Assembly: GCA_002269645.1 (NCBI GenBank)
Contig: NIVC01003190.1
Coordinates: 1-57,415, forward strand
Direction: 5' to 3'
Length of the DNA stretch: 57,415 bases
DNA from: Macrostomum lignano
Taxonomy: Eukaryota
Notes under the pieces: model-generated
What the model saw: the letters and a program-made list of their open reading frames with translations, nothing else
The model's database searches: none
Told to the model about the DNA's origin: nothing
Program-made: the position numbers and the translations under genes
Shown: piece after piece, positions 1 to 57,415 of the stretch
Layout of the letters: each line of letters opens with the position of its first letter
Position numbering within the stretch: the first letter of the stretch is position 1

Positions 1-144
1 AAAGTTTAAATTTGCTAGTGTAGCGACAAATGAATCAATTTATGGTAAACTTTTCAACGCATGAAACTGCTTGCAAAAAGTACATCTGTGCAGTAAGAGA
101 CTGACGAACGAGTTGGTATGGTTCACACGGGGGTTTCCTCATTC

Positions 145-428
145 TCATGGGTATTAGATCCTCATGCGGGATTAGATCCTCGAGTAAGATTAGATCCTCA
201 TGCGGGATTAGATCCTCATGCGGGATTAGATCCTCGAGTGAGATTAGATCCTCATGCGGATTAGATCCTCGAGTGAGATTAGATCCTCATGCGGATTAGA
301 TCCTCGAGTGAGATTAGATCCTCATGTGGGATTAGATCCTCATGTGGGATTAGATCCACATGTGAGATTAGATCCTCATGTGGGAGTAGATCCACATGTG
401 GGAGTAGATCCTCATTCGGGAGTAGATA
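145..428. repeat. 18-bp tandem array (~15-16 copies)
   Basis: Units CATG(C/T)GGGATTAGATCCT interspersed with CGAGTGAGATTAGATCCT; a few 17-bp units. Confidence 0.95.
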
Positions 429-3378
429 TATAGTGTGTAAAAACTTCATATTTTTATGTGCGTTCAGATCTTTTAGTAAGCATATGGCCCCTAAACTCAA
501 ATATGTAGTCACCGTTTATCTAAATTAATGACGTCCCGAAGTGTATGCAGATGCTGTGCACATTCTAGTGACAGTCAACTTGCACAAAGTGAAGAAGAGA
601 TTTGAGAACACACGTTTCGCTGACATCTGCCATGACGTCTCATTGACAGGCCTATAGTGCACACATTCCGTGACTAAGGCCTAATGCGTGACATGAGACA
701 GGCCAAAATTTCGTGGGCTAAATAGAAACTACGAGCGTACATATGGCTGCTTTGTTCCGAGGGTCGCTTCTCACAGCCCTCATTGGTGCCCAGACTCCGT
801 TTCTCACTGTGCTATAAGCAAAGCCCAGAAATCCGTTATTACCCAGGCCCTTTGCTCTGAGCGGGTCATGCTTTGCTGAGCTTTGCAGCTGGCTTACTGA
901 CTAATCTGACCTTCATTCACGATTCCTTCTTCATCTAAATGAATTTCCCGCCCAGCTCTATTGAAAGCTAATTTGGTCCTTTGAGTTTCTTCGGCAGTTT
1001 CCTCTTTAGCGCGATGGGCGGAGACTGCCAAGTCTGCCGGCAGGTAATGAGCTCGCTGTTCAAAGAAGTCAGCGGCACTAGCAAGGTCGGGCGGGGGGAT
1101 ATTTCCTGTGCGGTTTTGACTCAGTCAGGATCGGCAGCGCGTTGCATAACCCACATGAAAAAGCAGAATGGCTCTGACTGAAGAGAGGTCCTATTGAATT
1201 TGAGTGCCGTCTTACCCCTGGTGTTTCCGGTTTCAAATGATCCCAGTCTGCTTGGACTGCTAAGCTTTGACTTTCAAGTGCTTCTTTGCAGAGTTTAAGA
1301 GACTGCTTGGCGCAGAAACCAACAAATTCAAGGGTTTTTTATTGAATGGCACCTGCTTAAGAATGACACTGTGATGCACTTGAGGCATATTGATGAAATA
1401 TTAGGTTGAAGCGATAAGAGCAGCGGTACAGAATCTTCAAGCCTCTCAATGGTGCACTCAGCAAAGAAGTTCTGAGTACACTTCTACGCTTCCAAAAGAT
1501 GATACTCGATTTAAAGGCAAATCTTTAGTCCGTTACAAAAGAACTGAGCAGATATGTCAATGTTGATTTTATATTCTATTGATTCAATATTTTGTCCGTG
1601 TTTGTCTCGGTGGATTTACGCTCGTATTTCTAAGAATCCCTCTTCTACTGGTATAGAAGAATACTGGGAAGACAGACAACGTGTACAGAAAAAGCAGGGA
1701 TGGATATTTGTTGTCTGACAGCCGGCCTGGGAAACGACAGGGCTTATTGTGTAGAAGCAGCTCATTCCCTCTCCATAGACAGAGGGCCGGAATGAGTCTG
1801 AAAAATGCAGCACGTCAGACACAGTGACATCCGCATCATTCGAACTCGTCTCTGAATTCATTTTTATCCTGAAAATCCCAGCGGAGCCGAGATCTGAGAA
1901 GCGGATGCGATGAGAGTCTGAGACGGGATAAACAGGCGGAGGGAAACGCAGGCAGAGGTAAATGGATGAGCCGCCCCTGCATTGAGTCCCAGAGCAGGGG
2001 AGGCTCTGCAAAGCAGCCGGCACGGCCAAGTGGGAAGGGTAATGAAGATGGGATGGATGAGGACTCAGGTCCTGCATTCTTTTCTGCCCCTCTACACTTA
2101 GAATTTAATTTTGGCTTCCCTCACTTCAGACCTGAATTCTATTGTGCGCCTGAAAATCCTAGGGGGAACAGCGCCTCACCAGCGTTCTCCATCTCAGCGC
2201 GCTATGGCGGCGTATGAGCACTAAGCATTATTCCTTGCCTTCCCAAGTCCTATAAATTAAGTCTAGGCAGCTTTTTCTCTCTCTGCCAGGGTCTCCCTTT
2301 GCTCCAGTTTGAGAGGGAGCGTATGGTGTGAGACTGATGAAGAGTAATGAGGCCAGCCTATTGGAGCGTGCGTTGGTCGACGCTCGTGTGGGGGTGTGTT
2401 TAAGGGTGGACGTGGCCTGTCGGAGCCAGAAGCGGCCGGAGCGCGATATCACTGACAGAGTGAGAACGGCATGTTGAGCCGGGACCAAACCGCGCACTTC
2501 GCAGTGAAGAGCCGGGCAGGAAACTGCTAGCTAATACGGGCCGTCTTTCATTCACTGCACAGGGGCCGGCTGGCTAGGGCGAGCTGGCAACGAATTGATT
2601 TGTCGAGCCAAGCGGACCAGAAAATCTGCTCAACAGGACGCTTTAGCCAGAGTTTTGCTAAGTAGCCGGCTGGAGTTTTCGCAGACCACATCCCGTTTAC
2701 ATCCGGTCGCATCAGATGTAAGGTATGTTTTAATCCATTTTAACCATTTTAATCTTGAAATTCAATGGTGTCCGCCTTTGCTTTGAATCCGTTTAACTTT
2801 CTTAAAGTTTTCTTAACTTTCTTAACACAAAATCGTCTCTTTGAAAAAATGTTTCTACAGCTCGCTCGTTAGATTCGTACGTGTAGTTGAGCTCCCGAAA
2901 GTCACTTCACAGTTCAGTTGGCAAGAAGCCACAAATTTGTCTGCTGTAAAGTTGCCATCAATCAATGGTGGACTTGCCACTGTAGCTGCGGTAAAGTTTG
3001 CTTTGAGCCGGATTGATAGCGCTCCGCAGCTGGCACGCATCTCGATGTAATCCCGGGCCCAGTTGTTTCGCACGAACTCACCAAGCCGCTGCCCGATGAT
3101 CCAGTTGTTTAGTTTTTCCTCCGCAGGCTTTCAGGGTAGCTCCTGTCCTGCTCGTCGGAGAGTGACCCGGAAACAAACAGAAGCCACCCCGGGCAATGCC
3201 GGATCGAGGGGAGAAGGCCCGGTTTAGTTCGCAAACACGATCCCTTCCGGACCGAATGAGTTTTCCCAATCGAGAGCCCCGCCTCTTCAGGAGACTCGCT
3301 CCCAGCTGGTACTCAATAAAATGCTCACCAACCGGCACCCGCAGAGAGCACTTCACAAGCAGCTGGCCTCGCACGCCA

Positions 3379-4044
3379 ATGGACCGGCCTTTAGCCTACC
3401 TGCAACTCGTGCTGGGCATTTCAGCCCTCACTATCGTTATCCTGCTCCTGTTCCGCCTGTTCACGCAGATTAGCTTTGATCAGGACCCCGCTAGCAACTA
3501 TGCTTATTACTTCGTCAGCTTTACGCTGAGCGTCATAGCATTGGCATTCAGCGTGGCGTATGTAGGTTCAGGCGTCACGGCCGTTGTGCTGGTCAAGACG
3601 ACTCCCTACGGTCCCAGGTACGTGTCCAGCCTGCTGAAGACGCTGATGTTCAACTCCATGGCTGTGCCCTGCCAGCTAGTGCAGCTCGTTCTGAGTCTGA
3701 TCGCGCTATTCTACTACGTGACCTCGACTGTGATGCATAGCAAGGAGAAGCAGACCAAGCGAAACCAGCTGTACCTCTGCGTGGCCGGATTCGGCATCAA
3801 CCTGCTGCTATGCGGATCTCTCGGTGGCCTCTCCGTTCGGCTCATCCGAAAAACCTATCACTTATGTGCCAGCGTATCTGCCGGAGAGCTCGAGATGCAG
3901 CTACTGAGGCCGGAGAACTGCCCCTGCCGACAGGCTGAGCAGCAGCAGTTGCGGCTGCAGCTGCAGCACGAGGCTTCTCCGGCGGCCGTACATCTGGGAG
4001 GCCACTCCAACGGCGACATCCCGGGCGTCATGGGCCACTATTAG
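3379..4044 (+). CDS. Single-coding-exon four-transmembrane protein, 221 aa, family not recognised
   Basis: ATG at 3379 inside ORF 3196-4044 (MDRPLAYLQLVLGISALTIVILLLF...); four hydrophobic ~22-28 aa segments, then a Gln-rich hydrophilic tail; GC3-rich codons like the other exons; probable 5'-UTR intron (donor near 2718-2723, acceptor TTTTTCCTCCGCAG ending 3126). Confidence 0.8.
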   Translation: MDRPLAYLQLVLGISALTIVILLLFRLFTQISFDQDPASNYAYYFVSFTLSVIALAFSVAYVGSGVTAVVLVKTTPYGPRYVSSLLKTLMFNSMAVPCQLVQLVLSLIALFYYVTSTVMHSKEKQTKRNQLYLCVAGFGINLLLCGSLGGLSVRLIRKTYHLCASVSAGELEMQLLRPENCPCRQAEQQQLRLQLQHEASPAAVHLGGHSNGDIPGVMGHY

Positions 4045-4337
4045 CTGCCAGATAGCCATCAGAATTTCCAGTCGCAGTGTATCTAAAATTCTTAAGGCAA
4101 GCTTTGCGGTCTGCAAGGCGGCGCAACTGATGCTGTGAATTTTATGCTTTAAAAAGGAAACGTTCAAGAGGCTCTTTTTACGTCGTTTGGAGCTTCAGTG
4201 TTTGTATCTATTCGATTTACAATTCCTGATAACTAAGAAACACATTTGAGAATCGCGTAGGACTAATGGCCTCCAGTGATGTATAGTATTCTACTGTATC
4301 TGCTTCTGACATTTCATTTTTGGCAAAGTACTCGCCA

Positions 4338-6052
4338 TTGTAAATTAACGCGTAAAGAAAAATCATTTAGAAGAAAATTGTTATGAAAAATAGTTGACGA
4401 CAAGTTTAATGAGTATTTTATCAGTGTGGAATAGCCAAAAATATTACGCCATTAAAACAAAATAATAAGCAGATTTAATTTTGTATTATTTGTTCATGTG
4501 CTTTATGAGAAATTTTATTGAACCAGTATAATAAAGGAAAGGATTTCAAAGATAGATCTTATGTACTAAAAAATATCTTGTGTGTCTCTAGGTGTCTGTG
4601 TGATTGATTTCAGAAAAAATAACGGCTCAACCGATATTATTCAAACTTTTATGCTGATTTTATCTGACACTATCTGATCAAAGACTATTAGCACTACTGG
4701 GAATTCTTCCACAAACACAAGTCAAGGTGGTGCATAAATCCAACAGTAAATTTCACTAAGTGAAGGCTTGCTTTTGATTGAATTGAACGAATTAATAAAT
4801 GAAAATATACCACAATTGTACTACTTGCTAATGAAAATAATAAAAATGTCAAATTTTTTTATTAGCAACGAAGTTCAATCCTGACACATTTCCCAGTAAA
4901 TTTGTGAATCTCTCAAAAATTTAAAGGGATCGCTCATGTTCTTCTTATTGACGCCGTGTCCCTTCACTACCCACGCCTCGAAGACGGGTAGCGGGGTGCT
5001 CCTCTTGCCCAGCCCGCCTCCACCAGCATCAGTTGAGCCATCAATGGCCATCTCAACTTCCTCGACGTCGGCATCCTGAGCCGTAGTCTCGGCTCGTTCG
5101 TGTGACGTTGTCAGTTGAGGTAGCCCCTCAAGGGCCGTTTTAGCGGAATCAGTACCATTCTATAATAAGATGCGCGTTAAACCCGGCCGGTCGATCGATC
5201 GATCAATCGGTCCACTCAGCTTTAGATATGAGATTGTTAATTTAATGGTATCGTTCTCTAACGTCTGCTTAAAGTAATGCCCAAAGAACTTTAAACAACA
5301 TTGCGTGCGTTTGTAAAGCCTATGTACAATGCGATCGATAATTTCTGTTTTCAAGTTGGTTTTTCTCCCCAGCCAATAGAAAAGCCACGCATAAATTATT
5401 CTAGCCTGAAATTAAGCTCTCCTCGCGCACCCACCCCCAGCCCGCTCTTTATCAGTCCTGTCTGGCTGGGGCGCTCGGGTTAGGTTTCTGTTCTAGTTCT
5501 CCTCTCCCTTTCTGCCCTAGTCCCCCTAGTTCTTGTTTAGCTTCTGCCTAGCTGTCTGGCTGGTTCGATTTTGATTCTGTTCTAAACCACGCCTCTGCCA
5601 AGTCTCAGTCACGCCACCGCCACCGTCAATTCTCGACCACGCCACCTCTACTGTCTGCAACGGGTTCTCGCTACGAGTACCGCTACCAAACGATCACTGC
5701 CATCACATCATCGCGATTGCCTCAGGCTCATCGACTCGCTCTATCATCTATCATCTATCTTTTTGTTGCGGAGCCGCCCAATGCATTCCTTACGGATTCA
5801 GCAAATACTCCGGCCCATCTCTATTAACTACCCAGACGGAATAGATAATAACGAGCCCTAACCATCCACTCATACGGTTACAATAAATAAGAACTGCGGC
5901 CACCGCCCACATCATTCGCTACTATCATCAAGTGCTACCGCTACAAAATTTGCCTCTGCCATATTTGTCTTCGTCATTTAATTTCGAGTCTGCTGGTTGA
6001 TCGTCACAATTCGCTTCCTCGTTGGCTGCTAGTTGGTCGTTCCGTCATCTCC
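4338..6052 (-). pseudogene. Head-to-tail tandem duplicate of 6053-6857 (3' part of the giant gene's last exon plus downstream/3'-UTR sequence), interrupted by a solo LTR
   Basis: 4338-5100 plus 6014-6052 align to 6053-6857; the coding part reads ERAETTAQDADVEEVE...NMSDPF with a 15-nt in-frame deletion and loss of the original stop; the exon's splice acceptor (6921-6922) is not included in the copy. Confidence 0.88.
5101..6008. mobile_element. Solo LTR (908 bp)
   Basis: Ends TGTGACG...CGTCACA (7-bp inverted termini, TG...CA); flanked by GTTCG / ATTCG (5-bp TSD, 1 mismatch); the empty site GTTCG is visible in the paralogous copy near 6814; internal AATAAA at 5882. Confidence 0.85.
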
Positions 6053-6616
6053 TTGTAAATTAACGTAAAGAAAAATCATGTCGAAGAAAATTGTTTTGAA
6101 AAATAGTTGACGACAAGTTTAATAAGTACTCGTATTTTATCAGTGAAGAATATTCAAAATAGTTCACGCCTTTAAAATGAAAACAATGAGTAGATTTATA
6201 AATTTTGTATAATTTGTTCCATGCGCTTAAGTGATATTTGATTGTATAATAAATGAAAGGAAGGAGTAGAATCTGTAGTTTTGACATCTCATAATGCATT
6301 AATTATTTATCTTGTTTATCCAGTATTTTGACATCAAAGATAGATCTATTCTGATTTTAGCTGACCCTTGCCAAATAGTTCATACTTCTAGTACTACCGG
6401 AAATTTCCCCTAAACTTAGTTCAAGGTAATGCATAAGTCCGATACTAAATTCCAGTAAGGAAGTGTTGCTTGCTATGGAATTAAACGAATTAGTACGTTA
6501 AAATATATACCAATATTGTACTGCTTGCTAATGAGAACGATAAGAAATCTCCCGATTATTTTATAGCATTGTAATGAATTTCAATCTCGAAAGTTACGAG
6601 TAAATTTTTGAAACCC

Positions 6617-6920
6617 TCAAAAGTTAAACGGATCGCTCATGTTCTTCTTATCGACGCCGTGTCCCTTCACTACCGCCTGGTGCGGGTCCCACGCCTCGAA
6701 GACGGGCAGGGGGGTGCTCCTCTCGCCCAGCACACCTCCACCAGCATCAGTTGAGCCATCGATGGCCGTTTCAACTTCCTCGACATCGGCATCTTGAGCC
6801 GTAGTCTCGGCCCGTTCGCTTCCTTGCTGGCTGCTAATTGGTCGTTCCGTCATCTCCTGGGCCTCGCGCTGCTCTGCTGAATCGCTGCCCGCGTTCACTG
6901 GATTAACCAGCTTCTTGGCG
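6617..6920 (-). CDS. Giant gene terminal exon: acidic cytoplasmic tail ending ...KKNMSDPFNF*
   Basis: Acceptor CACATTACAG at 6921; phase 2 matches donor CG|GTAAAT at 7665; in frame with ORF 6617-6898. Confidence 0.75.
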
Positions 6921-9900
6921 CTGTAATGTGATTTTCATAGGTATTTGGCTTTATACTGCTTTATGTGCTGTGTGAAAGCACTAAAACACGCTCACACAGA
7001 GTGTTCAGCGGCCCTGACTTTCTAATCGTCAGGAATGTACACCCTATGTAACTTTCTAATAGTCAGGAATGTACACCTATGTAACTTTCTAATCGTCAGG
7101 CATGTACACCTGTGTAACTTTCTAATCGTCAGGCATGTACACCCTGTGTAACTTTCTAATCGTCAGGCATGTACACCCTGTGTAACTTTCTAATCGTCAG
7201 GCATGTACACCCTGTGTAACTTTCTAATCGTCAGGCATGTACACCCTGTGTAACTTTTTTGGTTGGCTCTGATGAGTGTGAATCACGCGACAACCCTCAA
7301 CTAACCTTCGTGCACAAGCCCTAAATTCATGTAACCGCGCACGGAATCAAACCACGGGTCATGTGACGCAAGAGTTAGGCTCGTTTACATGTACCTCTGC
7401 TTTAATTTGCCTCGTATAAGTAGATCAGTGTCTGTAACAACTTACAACAACTACGATTATTATCTTAGTGGGGCCTGGAAAAAGTGAGATCCCAGACACA
7501 AACCTTAATATTTTGATTGTCAATTTAGCGCTGAAAACATAACTCTTTTTCCAAGAATATATGACCCCTTCTTCACTAGGAGCTACTGAAGCCCCGTCAC
7601 ACCCCTAGATCGCGAGTGAGTTAGCAGCCAAACTAAAACGTAAATCACTAGCGAAGCCATTTACCGTAGTCGGGATCTCAGCATCACCGCGCCAATGATG
7701 GCGCCGGCCAGCACGAGGGCGACACCCAAGGCGATAAGAGTCGGCACGAGCCAGTCCATCAGCGAGATTCCGGGCGGCGGTGTCTCGCAGTCGCCACCGG
7801 GCGGGCAGATGCAGGAGGCGCTGCCGTCGTCGCCAACTCTGCAGACCAGCGGCGGGTCGCAGCGAAGCAGCGCGCACGGGTCCGCGAGCTCGCAGCGGTC
7901 GCCCAGCCACCCGACGGGACAGCGGCACCAGTAGCCTTCGTAGCCGTCGGCCCGCCGCACGTCGCTGCAGTCGGGGTCCCACTCCGGTCCGCGACAGGTT
8001 CCGTTGTTCTGGCACGGCATCGCCAGCAGAGCCACGGTGACCTCCGCCGTGTCCGAGCCGCGCACCGAGCCGTTCAGCTCGAAGACGCCGGCGAACTCAA
8101 AGCTGAATCGGCCGTGGCCGCGGCCCTTTGGCCTGAACTCGTACACGTTAGTGAGCCACTTCGCCTCCTTGGGCAAGTTGTCAATTCCAGCTGGAGGCTG
8201 GGCGCTTGAGCTGAGCATAGACAGCTCGTGGCCGCCAGGACTTCTCAGACTTAGCTTGGCTGTCGCTCGGACTGAGGTGGCGCAGCTGATTGCGAACCTG
8301 ATGCCGCGCATGTCCGTCTCTTCTTGCTTTATCTGGACGCGGCAAAAGAGTAAAACATATTTTAACTCAAAAATGTACCATAAAACGGAAATAGCTTTCA
8401 AGAAAAACAAAGCCATTTCTTACCACCTCCCGCACCGGACCTTTCAGTGCGGTTCCGTCGCGTACAAAGTAAATATCGGTGCGGAACTGGCCGCCGCTCA
8501 CGCTGAGCTGGAAAACGCCGCGAGCTTGCTTCGCGGGGACCCCGGCTGGCGGCTGGTCCGTGACCACCAGCGGCAGGCTCTCCGTCCACTCCAGCTCGTC
8601 CACAGTGTAGCTCGGACGGTACACGAGCAGACCGTCCGCTGACAGGCTGGCCTGGCCGAACTTTGCGTCGCCTCGCAGCTCCCACACGACGGGATCGTCC
8701 TCTGGGTCCACGGCCAGCAGCTGCCGCTTGAATTCCACTGAAGATGGAGCATTTTTAAATAGATAAATGAGCATAAATGCGAAACATTTCACGGCGAGGC
8801 CCGGCCCTAGCGAAAAGTTTCTGGCTTGTGAGTACCATGTACTTTTATTGTTATTGGTGCACTACAAAAGTACAACACTGCTGACTCACCCACGACATCG
8901 TCACGAACTGTTAGCGATCCAGTGAGCTCCGATTGAATGACTGGTGCAGAGTTGAAAGGCTGCTTAGAGATGCTGCCCATAGCAAACATTCGCTCCTGAC
9001 CCAGGCTGACTGGAAGTCCCGCAGTTGCAGCCGTGTCGAACACTCCGGCCAGCTGCCAAAGCTGCTCATCTGAATGCATTTATAAATTTGCATGAGAATA
9101 TGTTTGTATCTAGTTCAATTAAACTTAATCCTAAGATTTGCATCCTCCGATAGTGCTTAAGATTGCTTCAAAGCTTAATTGCTGGGGGTTGTAGCCCAAT
9201 GGTTAGAGTGTCGGACCTACGACTGAAAGGTCAAGGGTTCGCTTCCCGACCCCACTGGGAACAATTTGTGTCCTTGAGCCAGACACTTAACTCTGGATTG
9301 CTTCCGTTCACCCAGCTGTAAAATGGGTGCCAGCATTAGCTGGGGTAATTGAGGGGGTGTGTGACGACCCCCCCCCCCCAGTCCTTGGACTGAACAGCCG
9401 TACGCAGCCTTCAGATGCGCCGCGAAGTAGCTATATGGTTGAGCTGCTTTTTACATTAATATTAATTCCTATTACTTCAAGGGTCATAAAAAATATTTCA
9501 AGAACCAAGCAATTACCCGCATCCCAATAAATAAGACTGTCAACAGTTTCATCCTCAGCTGCATCCCGACGAGTCCGTCGTTTTGCTGCATTTACTCCAG
9601 TCAGTTGCTGACTTCGTGCCACCTGCAGCTCGATGGTTGCTCTGCCGATTGGCGAGATCGCAAAGGTGGTGCCGAATTCGCGAATTCTTCGAGTCAAGAG
9701 GCGTCCTGTTCGGTGTTTAGTCCATTCTGGGTGCACGATGTACGGCTTGTAGTGAGACGCAGCCGATGAGTCATAGTCAGCCTTTGTTCGCTCGTCAGTG
9801 AGCTTCTCAAAGTACAGTGAGGTCCCGTTGGGATAGCTGCCAATGACTTTGACTTCGGGCATGTCGAGGCGGTCTGCATCTCTGAACTCCACCGGCAAGG

Positions 9901-12900
9901 CCTGTGTCTTCAGACTGGAGATTTGAAGCACAAGGGACTCATCAGGAACGATCGTCTGCTTGCTGAGCGTTCGGTTCGCGCATACGTAAGCCTTGGTGCA
10001 GGCGTGGAGCTTGATATAGATGGTCCTGAAGTTTAGAGAATATTATTTTTTACAGTGAAATCAAACTTAATGACTGTGTTGATGAGTAAGTAGTTCAGGC
10101 GTAATGACAAGTCTGTAAAGGCAAGTTTATTAATTATTAATCGACTCACTTTCCCGGCTCCAAGAAAAATCGGTTCCGCAACGATTCAACGGATGAGTTT
10201 CGGTTGAGACTCCCAAGGGTTATATTTTCGTCTGAGCCATCAAAATCGTTCCACTGAATAGTGTTATTTCGAATTTGAACGGTCACACCCGCGTCCGACT
10301 CGTTCATCTTTGGCGCAGGAATACACGGTAGAATGTCGTCGAGCCGGTCTTCTGCGCTGCTGATGCAGAACTCTGAAAAAGCAAAACCAAAAGCGTCAAC
10401 TGTATGCCATCATAAATTATTTAAATTGCTTGATTAAAATTGATGTCGAATAGAGAAAAGTACAACAACTCTAAGTTTGGGTTTGAAGGTTACCATAGTA
10501 CTCGACGCTCTTATCAAGATTAAACCGAAGTGTTGCCCCAACTACACTCTGATCGGTTTGCATCTTGGCATCCGGTGGAGACACTTCAAAGTCGAAGTCC
10601 TTAACGCCAACCAGGCTAGCGTTGATGTTGCCGAGTTCCGGTGGGTCGGTCATCACGGTCAGTCCGATCTTGTCGTAGTACGTTGTCGCGAGTCCTGCGT
10701 TATTTACAGATCGCACGCTGACGAAATACTTGCGGCCGTTAGTCAATACAAGCTGCGAGTTTGTGCCTGAAGGTAGCGCACCGACAGATGTCCAGGGCTG
10801 CAAGTCTGTGCCTTTTGGTGCACTGCCGATCGCCCAGAAATGTTCCTACAATTGAGGTAATTATGATCGGTACGTTTTCAACATCGCACCTGCTAAGTTT
10901 CGTTATTCAGAGCAGCTTACCATGATCAAGGACTCATTGTCGCTTATGATCCAAACTGCCCGAATTTCTGTAGTCGAGGCCGTGTAGTTTGTCGGCGCAT
11001 ACGGGTATGGAGCGGTGGGGTCATTATAGAATAGAGGTGCTTCATTGTCCACCTCAGGCGGTGTTGTATCAACAAGCTGCCCGGTGCTCAGAGACACAGC
11101 AGACTGACCATTTGCAAGTGTTGCTTTGACTAAAATATAAATGAAGTAAGGGGATCATTATTGAACTTAATAGCTCGTAATTGTATGCTTAAAAATTGAA
11201 AAGCAAAACTCACCCCCAAATTGGTATGTTTCGCCATCTTTCAATTTCAGCCCAGCTAGCATCAGTCGCACCTCTGTGAAGCCATTGTCTCTGCACTTGG
11301 GGTCGCAGTGCAGATAGTCGCAGTCGTGCAAGCAAGGTATGCAGGGCTTGTACAGAACCTGCCAGTCGGACACCTGAGTCTCATTCCAGAACACTGCGCC
11401 GCTGTAGGCAACGATGGGATTCGTGCCCGCAACGAAGGCGTTGCCGTAGCGACACTTCTCACTGGTTGGCTGGGGCAACCGCAGGTCCCTCAGCTTCACC
11501 ACCGAGCGCCAGCGATCGAGCACGTTGTCCGGATCGAGCGGCGGCACGAAGTTGGCCTTGGTGTGGGCTAGCAGGGTGACCCGAGCCTGCGGAATACTAG
11601 GCAGACCAGACACCACACCAAGCATAGCGCCATCAACCTCAACTCTGGCGGTCCATTCTCTATAGCCAGTGTCCTGGGCTATGCTAAAAAGTGCAAAGTG
11701 TAGTTGTGAAACTCCGCGCTGGGATCAAAGTCGAGCGAAATCAGCTCACGGACAGCCGGAAATGAGTTGTTGTCGTGAGTGCACCAGAGCAGAATAGCGG
11801 GACTGTCGGCTGGCTCGTATAGAATCTGTAATCCGCAGGCAGAGTGGATTCGGTTGATTTCATCAAAATCGCCTTGCAGAGTATCATCCGGCAGAGGCAG
11901 AGCATTCTCAATCAGCTTTGAGCCTGGGGCTCGTGTTGGTCTCGGGGTTGGTGGCGGCTGGCTGAGGTCCCTGCTCATATTTACCCTTAGGTAGTCCAAA
12001 AATTCCGGAGAGCATCCTTCGCAAAGATCGCTGCAGTTCGGAAATCGAATGGGGTCAGGGAAGACGCAGCAACTGCAGGTGTATTGAGACCAGTCTTCTT
12101 CAGGAACATAGTCGATGTCTCCAACTACGCCAGATGGGCCATTCCACAAAACCAGGCTGGTAACCACGCGACTGGAATTCGCCACCTGAGCTTTGAAGCT
12201 GTAGGAGGCACCAATGCCCAGATGTGAGTCCGCTTGTATGGCTCCAGATAGCACTCTTGCTGATGATAGATCGCGCTCCAGGTGCAGGTCCCAATCAGCA
12301 CCACCTTGACCAATTGGCGACGCCAAGTCATGGCGGAACCGCAAGCTCCACCACTCGTCCACATTCCAGAGCCCGGCTGTGTTAAGAGTTTGCCACTCAG
12401 TTCTACTGGGACTTCTGAGCGGGCAAGGATCAGCTGATGCCTTGGGGAAGTGCAGCAGCGTTGCGCGGAGGGAGTCAGACCTGCCGGAGTATTCTGCGTC
12501 CTCTGTAAAGTTCGAACCATCCGTGACGAAGCCCGCTGTTGGCATAGATATGTCCAGTAGGATTGGAGTTGTGCGGTGTCGTGTTATGAGCTCGGCTCGA
12601 TTTTCAGCCTCAATTGTTACAATATAGGGAACTCCAGGTTGCAGATCCAGATCTCGGAAGGTCACTTCGCTGATGGAAGCGGTGTCGTTGATTTTGACAG
12701 ATGCTTCCAGCCCAGTGATATCAGCGACCGCCGTGAGGTTCTTCAACTCGGATGGTGCACAGCCCTTTGCTCTCCAAAGTTGCAGCTTGATGTGCGACAG
12801 ACCTGAATCTGAGTCTTCGAAGCCTCGCCACTTGACATGCAGTGCGCCAGCCTCCAGAGAGAATGACAGTTTCTGAAAAGAGGGACTTAACACAGCCATC

Positions 12901-15900
12901 AGATGGTTTAACCGGAAATCAATTTAAGTTTGAGCTTACCATGTCGTAGAATGGACCAGCAGTGACTTCTCCCTTAGACGGCGGATTGTTGTCAAACATG
13001 AAGCTGGCGACTGTTCCGTTGCATTCTCCGGCCTCGTCCAAACCAATCACCATTGCGTAAAGAGTTTCCGCCTGCTCCAGCTCTAGATCTGTCAGCTTCA
13101 CCATTGTGTCTGTGCTCACCGAGCTTAGAGGATTCACGTTGAATGTGAAATTATACAGCTCACCTGTGCTATCTTTGTCGTACAGCTAAAAGATGAAGTT
13201 ATTTTAGTTTGAGTATAAGTATAATATTTAATAAAATTTGTGTATAATTCGCATGTACTTGTAATACGGACACTGAATTGCTTCTTGCACTCACAATTTC
13301 TTTGCAATCAAAATCGGATGGAATCGGCATATTTGAAATTCCTGTAAAGTAAGACACAATTTCCAGTTCCTGCTTTTCATTTAGAGCGGATGTAAACTTG
13401 TTCCATGAGTATCGCAGGTTGTAGTGTTCGGAATTTGATTCGGAAACTTCTGCCGCATTCGCAGTGCTGACAAACCGCGGGATATTGACATCCGCCTCTG
13501 GAATAAAAATAATTTTTATTTGCCATATACTGCAATAGCAGCAAATAGTTTTGATAAATGAATTGTTACAAACTTACTGAACACAGTCGAGTCATAGCCC
13601 ACTCTTATACCAGACGAAGTTACTTCGGCTGTAGCGAATCCTTTTGAGTAGGCGCGAACTGTGGCATAGTAGATTCCCTTGATGGGTACGAGGTCCAGAT
13701 CGTAAGCAGTAAAGGTCTTGTTCTGGCCCACATTAACAAACGGCAGTACGTTGTCTCTGGTCTTGGGATAGCGCCGGTCTGTTCCGAAAGCGACTTCATA
13801 GTAATCAATAGCCTGCCTCTGCCCGAGCTTGTCCACCGAATTCGAGCCTCCATTAGGATTAATCAGTATCGTATCGTTTCCGAAACCCATCCAGTTGCAG
13901 GAGAGCTGCGTGTAGGACTTCTGCTTGTGGAGGTCGATGCCTGCAATGGAGCCATCGAAGACGTGGCCTGGAATGATGGGCTCAAGGCGAATCACTACGC
14001 CGGATGAACGGACAGTGATGATGTGACTAGAGCAGTCGTGCCACTGACAATGGCAAAGTACGTCTCTCCGTTCTGCAAATTCAGTCCTGTGTGGCTGCCT
14101 CTTGTAAGCGCTGAAAATTGACAAACCGGAAAGATAGTTTTACTGCTTCCCTGGGAATCGAAGCAGGCAGTAAAAATGAGCAAAAATAATAAATTGGAAA
14201 AGAGAATAAAATTAATAATTGGAAATGGCAGCTTAATACGAGCGCACAAGCAATAACTTTTGCAGGAGGATTTGCGGAAACCCCAGCGCAACGTCTTTGG
14301 TGACATTGTCTCACTAAATTCACCTGCTGCCAGCTTTTGTGCACAAGCCTCAAATTAATGTGGCCGCGCAAATCGAACCGGGGGCGTGATGCGAGAGTCA
14401 AACGTGTTTATGGCTGAATTGCTCTGCCCCTGAGATGACAACTTACTCCCAACACTCGTGAAGTTCTGCACAACTAGGCCGTCAAGGCGCTCAAAGTAGA
14501 GCTGGTAGTCAATAACTGGACATGGCTCGCCGCTGAAATCCCACCAGGCACTCAGCTGCTCCACGCTTGTTTGGAAGTCCCTGAAAATCAAGATTGATTT
14601 TAAACAAATGCTTCATCTTTAAGTTGCGCATATTTGCATTCTAATGCACAAATAAAAATTCAATTTCCTCACATGTCCTTCCCCACGTGGTCACCATCGT
14701 TTATCGTGATGGGCTGATGAAATCCGAGGTCAGAACCTACTCTGCTGATGAAGACACCGCTGGAGATGACAGTGGAAAAGTGCTCAGCTCCGTTGTAGCC
14801 CTTCAGCACCGCGAACAGTCTCTTGTAAATGTCCAGTCGAATTCCAGTGAAAGTGTACGTGGTTGAGTCCGCAGGTATCGTCGTGAACTCCATCACCTGC
14901 GTTGCTCCGGGTGTGGTGCCCAGTCCTATCTCGTAGCTGAAGAAGATTGGTTTAATTGCTTAGTCTCTTCTAGGAAATTTTAACAAAGCTTTTAAGCTTT
15001 TGAGCTTTTAACAAACTCATTGCTCATCTTACCGAGATATACCACTCTCAGGATCCTGGAACGGAACCCAGGTCACAGCCAGAGTGTCCAAGCCAAGATG
15101 GCACGTGACGTCCATTTTCATGCAGCTTTCGGCATCGGTGCATTTGGAGCTGTCATGAGCTTGAATGGTACCGTTAATCAGTTGCACTCTGTCGGACAGC
15201 TCAACGATCACTGAGTGCTCAGGTGGTGTGTCATCGATGATGATTGCTTTGGAGTAAATCTTTGTTGAATATTTGACTTTGTTGTAGGCAATCAGAGTAA
15301 CAAAGTAGTTCTTGTTGTGCTCCATGATCGCTGCGAATTCGCTTGCTGTAAAGGCGCAAGGTGGTTTTCCAGCTGACCAACAGTTTTCTATGCTGGGGAA
15401 ATTTGGGTCAATTCCCCGTACACATAGCTAGCAACCTGCCTTGAGTCCCTAGCAGGAGCAAAAGGCTTGCTTGCCGCATGTAAATGAGTTCCTTAATCTG
15501 TGCTATATGACATGCTCCTGTCCATACTAAGCATGGCAAAGTGACAGTGCTGTCGAGAAGCTAAAGTTTTCTAATAAATTAGGGGTACGTCTCCAACAAG
15601 ATGTGATCTTTATGCTGAATTCCGAGGCATTCTTGCCCCGAAGAATCTCCGCGTCATAAGCAATATAAATAATTTTTGCTTACGGTGAACCGTGAACGAA
15701 GTCGCATCTCCGCTGACATTCTTGCCCAAAAGGATTTCCGCTCGCCCCTCAGCTTCGCCGATCATAATCGAATAGTAATCAATTTCACTCTCGGGGTCCC
15801 GGACATCGTCCCAGCTACAGGTAAGAGTGCTGAAAGACTGCATGAGAGATAGCGGTAAATAAAAACTAAGTCGCTCACAGAAATTATTGAAATAAAAAAT

Positions 15901-18900
15901 TCTACCTTCGTAAACTGCGGGCAGTGCAGAGTTCCCTCAGATGGCGGTGAGGAGTCGAATACTACTGCGGCAGAAGACGTAACGTTTTTCTGACCGAGCG
16001 AGTTCTCTACGATGGCTGTGAATATGTTGGGCTGTCCGTCGGGCAGCGGGTGCACCCTGTCATCCGCAGTGACTCCAGCCAGCTCTCGGGCTCCCAGATC
16101 GATTCTCTCACGCCGGAACATCGAATCCCCGTATGGATGCTCGCCGTACATTACCGAGGCGAATGCTGCTTCGCTCTCTGAGTCTCGGAACTCAAACTGG
16201 GCAGTGAGTGAGTCCACCGTCTCGGAATAAATCGAGGCAGCCGTTTCGATGGATCCGTCAGGCAATCCCAGGTTGGTGATTTTAACGAATGGTGGTGTCC
16301 GGTCTACAGTGATGCCATCAGAGCTGGCCTCTAGAATGTATCCAGCATTCGTCACGCCGCGAACTGTGCAGAAGTACTTTCGTCCATGCTCTAAACGGAT
16401 CGGTACCTGAGCGTGGCCAGCCGACGGAAGTCCTTCATGCTCCGCATCATCTGAGTTGACGAAATCTTCTTTTTCATCGTGCAGAACAATGCCGACGCGA
16501 GTGTATCGCTGCACATTCTCCGACATCGGCCGTGACCCGATCGCCCATTCATAGTGATTGATTCCGTAAAGAGGGCTTCGGAAGCCTTCAAACTGGCAAG
16601 TGAGCGATCGGGAGCTGGACTGGTACCTGGCATTCACTCTGGGTTCATCACCATCCATCAGATAGCCGGGGGTATCCTGGCCCACCACCATTATAGGCGT
16701 TGATGTCACCATGGCGCTTCTCAAACCGGCTCCGTTGATAGCGTAGGTACTCACATAGTAGACTGGAGTTCGAGTCTTGGTGTCTGTCTCATTCAGCTCA
16801 ACGTCAAGCGACAGCCTTCCAGAATTCAGCCGCGACATGCTTGTCCAATTAAGTATGTTCGCATACCCTATAATTTCACCAGGCTCGAAATAAGGATCCG
16901 AAACAAAACAACAAAACACCGAATTTTAACTTGAAAAAAATCGGATTCTTACCAGGTTGATCTCCCACTGCCACAAAGTACTCGTAAATGTTGGACTCCG
17001 GATCCTCTGCGTGCCACCAGCCCTTGATTCCTGTCCTGTCCGCCTGTCGCACATATCCGCCCTGAGCTTGCTCCAGCTCTCCGGGCGAGACGTCCACCTT
17101 CACCCAGTACATAACTGGAGGTGTGTTGTCAATGATTACTCCATTGGTCTCTTGCACCTGCCTTAGGAGGGCTCCGTTTTGGCCGACAATCTTAACAAAG
17201 TAGCGACCTCCTAATTTGAGCCGCAAGTTACTGTGCTCAATGTGGGTAGTATTGGGCAGAAGTTCGTGACTCCAGTCATGCTCTTTTACTAAAATTTTAA
17301 AATATTAGTCCAAAGTTTAGAAAACATGTTTCGTATTTTAGACTAATGGTCTTAATTTTATACAGCTTAAAAACATGTTTAGAGTCTTACCTGGGTAGAT
17401 TTGGTGCTTCGTTCCGTGCGATTGCTCAAAAATCTGGTAGCGATAATGCGTGACTCCAGACTCTGGGTCGTTGTAGTCCCAGTTCGCCGAAATTGTGTCC
17501 AAGGAAGACTGGTACTCGACATCTTTGGTAACGTCGAGTCCATCGTACAGCCGGTTTACAACTGGCTTAGTCAGATCGATCAGAACACCTGATGTTGCCG
17601 TAATGTTAGAGTTTTCTGCCCTGTTGGTAACCTGAATCTGAACTCTGACCAAGTCTTTGTGCAGGAAATGGAAATGATTCCACTGAATGCTGGTCTGATT
17701 AGGCTGCAGCATTCTTCCTGTTTTTGCTGAAACCCATTCTCCAAGTCCAGGATTGAACTTCTGCACGGTCACGACGAATTCCTTGATGTCGGACTCAGGG
17801 TCAGAAAATCCTTTCCACTGGGCGCTTACAGAGGCTGCATTTGAGGAGTACTCAAGATCGGAGAAGTCCGAGGCCAGACCGTCAACAATTTCTCCAACAA
17901 TGGGATAAGTGAGGTCGCAAAGTATGCCACTGCTTGATGCGTTCACTGACAGCTCCCTGTGGCCGTAGTGCACTGCCGTGATGACACTGCGATAGCGCGT
18001 GTTGTGCTGCAGCTCCTGGCCGCCAGCGAGGCTCGAATCCATGCACAGCATTTGCTTGTGGCTGTCAACAAATTCAACCCGATATATCTCATCGTCTTCC
18101 TGGAACAGCTGCCAATGGTAGTACGCGATTCCTGACTCGTCGTCTCTGAAGTCGAACCAATTGACGCACATGCGGTCCGATTTTCCAACAAAATCGGCGT
18201 CGTGCTTGAATTCGCTGCCGTCTAGCACGGGGCCAGCGATTGGTGGCGACAGATCGATCAAAATGGGCCGGTCAGCGTGCTGCACTGTGCTGAGATTTAC
18301 GCTGTTTTCAGCTCGCAGGATGACCCACACCGGCACGCCGTCTGGCAGTCTGTGGGTCATGGCAAACGAGTCAGCGAACTCTAGTACGTCCTTCTCAAAC
18401 TCAGGAGTACCCATGAAGGGCATGGGTCGGAATTCTAAAATCATGGTGTCGAATTTCGTACGCCCCAAGCCAATGTCGAATTCCTTGATTCCTGAGTGCG
18501 GATCTCTGAAATTTTAAAACAGAATTGTTTGTGTTACAATGTAAGTGCGTTTAGCATTGACAGAAACGATTAATTCGGCAGAAAATAAAAAAGGCGCTCA
18601 CGAAAAGTTGTAGTGACCGGTGAGCTCTAAAATTTCGTCTTCGAACGTTATGTCTGTTAGGTGATGAACCAGAGGCGGCGAGTTATCGACTACAATGGGC
18701 CTCCAGTGGCACAGCGTGAGCGTCATCGGACCACCAAATTCGACCTTGTTCGTTGCCCTCACTGTTGAGTAGTACTTCCCATCCGGGAGACCGTTCTCTT
18801 TGTAAGCAGGGTTGGGGATCGGGTGTATACTGCCGATGTGGGTCCACTGTGATTCGTGACCCAGGTGAGCATGCGGATCTCCGTAGCCCAGGCTGATGTC

Positions 18901-21900
18901 TGTACCGCATACATCCGTTCCTGCCGCCCAGGTGATGCCGAAAATTGAAGTCTCATTGTCGTGCAAGCCATCCCAGTTGGCCGACATGAATTCATTGGCG
19001 CGAGTCCACCTGACATCTATCAGGCGGTCGTGTCCATTGAATAATGTCGTTGAGCCTCTGCCATCGATGATCCTTCGGTGGTTGTTCAGATCCGTTTCAA
19101 ACTCTGTGCGAACAACATTGTTAGCGTCCTGCGGCTTCACTGGACCGCACCTGTCCCACCACTTTTTAATGATCTTTTCTCGGCACACTGTGTAAACTAT
19201 TTCTACAAGGGATGCATTCGCGATAAAGCCTGGGTGAGGCGGGTCGAAGTCTGTCAAAATCGGCTGCGACGATAAAATTGAAGAATAGCCCAGGATGTTT
19301 TTAACGAACAGATTGACAAAGTGAATGTTATTGTGCTGCAGAGTGAAGCCACTCTGAAAAAAGTTCACAGAGTGCCCAACTGATTTCCGTTCGTAGTAGG
19401 CAAAGCTGTCACTCTCGGATAGTTTCAAGCGATGCCCCACAATGTCGTGTGTCAGTTCGCAAACTTTGTTGACCGCTGGAAAAGAAAAAGTTAAATGAAA
19501 AATTTTCACTTGCAGAGTTGTGCGCTTTGCTAAATCAACTACTTACAGTGGTAGTTGAAGGCTCTGCACTTGTCGCCCTGCTTAAGGCAATCTTCAGCGC
19601 AGAGAAAACTGACGTGAATGTTGGTCCTGGTCAGATAAACTCCGCTGGCAAGGCGGCCATGCTTTGGCGCAGAGAAATGGTTCAAATGGTAGCCGTCTGA
19701 AAGTTGATAATAAAATATGAATATAGCCTTAGTGCTCATTATACTCGTCCTACTCTATGAATATCGTTGTTTAAAAAGTTTACCATTAATGTTGTCATCC
19801 TTGTTCAGGTCTAGCTTCTTCCAGAAGGTGTGGCTCTCTCCACCCGCATCGACACCCAGCCCGACTGCGACTTTGGTATCAATTATCTCCGAGTCATCGC
19901 TCGCTACTACAAAAGCAGACAGAACTTTGGTATTGCTGGTGCTCCTAAAGTCTTCTTGGACTCGGCCTCGCGGCAAGGTTGTATCGTAGGTGGGAAGATC
20001 GCAGGTAGCATGAATTGTATCTCCTTGATTATTAGAGACATGCACCGTGAAATAGAGAGGTATGCTGTGCGGAAGAACCTGCATAGGAATTGTATAATTT
20101 TTGTCAGCGTGCTGTGTACGAGAGAGAAGAATCGGGCATAAAATATGTATAACAACGCACCCGGGCAATGATTGCAGATGGTCCTTTAAATTCATCATGT
20201 CGGACAATATCGGTCAAGCCCTTTGCCGTGCCAACGCTGTAGGTCATTTTCAATACGCTGACATCGTCCTCGGCCTGAATCTCGAGCAGGAAGGCCGGAT
20301 CCATGACGTCTCTGCCTCGCAGCTGCAGAACTCTGCAATGTCGAGTTTCCCTGCCGACAGCAAAGGCACTGTCCGGTGTTGATTCCATTTCGGTGATCCG
20401 CGGTGGCGTGTCGTCCGGCTTGCCTGTCCGCACGTTCAGGATGTTTTTCGAAATCTTCGGAGCAGAGTACTTCCAGATGGCAGCTTTGAAGAATACTTTT
20501 CTGAAGTCAAAAGTTTATTTGAGATGAAACATACTTTTGGCGCTGTAGCCACTGACGTCTACTTTTTCAATCAGTCCCATAGTTTCAGCCAACGCTCTAA
20601 TCTATGCATAGCTTCCTAATTCTGTACAGGCGTCTGCTTGCCAACGATCACGCTCAAGGTAAAGGAGTTACCAATACAATATTTTTACCTGATTCTTATG
20701 AACTTCAGGTTCAACTCGAGCTTCACAATAGCATCCAGTTGTAGTCGCAGAGGAACCAATTCTACATCCAACGTGAGTCCAACGTCCAGAGGAAACTTGC
20801 TGAATCCGATCTCAGCCCTGGTTGGGAAACGGGTCTCCATGATGTATCCCGTCAGTTCTGCTCCGCCGCAAAGGAAGAAGCAGATGTACACGCCACCGAC
20901 AGCCTATAGAAAAAATTTAAAGATTAGTAGGCGAAATATTAAAAAATTGAGCGAAACATTGTAAAAATCTAGTCGTACTTTGGCTCCGAGCTTCGGTGTG
21001 GCCGTTGCTGCGGCGGTCATTGACAATATCTTTAGCTCAAGCTTTATTTCGATCGTAAAGAATCCACCGGCACTGAAGTAAAACGTTACAGGCACGAAGC
21101 CACCAATAACAAAAGTCCACGATTCAGTGAAGAACGTAACGTATTGATCATATAGAGTAAATTTTCCGCTTAAAGTGATGTCAAATGACTTGAAAAGTTC
21201 GCTGTTAAATCCTCCTGAGATGGCTGTATCAAATAACTCTTCGATCTGGAAGTTTAGGCATCATAATATTTGCAACATGCAGTTCAGCAGAAAGACAAAT
21301 ATATGGAAATATAGGGAAATATTTCCCTAAACGTAAAGTTCTTACCATTTGAGTTACAAGCAAGGAAAAATCTTTCACTAGAAGATAAACCTCCAGCGGG
21401 TCGACATTCTTAGTGTTTATTAACGCGGCGAGATCAAAGACTGTCATATTTCCTATCAAGTACGCCAAATCTGCAAGTCCCTGTTTGGAAAATCCCTGTC
21501 CAGGTACGTACACACCGCCCTGCAGTGCATTTCCTGCGTTGGATGAAGCCTTGAGAAGCACGGCGCGAATGTGCTCAACACCCTTCTTGAAGTTTGTCTC
21601 GAGATCTTCTCCACCGATTTGAATTGCAAACCTGTGCGGATTCATGCGAAGCATGGCTCCAGTACGAATGGAACTTCCTGCGCTGTCGCGCAAGTCCTGC
21701 TGAACTCGCTTGTCATCCTCGGGTGACGGCATGCTGATTCCCAAGCTAGCCGCTTTGCGCATTACTATTTCCTGCATGCGCTGATTCACTGCTTCAAAGC
21801 CCAGGTGAGACCACTGTTCCAGTAAGTCTGACTGGCCGCTGACATCTCTGAGCATTTCAGTTACCGGATCCATCTGGTCGTTCATGCCAGTGTTGAAGCC

Positions 21901-24900
21901 TTGCGCTGCCGGAGACGGAGCAGCTTGGCTTCTCTTGTTCCGACTGTGTAGCTCGGACACGTACGGGTACTGCTGCTGACCGTTGAAACTCTCCTCTATA
22001 ATGCTGTTATCGTCAAGGTCGGGACTGGTCCAGTTTCCTCTAAACTTGCTCTGGCAGCCAGGAGGAACCGGAACGAGAGTCATGTTTACTACCTGGTACT
22101 CAAACTGATTGGCACTTGCAGACTCAGGCAAAGTAAAATAGAAGTGCAGATCCACCTGATAGGCAACTATATCATCTCCTTGAATCGGCTCCCACAGCCC
22201 AGGCACAATGGTGGGTGACGTGGCGGTCACAGCGCTCATGTAAAGATCCACAGATATTCGCTCCGTGATGTGGATATTCAAAGTTCTTCCGAAATGAAAG
22301 CCCGATAGTGAAGAGTTTAAGACGAAATTCTCAAATCCAACCTTCAGTGTATCGTTGCATGGATCGAGGTCAAAAGTAAAGAAAAAATCTCGTTTAGCTA
22401 CGTCAAGGTCGATTTCTATGCAGCATTTGATGCCAAGACAGTCGAGATTGAAGGAACACTTTGCGTCTCGATTTCTCCACAAAACGCTGTCGTTGAAGTG
22501 CGGGCAGTAGGGCGCCGGCGTCAAAATTTCGCGCTCAACAATTTGCGTTTGGTTTTCGTAGCATGTAGCGTTTGGATAGGGTGGAGCGGGAGTCGATACC
22601 GATGAGTTGTCGATGGAGCCGTTGCATGGAACTTCAACTTCAACTATGACAGTTTCGTTAACGTACTCCCTTAGCGGATATTCATCAATGGCGCACTGGC
22701 TTGACCTCAGCAGATCAGGGGACACTTTCAGTCTGTTGATAATCAAACCGCTTTCAACATCCGCCTGAGACGGGTACAGGTAAGTTCCGTTGGACAAGCA
22801 CACTGGGAACTCAAAGTTCATGTTGTTCAGGATGTCAGCTTCCATTTCACATTTGCCTAGCACACCAGCATGATCTGTGCAGAGTGATGCCGTCAGGTTC
22901 AAGATCACATGCTTGTTGTCGGGCGTTCGAGTCATTCTGTATGAAGCAGACATCCACGGACCAAACCTGAACGTTCTATGCTCGTACCACAGATCCCTTT
23001 CCAATAGTTCCTTTGAAATTGTTTGCCGCTCAAATTGATAGTTAAAGATCATCGAGCAGGGTTCAACGTACAGCTCCGAGCGGAAAGACCAGTTGCCGAC
23101 ACTCAAGTTGACAGGCAAGCAGCAGCTCACCCCGACGCAGCCTTCGGTGAACTGGCACTGAACACCCGGTGACATTGGAGGCATTGTGAGATGCGGGCAG
23201 CTGTGCTGTGGGATGCTATTAAAGTTGCACGGGTAGCTGTGCAGCAGTGTTAGCACCGTGGCATTGTCAGCCTCTGTCAGCCCCATGCGGTTCAGTAGCA
23301 GGCTGTTCGCTCTGGAGTATGTTCCGTTATTAACGTAGATCTCTTCATCCGGCCACATGAAGCCAACGTCACTGCTTTGAGTGCACAGTGGTATCTTCAT
23401 CCAGAAGGTGTCTAGTATGTTGTACCTTATAGTATCGCTTCCTACACCGATCAGCAAATCCAAGGACATAACAAACTCTTTGTAGTCGGAGGCAAGCTGC
23501 AGTTGATACTCCAACTGCACTGCTCTGCCTACTTGTTCTGTGTGCTTAGTCTCGAAATTGTATCCCAACAGCGTCTTGTTCATGCTCCACCGCTCGAATC
23601 CCAGCGACAGTTGCAGAGTACACGGCTCAACGAACATCCAAAGCTTGAAGCTATGCTTTGTTATCTTAAGATCTATTGTGTAGCAGCACTCCATGCCTGT
23701 ACAAGACTTGGTTGGTGTGCAGCGCAGATCAGCGGTGTCCGTCTCATTTCTGACGTGATCTCGACACCAAGATTCCCAAATAGATTTTTGCAGATAGTCC
23801 ACCTCGCACTGCTGGTGTACATGTCATCGAACTGAAGTCCCAGTCTATTAAGGATCAGAGTGCTCGGCACCTTGTTAAGGTCGTCCGGATTGTCCACAGG
23901 AGGCCAGATGAGTTTGCCACTGTCGCAGATCGGTAGGTAGAAGAAAGTAGGCTGCATTACTGGCATTGGTGCTTGGCAAGCTTCGCCTTCTTCGAGACAC
24001 AGAATGTAGCCGGCAGATATCAGGGCGCCGCTGCCGGAGAAGTGGCTGTTTACCTCGTAGTACAGCTTCAAAGTTGGAGACACGGCGACTTCGTGCGGTT
24101 TGTCTGCATTGGTAATAATTCAAAGTATTTTTTGTTTAAATAATTCACAATTCAGTTACTTGACACAAACAAAGATAACCTTACCGAACTCTAGAGTTAG
24201 AAACGAAGCGGTGACGTGCCACTTTTCAAAGGTGATTGTAAATTCAAACTGGCAAACGTCGATAAAAACGCTGATATGGAACGATCGGGACACTACCATG
24301 AGGTCCATGTTCTGGCAGCACACAGCTCCGACACAGCTTGACTGCAGGACGCACATTGATCTGGGATCTGCAGCCTGAACATTGACTTTGTCTCCAAACG
24401 GGCACTGTGACTTATCGGGAATCACGAGAGAGGAGTTGTAGCACTGCCTGTCCATGAGAGTGGCCGGTTCGATTTTCAGCCGGTTTACTATCAAACCGCT
24501 CACCGTGTCGACTTGGTTGGGCGACGGTACTAAAATTTCAGATTAGTATGCATAAAATTTTATTACATGAAGCCAGAAACCAGTCAGACTCTAATTAATT
24601 TTTTACCTCCAGGCCAGATCAACGTTCCGTTAATGCAGGCCGTAATGGACAGGTGCAAGTCTGTCAACACTGGAACACTATAGCAAGCTGTTTTGAGCGG
24701 GCAAACCCAAAGCTCCAGATTAAAAATGAGGTCCTTCATCTCATTGGCTAGGCCGAGTGTGTACACCAGTTTTACATTCTCCCCGATGGAGTGCTCTGTC
24801 TTTCTGGCCCATTCGAATCCCAGCAAAGATCGATTGAAGGACCACTTCTCAAACGTAAGCGCCAGTTCGTACGTGCACGGGTTCACATCGATAGAAGTTT

Positions 24901-27900
24901 TAAATGCCACTTCGGCGACCTTCAAGTTGACCAGTGAGCAGCAGTCAAGGCCGGTGCAAATGCCGATGGCAGAGCAGCTGACCTCACGCGAGTCGGGCGC
25001 AGACACGTGCGGGCACTGGACACTGGCTTGTCCAAGGTCGGACTTCTGGCACTGTCGCTCTCTAAGCAGGCCGATGTCCATTCCGAGCTGAGTCGCCACG
25101 ATGCCGCTGACTCCGCGGTCAACATTCGACCATTCAAGCCTGGAGCCGTCCAAACAGACGGGAACCGGGAACTCCTGATCGTGAAGAATATTCGCTACTC
25201 GATTGCAATCGTTGGCATCGCAGTACTCAAGCGACATGCCTACTATGAAGCTTTGCAGTTGTTGCGCTTTTGCCACCTTGAATCGCAGGGTGAGCTGGTC
25301 GCCGATCTTCTGCTGCTGCTCTTCATTCCATCCAGTAAAATTCATGAGAGTGCCATTCAGATACCAGCGCTCAAAGCCAACTGAATACGTGTAGGTACAA
25401 GGATCGAACTGAATCCAGGTGGAGAAGCTCCTATTGAGCAGCTTGTAGTCCACTAGCTGGCAGCACTCAACTCCTAGGCAGCCGGGTGCCAGGCCACAAG
25501 TTGTGAATTCTGGCAAGGCAGGCACATTAGCGTGTGAGCAAGTCACATTTCTGCTCAAAATTTCGTTCACTACGCATTGACGATCCGCCAGGAAGTTCGG
25601 GGACAGCTTCAGCCGGTTAGCGATAAGACCTCTTGTGGCCTCTTCGACAGATTTGGCATGACCGGCCGCGTTTACTGAAATTACAAATTCAGTTATTATC
25701 AAATTCCTGATAAGTAATAGCTTCAAAGTACAAAGGAACTACAATACGGCTCACATTCAGGCCACACGAGTCCTGATGCTCCGCAGGCTGGAATGGGTAT
25801 CACTGCCATATCAAGCAGCTTGATGTCGAATGTACACTGGAAGTCGTAGCAAAACTCTACTGACAGCGTGGCCAACAGCTGACCGTCGGATGCTCGGCCA
25901 TATTCGAAATTGACTGACAGCGAGTTGCCAATCTTCTCCTTGTAGCTGCGACCTATGAATTTTTAGACAGTTGGTTTAAGCCTTTTTGAGCACACAGTTC
26001 TGTCGCAAATCGTCATATGAATAGTCTCACCGATATGATTAAGAAGACTAATGTTGAACTTCCAGTTTTCAAAGCCAGTTTCGAACCGCAGACCGCACGG
26101 GTCGATCTCGAGCCAGACGTGGAATTGCTTTTTAAACGATAGCAGCTGCAGGTCGACACAGCAATCCATTTCCAGACAGTCGTCGCTAATTCTGCACTTG
26201 GCGCCCTCAGGAAGATGCGGAGGCACAGTGAAATGCGGACAGTTCTTTCTTGACACCGCGGCCGAAGTGACGATTGAGCAGTTCTCAGGTTTGAACACGC
26301 CTGGAGGGATGTTCAACCGCTTCAGCGCTATCTCAGCGGCATTGTCCCAGATCTTGCTGCCGTCGACCTTATCAAAGTCCCCTAAGAGTGTAAAAATAAT
26401 TTTTTCGTAAATCCATTTTCTTCTGTTACCCCTTGTAGAGTGTTCTACCTCCCGTTAAAAAAGGAAAAAAGAAGATAATCGTATAATACTACTATAAGTA
26501 AGTAAGTACACGCATGTGCGCCTAAGCTTTGAATGAATCACGCTACCAGAAAAAGATGTTACCAGAATAATACGCCATGAGCCATTTTCCCCTTTTAGCG
26601 CAACACGTGAATTGTCATGATACTTGAGTTGCCGATGCATTTCGTCCATTTGCATTAGGACATCGTCAGGGTCTTTTTATTGAACGTGTTGACCCACCCG
26701 ATTCTGAAAAATGAAAGATCTCTTCAGAATTTTTTGAGAACTTATGTCAAGCCGCATGTGAGCCCTGAGATTTTTAAGGTGATTGTCCCAAATGGTAGCC
26801 AACCTGGACAACTGTATGGTCTGTGCAAAGTTCATAAGGATGGTCATCCTTTAAGACCAATTGTTTCGATGATCAACACTTCAGAGTATGAGCTAGCCAA
26901 ATTCCTTGACAATTTAATTAAACCTGTTATTCCTTCTGAGCACTGTGTGGGATCCAATAAACAGTTTATTGAGAGCCTCAGCAATACCACGATTAATCAA
27001 ACTGACAGGCTTTATAGCTTTGATGTTGTTTCACTGTTCACCAACATCCCTCTCGATTTCACCATTGAGCTGGCTGCTGATCTTGTGTATGAAAAAACCG
27101 ATCCACCTCCTTTCTCCAAAGCCACTTTTAAGAAGATGCTCAAATTCGCCACCTCCGGCATCTTTCTTTTTCGGGACAAATATTACAGACAGATTGATGG
27201 GTGTGCCATGGGCAGCCCTCTCGCCCCAACCCTCGCTAATTTATGCATGGCCCACTGGGAGAAGGACTGGATGGCCCTCCCTTGTGCGCCTCACTTCTAC
27301 AAACGCTACGTCGATGACACGTTTGCGATCTTTGAGGACGAAGCTAAGAAGGACGAGTTTTTTAAGTTAATCAATTCTACTCATGAGAATATCAAATTCA
27401 CGGCGGAGGGGGGAGGCAGGAGACTTCCTTTCTTAGACATTGACGTTGACGCCACCGATGAAACTATTTCGACCAGCGTGTATAGGAAACCTAGCTTTAC
27501 CGGGCTTATGCTTAGGTTTGACGCCTTGTGCCCTAGACAATGGAAAACCGGATTGATTCGTTGCTTTCTTCACCGGGCTTTTTCCACTTGCAGCTCTTGG
27601 AGACTTTTCCACAACGAAGTTGAAATCCTCACCAATCTGCTCAGCTACAATGGCTATCCTAAGAACTTTGTGATGAAAATTGTCAACTCTTTTCTCAATG
27701 ACAAACTGACTGAACCTAATCGGATGAAAGTTCGTGATTCCACCTCTGAATGTCCCTTGATCACTTTGCCTTACTTTGGTGTTTGTTCTATAGAGTTTAA
27801 AAAGAAGTTAGAAAAGCTGCTCCGTAAAGACTTAAACACTCAAATCCGTGTTGTGTTTCGCACCGAAAAGATTGCTAAGTTTGTCTGCAAGTTGAAATCC

Positions 27901-30900
27901 AGTGTTCCACGTCCTCTCGCGGCTGGTGTCGTGTATAAATTTGTTTGCTCTGAGGACCAGAGCATCTCCTACATAGGAAAAACTAAACGACACTTATACA
28001 CGAGGGTCAGAGAGCACTGGCTAAAAAACTCTGCTATTAACGAACACCTGCTAACCTGCAATTCTTGTTGTGAGGCTGAACCACACGAAATGATAAAGGC
28101 TATTGATTTTTGTAATAGAGATCACATGCTCTGCCTATTAGAAGCCCTGTACATTAAGACCAAACAGCCCACGTTAAATAACCAACTTGCGATGGGTGGG
28201 GCTAGCCGTCAACTCAGAATTTTTTAGCTGATTTGTCAATGACCGGACTGGCTTGAAACTGATATGCACTTTACCCAACCAATACTGTATCAAAAATTGA
28301 TTACTATGTACAAGTTTTAAACCATCAATTAAAAACTCAATTCAACTACTCTTGTTACTCTCAACTATCTATATATACTGAATATTCGTTCAAATTGTTT
28401 CTCAATAAAAAGACCCTGACGATGTCCTAATGCAAATGGACGAAATGCATCGGCAACTCAAATAATACTTCATGTTGATATTTACCTTTATTTATCTACT
28501 CTTCATCAAGCGAGCCACTTTACCTGATGTCATGATACTATTTTGGATCAAAAACTTGTCTATAAATACAAGCGATCTGAAGCGGTACCGGAGCCATTCT
28601 CCCCACGGAAGAGGAGCGCTCCGAAGAGGAAGCCTTAGGAGGACTTCCTGATATACCAAGTCAATCGAGACTCGGTCGAGTTGTTGCGGTAAGCCTTCCT
28701 TATTTGCGCCGTTGTGTTAGAGACGTCTCGCTCAAGTCTATTGAGACTTGAGTCTATTTGAGTCTGTTGAGACTCTTGAGTCTGTTTAGACTCCATTGGT
28801 TGCAGTCTACAGAAGGACTGCCCCTGATAGATCTTAGAGGACTATCAGTGGTTTCCGGAGCTATACCTAGAGTGCATAGAGGCACTGCTAGAAGAAGGAG
28901 GCTTAATTTAGACCGCAGTTTGGCGCAGGGATCCCACTGTTAATTCGGAAGCTTCCCATTGGTCCGAGCGACAGAATCCGGCCGGAACTATTTGAAGAAG
29001 AAAGAAGAATCGGACCCGCTCTACAAACGAAAGTCAGAAGTGACTATACGAGAGCAACTGAAGACAATCGAGAACTACTCCGAGAGATCTCCAAAGGACT
29101 CAAGGTAATTGAATACCTTCTGTTGACTTACTGGGTTGCCTAGCTGCTGAGCTAGAAGTGATTGTTCCTTGATTATCGAAAGTCGGGTAATAAGGAACAC
29201 ATCACCCTGAAGTACCATTACTTACAGTCAATCGTTCCGTTGGTGTGACACAGAGGCACCTGCAACCGCTGATTGTCAAGTAGGCCAACCACTGTGCAGG
29301 GCTGTCCTGCATCGTCAAGGCAGAGCTCGATCCTCGCCGTGAGGACAAACTCTTTGTCGTCGGCAGACTTGTCCAGGTTGTAGATCAGACGGACAGTTTT
29401 GGCAATCTGTTCTCGCTGTTCAACGCCCCACACGAAGCTCAGCAAAGTTCGATTTAACAGCCAGTTATCGAATGAGATTGACAGCACCATCACGCAGGGG
29501 TCAACGAAGGCTCGTACCAAAAATGAGCGGCTCACGATTCCGAGATCGAGCTTGGCGCAACAGTCCACTCCCATGCAGCCGTCTGAGTGGGCGCATCGCA
29601 GATTCTCAAGGCCATGGATCGGTGGCATGTGAGGACATTTGTCCGGTGGAGGAGACGCCAGGTTGCACTGACTCGGCCTGAGGTACCTGGACGCGATTCC
29701 CAGTCGATTAACCAGAAGGCCGCTAACGCTGCGTTCGCCGATGCTTGGCCAGCTGAGGCCGCCGCCGGAGTTGCAGCCCGGAATGGGCAGCGCTGTGTTC
29801 TCTAGGAAGATACGCTCGCTACTGCAGCCGCCGTCCTGGCAAATAGTTACACCAAATGTGAAAATAAAGTTTTGGAAGTCCGCGCTACGGTCCAGCTTGG
29901 TGCGGATCTTAACGTTGCCCAGCTGGTGCACATACGGCGTGCCAAACAAGCCAAAGTTGCCGATGAGGCTCTGCGTCACTACCCAACGCTCAAATCCGAA
30001 AGTGTAAATAAATTTGCAGGGGTCCACAGAAATCCAAAATTTAAAGCTGCGACTGGCCACTCCCAGGTTTATGTCCATGCAGCAGTCGATTCCGGTGCAC
30101 TGCGACGTCAGCTTGCAGCGCATCCCGGCGGGCAGACTGGGAATTATCGTGTGAGGACAGGCCGAAAAACTTCTTTGGATCTCAACGTCACCAAGGCGAC
30201 ACGAGTCGTCACTGATGACTCCTCGCTCCAGATTGAGTCTGGTCAGCACCAGACCGCTGATACCCTTGATTGTGTGCGACACCTGATCGCGTTCTGCAAA
30301 AAGTTGGCTCGTATTTTTATAAATATCAATCCATAAATTGTCAAAATTGTTTAAACCGTTACATGGAAAATGTAGTTACCAACTGTCCAGGACAGTGATC
30401 CATTGCTGTAGCACCGAGGTATCGGCATCAGGTAGTGGTTCAGGAAGTTTGTGTTGGCCAGCTCGCAGTAGCCCTCCTTGCAGATTGCCAGTCTAGCCGT
30501 CACAATAAGGTTCAGCAGATCCGGTGTTCTCGTCAGGTTGTATCTTAAAGAGGAGCAATGTCAAAGTAAAAAAATTGCGAGACATGTTTTGCTTGTTTGA
30601 AATATGTTCAGTGAAAGCAAAGAACCAAAAAAATTCATTTCGAGCGCGCACCTGAGCTCCACGGTTGATCCGGCAATCTTAAGCAGCTTGTCCTGCCCCC
30701 AGTCAAAGTGGAACAGCGATTGGTTGTAAAAGAAATTCTCGAATCCGATGTAGAACGAGTAGGTGCACGGATCAACCAGCTGTGTGTAGAAAAAGTGTCT
30801 GCTATACACCTTGAAGTCAAGCTCTGTGCAGCACTCGATGCCCAGGCACTGGTCATGAATCTTGCAGTTGTACGGCTCTCGGTTCAAGCGGAGGGTTACG

Positions 30901-33900
30901 TCGGCGAATGTGCAGTGCGGCGGCCACTTTTTAGCGTAAAGTTCAGGACGGCATTGCGGCTGTTTCAGCAGCTGCCGGTCAAGCTCGAGCCGGTTCATCA
31001 GCACTCCGGTGGCTGCGTCTATCGGGTTTTCGATTCCACCCTCAGGATTGAGTTTAGGCCATTCAAGGCTGCCGTTCGACAGGCAGTGAGGAATTGGCAC
31101 CCTGGCATCGCTCAGCAGAGGTAGAACCTCATCGTTGCAAGAGGCGTGGCCTGCGCAGTTGGCTACGTGCCAGGCGAGCTCCAGCTGGCCATCATGGTGC
31201 CTGTTAAACTGAATATCGATGGACAGCGCCTTGCCGATCAGGATCTTCAACCATTTACTGAAGTCGGTAAAAACTGGCCTGGTAATGGCCCAATTCTCGA
31301 ACTGAGCGCTAAAGGTCATGGCACACGGGTCAAGTCGCAACGAGGCGCTGAAGCTTTTCTCCAATGTGATCAGTTTGAGCTTGACGCAGCATCTCAGCTC
31401 CAGGCAGTCATCAGAAAGCTGGCACTGGACTGAATCGGGCAAGTCGCGAGTCAGCCTGAAGTTCGGGCAACGTGGGTTCGCCAAACTACTGCTTCCTGGA
31501 GGTAGGGCGCAGTCACCCTGTTTGAGAAAGTCTTTTTCCAGTCCGAGCCGCTGCATGAGCATCTCTCTGGCCTTGTCCACCATGTGGTCGCGGATGTCGG
31601 AAGAGTTGAATTCGGGCCAGCTGAGGTTGCCAGAACCAGAGCAGAGCGGCACGGGCAGCCTCGCTTCATTCAGAAGAGTAATCGGAGTTGCTAGGCAGTT
31701 GCCATCCAAGCACAAGTCGAAGGCGGCATCCAGAAAAAGCGCACTGTCATCTGGTTTGTGGTCTAGCTTGTACTTCACCAGAAGACTGTCACCAATGTGC
31801 TCCACCCGCTGCTCTCCCCATGGGTAGTTGAGGATGGAGCGATTGAACGCCCAGTTTTCGAAACCAAAGCTCACAATGTGCTGGCACGGGTCCACGAACG
31901 CCCAGGCCGAGAATGAGCGGCTAACGAACCCGAGGTCGAGGTCTAGGCAGCATACGAGACCCATGCAGAGGTGATGCAGCTGGCAGTCGGCCTGGGAAGG
32001 CAGCTGTGGCTTGTCAAAGTAGGGGCAGCTCTCGATTGGCGCCAAAGAGTTGCGGCTGCACTGCAGCTGCCGCAGAAACTTTGGCGAGACTCCGAGCCGA
32101 TTGACGAGCAGTCCGCTGATCTGATGGCCAATCGTCTCTGTAAGAGAGTTTTGACCGTTTGGTTTTTTATCCACAAATTTTCAAGTACAAGTATCAAGAA
32201 ATCTTACTAAATTGTTATCGTCTGCATTCGTTGAATCTAGCACGTACTACGAGGTAGTTCATTGTTTTAAAATATTCTTTTCCGGTGTTATTTAAAATCA
32301 AGCCGAATATCATTTGCGACTTATGCAAATGCAACTTAGAAGAAACATTTGTAAGACATTTGTGACATTGTAAGAGAACTGTTAGCACCAGCTAACTCAC
32401 ATGACCAGAATTAATGATAATTCTTATTTACAAAATAAACAGATAACCGTTTACAGTTTTAACCAACTTGCTCCAGTTCTAAACTTTGAATTTATCTCGC
32501 CCTCTGTGAGTCAAATACCGCTCCTGTGGACTGCACCTGCTTTTCAACTATTCTAATAAATGTTTGGAACGATAGCAGTGCCGTTTTCTCCCGTGTAACA
32601 TGCGGCAGTTATCGCTAATCTGATTGACACACACCACAGCTATCCCTGCAATATGCTCAAACCTTTGCTAGGCCAGAACAGGGTTCCGTTCGGGGCGCAG
32701 CCAGGGATCGGGACCTCGGTGGCGGTGAGCAGCCGCATCTCCGGCAGCCAGTCTCCGTCCAGTCGGAATTGCACCGCGCCGGAGATCACGAAATTCATAA
32801 GGTCCGGTGTCTTGCTCAGGGTGTACCTGGACAAAAATTGTTCGGGTAGAATTCGAATCATGATTTAACAGTTGAAATTTAATGACACTGCCATCAATAT
32901 AGGCCCCAGAAAAAAATCTTAATCACAACACTTGGACATATGTGTAGACAAGTACGTGTAAAATTCAATAATTGCAGTTGTGCGATCTGACCCTAACCCT
33001 AAGTTTAAGCCTTAGTCTCTTATAAATCAATTGAGCCACGCCGAATTTGCACGCAGCGATTCGACTTTATTATTGATTTTTGACCTTACTGTAATTTACT
33101 GATTCACAATTCAATCGTTCTTTTATTAATGGAAGCCTATGGTAGCCTAATAATTATGGCAGGGTTTTAATGTATTTTTTTTTATTTTCCGCACTGGACT
33201 TCAATGCGCTGCAGATGCCTGATGATGAGTGATTCATTACACTCAAGTAGTTTAACCGCATATTCTCTCTCAACTGTCGCATTTTTACTTAGTAGTACAT
33301 GATAAAACCTTCTTGAATGCTTAGCTAAACAAAATACGCTCGTAAATGAAATTTAAATTACCAACTACTTAACTTGAGAAACATTAGGAAACCGATCAAA
33401 CACACACCGAGCCCTTTAGCTACCCAAGTTTAGTAAGTTAACCGACTTACCTCAATCGAACAGCCTTCTCAATCTGAACATTCTGCTCGGTGCCCCATGG
33501 GAACACTATAAAGCTGGTGTTCCTGTGCCAGTTCTCAAATCCAAAATCGACAGTGAAGGTGCACGGATCGACTCTAAACCAGAATTCGAACGCGCGCCTC
33601 ACGATGCGCAAGTCGAGGGTGGCGCAGCACTGGAAGCCGGTGCATTCGGCAGTCGGCCTGCAGGCGATGCTGCGGTCCGGCAGATCCGGCAGCCGGAAGT
33701 ACGGGCAGCGACCGCTGGGCACCATCTCCGCCACCGGACACTCAGAGGAGCGCAAGAAGTTGGGCGGAACGGCCAGGCGGGTGGCCAGAATGCCGCTCAG
33801 GCCCGACTGCCAGTCAACTGAAAGCAAAGAAGAATGACACGTCACGTTGACAAGCTCAGAACTGGACGAGTTTGACAATGTAGAAATTTGGGGGCTTGTA

Positions 33901-36900
33901 AAATTTATGTCTAGTGAGAGTAGCAAGTAAAACTTTTCGAAGATGTCAAGGTATTTTCGATAATATAAAGTTTCGTGCTCATGCATTTGAAACCATGCGA
34001 ATCATTTGAAACACTTTCTATTAGACAGAAATCTAAAAAAAACTAGAAAACTACGGGAGTCTGAGCTCACCTTGCGGCCACGACAGCGAACCGTTGCCAT
34101 TGCAGTATGGCACAGGCAGCGTGTAGTTCTCAAACAGCTGCACACTGATGTCGCAGTCCGTGCCAGAGCAGATTGACACTTTCATTGACAGCACAATGTT
34201 AGTAAGATCCTTAGGTTTGTTGAGCACGAATCTGCAATGATGAAGTTTTTTTATTAGCAGCAAAGGGGTTGTGTGCACCCTGACGCACTTTAAGCGACAT
34301 TGCCACACAACCGGTGAGAGGAATTACTTGCCCTCCCCTGAGCAGGGCGTGCGCATACGTACGCAGTCAAACGCACAGGCACACACTCACACAGGAGTTT
34401 ACAGCGGCCCTAACTTTATTTATCGCTAAGCATGTACACTTCACTGTGCCTTGGGGTTAGGCTCTCAAGGGCATTAATTGCAGGATCAGACCCGAGCTGA
34501 GATTTCAATTTAGCCTCAAATTAATGTGACTGCATTTGAATCCGAGCCTGGGCCGCAGGTACATCAGAGCGCCACGCTAGACCACTGGACTACGATTCCC
34601 CTCACTGAGGAATTGTTCAATGTATGGTGCTTTAAAATGCAGTTGTAAAAAGCAGAAAGAGCTTCTTGCTGCTTATTGCAATAATTACTCGAGCTTCAGC
34701 GAGCTGCCGATTCTTTCCGTGCGCTTGACTCCCCAGTCAAAGGACAGCAGCGAGGTGTTGAAGTGAACCTTCTCAAAGCCAACGCTAAAATCGTAACTGC
34801 ATGGGTCAATCTTCAGCCAGAGGTGAAAGGCCCGCTTCAGCAGCTTGAAGTCGGCCATGGCGCAGCACTCGACGCCCATGCAGCCCGCAGTGAGGGTGCA
34901 GTTCATCGACGGCGGCAAGCTGGGCATCGAGATCGTGTTCGGGCAGTCTGCGTGGATGGCGAGGGTTGACTGGCTAAATTTGCAGGCGACAGACGAACAA
35001 CATAAAGCAAAGAGATAAGCAGTCATGCCCAATACGATGAGTCTTGATCACGCACTCACAGGGTGTTACAGCAGCCCTAACAGCCACTTGCACCTTCTGT
35101 GCTTTGATGTTTGTCCCTCATGGGTGTCGGGAATCACACAAGCTCTAGGACGGTTTTTCGTGCACAAGCTCTAAATTAACGTCTGCCGCACGTGGAATGG
35201 AACCCGGGGGAATTTTTGTAAGAAAACGACACTCATTTAACCACTGAGATGAGAGTTTTATTAGCTATTTGTTATACAACGCCCATGATCCGCAGATTGT
35301 CTCATCGTTTGTTAAGTCCACTTGGACTGGCTCTAGTTAATAAAGAGTTTGTTTTTTTACCAAATGACCGGAAGTCGCTTTAAATAGCTGTTCTGTTGCG
35401 TCGGGCAAGTGAGTAGGTTCTTTATTTATGTCTGCCACTTGTAAAGCGCACGAGATGTGGACCCCTGGGGATCCAAGTCTTAGGCTCAGTGCTGACCACA
35501 GGTACAAAAGCACCAAACCGCAATGGAACCTTACCACTCTTCGGAGGCCAGATGTTCATATCGACTGGGGAGCACGCTGTGCCGCGAAGGATGTTGGCGG
35601 TGATGCCCACTCTGTTCAGGATGATCTTAGTGCCCGCATCGAAAATCGACTTGGCCATGTCTTGCGGATCGACTGTGGGACAGAAAGAGCAAACTGGAAT
35701 TAGTAGCTTTTCGCCCACTTTAAGATACTGAAGAAGGTTATCTGATTCTCTCACATTTTGGCCAAGACAGCGTGTTATCGGAGCGGCAGTAGGGAATGGG
35801 CAGCGGAGCGGAGTCAATCAGCCACGCAGTTGGCAACAACGATAGGCCGTCCAGCTGGGTGCCGACCCCGAAGCTCACGACCAGCTCGTTCCGATCCGTG
35901 CGGTCGAATTTGAAGCTGTAAAATATTATAAAAAGTCTGTTGATTTCCTCTCCGAACTAAATTTTGCGGGAGGGATTATTCGCCTCACCTCAAATCGATG
36001 GCCTTGCCAATGGTCTCCGTGTGCATGAGGCCCCACTTGTCGAACAGTGACCGGGTCCAGTTCCAATTTTCAATGCCAACCCCCACAGACAGCTGGCAGG
36101 GGTCGAACTTTGCCCAGGCGTTGTAGCTGTAGCGGAAGTTGCCCAGCTGCAGGCTGAGGCAGCACTCAACCTCCAGACAGTTGTCTTTGATGCGGCACTT
36201 CAAGTTCTTATCGCCGTTCAGATGGTCCGATAGTTTGAACAGCGGACAGTCTGAGAATGCATAAAATATTAGCGTTGAAATCTGATTGATTGCAGCATTA
36301 AATGGACAAAACATACAAATGGCTACCCACTTGATTGCTGCCGAGAAGAGCTCTGCCACTCGGAGCCTTCAACTGAGCAGTTTTGCATCCGGAAGAACTT
36401 CTTGTCCAGCCCGATGCGCTGCAGAGTGATGCCCATGGCTGTGTCCTTGATGTTCCCGCCAATGCTGCTTCCCAGGTTGATTAGGTCTGCAAATATTTCA
36501 CTTACATTTTGATACACCTATTCTCATAACATGGTTCTTTAAATCAGTATAGCGTTAAGGTTATGGCAGAAGCACAATGCCTCGCAGAATAAGGCGGGAG
36601 GGAAGAGTGTTAGCAAAATGCCTTTCATCGGGTGAATATGTATAGCAATTATATAAAGGTTTCTTATGCAGTCTAAGCTTTTCAATTTGATAGACAGGCA
36701 CTATTGAACAGTATAACTTGAATAAATGTTGAATAAGTGCAATCTCGGACCTGCAATGCCAACTGAAGCCTCCCTGTTGCAAACCAGCTGCGGAATTTCG
36801 TAGCCGTGCAGCACAACGGACTCTTGGTTGATGTCCTCCACCTTCAGCGATATTGTTAGGTCAAAAGTGAACACGCGCCTAGAGCTGTCCTTTGCGATCC

Positions 36901-39900
36901 GGTATCTGAAATTAACAACATATTTGTTATAGCTAAAAAATTCCCCCAAGCCAGCAGATGGCGGCTGCTGACTTACCGCAGCACCAGCGGGTTGCCTAGA
37001 CGTTCAGTTTTCCACTCTCCCCAGTCGAATGAGAACAGCGCCCTCTCGAACTTCCAGTTTTCCAGACCGATTGAGAATTTGTAGTCGCATGGATCAACAT
37101 AGGCCCAGGCTTTGACGGAGATCTGCTTGATTTTGAAGTCCAAACTCATGCAGCACTCGATGCCCATGCAGTGCTCGTTGAGGTAGCACTTCAGCGGGTC
37201 CGGAATGAAGTCGGGCAGCGTAAGGCCGGGACAAACTGAAATTTTTGCACGGCAGTGGAATCAAAATTTAGAGAACGTAATTCAAAGAGCTTGCATTCAC
37301 CCTGCCAGTTTTTTTATGAACTATTCGACAATTGCATTGATAATATCTGATATGTAGGTATCTAGGTTCCTATGCGGTGCTGTACGATCGTAAAAGTTAA
37401 TCTTTTCTTATTTCAAGTTGGCTTACTCTGAGAGTTAAAATACCTAACTAGACTTCAGTCTAAGCATGTGGTTCTGCAAAATAGAGTCTTTGAAAAAGTC
37501 TAATACCCTTTGGGCTCTCCGGCGAGCAGTTGGAATGCGTGGCGATGATGCCTTCAAGCCGCAGGTGCCGCAGCACAGCTCCGATCGCGCTCTCTGTGAT
37601 GCTTCCGCCCAACTCCTTGACGAAGTCACCAATGGAGCCGCCTGGCAGGCTGATGGACGCATTGGGATTGCAGATCGGAATCGGGATGGCGAAGTTGTTG
37701 AGGAAGGCCACGGGTGTCAAAGTGTCACCCTCGATTTTAACCTGCAGCTCAAGGTCCACGAAGTAGAGTTTCTTGACCGGATCCCTATCGATCTTAAAAC
37801 TGCGGGGCAGAGAGACACATCAGTTTTTATGTCAGCTCCGAATGTGCTTCTGAAGAGAAAAAGGAAAAAATCCAACCTGACGAAAATGACCTTGCCAAGG
37901 TCGAAGGATTCTCTACGGCCCCAGTCGTATCGGAACAAAGACTTGCTCAGCGTCATCTTCTCAAAGCGAATCAGCAGCTTGTAGTCGCACGGGTCAACAG
38001 AAACGGCCAGGGCGAAGGCCTTCGGAGCGATGAGCAGGTTGAGCTCCGCGCAGCAGCTCAGCATGCGGCAGTCGGATGAGAGGTCGCAGTAAGTGCCCGG
38101 GACAAATCTGGATGGCGCGTTTCCCGACGTCTTGAACAGCGGGCAGTCTGGAATTTTGGTTTTATACTGACATGAATTTATTGAGTTCATGCATAAAAAA
38201 ATCAGTACGCTCGTAGTGATGTTCTCACGGTTAAAAAATCCAGTTCTATTCTCGCATTTCGACTCAAAGTCAATGAGGTCTCCAATCCCCAGGTGTCTGA
38301 GCACAGCCTGCACGGCTTCGTCCGTGATCTTCTGCACACCTGTCTCCGCTAGGTGCCTGATAAAGTCCTTCACCTGGCCGCCTCCTGGCAAGCTTATAGA
38401 AGCGTTCATGTTGCAGCCCACTTGCGGCACCATGGAGTTCTCAAGCAGCACAAAGTCGGTGCGGAATGAGTCGATGGTGAGGCTGAGCTTCAGGTCCACG
38501 AGGAACAAGCGCCGATCACTGTCCTTGCGAATTGAGTAGCTGCAATTGAAGGTTAATGTGCCAGGTTACTTACTTCTGAAGAAAATAGCTTATTTAAATT
38601 CGTGACGCGATTTCCGTTAATTATCGAATAATCTCAGTAGCCTTGATTTCACATTTCATTGGAATAGCATAGCAACACAGATATCCACTTCAGACAGCAT
38701 CTGATTTTCAGGGTCTTAGCTAGCGCTTTTAGTTTGGGGCGCCAGCACCAAAGGCGCCAGCACCAAAGGCGCCAGCACCAAAGGCGCCAGCACCAAAGGC
38801 GCCAGCACCAAAGGCGCCAGCACCAAAGGCGCCAGCACCAAAGGCGCCAGCACCAAAGGCGCCAGCACCAAAGGCGCCAGCACCAAAGGCGCCAGCACCA
38901 AAGGCGCCAGCACCAAAGGCGCCAGCACCAAAGGCGCCAGCACCAAAGGCGCCAGCACCAAAGGCGCCAGCACCAAAGGCGCCAGCACCAAAGGCGCCAG
39001 CACCAAAGGCGCCAGCACCAAAGGCGCCAGCACCAAAGGCGCCAGCACCAAAGGCGCCAGCACCAAAGGCGCCAGCACCAAAGGCGCCAGCACCAAAGGC
39101 GCCAGCACCAAAGGCGCCAGCACCAAAGGCGCCAGCACCAAAGGCGCCAGCACCAAAGGCGCCAGCACCAAAGGCGCCAGCACCAAAGGCGCCAGCACCA
39201 AAGGCGCCAGCACCAAAGGCGCCAGCACCAAAGGCGCCAGCACCAAAGGCGCCAGCACCAAAGGCGCCAGCACCAAAGGCGCCAGCACCAAAGGCGCCAG
39301 CACCAAAGGCGCCAGCACCAAAGGCGCCAGCACCAAAGGCGCCAGCACCAAAGGCGCCAACACCAAAGGCGCCAGCATCAAAGGCGCCAGCACCAAAGGC
39401 GCCAGCACCAAAGGCGCCAGCACCAAAGGCGTCAACGTTTGTCACCCGATTGTGGAGCTTGCATGCACTATCTTTTCAAATACAACAGCTTACATAATCT
39501 GCAGAGGCGAGCCAATATTGAAAGTCTCCACTTGGCCCCACTCATAATAGAACAGAGTCTGGTTGTAGTGCAGGTTATTGAAACCAATGGAGAACCGGTA
39601 CTCGCACGGATCCAGAATCAGCCACATCAGCGCTGTCGGTTTAAACACTTTAAAGTCCAGCTCGGCGCAGCAGGTGACGCCCATGCAGAACTCGTTCAGG
39701 TGGCAGCGGACCTGGCTGGGCAGGCGCGGCAGGTGGAACACCCTGGGGCAACCTGTGGAATCGAGTTTGAGGATAAAGTGCTTCTAGTGAACTTTCTATA
39801 GCTGGAAATGACATTCAATTTATTCTGAACAGAATTTAGCATCAATAGACATCTGACTCTTGTACGAGCGTAGTGACTTCTAAAAGTAAATTAACTTCTT

Positions 39901-42900
39901 ACTGTGTAGGTTAGCAGTGGAATAATGCGTGGTTGGTAATAGTGGTTAATGTGTCGGACTCACGACTCGGGGTTCGATTTCCGATCCTACTGGAACAATC
40001 TGTTTCCTTGAGCAAGACACTTAACTATGCATTGCTTCAGTTCACTCAGCTGTAAAATGGGTGCCAGCATTAGCTGGGGTAATTAAGAGTGTGTGACCCC
40101 CCAGTCATTGGACTGAACAGCCGTGCACAGCCTTCAGATGTGCCGCGCAATGACTGCGACTGAGCTGTCAGTTGCACATCTGCCCATTGGGGCAGGCGTA
40201 ATTAATTATGATTAAAGAAGCTTAATGATTTACTATGTCATGAGGTAAATGTCAGTTCACAGCGAAGACTCACGACTGTCCCAGCCATTATTGAATGTGT
40301 TTGACGGCAATGCGCACTCTGGAGGATTAAAGAAGGCCTTCTGCAGGCCGAACCTTCGCACCACCGCCTCAAAGGCTGTCTGCAGCGCCGCCTCCGAGGC
40401 CTCGTTGCCGAGCAGTTTGGCGAAGTCGCCAAGCGAGCCGCCTGGCAGAGCGCCGGTGAAGTTCCGATGGCAGAATGGCTGCGGCACCACCGTGTCCTTC
40501 AGCAGCTTGACTGTGAAGTCGCAATCTCCTTCAGTGAAGCACACGGACAGGTCGAAATCTAGCTTCACGTAGTCCTTGCCAACTCGATCCACGGAGTAGC
40601 TGAAAAACAAATTACGGTCAGACGTATTTTCGCTCTGAGAAAAAGACAATGTCAATTTTTACTTTTCAGCAAAGTAAAACTTGATTTACTGAATTAAATG
40701 ATAAACAAACCAACTGAAACTTGGTTCAATTAAAGCATCGAACTGAATTAGTTACTAAAGGAGAACACATTAAGGGGTTGTAGCCTGGTGGTTAGAGCGT
40801 CGAACTTACGAATTAAAAGTCAGGGGTTCGATTAAGAATCCCACTGGAACAATTTGTGTCCTTGAGCAAGACAACTCTGCATTGATTCAGTTCACTCAGC
40901 TGTAAAATGGGTACCGGCATTACCTGAGGTGGTAACTGAGGGTGTGTGTGGCGACCCCAAGTTCTTGGACCAAAAGAAAGGCATTACTTGCCCTCCCCTG
41001 AGCAGGGCGTGCGGATACGTACGAGCTACGCAGTCAAACGCACAGGCACACACTCACACGGGAGTTTACAGCAGCCCTAAATTTATTTATCGTTAAGCAT
41101 GCATAATTCACTGTGCCTTGGTGTTTGGCTCTCAAGGGCGTTAATTGCAGGATCAGACCCGAGCTGAGATTCCAATTTAGCCTTATTAGGTGGTAATTGA
41201 GGGTGTCTGTGGCGACCCCCAGTTCTTGGACCAAAAGCAGCTGTACGCAGCCTTTAGATGCGCCGCGCAATAGCTGCGGCTGAGCTGTCGGTTGCACATC
41301 TTCCCATTAGGGCAGGCGCAGTCAATTAATATTACTATTTACATCAAATCTCAATTTGACTCACTCCAATCGAACGGCCTTGTTGCCAATCCACTGGGAC
41401 TTTTTCTGGCCCCAATGAGCTTCCAACAGGGATGTGTTGAAGTGCAGCGCACCAATGCCAATCGAGCTGGTGTACTCGCACGTGTCCAGCAGAATCCAGG
41501 CCTTGGCGTGGTAGTTGAGAAAGCTGAGATCGAGTTTGCTAGTTTTGAAGGCAAAGTCCAGACAGCACTCGAGGCCCATGCAGTTGTCTGCAACTCGGCA
41601 CTGCAAATTGGACGGCAGCTGCGGCAGGCGCACGTGCGGACAGGCGGTGAAATTGCTCTGTCTGGCGCACCGGCCCTTGGAGATGATCCTGTTCAGTCCC
41701 GTCCTGGTGAGCAGGATCTCCGCCGCCTTATCCAGCGCCGCCTGGCTGGCCGAAGTTCCGAGCTCGCGGAGGAAATCCTCGAGCTTGTCGGTGTTGCCCG
41801 GCAGGATTCGGTGCCAGTCGTTGCCGCAGAAAGGCACCGGCACGGGCACGCGATTGAGCACACTGATGTAGTCCAGTAGGCATGAAGACGAACCCGGGCA
41901 GATCGCCAGCTCCAGGCTGAACAGCGGCGCCTCATTGCTGGTTGGATTCTCGTTAAATCGGTACCTGGGATTCGGAATGCGAGTTCAGAGCAATAGTATA
42001 TGAGTCGATGCAAGAACTCAATAACCTGCTAAACGAAGATGTAAGCTCGAATATTAACTCACTTAAGCTTCAGGGCTCCAACATTTTGTAGAAATTCCTT
42101 GCCGTATGGAATCGCAAACAGAACCTTGTTGAATGTCAGCGAGTTGAAACCGAAGCTGAATGTTAAAGTACACGCGTCCATTTTTGCCCAGCCTGTAATA
42201 TTCGTCGGTAATTAGTCAGAAGGGACTATTCTTTCAGAAATACTATTGAAAATTAGCACTCACCTTTCAAGTACTTTGCAATCTCAAAACCTCTGATGGA
42301 AGCCTCCAGTCCCATGCAGCACTCGAACTTGGTGCAGTTCGGGGACACCTGGCAAAAGACGCGACTTCTCAGTGCACCAGGAATTGCGGCAACTCCAGTT
42401 GCAGCGGCCCGTTGCGACACTTGCGGAAGTGCAGTTCCGCCAGTTGCACCAGCACCGTTTTATTGCTAGGGTCGGAAATCTGCACCCCACGCTCCGTCAG
42501 CCCCTCTAGCAGCACCTCGTTGGAGACCTTGTTCGGCAGGGTGCAGGCCTTGGCATTGAAGACGTCGGCAAAGTCCCCCAGACCCATCGTCTGCAGCAAC
42601 TCTTCCCACCACTTCTGCATCATGGCGTTGATGACCGACGTAGAAGTCTTTTGAAGCAGGGACTTCAGGTGGTTCTTGTTCAGCATCTGCTGCCAGTTCA
42701 TCTTCGGCCAGGTGACCAAGCCATCTTTGCAGATTGGCAGCGGCAGGACGAGCTCCTGGAGTACCTGGATGTCCACCTCGCAGCTCGAGCTGGATGAGCA
42801 CGCGGACAGGCGAAGGCTGAACATTAGGGCTTCCTCCGACTTGGCGAACTGGTACGACAGCCGCAGCTTCATTTTCAGCACTTTAAGGAACTGCAGAGCG

Positions 42901-45900
42901 TCTGGCAGCCAGATTTCTTTCTCTTCGAAATCTGAAGTAAGATTGGCGAAAATCTTTGTTTAGGAAAAGCTAATCATTGATAGAGTACTGCTAGTTATTT
43001 TTATGTATCGGGAAACTAACAAGGTTACCTTCAGGAAAAAATCTGTTGAAATCGATTGTGTACACTATGGTCTTCACGTGCTTCATCTTGAGCCCGAACT
43101 CCAGCTTCTTGCTGCTGCCGCACGGGTCCAGCCTGGCCCAGAGTTTTGCCGCTTTGCGGAACACCTTCACCTTGAGGTCAATGCAGCACTCCACCGAGAG
43201 GCAGCTCTTGTCGAACTGACAGTAAACTGGTCTCGGCAGCGACAGCTGCAGAAGCGGACAGCCTGTGATGTTATTAAAATGAGATGAAGTATGAGCTACC
43301 GTCTGTATTTCCTAAAATATTGAATTCTAGAGCAAGCTTTACTCACGGGAATCACTCTGCTTCATCCTATCGATAAGACTGGCCTTTGGCATGACTTCCA
43401 CCTCCGATTTGCCAAAGCCTTTCTTAACGAGCTCGTTACGCAGCTCTTCCTCAGACATCAGGTAGGGGCTCTGGCACGGCTGATCTTCCAGTACATCCTT
43501 GATCGTCAGCAGTAGTTTATCCATTTTCTCCCTGGTCTTTTCGAAATGATTTTGAATCGCCGGAGCCTCTAGAAAGGCAACGACGTAGGCGAGTCTCAGG
43601 CGGCGCAAGCTGAACCTATCAAAGATTTTGTCGACGCCCAGCTTTTTTGGAAAGTCGAGAATGCTGGTTACCGCTTTGCCCACGTTGCCGAGAATGGAGC
43701 TGCGCGGCAGGCGAACTGAGTCAGCTTCCACGTTGGAAAAGAGATCGACTTCGTCAGTTTCAAGCGGCTCCACGGATTCCTCGGTTGCTTCTCTTTCAGG
43801 GCTGGTGTCCTCATCCTTCCGGCCTTTTAATCCCACGATCGCCCCTTCGGCGATCACGTTACCAAGTATCACCAGCTTGTAGTCGTCGCATTTCTGCTCC
43901 CACTTTGGCATTTTCATCACTCGAGGCTCAAGGTACTTGCTGGAATCCAGGTAGCGACCAGGGCCAGCCCTGGCGGATAGGTGAATGTGGTTTTCGCACT
44001 TGGGTGTCGAGCCAGTCACGCCGAGCTTGTCCCCAGCGCTCAGCTCCAAGCCCTCAGTTGGCTGGCTGTTTCCTTGCTCCATATCGAAGACTGGCAAGTC
44101 GCTGGCTTCAAATCGACCGTCATCCATCTCGAACTTCACGTTCTCCAAGATAAAGTGAAACTTTTCCATGCTGAATCCTTTCGGAACAATCACGAGCTGG
44201 TTAGAACCCTCGGGACCTCGGTAGTACTCGCCTTTAAACGGCACAACGACCTTTTCGCCAGGTTCCACGGCCAGATCCACGCCAGGATGATTCCACAGTT
44301 TGTCAGCGTCTGATGGATAGAAGCCATCGGATTTGCAACCTTTCCCGGCGAGCCGGTAAGTCCTTTGAAACTCGGAGTGCGCCCTCGGACCCATGATGGC
44401 TTCCGCTATGCTCCTGATCCTCTTCCAGCTCTCCTTGGCTCCTTGGTAGGCCTCCTTGAAGCCGCGAATAATCTGCAGAATTCCTTGGATCTGGTTTTCA
44501 AGTGGGCCGAAGGCTCCACGGAAGCCGCTCAACGGTTCCATCAACAGGTCCTGGACATCCTTTAGGAGGCCCACTAGCTTCATTGTTTCCTGAATGAAAA
44601 ATTTTGTTTTTTAAACCAAATTCACTGACATGTATAGACCTCAGTAATTTATTCATTACTGAAAATGTAGACGATCAAATGAACGATGTGGGTACTGTCG
44701 GTCGTACCGGTAAATTACTTTGAAAACAAAGTTACCAACAGCAACAACAACACAATCAAAACACGCTGTTAGTTAGTTTTTAAAGACTCAGAAGCATCAC
44801 AGGCAGTGGAGCGAAAGGCTTGAGCTTTTTGTAGAAAAATAAAACGAACTTGAGGTTGCACTTAAATATACTGCATTTGACAAGCAGAAATTCTCAGAGT
44901 CATTCTTTGCTAATGCATTTAGCGACTGAATTTTCTGTGAGCTACAAGGCTCGGTACTAAACTATAAGATAGTCGTAGACATTTTAGCTGTAAACTTTTG
45001 ACTATGCCAACCGGAGCTTCTACTTTCCCCACTTCGCAACTGATAAGAATTCTGTTCTATATTAGGAATTCAGATTTTCTTGGAAAAGCAGCAAATTCTG
45101 CACCAGGCGCAGATCGCTGAAATAGCTATAAGCGAGGCAGATAACAAGCCTGGTCCAGGGCTTCTATAGCGGAAATTTGATCGTGAAAAGTGGCAGGTAA
45201 ACAGAAAACAGGTGTCTCACTGAGTCCGACATTGCGCTAAACGGTCTCGTGCCGTTCTGTTGCGAGCCCTCCAGCGCTAAGACGGCCCGACGGCCTCTCT
45301 CCATGTGGCGCAGGGCCTCGGCGAATTCCGCCTTCAAGTTGCGATAGTGATCGGTCAGGTTCCACCAGTAGGGCTTCTCCTCTGAAACAAGCATTGTGAA
45401 GTATTCGTTAAGAAATGTTTTTTATGTTTTAGGTGCGACTTCTATAGATATAGCAGAACAAATTGCTCACCTTTCAAAAAGAAACACGCCTCAAGAGTTC
45501 GATTTTTGGCGTCGAGAAACCCGTTCACCCCCATTCCGATTTGGAAGAACGACTTGAATGCGTTCATGATGGCCTCCTTCGGGGAGCGGAAAATCCTTGG
45601 GAATATTTTCACCAGCAGATCCAAACCCTCCTTAGTTTGCTTTGCAGACATCGGGATTTGGTTCTCGATCGCGTCGTGTAGGGTCTAATTATTGGAATTC
45701 GGATCAGAAGCTTATCACACTTTAAACTATACATTTGAAAGTCGAATAACTGATTTCACTCAAAGTGCTATAAACTCACGTAATAGAATCCTGTAACATC
45801 GGCTTTGATATCGTTAGCCAGAGTGGCCATCTTCTTCAGTACCGCGAACAGCGGCCTCACGTGAGACGGCAACTCAAGCGGGTCGACCTCGGCCAGGATA

Positions 45901-48900
45901 TCCACCGCTTGTACAATCGATTTGGCGAGATCTGACACCACGTATGGCAGCCTTCGAAACTCCTTGCGCAAGTTTTTAGTTATGCTAAACACCTGGTTGG
46001 GATTTGAAGGTTCAAAGAGCTTTCGAAATCCGTTAATTGCGTCCTTGACACCTTTGTAGAGCGCTCCAATCGTCCGGTCGTAAAGCTTCACCAAATCCTG
46101 CACGCTGTTGACTCCGAACTCCTTCAGAATGCTGATCTTGTACTCAACACCGCCTCGAAAGCAGACTCTGGCCAGAAAGAAGTCAATGTGAATGCCAATT
46201 ACGCCCAGATGTCCTCTAGCGAAAACCTCGTCGTGCACGTTTACCGTAAGCTGACCCTCGATCAAGGCTGCATTTTTAAGGGCGTGTTTGGAATAAGTAG
46301 CATCTGATTGTTTCTATTATATACAGTATATAAGAATCAGCAAGGGTCAGCGTACCCAGCTTCACAATGAGCTCATTCAAGGCGGTCATTCCGAACGAGC
46401 CGCCGATTTTAGTGCTGCCGATCATCTTTTGCCAGTTGACGCCTGGAGCCGCCAGCTTCACATGGATTCCCTTCCACATTTTCTCGAGCACGCCTTGCAC
46501 GCTGCGCTTGGAGATATTGTGCGACATCAGCAGAGTTCCGTTATCAATTCTACAACACGGAGCGCGAATATATAGCAAAATAAATTATTCTTGATTTAAA
46601 CAAATTACATATAGGGTTAAAGAACTCGTTTTGAACGCACCCTTCAACAAATTCGCGATGCATGGTGACAATATCCTTAGTTTTTGACGGATGAGCCTCG
46701 TACATCAGGCTGGCCTCGTATCGAACGTGCTCGTCAGAGTCAGTTAGTGCGGCAGTGAGGATTGTTGACGCTGCCTGAAAACAGGATGCAAAAAACAAAA
46801 ATAAAAGTCCCGCTTGAGGAGAGCAATCAGACTGTTTACTACAAAGACAAACCTCAATGGTCTCGAATTTGCGCATAGAATGCAGTCCAGAACGCTTCCA
46901 CAGAGTGGGTGCCGACGACTCGTTAGAGTAGGACTGGATGACCTCAAATGAACTCTCAAAAGCGGCATTTCCTAAACTGTCAATCAGCGAAGACTTCAAG
47001 AATATGAACCTTTCGAATGTTGCATCGTCCATGACGTCCCTCTTTGACCGGTGATGGTACGGATCTGAAAGCGAGGCTTTTAAATTGTCAATTTTGAAGC
47101 TCTTTATGAAAGCAATTTCTGATATTTTTACTCACCGAAGACTTCGGTCAACTTTTCCAGCTGGCTAACTATGCTCTGAGCCATGGCCTTCTGCTGCTGG
47201 TTGCCGTAGCTTTGCATCAGGCGACAGACGGTGCCGAGGGCAAGCACGCAGCGGTGGTAAGTGTCCGGGTCGTTGATATCGGGCTGACCCTCGGGATTGA
47301 ACACAAACGTGACCAGAGTATTCACCAGGGCCTAAAACCATTTTTAAACAGCATCATTTTTATCATGGCACCCGGATGTTGGTACTCTTTGAGTCATGAA
47401 CGACTTAAGTAGAAGGTAATAACAATATCTGGTAATAATAAATCACAACACGAAACTAAAAAACAAATGTAATTGTGAACTCTGCACTCTGCAATATTAT
47501 GCTCTTCCAATTTTTTCCTACGAACAATACTTGGCTCATGTGCAATTCGAAAATCCAGAAGGAGAAATATTGCGAAGTTTAATGCTAAAATTGAAAATTT
47601 TGCTTTTTGATAACGCATTTTGCAACACGAGTCACGAGTTCAAAGCCCTACTTAAGCGGACTACCGTATTCTACGATTTCGATACGGCATTCCAAATTCT
47701 TCAGCTCACGTTTGCTGGGGCGTTCTTTCTTGTAGCCAGAAACACGAGCACCCTCTGGACGAGCTCCGGATGTCTGCTCCTGGACTTGAGAACCAGTTTA
47801 TTGATGATCAAGTCAGATGCAACGGAGCCAACACTGCAGACTGCATCCAGCATGGCCAGGAACCTCTTCTTCTCCAGGTCCTTTGTGCTGAAATGTAGGT
47901 AGATCAAGCAGCAAGTTACATGTGTGCTCGCTGCGGTTGATCTCAAAAGCAACAGCAGGTATCCCAATAAAAGCGCGAGCTTACATATTGCCATACGGCC
48001 GGTCCAAGTACATGGAAGCAATTTCATTCAGCTCTCGCTGAGACAGTCCTTGCAATATTTGAACCAAGTTGTGGTAGCAGTCGATAGCGTCGGATTTGGC
48101 TAAAATTTAGTGGCGTAAGACAAAAATAAAGTCAAGCAAAAGCTTTTCAACTTGACAAATAATTTAGCTAAGCAAACTCACATTCCGCAGTGTCGGTGGC
48201 TATACAGGTGAGGTTGGAGTCGATGCCGCGCCGAACGTCTCGTAAATCGTAGTCGGACTGGAACACCTCATGCAGCTGAAACACGGATAGTGAGTTGGCA
48301 TGTACTGCGATGCTCAAAACGCTAACTGGCAACTCCATGAGCTCACCCTGGTCTGGTTAATATTCTCAGACGCCAGCTTTGCTGGTCTCTGTTTGATCGG
48401 TGAAGCGTCTCGAACTTCAGATAGCGTGAACTCCGATTTTGCCGTGGTGGTCACCCTGGACACACTTGTCGGATCTTCGTGCTCCCTGTCCATCACCACC
48501 CGTGGGCCCTTCCTGACCTTGACGCCCGAATCGAAGCTGAAATATTGAGATTAGAAAAACGTTCCTTATTTTAGAGTACCTGTTTACATGTATGAGGATG
48601 CTCATGAGGCAGATAGACGCTTCGCTGAACTCACCCTTCAGGTTGATCATTAAAGAAGTGGATCTCATCGTGTATGAAAGTTCTGTCAGGCAGACGTGTG
48701 ACGTGATTGTAGTGCATGGTCTGGAATAATTAGAGAATGACAGTAGCCTTTATAGCAGGAGGGCATTCGGGCCGACTGGAAGATCGTCCAGCCTCCAGTC
48801 GCACGCCAAAAATGGCGCCCAACTGCAATACGCTTCTCCAAAATGCAAAAGCGCATTTCCAATCTTGATGATGGAAAGAAGCTCCATTCTAGCCGCATCT

Positions 48901-51720
48901 TTTACAGGCATATGCATACCTTCCAAGCCATAGGGTACCAAAAGACGGGGGTAGCTACAAGAGACAGGGAAATCAAGAGGCAGGGTCGACTTAAAAGACA
49001 GGGGCGCCCACCAAGAGACAGGAGCACCCACCTAAGAGACAAATTCAGCCACCAAGAGACAGTAGCACCCACCTAAGAGACAAATTCAGCCACCAAGAGA
49101 CAGGAGCACCCACCTAAGAGACAAATTCAGCCACCAAGAGACAGGAGCACCCACCTAAGAGACAAATTCAGCCACCAAGAGACAGTGTCAGCCACCAAGA
49201 GACAGGAGCACCCACCTAAGAGACAAATTCAGCCACCAAGAGACAAATTCAGCCACCAAGAGACAAATTCAGCCACCAAGAGACAGTAGCACCCACCTAA
49301 GAGACAGTGTCAGCCACCAAGAGACAGTAGCACCCACCTAAGAGACAAATTCAGCCACCAAGAGACAGTAGCACCCACCTAAGAGACAGTGTCAGCCACC
49401 AAGAGACAGTAGCACCCACCTAAGAGACAGTGTCAGCCACCAAGAGACAGTAGCACCCACCTAAGAGACAGTGTCAGCCACCAAGAGACAGTAGCACCCA
49501 CCTAAGAGACAGTGTCAGCCACCAAGAGACAGTAGCACCCACCTAAGAGACAGTGTCAGCCACCAAGAGACAGTAGCACCCACCTAAGAGACAGTGTCAG
49601 CCACCAAGAGACAGTAGCACCCACCTAAGAGACAAATTCAGCCACCAAGAGACAGGGGCACCCACCTAAGAGACAGTGTCAGCCACCAAGAAACAGGGGC
49701 ACCCATCTAAGAGACAGGGTCGCCCACCAAAAGACAGTTGCTCCAATCAAGAGACAGGGGTGCCACTCAAGACACCCCAAGAGTTTCGCCTTCTCCTCCA
49801 GTACAAATCGTGTGTACGCCTGTGCTGCAAAGAATTGTCATAAAAGTGTGAAAGCTTACATGGGTGACATTTCTGTGCACGTTGTTCCCATGAACTCCGC
49901 GTCTGGTCTTTGAAATCTCGGTGTGATACCGACCGATGGTGCGATTCTTGGTGCTCCACTCGTGAGTGTTGTGGAACTTGTACTCCTGAATTGGGTTTAC
50001 ATAAAGCAGCTTTGAAGTGTTATTCAATGAAATTTTGGCGGTGAGAGGAAATATATGCATGGAAACTGAAATTTTCGGGCCTACGTCATCGTGTCCAAGA
50101 AGCGCTGTGACCATGGCCTTCTTCACAGTGGCCAAGAACGCAGTCTCGTCATGCGGATACCGGACATGGCTGACCCGGCCGGCTGGGTCCAGGTGGAAGC
50201 TGAACCAGCCATCCAGCTTGACGTCGCTGCCCTGACCCGCAGTCTGGCCTCGGCCGTTCCTGGCGTGCAGCTTTGTCAACGTCAGGGCCAGGTGCTGAGA
50301 TCCATCCGGCTCCTTGCCTTGCAGCTGGATGGAAAACTGAAAACCGGGGATCGATGTTAGGGTTGAAACAGCTGAGGCAATGACATTCAAGAAAATGAGA
50401 TAAAAGCAGCAAAGTTGCGAGTTCATTGATTCAGCCATATCGATGCTGGAACATTTCTGATCGGAGCAAAGACTCGGCTATAAACCAACCCCGAAACTCG
50501 GCCATCAACCAACCCCGAAACTCGGCCATCAATCAACCTCAAGACTCGGCCATCAACCAACCCCAAGACTCGGCCATAAACCAACCCCAAGACTCGGCCA
50601 TAAACCAACCCGAGACTCGGCCATAAACCAACCCCGAGATTCGGCCGTAAACCAACCCCGAGATTTGGCCATAAACCAACCCCGAGCTTCGGGCATAAAC
50701 CAACCCCGAGCTTTGGCCATAAACCAACCCGAGCTTCGGCCATAAACCAACCCCGAGCTTCGGCCATAAACCAACCCGAGCTTTGGCCATAAACCAAGCC
50801 CGAGCTTCGGCCATGAACCAAACCCGAGACTCGGCCACAAACCAACCCCGAGCTTCGGCCATAAACCAAGCCCGAGACTCGGTCATAAACCAACCCCGAG
50901 CTTCGGCCATAAACCAAGCCCGAGCTTCGGCCATGAACCAAACCCGAGACTCGGCCACAAACCAAACCCGAGACTCGGCCATAAACCAAACCCGAGACTC
51001 GGCCATAAACCAACCCGAGCCCAATCCCGAGCTTCGGGCATAAATCAACCCCGAGCTTCGGCCATAAACCAACCCCGAGATTTGGCCATAAACCAAGCCC
51101 GAGACTCGGTCATAAACCAACCCCGAGCTTCGGCCATAAACCAAGCCCGAGCTTCGGCCATGAACCAAACCCGAGACTCGGCCACAAACCAACCTCGAGC
51201 TTCGGCCATAAACCAAGCCCGAGACTCGGTCATAAACCAACCCCGAGCTTCGGCCATAAACCAAGCCCGAGCTTCGGCCATGAACCAAACCCGAGACTCG
51301 GCCACAAACCAACCTTAAGATATTAAATTTTTTTTAACTGCAATTGATCAAAATTTCTTAACTTTCTCTTTAATCTTAATAAATTTAAATCAATATAGTC
51401 AATGGGTGATAAAAATTAAGCTACATGCATTATTACCTGTCTAGGTAAATATTAACGGTAATAAAAGCAGTTAGGTTGATTTTTAAAACTCCTACAGGTG
51501 CATACACGTCACTAAGCGATTGTACAATTGTTTCTACCTGGCCTGTGACGAACAGGTCACCGATGTCCTTGGTTTTCGTGTGCGTCTCCACATCGTACAC
51601 GTACTGCTTGCCCTCCTTGAAGGAGAACACGGACTCTGCCGGCTTCACAGCTGCCGCAGCGAGCAGCAGCAGAAGCGGCAGGCCCAGCAGGCTGATGCCG
51701 CCACCTCTGCTGGATGGCAT
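6617..51720 (-). CDS. Giant (~9,170 aa) multidomain type I membrane protein: LLTP/vitellogenin-N, M23/LECT2-like, 21x Cys-rich repeat, PAN, FN3 array, GH16-like, cadherin-like, EGF, TM; 68 exons, 4 apparent 1-bp frameshifts
   Basis: Hand-spliced GT-AG exons (minus strand, 5' to 3'): 51720-51538, 50336-50085, 49985-49860, 48720-48635, 48536-48347, 48275-48182, 48099-47985, 47887-47710, 47331-47136, 47064-46853, 46774-46641, 46549-46356, 46267-45780, 45684-45471, 45381-45221, 44589-43347, 43262-43029, 42931-42264, 42192-42063, 41964-41365, 40599-40274, 39752-39494, 38539-38229, 38147-37877, 37799-37507, 37235-36977, 36905-36751, 36486-36331, 36250-35989, 35915-35755, 35672-35535, 34947-34689, 34231-34071, 33817-33451, 32826-32663, 32137-30652, 30543-30380, 30293-29226, 26381-26031, 25952-25755, 25674-24607, 24529-24185, 24103-21346, 21245-20958, 20903-20689, 20500-20161, 20078-19784, 19696-19547, 19475-18602, 18505-17391, 17288-16953, 16867-15906, 15837-15684, 15345-15033, 14936-14673, 14580-14447, 14110-13578, 13497-13295, 13185-12940, 12872-11214, 11129-10921, 10845-10494, 10372-10150, 10025-9517, 9069-8890, 8737-8424, 8332-7665, 6920-6617. 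The sum is 27,518 nt; adding 4 restored bases gives 27,522 nt = 9,173 codons + stop, and phases match at each junction. A few boundaries (e.g. 46641, 36331) are less certain. Confidence 0.85.
6987..7400 (-). mobile_element. tRNA-derived SINE family B copy containing an internal tandem array
   Basis: Shares CAC..TCACAC..GTGTT..CAGCGGCCCT and TTCGTGCACAAGC(C/T)CTAAATT with the copies at 34323 and 35049; B-box-like GGTTTGATTCC on the minus strand. Confidence 0.6.
7017..7257. repeat. 34-bp tandem array (7 copies)
   Basis: Unit ACTTTCTAATCGTCAGGCATGTACACCCTGTGTA; copies 2 and 3 are 33 bp, copies 4-7 are identical. Confidence 0.95.
7679..8015 (-). CDS. Giant gene: two EGF-like modules and transmembrane helix
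   Basis: PCQNNGTC...YWCRCPVGWLGDRCE (EGF pattern), then DPCALLRCDPPLVC...CICPPGGDC, then hydrophobic WLVPTLIALGVALVLAGAIIGAVML followed by basic RSRLR. Confidence 0.9.
8530..8960 (-). CDS. Giant gene: cadherin-like/Ig-like domain
   Basis: NSAPVI...LLAVDPEDDPVVWEL...GQASLSADGLLVYRP...LVVTD resembles the AxDxD/GxxxYxP pattern of cadherin-like (Big_9-type) folds. Confidence 0.55.
9184..9445 (+). mobile_element. tRNA-derived SINE family A (CORE-like central domain)
   Basis: A-box TAGCCCAATGGTTAGAG, B-box GGTTCGCTTCCC, then TGTGTCCTTGAGCCAGACACTTAAC...CAGCTGTAAAATGGG, similar to the CORE-SINE motif; near-copies at 39927 and 40774. Confidence 0.85.
9960..20430 (-). CDS. Giant gene: array of ~17-18 FN3-like repeats
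   Basis: Recurrent W-x-x-F-x-D-P-E-S-G-I-x-x-Y...G and Y-F-V-x-V-x-A-x-N-x-A-G-L...D-x-T-P-P...G-x-V-x-D-G motifs (e.g. SDPESDIKEF, NDPESGVTHY, QDPESGISRY, RSVNNAGL). Confidence 0.8.
11600..12400 (-). CDS. Giant gene: concanavalin-A/GH16-like beta-jelly-roll domain with degenerate catalytic motif
   Basis: WDLHLERD...SGAIQAD...GASYSFKAQV...VVTSLVLWN...GDIDYV...LDFDPSAEFHNYTLHF...VEVDG follows GH16 motif order (L-x-L, SGxIxS, YG/F, ExDxE, FDPxxxFHxY, VDG). Confidence 0.6.
11686..11690 (-). other. Apparent 1-bp deletion frameshift 4 in giant gene (T5, expected T6)
   Basis: CAC TTT TTA GCA TAG stops; one extra T gives H-F-F-S-I-A-Q-D-T-G-Y-R-E-W-T-A-R-V-E-V-D-G, continuing into ORF 11167-11625. 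Confidence 0.75.
14026..14030 (-). other. Apparent 1-bp deletion frameshift 3 in giant gene
   Basis: Frame A gives GLNLQNGETYFAIVSGTTAL then stops; frame B gives HIITVRSSGVVI. One extra G (CTA GGT CAC) joins them into a normal FN3 strand. Confidence 0.8.
19390..19696 (-). CDS. Giant gene: PAN/apple domain
   Basis: SFLCAEDCLKQGDKCRAFNYHSVNKVCEL matches the PAN CxxxC...CxAFxY...CxL pattern across exons 48-49. Confidence 0.75.
22050..43262 (-). CDS. Giant gene: 21 tandem copies of an unrecognised ~190-aa cysteine-rich repeat
   Basis: Approximate consensus C-P-x(8-16)-C-x5-C-x4-C-C-x2-L...W-x2-[VLI]-D-P-C...G-F-E-x-W...W-G...L-x-Y...C-x(3-5)-C...L-P-x-P-x-C...W...N-R-L-G...Q-C; 21 C-x5-C-x4-CC cores counted. 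Confidence 0.88.
23812..23822 (-). other. Apparent 1-bp deletion frameshift 2 in giant gene
   Basis: Frame A gives LILNRLGLQFDDM; the repeat continues in frame B as HQQCEVDYLQ...CTPTKSCTGMECC. One extra base after ATG restores the LNRLG...QC linker consensus. Confidence 0.8.
26632..26671 (-). ncRNA. Minimal type I hammerhead ribozyme motif (inverted pLTR copy)
   Basis: Reverse complement is identical to 28414-28453: CC-CUGACGA-U-GUCC-loop-GGAC-GAAA-UGCA-UC-GG. Confidence 0.65.
26680..28227 (+). CDS. Penelope-like reverse transcriptase / GIY-YIG endonuclease, N-terminally truncated, 515 aa open
   Basis: LYGLCKVHK..PLRPIVS, SFDVVSLFTNIP, GCAMGSPLAP, YKRYVDDTF, LPFLD (RT motifs); GVVYKFVC...YIGKTKR...R..EH...LEALYI...PTLNNQ (GIY-YIG). 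Starts at TTG at the inversion junction, so there is no true start. Confidence 0.93.
   Translation: MNVLTHPILKNERSLQNFLRTYVKPHVSPEIFKVIVPNGSQPGQLYGLCKVHKDGHPLRPIVSMINTSEYELAKFLDNLIKPVIPSEHCVGSNKQFIESLSNTTINQTDRLYSFDVVSLFTNIPLDFTIELAADLVYEKTDPPPFSKATFKKMLKFATSGIFLFRDKYYRQIDGCAMGSPLAPTLANLCMAHWEKDWMALPCAPHFYKRYVDDTFAIFEDEAKKDEFFKLINSTHENIKFTAEGGGRRLPFLDIDVDATDETISTSVYRKPSFTGLMLRFDALCPRQWKTGLIRCFLHRAFSTCSSWRLFHNEVEILTNLLSYNGYPKNFVMKIVNSFLNDKLTEPNRMKVRDSTSECPLITLPYFGVCSIEFKKKLEKLLRKDLNTQIRVVFRTEKIAKFVCKLKSSVPRPLAAGVVYKFVCSEDQSISYIGKTKRHLYTRVREHWLKNSAINEHLLTCNSCCEAEPHEMIKAIDFCNRDHMLCLLEALYIKTKQPTLNNQLAMGGASRQLRIF
28414..28453 (+). ncRNA. Minimal type I hammerhead ribozyme motif in the 3' pLTR
   Basis: Core CUGACGA 28416-28422, extra U, stem II GUCC/GGAC (28424-27 / 28438-41), GAAA 28442-45, palindromic helix III AUGCAU, cleavage triplet AUC (cut after 28451); helix I only 2 bp (CC/GG). 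Confidence 0.7.
28525..29204. mobile_element. Possible solo LTR or unclassified insertion in intron 38
   Basis: GC-richer than the intron background; TGATGT (28525) ... ACATCA (29204) 6-bp inverted ends (the first 3 bases overlap the PLE call); TATAAATA at 28561; no TSD found. Confidence 0.3.
34323..34601 (-). mobile_element. tRNA-derived SINE family B, full length
   Basis: Minus strand starts GGGGAATCGTAGTCCAGTGGTCTAGCG (A-box) ... GGATTCAAAT (B-box-like); body nearly identical to 40983-41183. Confidence 0.8.
35049..35248 (-). mobile_element. tRNA-derived SINE family B-related copy
   Basis: Minus-strand CTCAGTGGTTAA (A-box) and GGGTTCCATTCC (B-box); shares body motifs with the copies at 6987 and 34323. 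Confidence 0.6.
38738..39427. repeat. 15-bp tandem array, 46 copies
   Basis: (GGCGCCAGCACCAAA)46; only two units carry a single substitution; lies in intron 22. Confidence 0.98.
39927..40200 (+). mobile_element. tRNA-derived SINE family A copy
   Basis: GGTTCGATTTCC B-box, TCCTTGAGCAAGACACTTAAC...CAGCTGTAAAATGGG; same body as the 9184 copy. Confidence 0.82.
40774..41320 (+). mobile_element. SINE family A copy interrupted by a family B fragment
   Basis: Head GGGGTTGTAGCCTGGTGGTTAGAG; body resumes at 41188 after the insert; 50-bp duplication 40927-40976 / 41188-41237. Confidence 0.82.
40983..41183 (-). mobile_element. SINE family B, 5'-truncated, nested in SINE A
   Basis: Aligns to about the first 190 bp of the 34323 copy (ATTACTTGCCCTCCCCTGAGCAGGGCG...TTTAGCCT) but lacks the tRNA head. 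Confidence 0.82.
42378..42383 (-). other. Apparent 1-bp deletion frameshift 1 in giant gene
   Basis: Frame A gives KCRNGPLQLELPQFLVH*; frame B gives LRSRVFCQVSPNCTKFECC. One extra C (CAA TTC CCT GGT GCA CTG AGA) joins them into repeat 2. Confidence 0.8.
43930..44370 (-). CDS. Giant gene: LECT2-like M23 zinc metallopeptidase domain
   Basis: HxxxD motif NHPGVD (44289-44275) followed by VVVPFKG; LSAGDKLG; HxH motif HIH (43989-43981) then YLDSSKYL. Same order and similar wording as LECT2 (HQGVD..VYAPFTG..KGEKLG..HVH..DPTAYL, recalled from memory). Confidence 0.82.
46641..51720 (-). CDS. Giant gene: signal peptide and vitellogenin/MTP-like (LLTP) lipid-transfer N-terminal domain
   Basis: Hydrophobic leader LLGLPLLLLLAAAAVKPAES; FKEGKQYVYDVET...WFSFHLDPAGRVSHVRYPHDETAFLATVKKAMVTAL (beta-barrel N-sheet pattern); helical LALGTVCRL, LIDSLGNAA, AALTDSDEHVRYEA, typical of the LLTP alpha-domain. 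Confidence 0.75.
48940..49775. repeat. Composite 20/21-bp (41-bp dimer) tandem array
   Basis: Alternating CCACCAAGAGACAG(T/G)(A/G)GCAC and CCACCTAAGAGACA(GTGT/AATT)CAG; degenerate at both ends; lies in intron 3. Confidence 0.95.
50470..51315. repeat. 24-bp tandem array (~35 copies) with a 120-bp higher-order period
   Basis: Unit CGAG(CT/AC)TCGGCCATAAACCAACCC with 23-bp variants; 51121-51195 is identical to 51241-51315; lies in intron 1. Confidence 0.95.
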
Positions 51721-54700
51721 GGCAATTTGCTGAGTGCGGGTCTTCTGACCTCAGTGATTTAGGCTGATTATTTGCAATCGCTTCTGGGCGATTTAGAAAT
51801 TGAAAAGGCAAAAGTATTTTCTAGAATGCTCTAGAAAGTGAATTCAGAAGAGAGTTTCTCTCCCTTCAAGCCTCTAAATTAGCCCAGCAAAGCAACGGAT
51901 CAGATAAATATACTGTCCAAAAGTGAGACTTCTGCCTACGACACTGCATGTACGAAGCCTAGACTATTGCACTTAATTATCTTGCCCTTCAGCTAGCTAA
52001 ATTTTATGCTTGATTTTTTTCAAAGCACAGCGGTTTTCAACTTTAATCTTATCTTTGGCTGTTTAGTAGCACTGTATAGTGATCCTTCGCGAGCTCATGT
52101 CATGGTTGGCGAGCTCAAGTCGAGAAAAGTCATGTGTATGGCGCAGCTTGTGATTTCAGCAAGATTAGTGCAGCTCAAGAGTCGCGAATTTGATAAGCTA
52201 ACGATTTTAACGAGATCAGGAGAAAATTTCATAAAAAGTACGTGGTAAACGAGTAAAAAAAGTTGTTTTGATATTTATTCATGCTGACATACAACTATGG
52301 TGAATAATATGGTGAAAGACCCTGTTTAAAAAGATTCACATGTACACGTAGCCATAGCTTTGATCGAAAAACAAGTTTTTCAAATTTTAGCACTGATTGT
52401 GCGCATAAAAATTTACATATAGACAGGAAAATTCGTTTATTTGTTGTACGCGTGGTTTACAACGTATGAACTGTATATATGCATCCTATGCAGTACAACC
52501 ATAACCGGATTCCGTAAATATCATGTAGAGATCGGGCAGGACTTACTTCGAAAAGGACAAGCCTTTCAATGTCAGTTCTTATAAACCGATAATCTAAATA
52601 ATACATAATCACACCGGAGATGTAATCCATAGCCCAAATGATAATCCAGAGAGATACATCAGTGTCTTGGCAAAAAGAGGCGCAACAATTGTAGTAAAAG
52701 CAAAAATATATTTAACGAAATTCTCTTAAACAGCAGTTTCTTTTTAGAAAAAAGGTTCATGACTCTCAGTTGCAATGTGTCGTGAAATTTTGAAAAAGGC
52801 GATAATTGAGGAAGTGGCGAGTTTTAATTTCAGTTTTCTAAGAAACCTGAGCTAAACTTGTCGACTGACTGACTGACTGACTGACCGAACTTTGACATAT
52901 CCTTCAACTCATAGTTAGCAACTTAGCTTTGCGTCACCTGATAGCAGTGACCTATTGTCTTTTTAAAATGTCATTTGGAGGATTTAAAGAGTTCTTTAAT
53001 CGAGAAAAGGTATGAAAATTGAATGCTGTTTTGCTCATGGCTTTCTTGAATTTTTTAAATTAATTATATTTATACCATCTTTCAGTCAGATGCAGTGTGC
53101 AATTAATTTTATTTAATTTGCTTGATCTTAACGAATGGGCATGATCAGCTTCATTTATAAATTGCAACTATTTGTGTCAAGTATCTTTTAACAAAAGTAC
53201 ATATAGGCTCAGAAATTTGTCTTCCCCGACTTAAGTATGGCTATGCTATTTTATATTTAAATTACTTCAAATAGAATTTTTAACAAGTCTGAGTTTTTAG
53301 ACAATGCATTGATACTGATATGCTTTTTACCTTTATGCAGCCTTTAACTGGTTAACTGTGTAAGATTTGTAGATATAAACTTGCTTAGCTTAGCTTTATT
53401 GATCTAGATATCACATTATTGGCGTTGTAATGGCTATAGCCCTCAAAATGGCCGTTTGACAAGAGTACTGACGTTATTAGTCCTAAAACAATGGTGAACT
53501 CAACAATGGCAGAGTAGAGTTTGTAGCGGTAGCACTTGGCAATGGCGGTATATAACAAAAGACACCAACTGGGTTATAATTATCAATGTGTAATGTTAAT
53601 ACAAAAGCTTATGGCGTTATGGGGCACTGGGGGCTGCAACAATGGTCTGATGTAATTTAGTGGTATAGATGACAGTTGAGTAGATGATGATACTTGGGAT
53701 GAAGCCGAGTAGCAAGTGATGGCTATGAGCACAGTGATGGCAGGGAGTAACAAGTAGGCAACAGATAAAGTGGCAAGATTGGGCATTGGCCCATGGCAGT
53801 ATACAGTGGAGCAAGAGTGCGTAGACAGTCTGGCCCAGATAGAGTGGAGCCGTGGCGAGAGATAAGGAGAGAGAAGGAAGGAAAGGAAGGCATGCCAGAA
53901 CAAAGGAAAGAAACGAAGGAGCGCCAGGACAGAAGTGAAAAAAACCCCCAGCCCGCCACCAGGCAGGGTTAATAAAGGAGCGCAGGAGGGTTAGCATAAT
54001 ATATGCAGAGAGTTATCATTGGCTGGCGCAGGAAAACAAGAAACAGAAATTATCGATCGCGTGAGACCATATAGGCTTACGCAAAGCTTACAAAGTACGC
54101 AGTGAATTAGCAATTGATACAGATTAGTTGCGTGCTACTACAAGTAAATGTGAGAATACACAATTGGAAATTTTAAATGAGAAATTGTAAGGAAAATTGT
54201 AGTCCAATGGCCCCTTTGTGAGACCATTTTAAACTAGCAACATCACATAGATTTTTATTAAAATTTTTAACTTTAGAAACAAGATTTTTGCAGAAGTAGA
54301 CTGAGCTTAATAACATATTGATATATTATTGATATAGTATAGTGATATAGTTATAGTATTGATTGGTTATAGTGCTACTTTACTTAGGTTTTATATCTAT
54401 AGTATAAAGTGCAATATTGTCATCAGTATTACTATTTTTTAGATTTGTTAAGCTACTTATATTTTGTCATTGATTTTTGTAAATTTTGAATAACATGCAT
54501 ATGTATAAATTGGTTCTAATATAGCATGTTTATAAAACCTATTTTCTAAAACTTTCAAAAGACTATATTAGAAGTTTCAATTTGAATGTAGAAATTTGTA
54601 CACTTATTTTTTAAAAGTTCAAATTACTTCATTCTAATTAATAATATTAACATCTATATTAGATCTTCTATCTATGGTTTATATAGATAGCATAAGGATA

Positions 54701-54806
54701 ATAAATGATTTTTATTGTTTAAGTTCTAATTTGATACTTTAATGTCCTTTCTCATCAGCATGCAAAAACCAAATACAGCTGCAACAATTCCAAATAAAAC
54801 CAACAG

Positions 54807-55879
54807 ACCTTCAAGCCCCAGAAGAAGTACAAGGAGGGCACACTTCGCCACCAGCTGCACAAGAACGCTATGGCGTCTCTCAGCGCCGGCATCGATCTGA
54901 AAACTGCGGTGCAGCTGCCGCAGGGCGAGGATCTCAACGATTGGCTTGCAGTGCACGCTGTGGACTTCTACAACCGGGTGAATCTGATCTACGGCACGGT
55001 GGCGGAGGAGTGCACGGAGGTCAGCTGCCCCAAGATGAGCGGCGGCTCCAAGTACGAGTACCAGTGGGCTGACAAGGGCCAGTACAAGAAGCCGACCTCC
55101 CTGCCTGCCAGGGAGTACATCCACCTGCTCATGGACTGGGTTGAGACGCAGATCAGCGACGAGGAACTTTTCCCCACCGACTCCAGCCGGCCGTTTCCCA
55201 AGACCTACTTGGCCAGCGTTAAGAAGATTTTCACTCGCTTATTTCGAGTCTTTGTTCACGTCTATATTCACCACTTTGAGCACCTGGTGTCTGTTGGCGC
55301 CGTGAGTACTTGGGCGTTCAATTTCGGACATCTGGTATCAAGCGTTGCCTTCATTGACATAAGTTGTGCCGGCCATCCCAAGCTGCTTGACACTAGGGAG
55401 TGGCTCCCCAAACCCTACCCAAGGCAGTTCGTTCCCTCACTAACTGTGTTAACTGTTGACACTTTTACCTAAAAGCTCAGCCACATTAATTTGGGCCTCG
55501 TGCGCATCAATTGGCCTGGGGGTTTGTCGTGTGATTTCCGCCTGTGTGAAAGTCAAGGCCATTGAACACTCCGTGTGGATGCGTGCTTGCGTACAAACCA
55601 CCGTGTTCACGTTTGACATCGTTTGAAACGTACTTTATTGAACTTTCAACAATAATTATTTTTCAGGAAGCTCACGTGAATACCTGCTACAAGCACTTTT
55701 TCTACTTTGTGAACGAGTTCGCTCTGGTGGACAAGAAGGAACTGGAGCCGTTGGTGAGTCCTCATGTTTGACTGACAGGCGGAGCTATCTGCACTTATCC
55801 TGCTGTCCAGTAAATTGAACGAAACAAACATATGCGGTCTTAATTGCAGAAGGACATGACCATGAGAATGTGCCGGTAA
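54807..55879 (+). CDS. MOB3: MOB kinase activator 3-like; exons 54807-55301, 55667-55753, 55850-55879 (first coding exon not identified)
   Basis: [64 protein letters not shown]...[14 protein letters not shown]...[11 protein letters not shown]...ELEPL-KDMT. DWxAVHxVDFxNRxNLIYGT and YEYxWxD...YKKP indicate the MOB3 clade. GT-AG phase-0 introns; in-frame TAA upstream of acceptor CAACAG (54806). Confidence 0.92.
55484..55591 (+). mobile_element. SINE family B-related fragment in a MOB3 intron
   Basis: CATTAATTTGGGCC...GAAAGTCAAGGCCATTGAACACTCCGTGTG is reverse-complementary to motifs at 6987-7020 and 34510. Confidence 0.45.
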
Positions 55880-56416
55880 AGAGACCTGTCTATTACTGAC
55901 TTACTGAGTGTAGTGTGCAATAATCCTGATAGTCAAGTGGTTGGTGGATAATTGAATATCAGTTTGCAAAAGTGCAATAAACGTTTTTTTGCATGCGATG
56001 TTAAAGTTTAATCCAGATTTACTCATTTATCATTATGAATCGTGTTTGATAACTTACGCAGACTTTTGTTTGTTAAAAACATTCGACAGAGAAGATTGCA
56101 TGCGGTCAGTCAGTATTTAATTGTGAAATGGTTTTGTATTCAATTATTTATTGCCAATATTTACAGGCTGAGAAATCGCCAGCTGAGTCTAATATTCTTC
56201 CAAAGAAGAAATTCCTTCTTTATTTTGTTAAATCCTTCCGTTTAACTCTATTCGTTTTTCTCAGTAAAGCAATTTCGAAAATTTTTGTCTGCTAAATTTA
56301 CGACTCATTCTTCAATATACATCGGTGCAATGCGTTTTGACAACTTTTTAAAATAAAAATTCGTGATAATGATTCTATTAAGTGCTCTTCTTAGTTCCTG
56401 TTTTGTTTATTTGGTC

Positions 56417-57415
56417 TTGGGTCACAGCGTTGAATTCTGAGGAACTGAGAGTTGGGTCACAGCGGGGAATGCTGAGGAACTGAGAGTTGGGTCATTGCGG
56501 GGAATGCTGAGGAACTGAGAGTTGGGTCACAGCGTTGAATTCTGAGGAACTGAGAGTTGGGTCACAGCGTTGAATTCCGAGAAACTGAGAGTTGGGTCAT
56601 TGCGGGGAATGCTGAGGAACTGAGGGTTGGGTCATTGCGGGAAATGCCGAGGAACTGAGAGTTGGGTCATTGCGGGGAATGCTGAGGAACTGAGAGTTGG
56701 GTCATTGGGGAATGCTGAGGAACTGAGAGTTGGGTCATTGCGGGGAATGCTGAGGAACTGAGAGTTGGGTCATTGCAGGGAATGCTGAGGAACTGAGAGT
56801 TGGGTCATTGCGGGGAATGCTGAGGAACTGAGAGTTGGGTCATTGCGGGGAATGCTGAGGAACTGAGAGTTGGGTCATTGCGGGGAATGCTGAGGAACTG
56901 AGAGTTGGGTCATTGCGGGAATGCTGAGGAACTGAGAGTTGGGTCACTGCGGGGAATGCTGAGGAACTGAGAGTTGGGGCATTGCGGGGAATGCTGAGGA
57001 ACTGAGAGTTGGGTTGCGGGGAATGCTGAGGAACTGAGAGTTGGGTACAATGCTGAGGAACTGAGAGTTTGGGTCACAGCTGAATTCCGAGAAACTGAGA
57101 GTTGGGTCATTGCGGGGAATGCTGATCGAGGAACTGATGGCTGTATCATTGCGGGGAATGCTGAGGAACTGAAGGTTGGGTCATTGCGGGGAATGCTGAT
57201 CGAGGAACTGATGGCTGTATCATTACGGGGAATGCTGAGGAACTGAAGGTTGGGTCATTGCAGGGAATGCTGAGGAACTGAAGGTTGGGTCATTGCAGGG
57301 AATGCTGAGGAACTGAAGATTGGGTCATTGCAGGGACTGCTGAGGAACTGAAAGTTGAGTCATTGCAAGGAATGCTGGGGAACTGGGGGTTTGGGGCATT
57401 GCTGAGTAACTGAGG
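56417..57415. repeat. 35-bp tandem array (~28 copies, runs off the window end)
   Basis: Unit GAGGAACTGAGAGTTGGGTCATTGCGGGGAATGCT, with variant ...TCACAGCGTTGAATTC(T/C) and a later GAAGGTTGGG subtype. Confidence 0.95.

What the first reader, a model, noticed from the sequence alone, without database searches (positions are those of the whole stretch)
6617..51720. A ~9,170-aa membrane receptor combining lipid-, peptidoglycan- and glucan-handling folds
Seen in sequence: about 130 ORF fragments on the minus strand splice into one 68-exon reading frame with signal peptide, LLTP-N, M23, 21 novel repeats, PAN, FN3 array, GH16-like, cadherin-like, EGF, TM and tail. Established: LLTP domains bind lipid; M23 enzymes cut peptidoglycan cross-links; non-catalytic GH16 domains serve as beta-glucan sensors in invertebrates (betaGRP/GNBP/CCF). 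Inference: three modules related to microbial walls or lipids on one furin-processed surface protein suggest an undescribed multi-ligand pattern-recognition or gut-uptake receptor. I do not recognise this architecture as a named family.
Basis: partly seen in the sequence, partly recalled or inferred. Interest (0 to 1): 0.92.

Follow-up and report, generated by a model that had tools for sequence, protein, structure and literature searches.

The report
Giant flatworm surface protein, uncharacterised family
The window holds one real ~9,100-9,200-residue single-pass membrane protein gene of the flatworm Macrostomum lignano, belonging to a widespread invertebrate family found only as 'uncharacterized' database entries; it joins a vitellogenin-like head, enzyme folds lacking canonical catalytic residues (M23, GH16) and 21 copies of a domain with no solved structural relative, and its function is untested.

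Summary
On the minus strand, 51720 (ATG) to 6617 (stop), GT-AG splicing gives one frame of 65-69 exons and 8,760-9,190 aa. The control strand gives 1,165 aa and shuffles at most 134 aa. The model is colinear end to end with ~5,200-aa proteins of amphioxus and an acorn worm, so it is one gene. Its C-terminal third matches a Macrostomum lignano UniProt entry.

Domain calls:
- M23 is confirmed by profile (PDB M23/LytM E=5e-7). One catalytic His is Glu, and the site is degenerate in most orthologues.
- The GH16-like fold is confirmed (Foldseek top 50 all GH16, E=1.7e-9). No member has the ExDx(x)E motif.
- PAN, about 17 FN3-like units, EGF, one TM and 21 repeats are confirmed.
- LLTP-N rests on the helical half of Pfam Vitellogenin_N only.
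- The cadherin-like call is weak.

The repeat folds confidently (pLDDT 90) with no PDB neighbour, yet it occurs in at least 1,365 database proteins, some with 7-15 copies.

The pattern-recognition or uptake reading is untested inference. I favour a non-enzymatic surface binding or adhesion protein. This window copy has three apparent 1-nt frameshifts. I found no paper describing the family.

The parts
6617..51720 (-). Whole coding span of one gene: ATG at 51720, stop codon at 6617-6619, about 66-69 exons, about 9,100-9,200 aa
   Evidence: Exon-chaining models; strand and shuffle control; colinearity with full-length orthologues
51637..51720 (-). Signal peptide (aa 1-28, MPSSRGGGISLLGLPLLLLLAAAAVKPA)
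   Evidence: Hydrophobic segment aa 6-28, one of only two real ones; read directly from the sequence
46471..51636 (-). LLTP / Vitellogenin_N-like N-terminal module (aa ~29-620). The Pfam match covers only the helical half (aa 353-546, window 46862-47892).
   Evidence: Pfam Vitellogenin_N E=2.5e-4, 20.2 bits, below the cut-off of 24; orthologue P0063 4.8e-16. No PDB LLTP hit with profile A6.
44398..46470 (-). Short beta segment plus long helical region of unknown function (aa ~621-1010), conserved in orthologues
   Evidence: Colinear alignment; no Pfam or PDB match
43933..44310 (-). M23 / LytM-type domain (aa ~1040-1165). HPGVD and NHIH are present; the LytM H260 equivalent is Glu.
   Evidence: Pfam weak hit on the exon; profile A4 against PDB M23/LytM/LECT2; active-site columns
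22006..43491 (-). 21 tandem repeats of ~175-190 aa (aa ~1313-5320). Each has an N-terminal helix (SAP-like in the single-copy orthologues) followed by a disulfide-rich nine-strand beta domain.
   Evidence: Motif count and alignment; AF2 pLDDT 90.3; no PDB neighbour; 1,365 database relatives
38738..39431 (.). Intronic 15-nt minisatellite (46 copies), open in all frames; not coding
   Evidence: TRF; removed
50470..51314 (.). Intronic 24/48/72-nt minisatellite in intron 1; not coding. A further array lies at 48996-49772.
   Evidence: TRF
26680..28227 (+). Penelope-like retroelement ORF (RT plus GIY-YIG) inside the 2.8-kb intron
   Evidence: Pfam RVT_1 3.1e-9, GIY-YIG 1.5e-6
21931..21942 (-). Furin-type motif RNKR (aa 5342-5345) just after the repeat array
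   Evidence: Regex on the model; cleavage is inferred only
20691..21348 (-). Conserved Gly-rich beta region of unknown fold ('FPTRAEIGFSKFPL', aa ~5540-5700)
   Evidence: Conserved in all orthologues; no PDB sequence relative
19387..19604 (-). PAN / apple domain (aa 5955-6003)
   Evidence: Pfam PAN_1 E=2.2e-6, 27.9 bits, cut-off 21.4
12537..19449 (-). Array of about 15 FN3-like units of ~112 aa (aa 5983-7854), with a recurrent W..F.D.ESGI motif
   Evidence: Pfam fn3 1.3e-11; iterative self-HMM finds 17 units in all
11353..12491 (-). GH16-like beta-jelly-roll (aa ~7870-8225), with a Cys-rich insertion and a C-terminal Cys knot; no ExDx(x)E motif
   Evidence: Profile against PDB; AF2 plus Foldseek; motif scan
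10636..11352 (-). Two further FN3-like units (aa 8226-8411)
   Evidence: Self-HMM
9560..9577 (-). Furin-type motif KRRTRR (aa 8683-8688). Orthologues carry RRRR/RKRR-type sites in the same juxtamembrane region.
   Evidence: Regex; orthologue sequences read; cleavage is inferred
8556..8953 (-). Cadherin-like / bacterial-Ig-like (Big_9) domain (aa 8742-8823)
   Evidence: Pfam Big_9 E=0.001, 20.4 bits, below the cut-off of 23.6; orthologue P0019 9.8e-7
7787..8014 (-). Two EGF-like modules (aa 8974-9049)
   Evidence: Cys spacing read from the sequence; EGF_CA in orthologue P0005, 4.8e-6
7673..7747 (-). Single transmembrane helix (aa ~9063-9087)
   Evidence: Kyte-Doolittle scan
6620..7672 (-). Cytoplasmic tail, ~100 aa, acidic (includes the last intron)
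   Evidence: Model
11679..11749 (-). Apparent 1-nt frameshift inside the GH16-like exon. The frame reads ...AVRELISLDFDPSAEFHNYTLHFLA* and then continues in another frame (SIAQDTGYREW).
13995..14044 (-). Apparent 1-nt deletion relative to P0001 (CTAGT where CTNAGT is needed)
23750..23830 (-). Probable 1-nt frameshift at the start of repeat 19. The Cys-containing start of the repeat is in another frame.
   Evidence: comparison with the other repeats

Best explanation
This is a single, very large type I membrane glycoprotein gene of Macrostomum lignano. It belongs to a conserved invertebrate family that exists only as 'uncharacterized' database entries.

Order of parts, N to C:
- signal peptide
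- vitellogenin-N-like (LLTP) head
- helical region
- M23/LytM-type domain
- 21 copies of a disulfide-rich beta domain
- a conserved unknown region
- PAN domain
- about 15 FN3-like units
- a GH16-like jelly roll
- 2 more FN3-like units
- a juxtamembrane region with a dibasic site
- a cadherin-like domain
- EGF modules
- TM helix and a short tail

Shown: the exon chain, the colinearity with orthologues, and the fold assignments.

Inferred: the two enzyme-derived folds act as binding modules, not enzymes. The GH16-like domain has no catalytic Glu motif in any member. The M23 site lacks one catalytic His here and is degenerate in most orthologues. The protein would then stand as a long stalk on the cell surface and present glycan- or peptide-binding modules far from the membrane, probably after furin-type cleavage into associated fragments. 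It would bind extracellular polysaccharide or peptidoglycan-like material, either for recognition or for adhesion and matrix organisation.

The flatworm gene differs from the ~5,000-aa orthologues mainly by having 21 copies of a domain that most members carry once.
For: - One gene.
- Species: the best hit is the M. lignano UniProt entry P0001, 95% identity in the search table. Most exons match at 97-100% in tblastn.
- Family breadth: 71 hits from sponge, annelids, molluscs, echinoderms, hemichordates and amphioxus, many carrying PF01347, PF01551, PF00024 and PF00041.
- M23 fold. Its active-site state.
- GH16 fold. No catalytic motif in 30 of 30 family segments.
- Repeats: 21 copies. One copy in most relatives, but 7-15 in some bivalve, abalone and amphioxus proteins.
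- Single-pass topology.
- Some amphioxus paralogues add C-type lectin and Sushi domains, which fits a binding or recognition role.
Against: - There are no expression, localisation or binding data of any kind.
- In this flatworm protein the M23 zinc ligands (H, D, H) and one catalytic His are all present. Residual or altered peptidase activity is therefore not excluded.
- The LLTP call rests on the HEAT-like helical half only. No lipid-cavity sheets were detected.
- The AF2 model of the GH16-like region is of moderate confidence (pLDDT 67.5, 16 sequences). It was built from the P0001 subsequence, which lacks part of one strand.
- The window copy has three apparent frameshifts, so this particular copy may not be functional.
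Confidence: 0.6

Rival explanations
1. One reading: a multi-ligand pattern-recognition or gut-uptake receptor that senses lipid, peptidoglycan and beta-glucan through its LLTP, M23 and GH16 modules.
For: - The GH16-like fold has no catalytic motif. From established knowledge, this is the state of the glucanase-like domains of insect betaGRP/GNBP and earthworm CCF.
- The M23 fold resembles degenerate binders such as LECT2, SpoIIQ and DipM.
- There are many paralogues in amphioxus and bivalves, some fused to C-type lectin and Sushi domains.
Against: - No ligand, expression or challenge data exist.
- Near 1:1 colinear conservation from sponge to amphioxus is more typical of a structural or developmental protein than of a fast-evolving immune receptor.
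- The tail shows no signalling motif that I recognised.
- The LLTP lipid-binding sheets were not detected.
- The M23 site varies between orthologues.
Confidence: 0.25
2. A structural apical-matrix or cell-adhesion protein. It would be a long FN3/repeat rod anchoring extracellular matrix, mucus, cilia or neighbouring cells, with the enzyme-like folds serving only as matrix-binding modules.
For: - About 17 FN3-like units, 21 beta-domain repeats, PAN, cadherin-like and EGF modules, one TM and a short tail.
- Deep colinear conservation.
- Juxtamembrane dibasic sites, as in other processed giant surface proteins (inference).
Against: - Nothing in the sequence identifies a matrix partner.
- The lineage-specific paralogue expansions are unusual for core matrix proteins.
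Confidence: 0.3
3. The copy in this window is a decaying duplicate (pseudogene) of an intact paralogue or allele.
For: - Three apparent 1-nt frameshifts at about 23825, 14030 and 11690.
- P0001, from the same species, reads through the site near 14030. It differs at 5 isolated amino-acid positions over about 3,000 aa.
- M. lignano's genome is known to be heavily duplicated (own knowledge).
Against: - All three are single-base indels in 27.5 kb of otherwise open frame with no premature stop. That is what uncorrected long-read assembly errors look like.
- Codon-bias and splice signals are intact throughout.
Confidence: 0.25
4. An active membrane-tethered peptidoglycan hydrolase, with a catalytic M23 domain in the flatworm and a few mollusc members.
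For: HxxxD and HxH are both present in the window protein and in P0054, P0050, P0056 and P0060.
Against: - The residue aligned with LytM H260 is Glu here, and Asn, Ser or Val in relatives.
- Most orthologues lack the first His. The family as a whole is therefore not under selection for catalysis.
Confidence: 0.1
5. An artefactual merger of two or more neighbouring genes.
For: - The UniProt entry P0001 covers only model aa 5651-8702.
- No M. lignano protein was returned for the N-terminal part. That search also missed known orthologues, so this is weak evidence.
Against: - Both halves occur in single proteins, in the same order, in other phyla.
- There is no start or stop signal or long intergenic gap between the parts.
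- The repeat domain that links the halves is present at the same place in the orthologues.
Confidence: 0.05

Closest known systems
Uncharacterized ~5,000-aa proteins of amphioxus, hemichordates, crinoids, brittle stars, molluscs, annelids and a glass sponge (e.g. B. lanceolatum P0006, Glandiceps P0003, Owenia P0030, Oopsacas P0047)
   Same: - The same domain order from signal peptide to TM.
- 25-34% identity over nearly the full length.
- The same M23, repeat domain, PAN, FN3-like array, GH16-like, cadherin-like and EGF modules.
   Different: - Most have one copy of the Cys-rich beta domain where the flatworm has 21.
- Their M23 sites are usually more degenerate.
- Some add C-type lectin and Sushi domains.
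Multi-repeat relatives (Pinctada P0028, 15 copies; B. lanceolatum P0061, 11; Haliotis P0041, 10; Potamilus P0072, 15; Sinanodonta KAL3862601.1, 6,862 aa)
   Same: Arrays of the same beta domain. P0074 carries the UniRef name 'Vitellogenin domain-containing protein' and has 9 repeat stretches.
   Different: - Fewer copies.
- Many are partial gene models.
- Whether their arrays share ancestry with the flatworm array or expanded independently was not tested.
Large lipid transfer proteins (vitellogenin, apoB, apolipophorin II/I, MTP)
   Same: - N-terminal position directly after the signal peptide.
- The Vitellogenin_N helical domain is matched.
- An LLTP-like first-strand motif (F..GK.Y.Y), judged from own knowledge.
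   Different: - No match to the beta-barrel half of the profile or to any solved LLTP.
- No DUF1943, DUF1081 or vWD lipid-cavity domains.
- Membrane-anchored rather than secreted.
- About 8,500 further residues of unrelated domains.
Degenerate LytM/M23 domains (LECT2, SpoIIQ, DipM, EnvC/NlpD-type 'LytM factors')
   Same: M23 fold with an incomplete catalytic set. These are among the profile hits.
   Different: - Those are small proteins.
- Here the domain is one module of a giant eukaryotic surface protein.
- The flatworm copy keeps the zinc triad.
Non-catalytic GH16-like domains of invertebrate glucan-binding proteins (betaGRP/GNBP, LGBP, CCF)
   Same: GH16 jelly-roll fold without the ExDx(x)E catalytic motif.
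   Different: - No direct sequence or structure comparison with those proteins was possible here.
- This domain carries a ~100-aa Cys-rich insertion.
- It sits within an FN3 stalk.
- Glucan binding is untested.

Membership tests
Peptidase M23 (LytM-type) fold | Sequence-profile similarity to M23 domains | tested here: met
   Family profile A4 against the PDB: 5kqb M23 5.2e-7, LytM 1.1e-6, lysostaphin, zoocin A, LECT2. Pfam M23 in orthologue P0063: 2.7e-12, 47.1 bits, cut-off 28.7. The window exon alone scores only 17.2 bits.
Peptidase M23 (active enzyme) | Complete catalytic set: HxxxD, the mid-domain catalytic His (LytM H260) and HxH | tested here: not met
   The window protein has HPGVD and NHIH, but Glu at the position aligned with LytM H260. 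Most orthologues also lack the first His and/or the first His of HxH. Only the last His is invariant.
GH16 fold (concanavalin-like beta-jelly-roll of GH16 type) | Structural and profile similarity to GH16 domains | tested here: met
   Profile A1: the top 11 PDB hits are all GH16 beta-glucanases or lichenases, E from 1.4e-3, including the 'FDxSxxFHTY' strand. AF2 model (pLDDT 67.5): the Foldseek top 50 are all GH16, best E=1.7e-9, TM(target) 0.63-0.67.
GH16 (active glycoside hydrolase) | Catalytic ExDxE / ExDxxE motif on the strand after the 'W.GP' strand | tested here: not met
   The motif is not found at the expected position in any of the 28 of 30 family segments where the 'W.GP' strand could be located. 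The few E.D..E matches lie elsewhere in the segments. The window protein reads WNGPSGVVGDIDYV.
Large lipid transfer protein superfamily | Vitellogenin_N (lipoprotein N-terminal) domain above the Pfam threshold | tested here: inconclusive
   Window protein: 20.2 bits against a cut-off of 24, profile positions 348-524 only. Orthologues P0063 (58.9 bits) and P0026 (25.0 bits) match profile positions ~316-571 only. PF01347 is precomputed for many of the 71 relatives. The beta-barrel half is never matched.
Large lipid transfer protein superfamily | Similarity to solved LLTP structures, and lipid-cavity beta-sheet domains | tested here: not met
   N-terminal profile A6 against the PDB returns only HEAT-like alphaRep proteins and M23; no lipovitellin, MTP, apoB or vitellogenin. 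No DUF1943, DUF1081 or VWD in Pfam scans.
PAN / apple domain | Pfam PAN_1 above threshold | tested here: met
   27.9 bits, cut-off 21.4, E=2.2e-6
Fibronectin type III | Pfam fn3 above threshold; repeated ~100-aa units | tested here: met
   45 bits, cut-off 25, E=1.3e-11. A self-HMM finds 17 units of ~112 aa.
Cadherin-like / Big_9 | Pfam match above threshold | tested here: inconclusive
   Window protein: 20.4 bits against a cut-off of 23.6. Orthologue P0019: 30 bits. Cadherin_4 and Cadherin_5 are precomputed for some molluscs.
Furin-processed surface protein | Cleavage at R-x-K/R-R sites | not testable with these tools
   Motifs RSKR484, RGRR921, RNKR5342 and KRRTRR8683. Orthologues show RRRR/RKRR in the juxtamembrane region. 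Cleavage itself needs protein work.
Pattern-recognition receptor (betaGRP/GNBP-like) | Binding of beta-1,3-glucan, peptidoglycan or lipid; induction by microbes or an immune phenotype | not testable with these tools
   No binding or expression data are obtainable here. No literature was found.

The most novel reading that the evidence does not exclude
The family is an undescribed, metazoan-wide class of membrane-anchored LLTP-derived surface receptors. In it, two bacterial-type wall-degrading folds (M23, GH16) have been turned into recognition modules. A disulfide-rich beta domain with no solved structural relative, here amplified to 21 copies, forms a new kind of ligand-binding or spacer array. 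On this reading the protein is a genuine multi-ligand microbial sensor or uptake receptor of invertebrate epithelia.
Probability: 0.2. Interest if true: 0.8.

Novelty: new variant of a known kind. Interest (0 to 1): 0.6.

Why it matters
- It would add a large, conserved and entirely unstudied branch to the LLTP-related proteins. The family runs from sponge to amphioxus and was not seen among the hits from vertebrates or ecdysozoans, although absence was not tested.
- It gives a clear example of M23 and GH16 folds reused without their catalytic residues in animal surface proteins.
- It defines a new extracellular domain. The fold prediction is confident, there is no Pfam model and no PDB neighbour, and at least 1,365 clustered database proteins carry it.
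- If a binding function is shown, it could bear on how invertebrate epithelia recognise microbes or organise their surface coat.
- For annotation, existing M. lignano gene models split this locus.

Tried and rejected
1. The 864-aa repeat exon searched in the 5.8-billion-protein index found nothing. The N-terminal 1,316 aa also found nothing. Local BLAST and HMM searches find strong relatives for both, so these are failures of the word prefilter and not evidence of absence.
2. Counting the open minisatellites as exons was rejected after TRF.
I used the P0001 subsequence instead.
4. A single-sequence PDB search with P0063 was too weak. Profiles were needed.
5. A profile of the conserved region after the repeats found no PDB relative.
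6. Looking up contigs that encode P0001 found nothing on record.
7. I considered a GPS/GAIN domain, because UniProt names P0001 'GPS domain-containing'. Pfam gives no GPS hit at E up to 1. Orthologues show only a loose GPS-like Cys/Trp pattern with a dibasic site. I left this as a note.
8. Seven literature searches for the domain combination, LECT2 with amphioxus, and the UniProt accession found no description.
Full report
**What is in the window.** The window is eukaryotic. It has many short open frames on the minus strand, and the longest are 300-860 codons.

I wrote an exon-chaining program that uses codon log-odds learned from the long open frames, generic GT/AG site matrices and an intron penalty.
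- Without masking it returns 67 exons and 9,218 aa.
- Two of those 'exons' are minisatellites open in all frames (15-nt unit at 38738-39431; 24/48/72-nt unit at 50470-51314). With them masked the model is 65 exons and 8,760 aa.
- With per-codon bonuses from tblastn matches to homologues it is 69 exons and 9,190 aa.
- In every run the ATG is at 51720 and the stop at 6617, and no internal stop occurs.
- There are 68 introns, all GT-AG, with a median length of 95.5 nt.
- The same program finds a chain of only 1,165 aa (score 20 against 1,072) on the other strand, and at most 134 aa on shuffles. The codon table was trained on this strand, so I treat this control as supportive only.

**One gene, and whose.** The C-terminal 3,219 aa found 71 relatives. 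The best is a 2,998-aa UniProt entry of Macrostomum lignano (P0001, A0A1I8J5S5, 'GPS domain-containing protein'). Its exons match the window at about 97-100%.

The others are 3,500-5,400-aa 'uncharacterized' proteins of these groups:
- amphioxus
- acorn worms (Glandiceps, Ptychodera)
- a crinoid and a brittle star
- many molluscs
- annelids (Owenia, Ridgeia)
- the glass sponge Oopsacas

Many of these carry precomputed Pfam Vitellogenin_N, Peptidase_M23, PAN and fn3.

Local BLASTP shows that my model is colinear with full-length orthologues. Model aa 14-1512 and 5562-9049 match amphioxus P0006 residues 6-1472 and 1555-5012. Glandiceps P0003 gives the same picture. The N-terminal and C-terminal halves therefore belong to one protein in other phyla. 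What the flatworm adds is about 4,000 residues in the middle. P0001 is a partial model covering aa 5651-8702 of my model.

**The middle: 21 repeats.** A Cys motif (C..C.G..CC) occurs 20 times, plus one variant. An alignment of the 21 units of about 175-190 aa shows a helix ('sGLlvNRLgl') followed by a conserved Cys-rich beta region. The units are only about 20-40% identical to each other, so the array is old.
- An HMM of the unit finds exactly one copy at the same place in most relatives. There it follows a SAP motif (Pfam SAP in P0063).
- It finds arrays in some relatives: Pinctada 15 copies, B. lanceolatum 11, Haliotis 10, Potamilus 8 and Saccostrea 7.
- An exhaustive profile search of 1.84 billion cluster representatives gives 1,365 proteins at E up to 1e-3 and 582 at E up to 1e-10. 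The ten long hits that I looked up are unnamed bivalve, amphioxus and crinoid proteins, including a 6,862-aa Sinanodonta model.
- AlphaFold2 on one unit lying wholly inside exon 34, with 34 aligned sequences, gives pLDDT 90.3 and pTM 0.83. The model is a helix plus nine strands.
- Foldseek against the PDB finds nothing at E up to 1e-3. The best hit has E=0.089 and TM-scores of about 0.3 or below.

'Novel repeats' is therefore fair in the sense of no Pfam model and no solved relative. The domain is not peculiar to this gene.

**M23.** Pfam gives only a weak hit on the window exon (17.2 bits) but a clear one on orthologue P0063 (47.1 bits). A 16-sequence family profile hits PDB M23 peptidases (5kqb 5.2e-7, LytM 1.1e-6), the degenerate SpoIIQ (3.6e-5), LECT2 (5e-4), zoocin A and lysostaphin.

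In the HMMER alignment to LytM the window protein keeps HxxxD (HPGVD) and HxH (NHIH). It has Glu where LytM has the catalytic H260. Most orthologues also lack the first His and/or the first His of HxH, and only the last His is invariant. The residue roles are from established knowledge of LytM and lysostaphin. The fold is M23, but the family is not conserved as an enzyme.

**GH16-like.** A profile of model aa 7845-8271 from 16 species hits only GH16 lichenases and beta-glucanases at the top of the PDB list, with E from 1.4e-3. The alignment runs through the strand 'LDFDPSAEFHNYTLHF', which corresponds to GH16 'LGFDASKGFHTYAF'.

The AlphaFold2 model used a P0001 subsequence as first row. It has pLDDT 67.5 and pTM 0.66, and its low-confidence parts are the Cys-rich insertion and the ends. 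The top 50 Foldseek hits are all GH16 enzymes (lichenases, laminarinases, carrageenases, agarases, porphyranases). The best has E=1.7e-9 and TM(target) 0.63-0.67.

None of the 30 family segments has ExDxE or ExDxxE after the 'W.GP' strand. The window protein reads WNGPSGVVGDIDYV.

**LLTP.** This is the weakest of the three key calls.
- With the improved model, Vitellogenin_N scores 20.2 bits (E=2.5e-4, cut-off 24) on aa 353-546.
- P0063 scores 58.9 bits and P0026 scores 25.0 bits. In all cases only profile positions ~316-571 match, which is the helical half.
- An N-terminal family profile finds HEAT-like artificial repeat proteins and M23 in the PDB, and no lipovitellin, MTP, apoB or vitellogenin.
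- The position right after the signal peptide and the 'F.F.EGKQYVY' start resemble LLTPs. This is from my own knowledge and was not tested.
- No lipid-cavity domains were detected.

**The rest.**
- PAN_1 (27.9 bits) and fn3 (45 bits) pass Pfam.
- A self-trained HMM finds 17 FN3-like units.
- Big_9 is below threshold here (20.4 bits) but above it in P0019.
- The EGF modules are visible by their Cys spacing, and EGF_CA is found in P0005.
- The only real hydrophobic segments are aa 6-28 and 9056-9089. A third segment at aa 7391-7417 is intron sequence wrongly included in my model.
- Dibasic motifs occur at aa 484, 921, 5342 (RNKR, just after the repeats) and 8683 (KRRTRR). Orthologues have RRRR/RKRR-type sites in the same juxtamembrane region. 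Cleavage is inferred.
- A conserved Gly-rich region after the repeats (aa ~5540-5700) has no PDB relative.

**State of this copy.** Comparison with P0001 shows that a few of my exon borders are wrong. It also shows that the window carries single-base indels.
- At about 14030 the window reads CTAGT where CTNAGT is needed to continue '...TTALSHIITVRSSG'.
- At about 11690 the GH16-like exon runs into a stop and resumes in another frame.
- At about 23825 the Cys-bearing start of repeat 19 lies in another frame.

These could be assembly errors or real lesions in one of several near-identical copies. P0001 also differs from the window at 5 isolated amino-acid positions.

**How it most likely works.**

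Shown:
- a signal peptide, a very long extracellular part, one TM and a short acidic tail
- two enzyme folds without full catalytic sets
- many beta-sandwich spacers

Inferred: it is a cell-surface protein that holds binding modules far from the membrane, probably after furin-type processing. It would bind extracellular glycan or peptide polymers.

Paralogue expansions and the lectin and Sushi fusions in amphioxus lean towards recognition. The deep colinear conservation and rod-like build lean towards a structural role.

**Novelty.** Seven full-text searches for the domain combination, for LECT2 with amphioxus, and for the UniProt accession found no description. The sequences are public, but all hits that carry a name are labelled 'uncharacterized' or 'hypothetical', or bear automatic names. 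I rate this a new variant of known kinds (LLTP-related, giant mosaic surface proteins). It is of moderate to high interest mainly for three reasons: the family is unstudied, its repeat domain has no solved relative, and its enzyme folds lack canonical catalytic residues.

Noticed in passing
window 26680-28227 (+), inside the 2.8-kb intron between 29226 and 26381: A 515-aa ORF with reverse transcriptase (RVT_1, 3.1e-9) and a GIY-YIG endonuclease domain (1.5e-6). This is the domain pair of Penelope-like retroelements. It lies antisense to the gene.
   Followed up: partly
window 54870-55472 (+): An ORF with a strong Mob1/phocein match (E=1.5e-60), about 3 kb beyond the start of the giant gene on the opposite strand. 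It is a separate neighbouring gene.
   Followed up: partly
window 4878-5159 (-) vs 6617-6920; also 4351-4415 vs 6064-6128: The last coding exon and part of its 3' flank are tandemly duplicated about 1.7 kb downstream (92-94% DNA identity). The copy encodes '...ERAETTAQDADVEEVEMAIDGSTDAGGGGLGKRSTPLPVFEAW...'. It could be an alternative terminal exon or a remnant of a duplication.
   Followed up: partly
window ~23825, ~14030, ~11690 (-): Three apparent single-base frameshifts lie inside otherwise conserved exons. The M. lignano UniProt protein P0001 reads through the site near 14030. These are either assembly errors or lesions in a duplicated copy.
   Followed up: partly
window 38738-39431, 48996-49772, 50470-51314, 7017-7257, 56417-57402, 144-427: Several long minisatellites (units of 15-74 nt, up to 46 copies), mostly in introns. 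Two are open in all frames and inflate naive ORF-based gene models.
   Followed up: yes
model aa ~5540-5700 (window 20691-21348) and orthologues: A strongly conserved Gly-rich, amphipathic-strand region ('GPVP..F.F.AGG ... FPTRAEIGF.KFPL ... PLRL.L'). It has no Pfam and no PDB sequence relative. It is a second unknown module of the family.
   Followed up: partly
model aa ~8530-8760 (window ~9340-10030) and orthologues read: The region before the cadherin-like domain has a loose GPS-like pattern (YW...W...C......C...hF.l..V), with a dibasic RRRR/RKRR site between the last Cys and the final strand. UniProt names P0001 'GPS domain-containing'. Pfam shows no GPS hit at E up to 1.
   Followed up: no
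P0026 / P0029 (amphioxus paralogues): Some amphioxus family members end in Sushi repeats and a C-type lectin domain (Pfam 1.2e-22 and 3.6e-21). They were auto-named 'SELE'. The family has been remodelled at its C-terminus in that lineage.
   Followed up: no
The search for homologous proteins: Two searches returned nothing, although strong relatives of both queries exist in the same collection. The word prefilter missed them. Negative results from that tool on low-identity, long queries should not be read as absence.
   Followed up: yes

Follow-up and report, generated by a model that had tools for sequence, protein, structure and literature searches.

A predicted GH16-type jelly roll without catalytic glutamates lies within an FN3-like repeat of a giant flatworm membrane protein

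Results

A giant membrane protein with relatives from sponges to amphioxus

Given that a first-pass annotation of this Macrostomum lignano sequence had marked a degenerate GH16-like domain among FN3 repeats, we asked whether the fold is indeed that of GH16 glucanases, whether the domain is decaying, and what it may do in the protein that carries it. The window (the whole 57,415-nucleotide stretch that was analyzed, contig NIVC01003190.1) holds the host gene on the minus strand, the strand of all features described below, with a minimum extent of 6620..25675. This extent follows from tblastn with the full-length public model P0061 (UniRef A0A1I8J0A4), of which residues 396-5603 map to 25675..6620 at 95-100% identity. 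Together with the exon translations, the mapping describes a single-pass membrane protein of ~5,600 residues composed of Cys-rich modules, an FN3-like array, a cadherin-like domain, EGF-like domains, a transmembrane segment, and a tail, with the GH16-like domain located in the membrane-proximal third. No account of this protein family turned up in searches of the literature. The host may act as an adhesion or sensing receptor.

When the 397-residue open frame served as query, a word-indexed protein search gave no match at E ≤ 1e-3, and homologs were found only by a full HMMER scan. The 58 homologs, with 25-33% identity, are spread over eight phyla (Porifera, Platyhelminthes, Annelida, Nemertea, Mollusca, Echinodermata, Hemichordata, and Cephalochordata), with relatives from a sponge, an annelid, a nemertean, molluscs, a crinoid, hemichordates, and amphioxus. 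Vertebrates, arthropods, and nematodes were not seen in the 30 clusters for which the source was looked up. What emerges is a surface protein family that reaches from sponges to amphioxus and of which no member is characterized. Some amphioxus relatives bear the names HEG1, CRB1, or NCAN by automatic transfer, with no evidence of orthology: the likeness is limited to the C-terminal EGF-like domains, the transmembrane segment, and the tail, whereas none of these three proteins has the FN3 array or the GH16-like domain of the host.

Profile and structure searches point to GH16

Taken alone, the window sequence returns nothing significant. In Pfam the sole match is CBM_6, at E 0.04-0.2 and below threshold, NCBIfam gives no match to the window protein, and the Pfam GH16 model (PF00722) misses the window protein altogether and is matched weakly by 4 of 22 relatives (best E 0.005). 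We regard the CBM_6 match as chance, like the GH5 xyloglucanase and esterase matches (E ~1) from a single-sequence phmmer search of the PDB. The lack of a significant single-sequence match in any library, and of a match to the Pfam GH16 model, would fit a resemblance to GH16 that is accidental or that reflects just a generic concanavalin-A-like (LamG) fold. To this reading we nevertheless give next to no weight, since profile, profile-profile, and structure searches all put GH16 alone at the top. A profile of 22 homologous domains found 15 matches in the PDB, every one of them GH16, with 3wvj as the best (E 4.8e-7) and lichenases at 6e-5, in two collinear stretches. Against a verified lichenase sequence, hhalign gave E 5.5e-6, and 1.9e-10 once the insert described below was removed. 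AlphaFold models based on alignments of 20-22 sequences reached a pLDDT of 82.5 for the window protein and 81.5 for a hemichordate homolog, and for both models the best 50 Foldseek matches in the PDB were all GH16 enzymes (E down to 7.7e-11; target-normalised TM up to 0.72 and 0.77, respectively), with no LamG or pentraxin-type domain in either set of 50. The fold is thus predicted, from profile and models alike, to be a GH16-type beta-jelly roll, and the earlier proposal of such a fold in place of a generic LamG domain holds up.

The jelly roll is looped out of a single FN3-like repeat

One exon (11214..12873) contains almost all of the nested unit together with the FN3-like repeat before it. 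Its acceptor (...cttttcag/AAACTG) lies at 12874/12873 and its donor (G/gtgagt) after 11214, and public gene models use the same splicing. Within this exon the domain interrupts a single FN3-like repeat, between an early strand and a DPESGI-type loop; we conclude this because the N-terminal part of the host repeat matches the starts of ordinary repeats and because the family alignment runs on into the repeat after the insert. Specifically, the N-terminal part (PTAGFVTDGSNFTEDAEYSGRSDSLRATLLHFPKASADP, 12426..12542), with model strands at residues 6-8 and 24-32, matches by BLASTP the beginnings of three ordinary repeats that lie in exon 17341-18513 (E 7e-6, 0.007, and 0.007) and is directly followed by Cys40 (12425-12423), which is invariant in the family alignment. 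The return into the host repeat (11214..11454) contains CRYGNAFVAGTNPIVAYSGAVF, which corresponds to the DPESGI..Y..AiG stretch found in ordinary repeats, as well as the Cys cluster PCIPCLHDCDYLHCDPKC and the strand FTEVRLMLAGL...ETYQFG; C364, C401, C404, C413, and C417 of this segment are invariant in the family, and its model strands cover residues 377-386, 395-398, and 423-430. After an 84-nt GT..AG intron (11213-11130), whose splicing is confirmed by public models, the next exon starts with the last strands of the repeat (VKATLANGQSAVSLSTGQLVDTTPP, 11056..11129), which match the ends of ordinary repeats weakly in BLASTP (E 0.08-0.11). In the AlphaFold models, strands are predicted with high pLDDT in both separated halves of the host repeat. 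The whole nested unit spans 12542 to 11056 and is conserved across the eight animal phyla. As for the nature of the repeats, the one just upstream of the domain in the window scores 14.3 bits in Pfam fn3 (cut-off 25), and homologs exceed the threshold, with 49.2 bits in an amphioxus protein and 39.3 bits in a crinoid protein, the latter being the repeat directly before the nested domain. The earlier picture of an insertion in an FN3 array is therefore right in that the flanking repeats are probably of FN3 type, but the domain sits inside one repeat and not between repeats.

The jelly roll itself extends over ~320 residues from ~12422 to 11464, more than the 11600-12400 given previously. Its first half (residues 41-148, 12099..12422, pLDDT 85-94) corresponds to lichenase residues 18-98, with VVTSLVLWNGPSGVVGDIDYVPE at its end; in the HMM alignment, profile positions 54-141 align to lichenase 18-101. 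It is followed by a variable insertion, first Cys-rich and then Pro/Thr-rich (residues 149-210, 11913..12098), that fills the loop between the strand VVTSLVLW and the equivalent of the catalytic strand. Its residues 149-164 and 173-210 have a pLDDT below 50, and homologs carry at this place either CxCC...CxCxC with a Thr-rich linker or no cysteines at all. Next come a beta-hairpin, ACGLQILY / AILLWCT (residues 235-255, 11778..11840), placed by the strand order in both models, and FDPSAEFHNYTLHF (11688..11729), which alignments by HMM and by hhalign to lichenase residues 129-187 identify as the counterpart of the GH16 motif FDASKGFHTYAFDW. The second half (residues 287-360, 11464..11685, pLDDT 86-96) has the strands ...REWTARVEVDG, AMLGVVSGL, ARVTLLAHT, and RSVVKLRDLRL, which align to YIKWYVDG, VLKHTATA, GKIMMNLWN, and the C-terminal strand of lichenase. 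The motifs reported before are all where they had been placed: FDPSAEFHNYTLHF at 11729-11688, D-I-D-Y-V at 12119-12105, VDG at 11637-11629 in the next frame relative to FDPSAEFHNYTLHF, and the Cys/Pro-rich CSCC...PPPTPRPT within ~12098-11913, a part of low confidence in the model.

The catalytic glutamates are missing in all relatives compared

We then focused on the catalytic site, where GH16 enzymes carry the pattern E-[ILV]-D-[IVAF]-[VILMF](0,1)-E. No column of the family alignment (22 sequences) contains a conserved Glu, and at every candidate position for this pattern a conserved Glu is absent. The three candidate positions read GDIDYV, SKLIEN, and CGLQILY in the window and G-D-[FI]-[DN], W-x-I-V-E-D (poorly modelled), and G-x-Q-x-H in the family, so that the Glu-Asp-Glu catalytic residues are missing in every relative compared. 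Judged from these sequences, the GH16 glutamates have been lost, as had been claimed, and the domain is therefore predicted to be catalytically dead rather than an enzyme. It might be argued that the domain is still active as a glycosidase or transglycosylase and relies on non-canonical residues such as Asp142 (conserved in 19/22) and Asp/Asn144 (Asp, Asn, or Glu in 18/22). However, no acid/base partner is conserved and the Asp142 segment is not modelled as a central strand, which leaves this idea barely credible; we know of no retaining GH16 enzyme that lacks the two glutamates.

Where the former active site lies is less easily read from sequence, as hhalign with four versions of the alignment (the full one and three deletions) placed the lichenase catalytic strand at three sites, with low confidence and similar scores. 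Since the sequence register is ambiguous, we used the strand order in the models instead. Both models have exactly two regular strands, ACGLQILY and AILLWCT, between VVTSLVLW and ELISLD, and these probably correspond to the catalytic strand of GH16 enzymes and to the strand after it. As the hairpin occupies the place of these two lichenase strands, the Cys/Pro-rich insert would precede the catalytic-strand equivalent, whereas it had been stated to follow the catalytic motif. Similarly, D-I-D-Y-V, which forms no regular strand in either model, was probably mistaken for the catalytic position. In the hairpin, Gly237 and Trp253 are invariant, while Gln239 is found in 17/22 sequences, Arg255 in 15/22, and His241 in 10/22. 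The pair Cys236-Cys254 across the hairpin is C/C in 8 of the 22 sequences, absent at both positions in 9, and mixed in 5, a covariation that is weakly supportive. Where the family consensus has His241, Arg255, and the WN-motif Trp, the window copy reads Leu, Thr, and His.

A one-base difference breaks the reading frame

The first-pass annotation called the domain "degenerate" and mentioned a frameshift (its frameshift 4), and a single frame break is indeed real in the window, at a T5 run (11686..11690) with two spare bases at 11687-11686. An intron is ruled out as its cause, as no GT..AG is available. Were the domain a decaying remnant in a pseudogene, this break and two one-base deletions in the same exon of the other M. 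lignano assembly (NIVC01001044.1) would be its marks, but we consider decay very unlikely. The other assembly has T6 at the site and reads through, as do the public proteins P0059 and P0061 with HFFSIAQ; over 7.8 kb, all 12 of the 12 indels between the two assemblies are single bases, in exons and introns alike and mostly in or beside short same-base runs; and the 1.66-kb exon is otherwise open, in a domain conserved across the eight phyla. Intact copies of the domain thus exist, and it is not decaying, because the other assembly reads through the one-base T-run difference. Of the supposed degeneracy, the loss of the catalytic residues stands and the frameshift reduces to a homopolymer difference in one assembly. 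A practical lesson is that the public gene models of this locus mask parts of the domain behind invented micro-introns, owing to probable single-base assembly errors.

Discussion

Taken together, these observations describe what is, with a probability of roughly 55% in our estimate, a catalytically dead, GH16-derived jelly roll within one FN3-like repeat whose old cleft now serves as a glycan-binding surface. Conserved from sponges to amphioxus but without catalytic residues, the domain is probably a binding module. The old substrate cleft would now bind an extracellular polysaccharide or a glycoprotein glycan. Its putative floor would be formed by the hairpin, with the invariant Gly237 and Trp253 and the mostly conserved Gln239, His241, and Arg255, joined by Trp133 on the neighbouring strand, and the Cys-rich, mucin-like loop would hang beside it; this cleft geometry and the residue equivalences are derived from the order of the strands and the alternation of side chains rather than from superposition. 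In insects, GH16 homologs that lack the catalytic glutamates serve as immune receptors that bind glucan (PMC6403176).

Alternatively, the jelly roll may be a protein-protein interaction or purely architectural module that binds no carbohydrate, which we deem possible yet clearly less probable. Many concanavalin-A-like domains of matrix receptors are of such a kind, and the host is built of adhesion-type modules (FN3, cadherin-like, EGF). In line with this alternative, the polar residues with which lichenase holds its substrate (E63, R65, and N26) are not conserved in our reading of the profile alignment, and the window copy lacks several of the putative cleft residues that the family conserves. 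Against it, the presumed cleft face carries invariant or conserved Gly, Gln, His, Trp, Arg, and Trp residues, a set typical of surfaces that bind sugars, and the closest precedent of a dead GH16 domain is a glycan receptor.

Compared with bacterial GH16 endo-glucanases (the lichenases 1MAC, 1U0A, 3O5S, and 3WVJ, laminarinases, and kappa-carrageenases), the domain shares the beta-jelly-roll fold, the strand order, and, in common order, the motifs YxLxxKAAxxxGxVSSFxxY, FDxSxxFHxY, VDG, and the WN strand. It differs from them in lacking Glu-x-Asp-x-Glu, in an identity of only ~10%, in staying below the Pfam GH16 threshold, in a Cys/Thr/Pro-rich loop of 60-100 residues before the catalytic-strand equivalent, and in being embedded in an animal membrane protein. 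The invertebrate beta-1,3-glucan recognition proteins (GNBP/LGBP) of innate immunity are likewise extracellular animal proteins whose GH16-type domains have lost the catalytic glutamates. These are soluble proteins of ~50 kDa, often with an N-terminal glucan-binding domain, are recognisable by PF00722, and cluster with animal beta-1,3-glucanases, whereas the flatworm domain is far more divergent and sits inside an FN3 repeat of a ~5,600-residue membrane protein; no match to CBM39 was found in the exons or in full-length relatives. In its nesting, the arrangement recalls the insulin receptor family, cell-surface receptors in which a long segment, the insert domain, is likewise looped out between the FN3 strands of the FnIII-2 repeat. 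That insert, however, is mostly disordered and contains a cleavage site, while the flatworm one is predicted to be a complete, folded jelly roll.

Dead GH16 domains are already known as soluble glucan sensors in arthropod immunity. The setting is different here: the GH16-type fold, which is much more divergent and escapes the curated Pfam model, lies within an FN3 repeat of a giant membrane protein. It is tempting to speculate, though only tentatively and with less credence than we give the protein-interaction alternative, that this is an ancient animal receptor family in which a membrane-anchored dead GH16 recognises environmental or self polysaccharides, independently of the arthropod beta-glucan recognition proteins. 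Candidate ligands would be microbial or algal glucans and galactans, or glycans of egg coats or mucus, and the family would then be a pattern-recognition or adhesion system. RNAi and transgenesis exist in Macrostomum lignano. If the domain does bind glycan, it would point to a separate and old means by which animal cells read polysaccharides at their surface and would provide a handle on a large protein family that is annotated as uncharacterised.

A GH16-type fold inside an FN3-like repeat

The strings on which the first-pass annotation based a degenerate GH16-like domain are present on the minus strand as quoted (FDPSAEFHNYTLHF at 11729-11688, VDG at 11637-11629 and D-I-D-Y-V at 12119-12105), as is a Cys/Pro-rich stretch within about 12098-11913. 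Searched alone, the window protein gave no match in a word-indexed search, only CBM_6 at E 0.2 in Pfam, nothing in NCBIfam and an E of about 1 with phmmer against the PDB. A full scan returned 58 homologs; the window protein and the matching part of 21 of these were aligned (alignment A1). The resulting profile found 15 PDB matches at E ≤ 10, all 15 of them GH16 proteins, the best being a beta-glucanase (3wvj, 4.8e-7), Bacillus lichenases (6e-5) and kappa-carrageenase (0.06). The lichenase match consists of two collinear stretches, profile positions 54-141 to 18-101 and 260-327 to 129-187. Comparing A1 by hhalign with lichenase, whose sequence was verified as identical to 1MAC/1BYH, gave E 5.5e-6, and 1.9e-10 after removal of the variable insert.

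Predicted structures point to the same family. The AlphaFold2 model of A1 reached a mean pLDDT of 82.5 and a pTM of 0.76, the insert being the sole region of low confidence. The top 50 Foldseek matches in the PDB were all GH16 (carrageenase, lichenase, laminarinase, agarase and porphyranase), with E values down to 1.7e-9 and target-normalised TM scores up to 0.72. A second model, of an intact hemichordate homolog, agrees, with a pLDDT of 81.5 and lichenase matches at an E of about 1e-10 (TM 0.75-0.77). Profile, hhalign and Foldseek comparisons thus all return GH16, rather than a fold other than a jelly roll or generic LamG only.

The proposed FN3 setting is also supported, except that the domain lies inside one repeat and not between repeats. 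Upstream of it, PTAGFVTDGSNFTEDAEYSGRSDSL aligns with the beginning of three ordinary FN3-like repeats (E 7e-6, 0.007 and 0.007). The chain leaves the FN3-like repeat after the invariant Cys40 (numbering of the nested unit, 12542 to 11056), forms the jelly roll over about residues 41-360, and re-enters at the invariant Cys364. There, CRYGNAFVAGTNPIVAYSGAVF is the counterpart of the DPESGI..Y..AiG stretch of ordinary repeats, followed by a five-Cys cluster and, in the next exon, by the last strands with the usual ...VDTTPP end. Pfam fn3 scores above threshold in relatives, including the repeat directly before the nested domain in a crinoid protein, and below threshold in the upstream repeat of the window.

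Loss of the catalytic residues

D-I-D-Y-V had been taken as the equivalent of the catalytic E-I-D-I-E, which would put the Cys/Pro insert after the catalytic strand; judging from the models, both placements are probably wrong. There are three candidates for the catalytic strand, and hhalign shifted the lichenase strand among all three with low confidence. GVVGDIDYV forms only isolated bridges in both models, and PWxIVED is modelled as coil at low pLDDT, even for the hemichordate protein. Between the counterparts of the lichenase FFTYTG and EKVISLG strands, both models show exactly two long regular strands, arranged as a hairpin, at the place that the catalytic strand and its successor occupy in lichenase. 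On this strand order, ACGLQILY (11840-11817) is the predicted equivalent of the catalytic strand, and the Cys/Pro insert precedes it.

The claimed loss of the catalytic glutamates is borne out, as no alignment column of the 22 sequences holds a conserved Glu. Judged from this alignment, the outcome for catalysis is therefore the same at any of the three positions: the catalytic residues are absent. We put the probability of a GH16-type fold that is non-catalytic at about 0.9 or higher. Conserved residues include Gly237 and Trp253 (each 22/22), Asp142 and Trp133 (each 19/22), Gln239 (17/22), Arg255 (15/22) and His241 (10/22). Hydrophobic and polar residues alternate along the hairpin in a way that should turn Gly237, Gln239, His241, Trp253 and Arg255 towards the concave side, away from the core.

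Integrity of the domain exon

The GH16-like finding lies within one exon (11214-12873). The reading frame of this exon breaks once, where a T5 run at 11690-11686 has two bases (11687-11686) to spare. No intron is possible there. A locus in a second M. lignano assembly (NIVC01001044.1) shares 99.1% identity over 7.8 kb and reads T6 here, and two public proteins read through the site as HFFSIAQ. The two assemblies differ in length at 12 places (11686-11690, 12447, 12629 and, between 7075 and 14636, nine more), each time by a single base, and mostly in or beside short runs of the same base. These differences affect introns and exons alike, including exons of both assemblies, and NIVC01001044.1 carries two one-base deletions in C runs of the same exon. 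The simplest reading of the sequences is that the consensus of the long-read assemblies is in error, and not that the domain is decaying. We left the sequence unmended and searched the window protein as two pieces joined by X. Two public models, P0001 and P0060, bridge the breaks by inventing tiny introns or leaving out segments and lack parts of the domain; the segment skipped in P0001 includes the FDPSAEFHNYTLHF motif.

The host gene and its surroundings

The minus strand of the window reads as eukaryotic sequence with open stretches linked by GT..AG introns, and scanning protein representatives in full with HMMER turned up a 98%-identical protein of the free-living flatworm M. lignano. Residues 396-5603 of P0061, the longest public model (5,603 residues), map to 25675..6620 on the minus strand. 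The encoded protein comprises, in order, Cys-rich modules, an FN3-like array, a cadherin-like domain, EGF-like domains, one transmembrane segment and a tail; the D-P-E-S-G-I motif recurs through the long repeat array. The Cys-rich modules, of about 100 residues and without a Pfam match (pattern C..C.G..CC ... DPC ... FE.W), occur in many copies on the minus strand of 21232-43311 (for example 24587-25738, 36976-37260, 39493-39783 and 42994-43311). Those between 21.4 and 25.7 kb, at least, are part of the giant gene (P0061 residues 396-1752). Amid the upstream modules, at 38738-39431, a 15-bp unit, GGCGCCAGCACCAAA, is repeated almost perfectly in tandem (46 copies, 99% matches) and is open in all frames.

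The last coding exon, for the cytoplasmic tail, lies at 6620-6934 on the minus strand. A very similar open stretch at 4878-5159 on the same strand, sharing …SERAETTAQDADVEEVE.AIDGSTDAGGG…KGHGV.KKNMSDPF.F, appears to be a duplicate of this exon close by. Further tandem arrays lie at 7017-7257 (period 34 bp, between the last two coding exons), 144-427 (18 bp), 48996-49772 (41 bp), 50470-51314 (24/48/72 bp) and 56417-57402 (35 bp). A 423-residue open stretch at 43342-44610, minus strand, has a weak Peptidase_M23 match in Pfam (E 0.006) that is probably due to chance, its 17 bits falling below the cut-off of 28.7. On the plus strand, a single 224-residue open frame of the Mob1/phocein family (54798-55469; Pfam E 2.3e-60) marks a neighbouring gene unrelated to the domain.

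Distribution and possible function

Source names, looked up for 30 of the 58 homolog clusters, comprise the sponge Oscarella, the flatworm Macrostomum, the annelid Owenia, the nemertean Lineus, the molluscs Potamilus, Mya, Haliotis and Elysia, the crinoid Anneissia, the hemichordates Saccoglossus, Ptychodera and Glandiceps, and several Branchiostoma species (amphioxus); vertebrates, arthropods and nematodes were absent from these 30. Most named relatives are labelled uncharacterised or hypothetical, a few bear rule-based domain names, and some names were transferred from EGF-bearing proteins (HEG1, CRB1, NCAN). The literature searched contained no description of the family.

In insects, GH16 homologs that lack the catalytic glutamates serve as immune receptors that bind glucan and are not enzymes (PMC6403176). 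By analogy, the former cleft may serve as a binding surface for a polysaccharide or a glycoprotein glycan, and the host protein may act as an adhesion or sensing receptor. We regard such glycan binding as possible, at slightly under even odds. The first-pass annotation stands in its observation, and its interpretation finds partial support. A protein-binding or architectural role is a serious rival, since the polar residues with which lichenase holds its substrate are not retained and, of the family consensus, His241, Arg255 and the WN tryptophan are replaced in the flatworm copy. The analysis shows a GH16-type fold that lacks the catalytic residues, is carried outside the cell on an FN3 stalk and has been conserved over several hundred million years. 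The setting of this dead GH16 module, nested in a repeat and anchored in the membrane, is new, and the animal protein family to which it belongs is widespread and unstudied.

What the first reader, a model, noticed from the sequence alone, without database searches (positions are those of the whole stretch)
22050..43262. Twenty-one copies of an unrecognised ~190-aa, ~10-cysteine repeat
Seen: about 4,000 aa built from a repeat with C-P...C-x5-C-x4-CC, W-x2-[VLI]-D-P-C, G-F-E-x-W, W-G, P-x-P-x-C and an N-R-L-G...Q-C linker. The copies are strongly diverged, so the array is old. It matches none of EGF, LDLa, CUB, TSP, SRCR, vWC or TIL as I recall them. Inference: a new disulfide-stabilised extracellular beta-domain acting as a stalk or a multivalent ligand-binding array.
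Basis: partly seen in the sequence, partly recalled or inferred. Interest (0 to 1): 0.76.

Follow-up and report, generated by a model that had tools for sequence, protein, structure and literature searches.

The report
Unnamed ten-cysteine repeat, giant surface protein
The window holds the middle of a giant flatworm cell-surface gene built from 21 diverged copies of a roughly 185-residue, ten-cysteine beta-rich module; this module is conserved in at least six invertebrate phyla, yet it matches no Pfam family and no solved protein fold that I could search.

Summary
The motif C-x5-C-x4-CC occurs exactly 21 times, all on the minus strand between 43221 and 22458, against 0.18 expected by chance. 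Spliced through canonical GT-AG introns, these exons give about 4,000 aa of 21 tandem units (173-248 aa, mean pairwise identity 26%).

None of the 21 units has a significant or recurring Pfam match at E<=10. A profile of them hits no PDB sequence. AlphaFold models are confident (single unit pLDDT 87, pTM 0.80; tandem pTM 0.75) and show a linker helix plus nine sequential beta-strands. Foldseek finds no PDB or viral match at E<=0.001, and every TM-score is below 0.3.

An exhaustive profile search finds 774 representative proteins. All 30 cluster representatives I looked up carry generic, domain-derived or apparently spurious names. They come from bivalves, amphioxus, a hemichordate, a brittle star and a nemertean, plus Macrostomum lignano, the probable source.

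The array lies inside one gene of about 43 kb: signal peptide, vitellogenin-N-like head, M23-like domain, array, RNKR cleavage site, FN3-like array, EGF, transmembrane helix. I read it as an undescribed five-disulfide extracellular module forming a semi-rigid stalk. The stalk function is inferred, not shown.

The parts
42729..43467 (-). Repeat 1. Its linker is SAP-like (MSEEELRNELVKKGFGKSEVEVMPKASLIDRMKQ, 43458-43357). The Cys core starts at 43262. It has 9 Cys and lacks C1.
   Evidence: Positional ortholog of repeat 1 in bivalve and amphioxus homologs.
41826..42728 (-). Repeat 2 (245 aa, long linker insert). Contains an apparent 1-nt frameshift at about 42381-42384.
   Evidence: Positional ortholog of repeat 2 in homologs.
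40470..41825 (-). Repeat 3
38413..40469 (-). Repeat 4 (lacks C8 and C9). One of its introns holds a minisatellite of 15-nt units, 46 copies, at 38738-39431.
37670..38412 (-). Repeat 5 (lacks C8 and C9; two extra Cys in a linker insert)
36779..37669 (-). Repeat 6 (lacks C8 and C9)
35786..36778 (-). Repeat 7 (lacks C8 and C9)
34102..35785 (-). Repeat 8
32697..34101 (-). Repeat 9 (lacks C8 and C9)
31641..32696 (-). Repeat 10 (core in a single exon)
31083..31640 (-). Repeat 11 (single exon)
30411..31082 (-). Repeat 12
29773..30410 (-). Repeat 13 (first half of the tandem structure model)
29248..29772 (-). Repeat 14 (the unit modelled on its own)
25783..29247 (-). Repeat 15. Its first intron is 2,844 nt (29225-26382) and carries a Penelope-like retroelement.
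25154..25782 (-). Repeat 16
24635..25153 (-). Repeat 17
23925..24634 (-). Repeat 18
23383..23924 (-). Repeat 19 (lacks C8 and C9). Apparent 1-nt frameshift in its linker at about 23814-23817.
22798..23382 (-). Repeat 20
22054..22797 (-). Repeat 21 (248 aa, two long inserts, lacks C8 and C9)
21931..21942 (-). RNKR, the only R-x-[KR]-R site in the 4,682-aa model, 38 residues after the last repeat. Putative proprotein-convertase cleavage site.
   Evidence: The Sinanodonta homolog has RRRR at the same place.
43347..44583 (-). Exon upstream of the array with a peptidase-M23-like domain. HPGVD (HxxxD) is at 44289-44275 and HIH (HxH) at 43989-43981.
   Evidence: The same weak M23 hit appears in the bivalve homologs P0006 and P0154.
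45493..50438 (-). N-terminal exons of the same gene. The start MAESMNSQLCCFYLIFLNVIASAVS looks like a signal peptide. A region follows that is collinear with the Vitellogenin_N part of homologs.
   Evidence: Vitellogenin_N passes Pfam's cut-off in homolog P0006.
8613..21245 (-). C-terminal exons of the same gene: an array of FN3-like units of roughly 115 aa (estimated by eye) with a W-x-GF-x-D-x-ESGI motif.
   Evidence: collinear with P0153, P0005 and P0125. fn3 hit in P0125 at E=6.6e-11.
7661..8416 (-). EGF-like module, then the transmembrane helix LVPTLIALGVALVLAGAIIGAV followed by MLRSRLR.
   Evidence: sequence; weak EGF hits only

Best explanation
The 21 copies are modules of a real and so far unnamed extracellular protein domain. 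Each unit of about 185 aa has three parts: a short helical linker (...GLLVNRLG...), a small cystine-knotted N-terminal segment (C1...C2P...C3-x5-C4-x4-C5C6), and an all-beta body of nine sequential strands that carries DPC (C7), G[FI]E-x-W, WG, an optional C8-x4-C9 hairpin staple, and P-x-P-x-C10.

Cysteines go missing in pairs, which suggests the disulfides C1-C6, C2-C4, C3-C5, C7-C10 and C8-C9.

The array forms the middle third of one giant type-I membrane protein, about 43 kb of gene on the minus strand from about 50438 to about 7661. Its order is: signal peptide, vitellogenin-N-like (large lipid transfer protein) head, M23-like domain, 21 modules, RNKR convertase site, FN3-like array, EGF, transmembrane helix.

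The most likely role of the array is structural. I read it as a glycosylated, disulfide-locked, semi-rigid rod that holds the N-terminal head far from the membrane-proximal part. Convertase cleavage just after the array would either release that head-plus-rod or turn the protein into a two-chain complex.

Shown: the repeat itself, its family and distribution, the absence of any match to known families and folds, the gene context, and the extracellular setting.

Inferred: the disulfide map, the rigidity, the cleavage and the stalk function.
For: Repeat and splicing. Intron positions and phases recur from unit to unit: phase 1 just before C2; phase 2 about 70 aa after C3; phase 1 after the W-P motif. 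Exon sizes of 259, 161-164 and 138-156 nt also recur. This supports both the gene model and an origin by duplication of a three-exon unit.

No known family.

Fold: the single-unit model has pLDDT 86.7 and pTM 0.80. The tandem model has pLDDT 84.5 and pTM 0.75, and both halves show the same strand pattern. No Foldseek hit reaches E<=0.001, and TM-scores are at most 0.3.

Family: 774 representative proteins at E<=1e-3 and 256 at E<=1e-10. The 30 looked up are from bivalves, Branchiostoma, Ptychodera, Amphiura and Lineus, and none has an informative name.

Cysteine pairing: C3-C5 are absent together in 11 of the 13 instances that lack either one, and C8-C9 in 16. C1-C6, C2-C4 and C7-C10 are weaker. 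In the window, C8 and C9 are never found singly.

One gene: the window is collinear with homologs from 47328 down to 8613.

Extracellular: 54 sequons, with 12 of 21 units carrying one at the same position. Partner domains in homologs are VWA, WAP, SEA, DOMON, FN3 and PAN.

Cleavage site.
Against: There is no expression, protein or functional evidence for this gene or for any homolog. Three literature searches found nothing.

The fold is a prediction from shallow alignments (41 and 17 rows). I had no coordinates, so neither the disulfide map nor the interdomain contact could be checked against the model. A pTM of 0.75 for a tandem is only indirect evidence of rigidity.

AlphaFold DB, HHpred and InterPro members other than Pfam were not searchable, so a distant known relative cannot be excluded.

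The two apparent frameshifts (about 42384 and about 23817) could mean that this copy is decaying rather than that the assembly has errors.

The weak top Foldseek hits (lipocalins, avidin, PUR-alpha) leave open a binding barrel or curved sheet rather than an inert spacer.
Confidence: 0.6

Rival explanations
1. The modules are ligand-binding units rather than a passive stalk. Each would be a small up-and-down beta barrel or curved sheet that holds a hydrophobic or glycan ligand, so that the protein is a multivalent carrier or receptor working together with its lipid-binding vitellogenin-like head.
For: The best, non-significant Foldseek hits are odorant-binding proteins, other lipocalins and avidin, all sequential-meander ligand-binding barrels. 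All nine strands are sequential with short loops. The same polypeptide begins with a Vitellogenin_N-like region.
Against: TM-scores to the lipocalins are only 0.24-0.26 and E-values are 0.18 or worse. No binding-site signature is conserved; the conserved positions are cysteines, DPC, GFE-W and WG, which look structural. Sequence divergence among the 21 units is large (26% identity), so a common ligand is not suggested.
Confidence: 0.15
2. The unit is a very divergent member of an already described domain family or fold that the tools available here could not connect. Candidates are a family present only in newer InterPro, CDD or PANTHER releases, or a fold represented only in AlphaFold DB clusters.
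For: Only Pfam-A (2025 copy), PDB sequences, PDB structures and BFVD were searchable. UniRef labels one M. lignano fragment, P0001, as 'DUF1619 domain-containing protein'.
Against: hmmscan of P0001 and of every unit at E<=10 shows no DUF1619 hit and no other recurring family. The profile has no PDB sequence hit at E<=10. Foldseek finds nothing at E<=0.001 with two confident models. About 30 homologs are named only by flanking domains (SAP, Vitellogenin, VWFA) or as 'uncharacterized'.
Confidence: 0.15
3. This copy is a decaying pseudogene or an assembly artefact, so the array in this window is not expressed as one protein.
For: There are two apparent 1-nt frameshifts, one inside repeat 2 and one in the linker of repeat 19. 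M. lignano carries duplicated gene copies (background knowledge).
Against: All other exons, about 4,680 codons, are open, with canonical splice sites and recurring phases. All structural cysteines are kept. The database fragment P0002 from another assembly also appears frameshifted in one stretch of a different repeat, which points to indel errors in these assemblies. P0001 differs at only 4 aligned residues out of about 850.
Confidence: 0.08
4. The gene is the known flatworm glue protein Mlig-ap2, whose centre is also described as 21 repeats.
For: Same probable species. [quoted passage not shown]
Against: The Mlig-ap2 repeats are 255 and 221 aa, and that protein is flanked by vWD, TIL, C8 and LDL domains at the N-terminus and by TIL and TSP-1 at the C-terminus. 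Here the units are about 185 aa. The flanks are vitellogenin-like plus M23-like on one side and FN3-like plus EGF plus a transmembrane helix on the other. None of those Pfam domains was found.
Confidence: 0.02

Closest known systems
Disulfide-rich repeat modules of giant extracellular proteins (for example mucin CysD, ZP-N repeats, EGF/TIL/VWC arrays)
   Same: Tandem, glycosylated, cysteine-stabilised modules that build long extracellular proteins. Copies are strongly diverged but keep the cysteine framework. Recurring intron phases indicate that the array grew by duplication of whole units.
   Different: The cysteine spacing, length (about 185 aa) and predicted nine-strand body match none of them. 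No Pfam model of any such family hits any of the 21 units at E<=10.
Sequential-meander beta barrels (lipocalins, odorant-binding proteins, avidin) and PUR-alpha/Whirly sheets: the best Foldseek hits
   Same: A long sequential antiparallel beta meander.
   Different: E-values are 0.08 or worse, TM-scores 0.2-0.3 and rmsd 7-14 Å. Those folds lack the N-terminal cystine-knotted segment and are not tandem extracellular modules. This is a resemblance of strand order only.
Large lipid transfer proteins (vitellogenin, apolipophorin, apoB, MTP)
   Same: The gene's N-terminus is collinear with homologs whose Vitellogenin_N region passes Pfam's cut-off. A dibasic site (RSKR) sits in that region, as in cleaved vitellogenins and apolipophorins (the comparison with those proteins is background knowledge).
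   Different: To my knowledge, known members of that family are soluble lipoproteins without a transmembrane anchor, an M23-like domain or an array like this one. Vitellogenin_N was not detected directly in the window's ORFs.
Mlig-ap2, adhesive protein of Macrostomum lignano
   Same: A giant secreted protein of the same species with a central block of 21 repeats.
   Different: Different repeat lengths (255 and 221 aa), different flanking domains, and no transmembrane anchor described. This is a different gene.
SAP motif (PF02037)
   Same: In bivalve and amphioxus homologs, the linker of the first repeat, or the segment just ahead of the first array, scores above Pfam's SAP cut-off: 34-39 bits against 23.9. 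The window has a similar helix-loop-helix at 43458-43357, and every linker ends in ...RLG.
   Different: SAP is known as a nuclear nucleic-acid-binding motif (background knowledge), whereas here it is extracellular. No unit of the window reaches even E<=10 for SAP.

Membership tests
   hmmscan of each of the 21 units at E<=10 lists none of these families. Only six unrelated one-off hits appear, the best at E=0.005. The ORF scans agree.
DUF1619 / Tectonic (UniRef label of the near-identical fragment P0001) | A match to the Pfam DUF1619 model | tested here: not met
   P0001 scanned at E<=10 returns no family at all. No unit matches it either.
Any family with a solved structure | A profile-to-sequence match to a PDB chain | tested here: not met
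   hmmsearch with the 21-unit profile against 177,635 distinct PDB sequences gives 0 hits at E<=10.
Any fold in the PDB (lipocalin/avidin barrels, Ig/FN3 sandwiches and so on) | A Foldseek match at E<=0.001 or a TM-score above 0.5 to a confident model | tested here: not met
   Single unit: best E=0.084, and TM normalised to the query is at most 0.29. Tandem: best E=0.0015 with TM 0.11. BFVD: best E=0.07. AlphaFold DB was not available.
The unnamed ten-cysteine repeat family defined here | The framework LG-x10-C-x12-CP-x13-C-x5-C-x4-CC-x18-DPC-x6-G[IF]E-x12-WG-x34-C-x4-C-x12-P-x-P-x-C | tested here: met
   All 21 units align to it. 182 instances from the window and from other phyla share the ten Cys columns at 79-98% occupancy.
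The unnamed ten-cysteine repeat family defined here | Homologs in other genomes detected by a profile search | tested here: met
   774 representative proteins at E<=1e-3 and 39 at E<=1e-30, with up to 15 stretches per protein.
Large lipid transfer proteins (for the whole gene) | A Vitellogenin_N (PF01347) domain at the N-terminus | tested here: inconclusive
   The window ORFs at 46550-47032 and 49767-50438 give no Vitellogenin_N hit at E<=1. The region is nevertheless collinear with P0006, where Vitellogenin_N scores 34 bits against a cut-off of 24.
Peptidase M23 (for the exon at 43347-44583) | A Pfam match above the gathering score, plus the HxxxD and HxH zinc motifs | tested here: inconclusive
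   17.3 bits against a cut-off of 28.7, E=0.0055. Homologs score 18-23 bits. HPGVD and HIH are both present in the sequence. No PDB sequence hit.
Mlig-ap2 adhesive protein | vWD/TIL/C8/LDL at the N-terminus, TIL/TSP-1 at the C-terminus, and repeats of 255 and 221 aa | tested here: not met
   None of these Pfam domains occurs in the window's ORFs. The unit length is about 185 aa. The description of Mlig-ap2 is from PMC8621496.

The most novel reading that the evidence does not exclude
The module is a genuinely new protein fold, and the gene is an ancient bilaterian giant surface protein lost from the usual model organisms. No vertebrate or ecdysozoan was among the 30 hits I looked up, but I did not tabulate the other roughly 740. 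In this reading the protein joins a lipid-transfer-type head and a metal-binding M23-like domain to a 21-module rod and an FN3-like membrane anchor. That would make it a new class of extracellular matrix or lipid-handling receptor of marine invertebrate epithelia.
Probability: 0.3. Interest if true: 0.7.

Novelty: new variant of a known kind. Interest (0 to 1): 0.55.

Why it matters
Disulfide-rich extracellular repeats are a familiar kind of building block, but this one has no name, no Pfam model, no solved relative and no literature that I could find. Even so, it is conserved in flatworms, nemerteans, bivalves, echinoderms, hemichordates and amphioxus, and it makes up thousands of residues of very large proteins.

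Defining it would turn hundreds of 'uncharacterized' invertebrate gene models into an annotated family. It may also add a new fold.

It would bring into view a conserved giant gene that combines a vitellogenin-type head with an M23-like domain and a membrane anchor. To my knowledge that architecture has not been described. Macrostomum lignano has working RNAi and in situ methods (used in PMC8621496), so the function is directly testable.

Tried and rejected
1. Prokaryotic reading. ORFs are fragmentary and follow GT-AG introns, so the sequence is eukaryotic.

2. Word-indexed homolog search with the 21-unit alignment. It returned nothing, although the single-ORF query had found 3 proteins. The exhaustive profile search was used instead.

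4. The DUF1619/Tectonic label of P0001 was not reproduced.

5. SAP as the identity of every linker. It is above the Pfam threshold only in some homologs and is not detected in the window.

6. Mlig-ap2 identity was rejected on repeat length and flanking domains.

7. One-to-one orthology of all 21 repeats with those of other phyla. Only repeats 1 and 2 map clearly; the rest have no clear best partner.

8. Alternative short introns at the two frame breaks. These would delete C2/C3 or the NRLG linker, so I preferred a 1-nt indel.

9. Fetching the M. lignano locus of P0001 for an independent copy. It is not on record.

10. Literature searches by domain combination and by accession found nothing.

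11. PDB sequence searches with the FN3-like ORF and with the M23-like ORF gave no meaningful hits.

Full report
**What the sequence is**

The window is eukaryotic. Long minus-strand ORFs are broken into pieces that join through canonical GT...AG introns. The closest database proteins are two UniRef fragments from the flatworm Macrostomum lignano. One of them, P0001, differs from my spliced model at only 4 aligned residues; the two gaps are gene-model differences. The window is therefore very probably M. lignano. The next hit is a brittle-star protein (Amphiura filiformis, P0003) at 31% identity.

**Checking the observation**

The strict motif C-x5-C-x4-CC occurs 21 times in the six-frame translation. 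All 21 are on the minus strand, between 43221 and 22458. Shuffled copies of the window give a mean of 0.18 and a maximum of 2. A profile built from seven intact single-exon units finds 21 units, many of them split near profile position 110.

I joined the pieces by choosing, at each gap, the GT-AG pair that keeps the frame and best fits the profile and the splice consensus. The result is 27 introns and two places where the frame shifts by one base with no room for an intron. One is near 42384, inside repeat 2; the other is near 23817, in the linker of repeat 19. With an X placed at each of these two points, 4,682 codons read through without a stop.

The array covers residues 414-4408 of that model: 3,995 aa, 199 Cys and 54 N-x-S/T sequons. 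The 21 units are 173-248 aa long and 16-43% identical to one another, mean 26%. Seven cysteine columns are invariant and an eighth is at least 90% conserved.

**Anatomy of one unit**

The consensus over 182 instances, from the window and from homologs, is:

...ll..LGl-x10-C1-x12-C2P-x6-LP-x4-C3-x5-C4-[TM]G[VI]xC5C6-x18-DPC7-x6-G[IF]E-x7-L-x4-WG-x34-C8-x4-C9-x12-P-x-P-x-C10.

After C10 comes a frequent N-G-[ST]-L-x-W-P stretch.

Twelve of the 21 units carry a sequon at the same alignment position, just after GFE-x-W.

In the window, C8 and C9 are present together in 14 units and absent together in 7, and are never found singly. Across the 182 instances, absences pair up. C3-C5 are absent together in 11 of the 13 instances that lack either one, and C8-C9 in 16. 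C1-C6 (5 of 11), C2-C4 (3 of 5) and C7-C10 (5 of 20) are weaker. I infer five disulfides with that pairing. This is an inference from co-absence, not a measurement.

**Exon structure**

Intron positions and phases recur from unit to unit:
- phase 1 immediately before C2, in R1, R4, R6, R7 and R8;
- phase 2 about 70 residues after C3, in nine units;
- phase 1 after the W-P motif, in eight units.

Exon lengths of 259, 161-164 and 138-156 nt also recur. This supports the gene model. It also indicates that the array grew by duplication of a three-exon unit, with later intron loss in R10-R11, R13-R14, R16-R17 and R19-R21.

**Is it a known domain?**

I found no evidence that it is.
- hmmscan of ORFs covering the array, and of each of the 21 units at E<=10, finds no recurring Pfam-A family. 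It finds none of EGF, LDLa, CUB, TSP1, SRCR, VWC or TIL.
- The UniRef label 'DUF1619 domain-containing' on P0001 is not reproduced.
- A profile of the units has no hit at E<=10 among 177,635 distinct PDB sequences.
- AlphaFold2 on repeat 14, with a 41-row alignment of exon-exact pieces plus the Amphiura repeats, gives pLDDT 86.7 and pTM 0.80: one linker helix, an irregular cysteine-rich segment, then nine sequential strands.
- A tandem R13-R14 model gives pLDDT 84.5 and pTM 0.75, with the same pattern in both halves.
- Foldseek finds nothing at E<=0.001 in the PDB or BFVD. The best single-unit hits (PUR-alpha, odorant-binding proteins and other lipocalins, Whirly, avidin) have TM-scores of 0.2-0.3. 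The tandem hits are propellers at TM about 0.1.

Within the limits of these libraries the unit is an unassigned family and possibly a new fold. AlphaFold DB, HHpred and the non-Pfam members of InterPro were not available.

**The family**

An exhaustive profile search of 1.84 billion representative proteins finds 774 at E<=1e-3, 256 at E<=1e-10 and 39 at E<=1e-30, with up to 15 stretches per protein.

I looked up the names of 30 cluster representatives. They come from bivalves (Potamilus, Sinanodonta, Mytilus, Mya, Argopecten), amphioxus (Branchiostoma), a hemichordate (Ptychodera) and a nemertean (Lineus). Amphiura and Macrostomum add two more groups. Almost all are 'hypothetical' or 'uncharacterized', or are named only after a flanking domain: Vitellogenin, SAP or VWFA. 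One (P0036) carries a helicase name and has DEAD-box helicase domains in Pfam, which I take to be a fused gene model. Three literature searches found no description of the family.

**Gene context**

tblastn with the long homologs shows that the window is collinear with them from 47328 down to about 8613. At lower stringency the collinearity reaches up to about 50339. The array is therefore the middle of one gene of about 43 kb on the minus strand.
- It starts at the ATG at 50438 with MAESMNSQLCCFYLIFLNVIASAVS, which looks like a signal peptide.
- A region follows that is collinear with the Vitellogenin_N/HEAT part of homologs. That domain passes Pfam's cut-off in P0006 and falls just below it in P0011. 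It was not detected directly in the window's ORFs.
- The exon at 44583-43347 has a weak Peptidase_M23 match (E=0.0055), which recurs in the bivalve homologs, and it contains HPGVD and HIH motifs.
- Just before repeat 1 there is a SAP-like helix-loop-helix. In four homologs a SAP hit passes Pfam's cut-off (34-39 bits). In two of them it falls in the linker of the first repeat, and in the others just ahead of the first array.
- After repeat 21 comes RNKR, the only R-x-[KR]-R in the 4,682 residues. Sinanodonta has RRRR and Branchiostoma has VKR at the same place.
- Downstream, 21245-8613 encodes an array of FN3-like units of roughly 115 aa with a W-x-GF-x-D-x-ESGI motif. The Ptychodera homolog has an fn3 hit at E=6.6e-11 in this region.
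- The gene ends with an EGF-like module and the transmembrane helix LVPTLIALGVALVLAGAIIGAV followed by MLRSRLR.

In other homologs the module sits next to VWA, WAP, SEA, DOMON and PAN domains. Together with the sequons and the cysteines, this places the module outside the cell.

**Age of the array**

Repeats 1 and 2 each have a clear best partner at the same position in bivalve and amphioxus proteins. For example, R1 scores 100 bits against 41 for the runner-up in P0154, and R2 scores 92 against 52 in P0157. Later repeats have no clear best partner. The module, and at least the start of the array, therefore predate the split between Spiralia and Deuterostomia. Whether the full 21-unit array is that old cannot be decided from these data.

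**How it most likely works**

I commit to a structural reading. The units are glycosylated, disulfide-locked beta modules joined by short helices. They form a semi-rigid rod that carries the vitellogenin-like and M23-like head away from the membrane-proximal FN3-like array. Convertase cleavage at RNKR may separate the two halves.

In favour of this reading:
- the conserved positions are framework residues rather than a pocket;
- the units are highly diverged from one another;
- the tandem model has a fairly high pTM;
- the flanking architecture fits.

This part is inference. I give about 0.9 to 'a real, unnamed extracellular domain family' and about 0.5 to 'mainly a stalk'.

**Rival readings**
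- A multivalent ligand-binding array, suggested only by weak lipocalin-like Foldseek hits and by the lipid-transfer-type head.
- A distant member of a known family that these tools missed.
- A decaying copy, because of the two frameshifts. Against this, every other exon is intact, and the fragment P0002 from another assembly appears frameshifted in a different repeat, which looks like assembly indels.
- Identity with the glue protein Mlig-ap2, which also has '21 repeats'. I reject this on repeat length (255 and 221 aa) and on its vWD/TIL/LDL/TSP-1 flanks.

**Verdict**

It is a new domain family of a familiar general kind, sitting in an undescribed giant gene that is conserved across at least six phyla. 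Interest is moderate to good. It would rise if searches of AlphaFold DB and HHpred confirm a new fold, or if RNAi in M. lignano gives a phenotype.

Noticed in passing
26680-28227 (+), inside the 2,844-nt intron between repeats 14 and 15 (29225-26382): An intact 515-aa ORF with a reverse-transcriptase domain (RVT_1, E=3e-9) followed by a GIY-YIG nuclease domain (E=1.5e-6). This is the domain pair of a Penelope-like retroelement. It lies antisense to the host gene.
   Followed up: partly
43347-44583 (-): The exon just upstream of the array has a sub-threshold Peptidase_M23 match (17 bits, E=0.0055), and the bivalve homologs show the same weak hit. The zinc-site motifs HxxxD (HPGVD, 44289-44275) and HxH (HIH, 43989-43981) are both present. 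An M23-type domain in an animal surface protein next to a vitellogenin-like head is unusual.
   Followed up: partly
45493-50438 (-): The N-terminal exons are collinear with the Vitellogenin_N/HEAT region of bivalve and amphioxus homologs. They begin with a signal-peptide-like MAESMNSQLCCFYLIFLNVIASAVS. A dibasic RSKR site aligns with RQKR or RQRR in the homologs.
   Followed up: partly
7661-21245 (-): A second, different repeat array lies in the same gene: FN3-like units of roughly 115 aa with a recurring D-x-[ST]-x-P...W-x-GF-x-D-x-ESGI...Y pattern and no significant Pfam hit in the window. It is followed by an EGF-like module and a transmembrane helix.
   Followed up: partly
about 42381-42384 and about 23814-23817 (-): Two apparent single-base frameshifts occur inside otherwise intact coding exons. 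They could be assembly indels or real lesions. A database fragment from another M. lignano assembly (P0002) appears frameshifted in a different repeat.
   Followed up: partly
21931-21942 (-): RNKR, the only furin-type site in the 4,682-aa model, lies 38 residues after the last repeat. A basic site occupies the same position in the Sinanodonta (RRRR) and Branchiostoma (VKR) homologs.
   Followed up: partly
38738-39431; 48996-49757; 50470-51314; 56417-57402; 7017-7257; 144-427: Several minisatellites are present. A 15-nt unit in 46 copies at 99% identity lies in an intron of repeat 4. A 41-nt unit in 19 copies lies in an intron of the N-terminal region. A 24-nt unit in about 35 copies sits immediately upstream of the putative start codon. 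A 35-nt unit in 28 copies lies at the right end of the window.
   Followed up: no
54870-55472 (+): A neighbouring gene on the other strand encodes a Mob1/phocein family protein (E=1.5e-60).
   Followed up: yes
L001 (Amphiura filiformis CM076860.1, 29658871-29685682): Four consecutive same-strand gene models (1644, 627, 777 and 3771 aa), none with any Pfam hit, surround the brittle-star homolog. They are probably fragments of one giant orthologous gene that the annotation split.
   Followed up: no
3196-4044 (+): A 282-aa ORF with several hydrophobic stretches, judged by eye from the sequence, and no Pfam match. It may be a small multi-pass membrane protein gene downstream of the giant gene.
   Followed up: no

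What the first reader, a model, noticed from the sequence alone, without database searches (positions are those of the whole stretch)
43930..44370. LECT2-like M23 peptidase domain embedded in an animal membrane protein
Seen: HPGVD and HIH with LECT2-like flanks. Established: M23 zinc ligands are H and D of HxxxD plus the second H of HxH, and all three are present. M23 is mostly bacterial; the best-known animal member, LECT2, is a small secreted, apparently inactive protein. The second catalytic His (YxHL motif) seems to be replaced here (FILENVK), as it is in LECT2. Inference: a zinc-binding, possibly peptidoglycan-binding rather than cleaving, module; it may show an ancestral context for LECT2.
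Basis: partly seen in the sequence, partly recalled or inferred. Interest (0 to 1): 0.8.

Follow-up and report, generated by a model that had tools for sequence, protein, structure and literature searches.

The report
Degenerate M23 domain in giant membrane protein
The motifs are real: one exon of a roughly 5,000-residue animal cell-surface protein encodes a bacterial-type M23 (LytM/LECT2-like) zinc-peptidase fold that has lost a catalytic histidine, so it is most likely a binding module, not an enzyme, in an uncharacterised family found in molluscs, acorn worms and amphioxus.

Summary
HPGVD (44275-44289) and HIH (43981-43989) lie on the minus strand in one 1,243-nt exon (43347-44589).

**The domain is M23.** The window sequence alone scores below Pfam's threshold (17.3 vs 28.7 bits). 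However, 97 homologues exist, and several pass the threshold over the full profile. The family profile hits LECT2, LytM and SpoIIQ in the PDB (E about 1e-5). An AlphaFold model (pLDDT 85.5) matches only M23 structures in its top 50.

**Catalytic residues.**
- H99, D103 and H201 align with the LytM zinc ligands.
- H199 aligns with catalytic H291.
- LytM H260 is replaced by Glu147 or Ile145, depending on the aligner. The nearby His143 does not align with it.
- Across the family the first ligand His is kept in only about a third of members, and no member has a full catalytic set.

The likeliest role is a non-catalytic extracellular binding module.

**Host gene.** It spans about 44 kb (7661-51720, minus strand). 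It encodes a signal peptide, a vitellogenin-N-like region, M23, a SAP-like motif, 21 Cys-rich repeats, fn3-like repeats, an EGF-like motif and a transmembrane helix.

**LECT2 link.** A specific link is not shown. Scores to LECT2 and to bacterial M23s are equal. The "LECT2-like flank" also occurs in lysostaphin. The LECT2 disulfides are absent.

The parts
43879..44406 (-). M23/LytM-like domain (exon aa 60-235), including the conserved N-terminal lead-in segment and loop 1
   Evidence: Family profile A1 against the PDB; AF2 model pLDDT 85.5; Foldseek top 50 all M23; hhalign against LECT2 (E 1.3e-10) and lysostaphin (E 7.7e-8).
44275..44289 (-). HPGVD, the HxxxD motif. H99 and D103 align with LytM zinc ligands H210 and D214
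   Evidence: Across the family D is conserved 56/59 but H only 18/57.
43981..43989 (-). HIH, the HxH motif. H199 aligns with LytM H291 (activates water); H201 aligns with H293 (zinc ligand)
   Evidence: H201 is conserved 66/67 and H199 43/67 in the family.
44134..44154 (-). FILENVK, the strand that carries the second catalytic His (LytM H260, lysostaphin H329) in active enzymes. Here the position is Glu147 or Ile145. His143 lies 2-4 residues upstream
   Evidence: HMMER alignment gives H260 = E147. hhalign and MAFFT give I145. The column is D/E/T/N in the family, with His in 1/22.
44311..44325 (-). GFYPS, the loop-1 motif. Tyr89 aligns with lysostaphin Tyr270 and LECT2 Tyr26
   Evidence: hhalign. 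The role of Tyr270 is taken from PMC9662197. The position is aromatic (Y15/W4/F3) in the family.
44050..44133 (-). 28-residue insertion (FEMDDGRFEASDLPVFDMEQGNSQPTEG), longer than in any homologue aligned
   Evidence: Alignments. Model pLDDT is 75-87 there. It was considered as a retained intron and rejected.
44353..44397 (-). Conserved family-specific lead-in (IFGPKxHxxFPRxxR; here IMGPRAHSEFQRTYR) preceding the M23 core
   Evidence: F5, G6, F13 and P14 are near-invariant in A1. pLDDT is 94 for block 11-20.
43347..44589 (-). The whole exon: helical N-terminal part, M23 domain, conserved PxWxQxCDDYKL motif, acidic linker and SAP-like motif
   Evidence: Acceptor ...ttcattcag|GAAACA and donor TCCC|GTGAGT were read from the sequence. 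The exon is collinear with homologues.
43357..43464 (-). SAP-like motif (YLMSEEELRNELVKKGFGKSEVEVMPKASLIDRMKQ)
   Evidence: It aligns with the SAP domains (PF02037) of homologues, E 2e-8 to 8e-8. The window sequence itself gave no Pfam SAP hit.
43263..43346 (-). In-frame 84-nt intron (GTGAGT...CACAG) containing the stop codons that end the listed ORF
   Evidence: homologue alignments skip exactly this segment and resume in the next exon.
22333..43262 (-). Array of 21 Cys-rich repeat modules of about 185 aa, spread over many exons
   Evidence: Iterated HMM search; AF2 pLDDT 87.6; no PDB structural match.
7679..7753 (-). Predicted transmembrane helix WLVPTLIALGVALVLAGAIIGAVML followed by RSRLR, preceded by an EGF-like motif at 7889-8014
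   Evidence: Sequence. hEGF hit is weak. The region aligns with the C-terminal parts of the 5,000-aa homologues.
51646..51720 (-). Start codon and signal peptide MPSSRGGGISLLGLPLLLLLAAAAV, followed by a vitellogenin-N-like start (FSFKEGKQYVYDVE)
7661..51720 (-). Approximate extent of the host gene in the window (about 44 kb, minus strand)
   Evidence: tblastn collinearity with Branchiostoma (5,244-5,363 aa), Haliotis (5,123 aa) and Saccoglossus (4,932 aa) homologues.

Best explanation
The region encodes an extracellular M23 (LytM-type) metallopeptidase-fold domain that is catalytically degenerate. In this gene it keeps the three canonical zinc ligands (H99, D103, H201), the first His of HxH (H199) and the loop-1 Tyr (Y89). 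It lacks the second catalytic His (LytM H260 / lysostaphin H329), where it has Glu147 or Ile145.

The domain is one module of a type-I membrane protein of roughly 5,000 residues: signal peptide, vitellogenin-N-like lipid-transfer region, M23, SAP-like motif, 21 Cys-rich repeats, fn3-like repeats, EGF-like motif, TM helix. This architecture belongs to an uncharacterised family in molluscs, hemichordates and cephalochordates.

Inferred mechanism: like LECT2 and the bacterial degenerate LytM factors (EnvC, NlpD, SpoIIQ), the domain uses the old substrate groove, probably stabilised by zinc in this copy, to bind a protein or peptide ligand rather than cleave it.

Shown: the fold, the homology, the residue states, the gene architecture and the family-wide degeneracy. 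Inferred: zinc occupancy, lack of activity, and the binding role.
For: Fold and homology.

Residue mapping to LytM. It agrees with the roles given in PMC9662197: the first His of HxH and His260 activate water, and Tyr204/Tyr270 stabilise the oxyanion.

Family-wide degeneracy:
- First ligand His: 18/57 hits, 5/22 full domains.
- HxH first His: 43/67 hits.
- H260 column: His in 1/22.
- No member has the full catalytic set.
- Asp (56/59) and the last His (66/67) are almost invariant.

Extracellular placement: signal peptide, TM helix and Cys-rich/EGF/fn3 modules.

Precedent for non-catalytic M23 folds acting in protein-protein interaction: PMC9662197 (EnvC, NlpD, LECT2) and PMC5079751 (C. elegans LECT-2 as part of an extracellular receptor-ligand complex).
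Against: - The window copy is among the minority that keep the whole zinc triad plus H199 and Tyr89, so residual or altered activity cannot be excluded. Glu is the general base in many other metalloproteases.
I could not measure the zinc-site geometry, the position of H143/E147, or whether the groove is open.
- No expression, biochemical or ligand data exist for any family member.
- Alignment around the H260 position differs by two residues between methods.
Confidence: 0.62

Rival explanations
1. It is an active M23 endopeptidase: an animal peptidoglycan or Gly-Gly hydrolase tethered to the cell surface and acting as an antibacterial effector.
For: H99, D103, H201, H199 and Tyr89 are all present in this copy. 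An acidic residue (E147) or H143 lies on the strand that normally supplies the second catalytic His.
Against: No aligner places a His at the H260 position. The family does not conserve the first ligand His, the HxH first His or the H260 position, and no member has a complete set. That argues selection is not on catalysis. LECT2, which has the same residue state, is described as enzymatically inactive (PMC9662197, PMC13247027).
Confidence: 0.12
2. This family is the ancestral multidomain context from which the small secreted LECT2 was derived. On this view the two animal M23 groups are sisters, descended from one acquisition.
For: hhalign of the family against a LECT2 alignment gives probability 96.9, E 1.3e-10. 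The LECT2 profile scores family members (up to 19.3 bits) at least as well as bacterial M23s (3-10.6 bits locally, 17.4 bits best in the PDB). Both share the residue state 'triad kept, H260 lost'. Both are extracellular animal proteins.
Against: - The family profile scores bacterial M23s as high as or higher than LECT2.
- Foldseek ranks 50 bacterial/phage M23 chains above LECT2.
- The shared flank also occurs in lysostaphin.
- None of the LECT2 disulfides (C7-C42, C18-C23, C81-C124; PMC13247027) is conserved; the family has its own Cys set.
- In an NJ tree LECT2 is not nested within the family (family 97%, LECT2 100% bootstrap).
- With only four bacterial sequences the sister-group question is unresolved.
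Confidence: 0.2
3. It is a chance co-occurrence of HxxxD and HxH, or a dead exon or pseudogene with no functional domain.
For: The window sequence alone is below the Pfam threshold. It has no PDB sequence hit. The listed ORF ends in stop codons.
Against: - Homologues reach E 3.7e-51, and there is collinearity over about 44 kb.
- There is a confident M23 model.
- The stops lie in a canonical in-frame 84-nt intron that the homologue alignments skip.
- No frameshift or internal stop occurs in the exon.
Confidence: 0.02

Closest known systems
LECT2 (leukocyte cell-derived chemotaxin 2; vertebrates, and LECT-2 of C. elegans)
   Same: - Animal, extracellular M23 fold.
- Zinc triad His/Asp/His retained (LECT2 His35, Asp39, His120; PMC13247027) and both His of HxH present.
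- The H260-type catalytic His is lost (PMC9662197).
- Loop-1 Tyr is present.
- Profile-profile E 1.3e-10.
- LECT2 works as a ligand or adaptor in extracellular protein complexes (PMC5079751), which is the role proposed here.
   Different: - LECT2 is a free secreted protein of about 133 residues; this domain is one module of a membrane protein of about 5,000 residues.
- The three LECT2 disulfides are absent, and the family has different conserved Cys residues (dom C24, C136, C173).
- There is a 28-residue insertion.
- Most family members lack the first zinc ligand.
- LECT2 forms a separate clade and is not the closest structure by Foldseek.
Bacterial M23B peptidases LytM and lysostaphin
   Same: - Best structural matches (LytM 2b13_A, E 6e-6, TM 0.61).
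- HxxxD, HxH, loop-1 GxGxYP with Tyr, and the C-terminal DPxxYL motif all align.
   Different: - The second catalytic His (H260/H329) is missing.
- The host is eukaryotic and the protein multidomain.
- There is a family-specific N-terminal lead-in and a C-terminal PxWxQxCDDYKL extension.
- Sequence identity is about 15%.
Degenerate LytM-domain factors (EnvC, NlpD, DipM, SpoIIQ, Csd2)
   Same: M23 fold with an incomplete catalytic or zinc-binding set, used for protein-protein interaction (PMC9662197). SpoIIQ, EnvC, DipM and Csd2 are among the hits. Family-wide loss of the first ligand His resembles these proteins.
   Different: They are bacterial cell-envelope proteins that regulate amidases or form sporulation channels. 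This particular copy still has the full zinc triad. There is no evidence of a shared partner type.
Large lipid transfer proteins (vitellogenin / apolipophorin / apoB; Pfam Vitellogenin_N)
   Same: Homologues carry Vitellogenin_N above threshold at the N-terminus (P0005 34 bits, P0004 29.9 bits). Window exons at about 47.3-45.5 kb and 51.6-50.1 kb align with those regions.
   Different: To my knowledge, known LLTPs are secreted lipid carriers without M23, SAP, the Cys-rich repeats or a TM anchor. The window exons themselves gave no Pfam Vitellogenin_N hit.

Membership tests
Peptidase M23 (Pfam PF01551 / MEROPS M23) fold superfamily | Pfam PF01551 match at the gathering threshold | tested here: not met
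   The window exon scores 17.3 bits against a cutoff of 28.7, profile 2-48/96 only. Homologues P0001, P0002, P0009, P0013 and P0004 do pass over 3-96/96, so membership rests on transitive homology.
Peptidase M23 (Pfam PF01551 / MEROPS M23) fold superfamily | M23 beta-sheet fold | tested here: met
   AF2 pLDDT 85.5, pTM 0.81. The Foldseek top 50 are all M23, probability 1.00, TM up to 0.61.
Peptidase M23 (Pfam PF01551 / MEROPS M23) fold superfamily | H(x)nD and HxH zinc-binding motifs | tested here: met
   HPGVD and NHIHL align with LytM H210/D214 and H291/H293.
Active M23 peptidases | Second catalytic His about 30 aa before HxH (LytM H260, lysostaphin H329) | tested here: not met
   The position aligns with Glu147 or Ile145. 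It is His in 1/22 family members.
Active M23 peptidases | Oxyanion-stabilising Tyr in loop 1 (LytM Y204, lysostaphin Y270) | tested here: met
   Tyr89 in GFYPS aligns with lysostaphin GYGPY270P. The role is taken from PMC9662197.
Active M23 peptidases | Bound zinc and glycyl-bond endopeptidase activity | not testable with these tools
   Needs protein biochemistry.
LECT2 family | Small secreted single-domain protein (about 133 aa mature) | tested here: not met
   The domain is internal to a multi-exon gene collinear with membrane proteins of 4,900-5,400 aa.
LECT2 family | Three conserved disulfides C7-C42, C18-C23, C81-C124 (PMC13247027) | tested here: not met
   Only the C18 position aligns with a family Cys. 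C23, C42, C81 and C124 have no Cys counterpart.
LECT2 family | Zinc triad retained while the catalytic His is lost | tested here: met
   PMC9662197; PMC13247027.
LECT2 family | Closer to LECT2 than to bacterial M23s | tested here: inconclusive
   - Family profile: 28.3 bits (LECT2) vs 27.0 bits (LytM).
- Family profile: 19-33.6 bits (LECT2s) vs 37.4 bits (a bacterial protein).
- hhalign scores: 57.0 (LECT2) vs 49.2 (lysostaphin).
- NJ tree: three separate clades.
Degenerate LytM (non-catalytic M23) domains | M23 fold with an incomplete catalytic residue set | tested here: met
Degenerate LytM (non-catalytic M23) domains | Acts through protein-protein or ligand binding | not testable with these tools
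   No interaction data exist. The role is inferred by analogy (PMC9662197, PMC5079751).
Large lipid transfer proteins (host protein) | Vitellogenin_N domain at the N-terminus | tested here: inconclusive
   There is no Pfam hit in the window exons. Homologues pass the threshold, and window exons align with those regions (P0003 aa 118-240 at 40% identity, E 2e-24).

The most novel reading that the evidence does not exclude
A bilaterian-wide family of giant cell-surface proteins couples a lipid-binding vitellogenin-type domain to a zinc-binding, non-cleaving M23 domain and to 21 copies of a repeat with no structural relative in the PDB. On this reading it acts as a membrane-anchored sensor of bacterial envelope components (peptidoglycan peptide plus lipid). 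It would also be the multidomain lineage from which LECT2 was released as a free domain.
Probability: 0.12. Interest if true: 0.75.

Novelty: new variant of a known kind. Interest (0 to 1): 0.45.

Why it matters
M23 domains are regarded as essentially bacterial: 97% of InterPro entries, with LECT2 called the sole described mammalian member (PMC9662197). Here the fold is a conserved module of an undescribed giant membrane-protein family spanning lophotrochozoans and deuterostomes. My searches found no paper on it.

The family provides a natural series of M23 domains at different stages of catalytic decay. Some keep the triad and some have lost it, while Asp and the last His stay nearly invariant. 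That series could show what degenerate M23 folds are selected for.

The family is also a candidate outgroup or relative for working out where LECT2 came from. On the other hand, databases already tag some homologues with PF01551 automatically, and the function is unknown. The result is therefore a solid annotation lead rather than a surprise of principle.

Tried and rejected
- **Word-indexed homologue search with the exon** found nothing. With the family profile it found only 11 hits. With LECT2 it found only amniote LECT2s. The exhaustive HMMER search was what worked.
- **phmmer of the exon or domain against PDB sequences** gave no hits. NCBIfam gave none.
- **His143 as a retained catalytic His.** BLAST pairs it with a LECT2 Tyr, but HMMER, hhalign and MAFFT place LytM H260 / lysostaphin H329 at E147 or I145. 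The column is Glu in most of the family. Rejected, although without coordinates it is not excluded sterically.
- **Stop codon at 43339-43341 as a sign of a pseudogene.** Rejected: it lies in a canonical 84-nt in-frame intron.
- **The 28-residue insertion as a retained intron.** Rejected: the only in-frame GT..AG pair would delete the conserved N-V strand and leave a loop shorter than in any homologue (reading).
- **'LECT2-like flank' as a LECT2-specific synapomorphy.** Rejected: the same GxGxYP occurs in lysostaphin.
- **Direct measurement of the zinc-site geometry.** Not possible, because the model files are not exposed.
- **Zheng et al. 2016 (LECT2 structure).** Not held in the library. LECT2 facts come from PMC9662197 and PMC13247027.
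- **Species identification.** The source organism could not be identified. The best homologues are only about 36% identical, and no eukaryotic nucleotide collection was available.
Full report
**1. What is at the coordinates**

The finding lies on the minus strand, inside a 414-codon open frame at 43339..44583. The frame reads:

...GKGCKSDGFYPSDADKLWNHPGVDLAVEPGEKVVVPFKGEYY...GFSMEKFHFILENVKFEMDDGRFEASDLPVFDMEQGNSQPTEGLELSAGDKLGVTGSTPKCENHIHLSARAGPGRYLDSSKYLEP...

- HPGVD is aa 99-103 (nt 44275-44289).
- FILENVK is aa 144-150 (44134-44154).
- HIH is aa 199-201 (43981-43989).

The open frame is one exon, 43347-44589. It has an acceptor ...ttcattcag| and a donor |GTGAGT. The stop codons that terminate the listed ORF lie in an in-frame 84-nt intron (43263-43346). 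Homologue alignments skip that intron exactly.

**2. Is it an M23 domain?**

Taken alone, the window sequence is marginal:
- Pfam PF01551 gives E 0.0055 and 17.3 bits against a gathering score of 28.7, and covers only the N-terminal half of the profile.
- phmmer against PDB sequences finds nothing.
- BLASTP against human LECT2 gives 25 bits over 74 residues. I recalled the LECT2 sequence from memory and confirmed it as identical to 9non_B.

The exhaustive HMMER search of 1.84 billion representatives changed the picture:
- It returned 97 relatives. The best are E 3.7e-51, at about 36% identity.
- They are 'uncharacterized' or 'hypothetical' proteins from three groups:
  - molluscs: Potamilus, Haliotis, Batillaria, Ylistrum, Mytilus, Pecten, Elysia;
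  - hemichordates: Saccoglossus, Ptychodera;
  - amphioxus: three Branchiostoma species.
- Several pass the Pfam M23 threshold over the whole profile: P0013 43 bits, P0009 37.7, P0002 32, P0001 31.1, P0004 28.8.

A 22-sequence alignment of the domain (A1) was used as a profile against PDB sequences. It hits LECT2 (E 1.2e-5), LytM (3.2e-5), SpoIIQ (3.3e-5), LytU and other M23 chains.

AlphaFold2 on that alignment gives pLDDT 85.5 and pTM 0.81. The blocks holding the two motif-bearing strands score 94-95. The Foldseek top 50 PDB hits are all M23 structures: LytM, lysostaphin, Csd1/2, DipM, EnvC, ShyA and SpoIIQ. The best is E 6e-6, with TM 0.61 normalised on the target. The refutation criterion 'no M23 profile or structure match' is therefore not met, and the domain is real.

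**3. State of the catalytic machinery**

The roles of the residues are taken from the M23 review PMC9662197:
- Zinc is held by the His and Asp of H(x)nD and the second His of HxH.
- The first His of HxH, together with a His about 30 residues upstream (LytM His260, lysostaphin His329), activates the water.
- A loop-1 Tyr (LytM Y204, lysostaphin Y270) stabilises the oxyanion.

The mapping onto the window protein is:

| Window residue | Aligns with | Source |
|---|---|---|
| H99 | LytM H210 (zinc ligand) | HMMER, |
| D103 | LytM D214 (zinc ligand) | HMMER, |
| H199 | LytM H291 (activates water) | HMMER, |
| H201 | LytM H293 (zinc ligand) | HMMER, |
| E147 | LytM H260 | HMMER, high posterior, |
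| I145 | LytM H260 / lysostaphin H329 | hhalign and MAFFT, two residues earlier, |
| Y89 (GFYPS) | lysostaphin Y270 (GYGPYP) | hhalign; lysostaphin sequence verified against 4lxc_A, |

No method places His143 at the H260 position.

This copy therefore has the same state as LECT2. The triad and both His of HxH are kept, and the other catalytic His is lost. In LECT2 the zinc ligands are His35, Asp39 and His120 (PMC13247027), and LECT2 'lacks catalytic histidine' (PMC9662197).

I could not measure the geometry of the site. The tools return only confidence and secondary structure, not coordinates.

**4. What the family says**

| Position | All hits covering it | 22 full-length domains |
|---|---|---|
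| First ligand His | 18/57 | 5/22 |
| Asp | 56/59 | 21/22 |
| First His of HxH | 43/67 | 9/22 |
| Last His | 66/67 | 22/22 |
| H260 column | not counted | D/E/T/N/S, His once |
| Loop-1 aromatic | not counted | Y15 / W4 / F3 |

No member has a complete catalytic set. This is the pattern of degenerate LytM domains, not of enzymes under selection for catalysis. The window copy, with P0002, P0005 and P0027, belongs to the minority that keep the triad.

The near-invariance of Asp103 and His201 when His99 is dispensable is unexplained. So is the conserved acidic residue (Glu in 13/22) in the column where the window has His143.

**5. The host gene**

tblastn of the homologues against the window shows one collinear minus-strand gene from about 51.7 kb to about 7.7 kb. 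In order it contains:
- A start and signal peptide MPSSRGGGISLLGLPLLLLLAAAAV at 51646-51720, followed by FSFKEGKQYVYDVE, a vitellogenin-N-type beginning.
- Exons at 50.3-45.5 kb that align with the Vitellogenin_N/HEAT-like region of homologues. Those homologues score above the Pfam threshold: P0005 34 bits, P0004 29.9 bits.
- The M23 exon.
- A SAP-like motif at 43357-43464. Homologues have Pfam SAP hits with E about 1e-8.
- 21 copies of a Cys-rich module of about 185 aa between 43262 and 22333.
- A long fn3-like region. Its best conserved part is 34-38% identical to Branchiostoma and Saccoglossus proteins. The Saccoglossus homologue has an fn3 hit.
- An EGF-like motif at 7889-8014.
- A TM helix at 7679-7753 followed by RSRLR.

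The M23 domain is thus predicted to be extracellular. 'Embedded in an animal membrane protein' is confirmed.

**6. Relation to LECT2**

Points in favour of a link:
- Profile-profile comparison of the family with a 15-sequence LECT2 alignment gives probability 96.9% and E 1.3e-10.
- The LECT2 profile sees bacterial M23s only weakly: 17.4 bits at best in the PDB, and 3-10.6 bits for the four bacterial sequences I had. It scores family members up to 19.3 bits.

Points against a specific link:
- The family profile scores a bacterial MepM/NlpD-like protein at 37.4 bits, LytM at 26.5-27 bits and LECT2s at 19-33.6 bits.
- hhalign scores to single sequences are 57.0 for LECT2 and 49.2 for lysostaphin.
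- LECT2 is not among the 50 best structural matches.
- The 'LECT2-like' N-terminal flank is shared with lysostaphin.
- None of the three LECT2 disulfides is conserved.
- A neighbour-joining tree gives three distinct clades: family 97%, LECT2 100%, four bacterial sequences 96% of 100 bootstraps. LECT2 is therefore not nested within the family.

Whether the two animal groups are sisters cannot be decided with this sampling.

**7. Mechanism proposed**

The proposal is inference by analogy:
- EnvC, NlpD, SpoIIQ and LECT2 use the M23 groove for protein binding (PMC9662197).
- C. elegans LECT-2 is a secreted component of a multi-protein receptor-ligand complex (PMC5079751).

I therefore propose that this domain is a ligand- or protein-binding module of the ectodomain. 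In this copy it is probably stabilised by zinc.

Peptidoglycan-peptide recognition is an attractive possibility, given the origin of the fold and the neighbouring lipid-binding domain. There is no evidence for it. A residual peptidase activity is the main rival, at about 0.12.

**8. Novelty**

Literature searches found no paper on this family or on M23 domains in lipid-transfer-type or SAP-containing animal proteins. Databases already attach PF01551 to some homologues automatically (for example P0014).

I rate it a new variant of a known kind: a degenerate M23 domain in a new, giant, metazoan membrane-protein architecture. Interest is moderate, at 0.45.

Noticed in passing
window 22333-43262, minus strand (e.g. 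the unit within 30564-32180): There are 21 copies of a Cys-rich module of about 185 aa. The core reads CPxFxxPxLPxxxxCxLxxxCxGxxCCxxLDL...SFxxWxxVDPC...GFExW. It is also repeated 9-12 times in Potamilus and Branchiostoma homologues. AF2 is confident (pLDDT 87.6, pTM 0.80: an N-terminal helix plus a nine-strand beta structure). Foldseek finds nothing in the PDB below E 0.08 (TM < 0.3), and Pfam finds nothing. It is possibly an undescribed extracellular fold.
   Followed up: partly
window 26680-28227, plus strand: A 515-aa ORF with reverse transcriptase (RVT_1, E 3e-9) followed by a GIY-YIG endonuclease domain (E 1.5e-6). This is the signature of a Penelope-like retroelement. It sits in an intron of the giant gene, on the opposite strand.
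   Followed up: partly
window 43357-43464, minus strand: A SAP-like motif lies in what is predicted to be the extracellular part of the protein. Homologues have significant Pfam SAP hits. SAP is normally a nuclear DNA/chromatin-binding motif, so its presence here is odd.
   Followed up: partly
window 43795-43911, minus strand: Strongly conserved segments follow the M23 core: PxWxQxCDDYKLV, then G(L/I)xG(R/K)K(D/S)EDTSP. The second carries a conserved dibasic site that could be a proprotein-convertase cleavage site, as in other vitellogenin-type proteins. This is speculative.
   Followed up: no
window 44155-44157 (His143 column) and 44143-44145 (Glu147 column), minus strand: In the family the column of His143 is Glu in 13/22 sequences and acidic or His in 16/22. 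Asp103 and His201 stay nearly invariant even where the first zinc ligand is lost. This hints at an altered metal site or a conserved salt bridge, and remains unexplained.
   Followed up: partly
window 54870-55472, plus strand: An exon of a Mob1/phocein-family gene (PF03637, E 1.5e-60). It is a neighbouring gene on the opposite strand.
   Followed up: no
window 38738-39431; 48996-49772; 50470-51314; 56417-57402; 7017-7257; 144-427: Long, fairly pure minisatellites. Examples are a 15-nt unit repeated 46 times at 99% match and 24/48/72-nt units over 845 nt. Several lie in introns of the giant gene and create spurious long ORFs in all frames.
   Followed up: no
window 3196-4044, plus strand: A 282-aa ORF with several hydrophobic helices and no Pfam match. 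It lies downstream of the giant gene on the other strand and may be a separate small membrane-protein gene.
   Followed up: no
whole window: The source organism is not represented in the protein collections. The best homologues are only 30-38% identical, and Branchiostoma and Saccoglossus are slightly closer than molluscs in the fn3-like region. Branchiostoma carries many paralogues of the family.
   Followed up: partly
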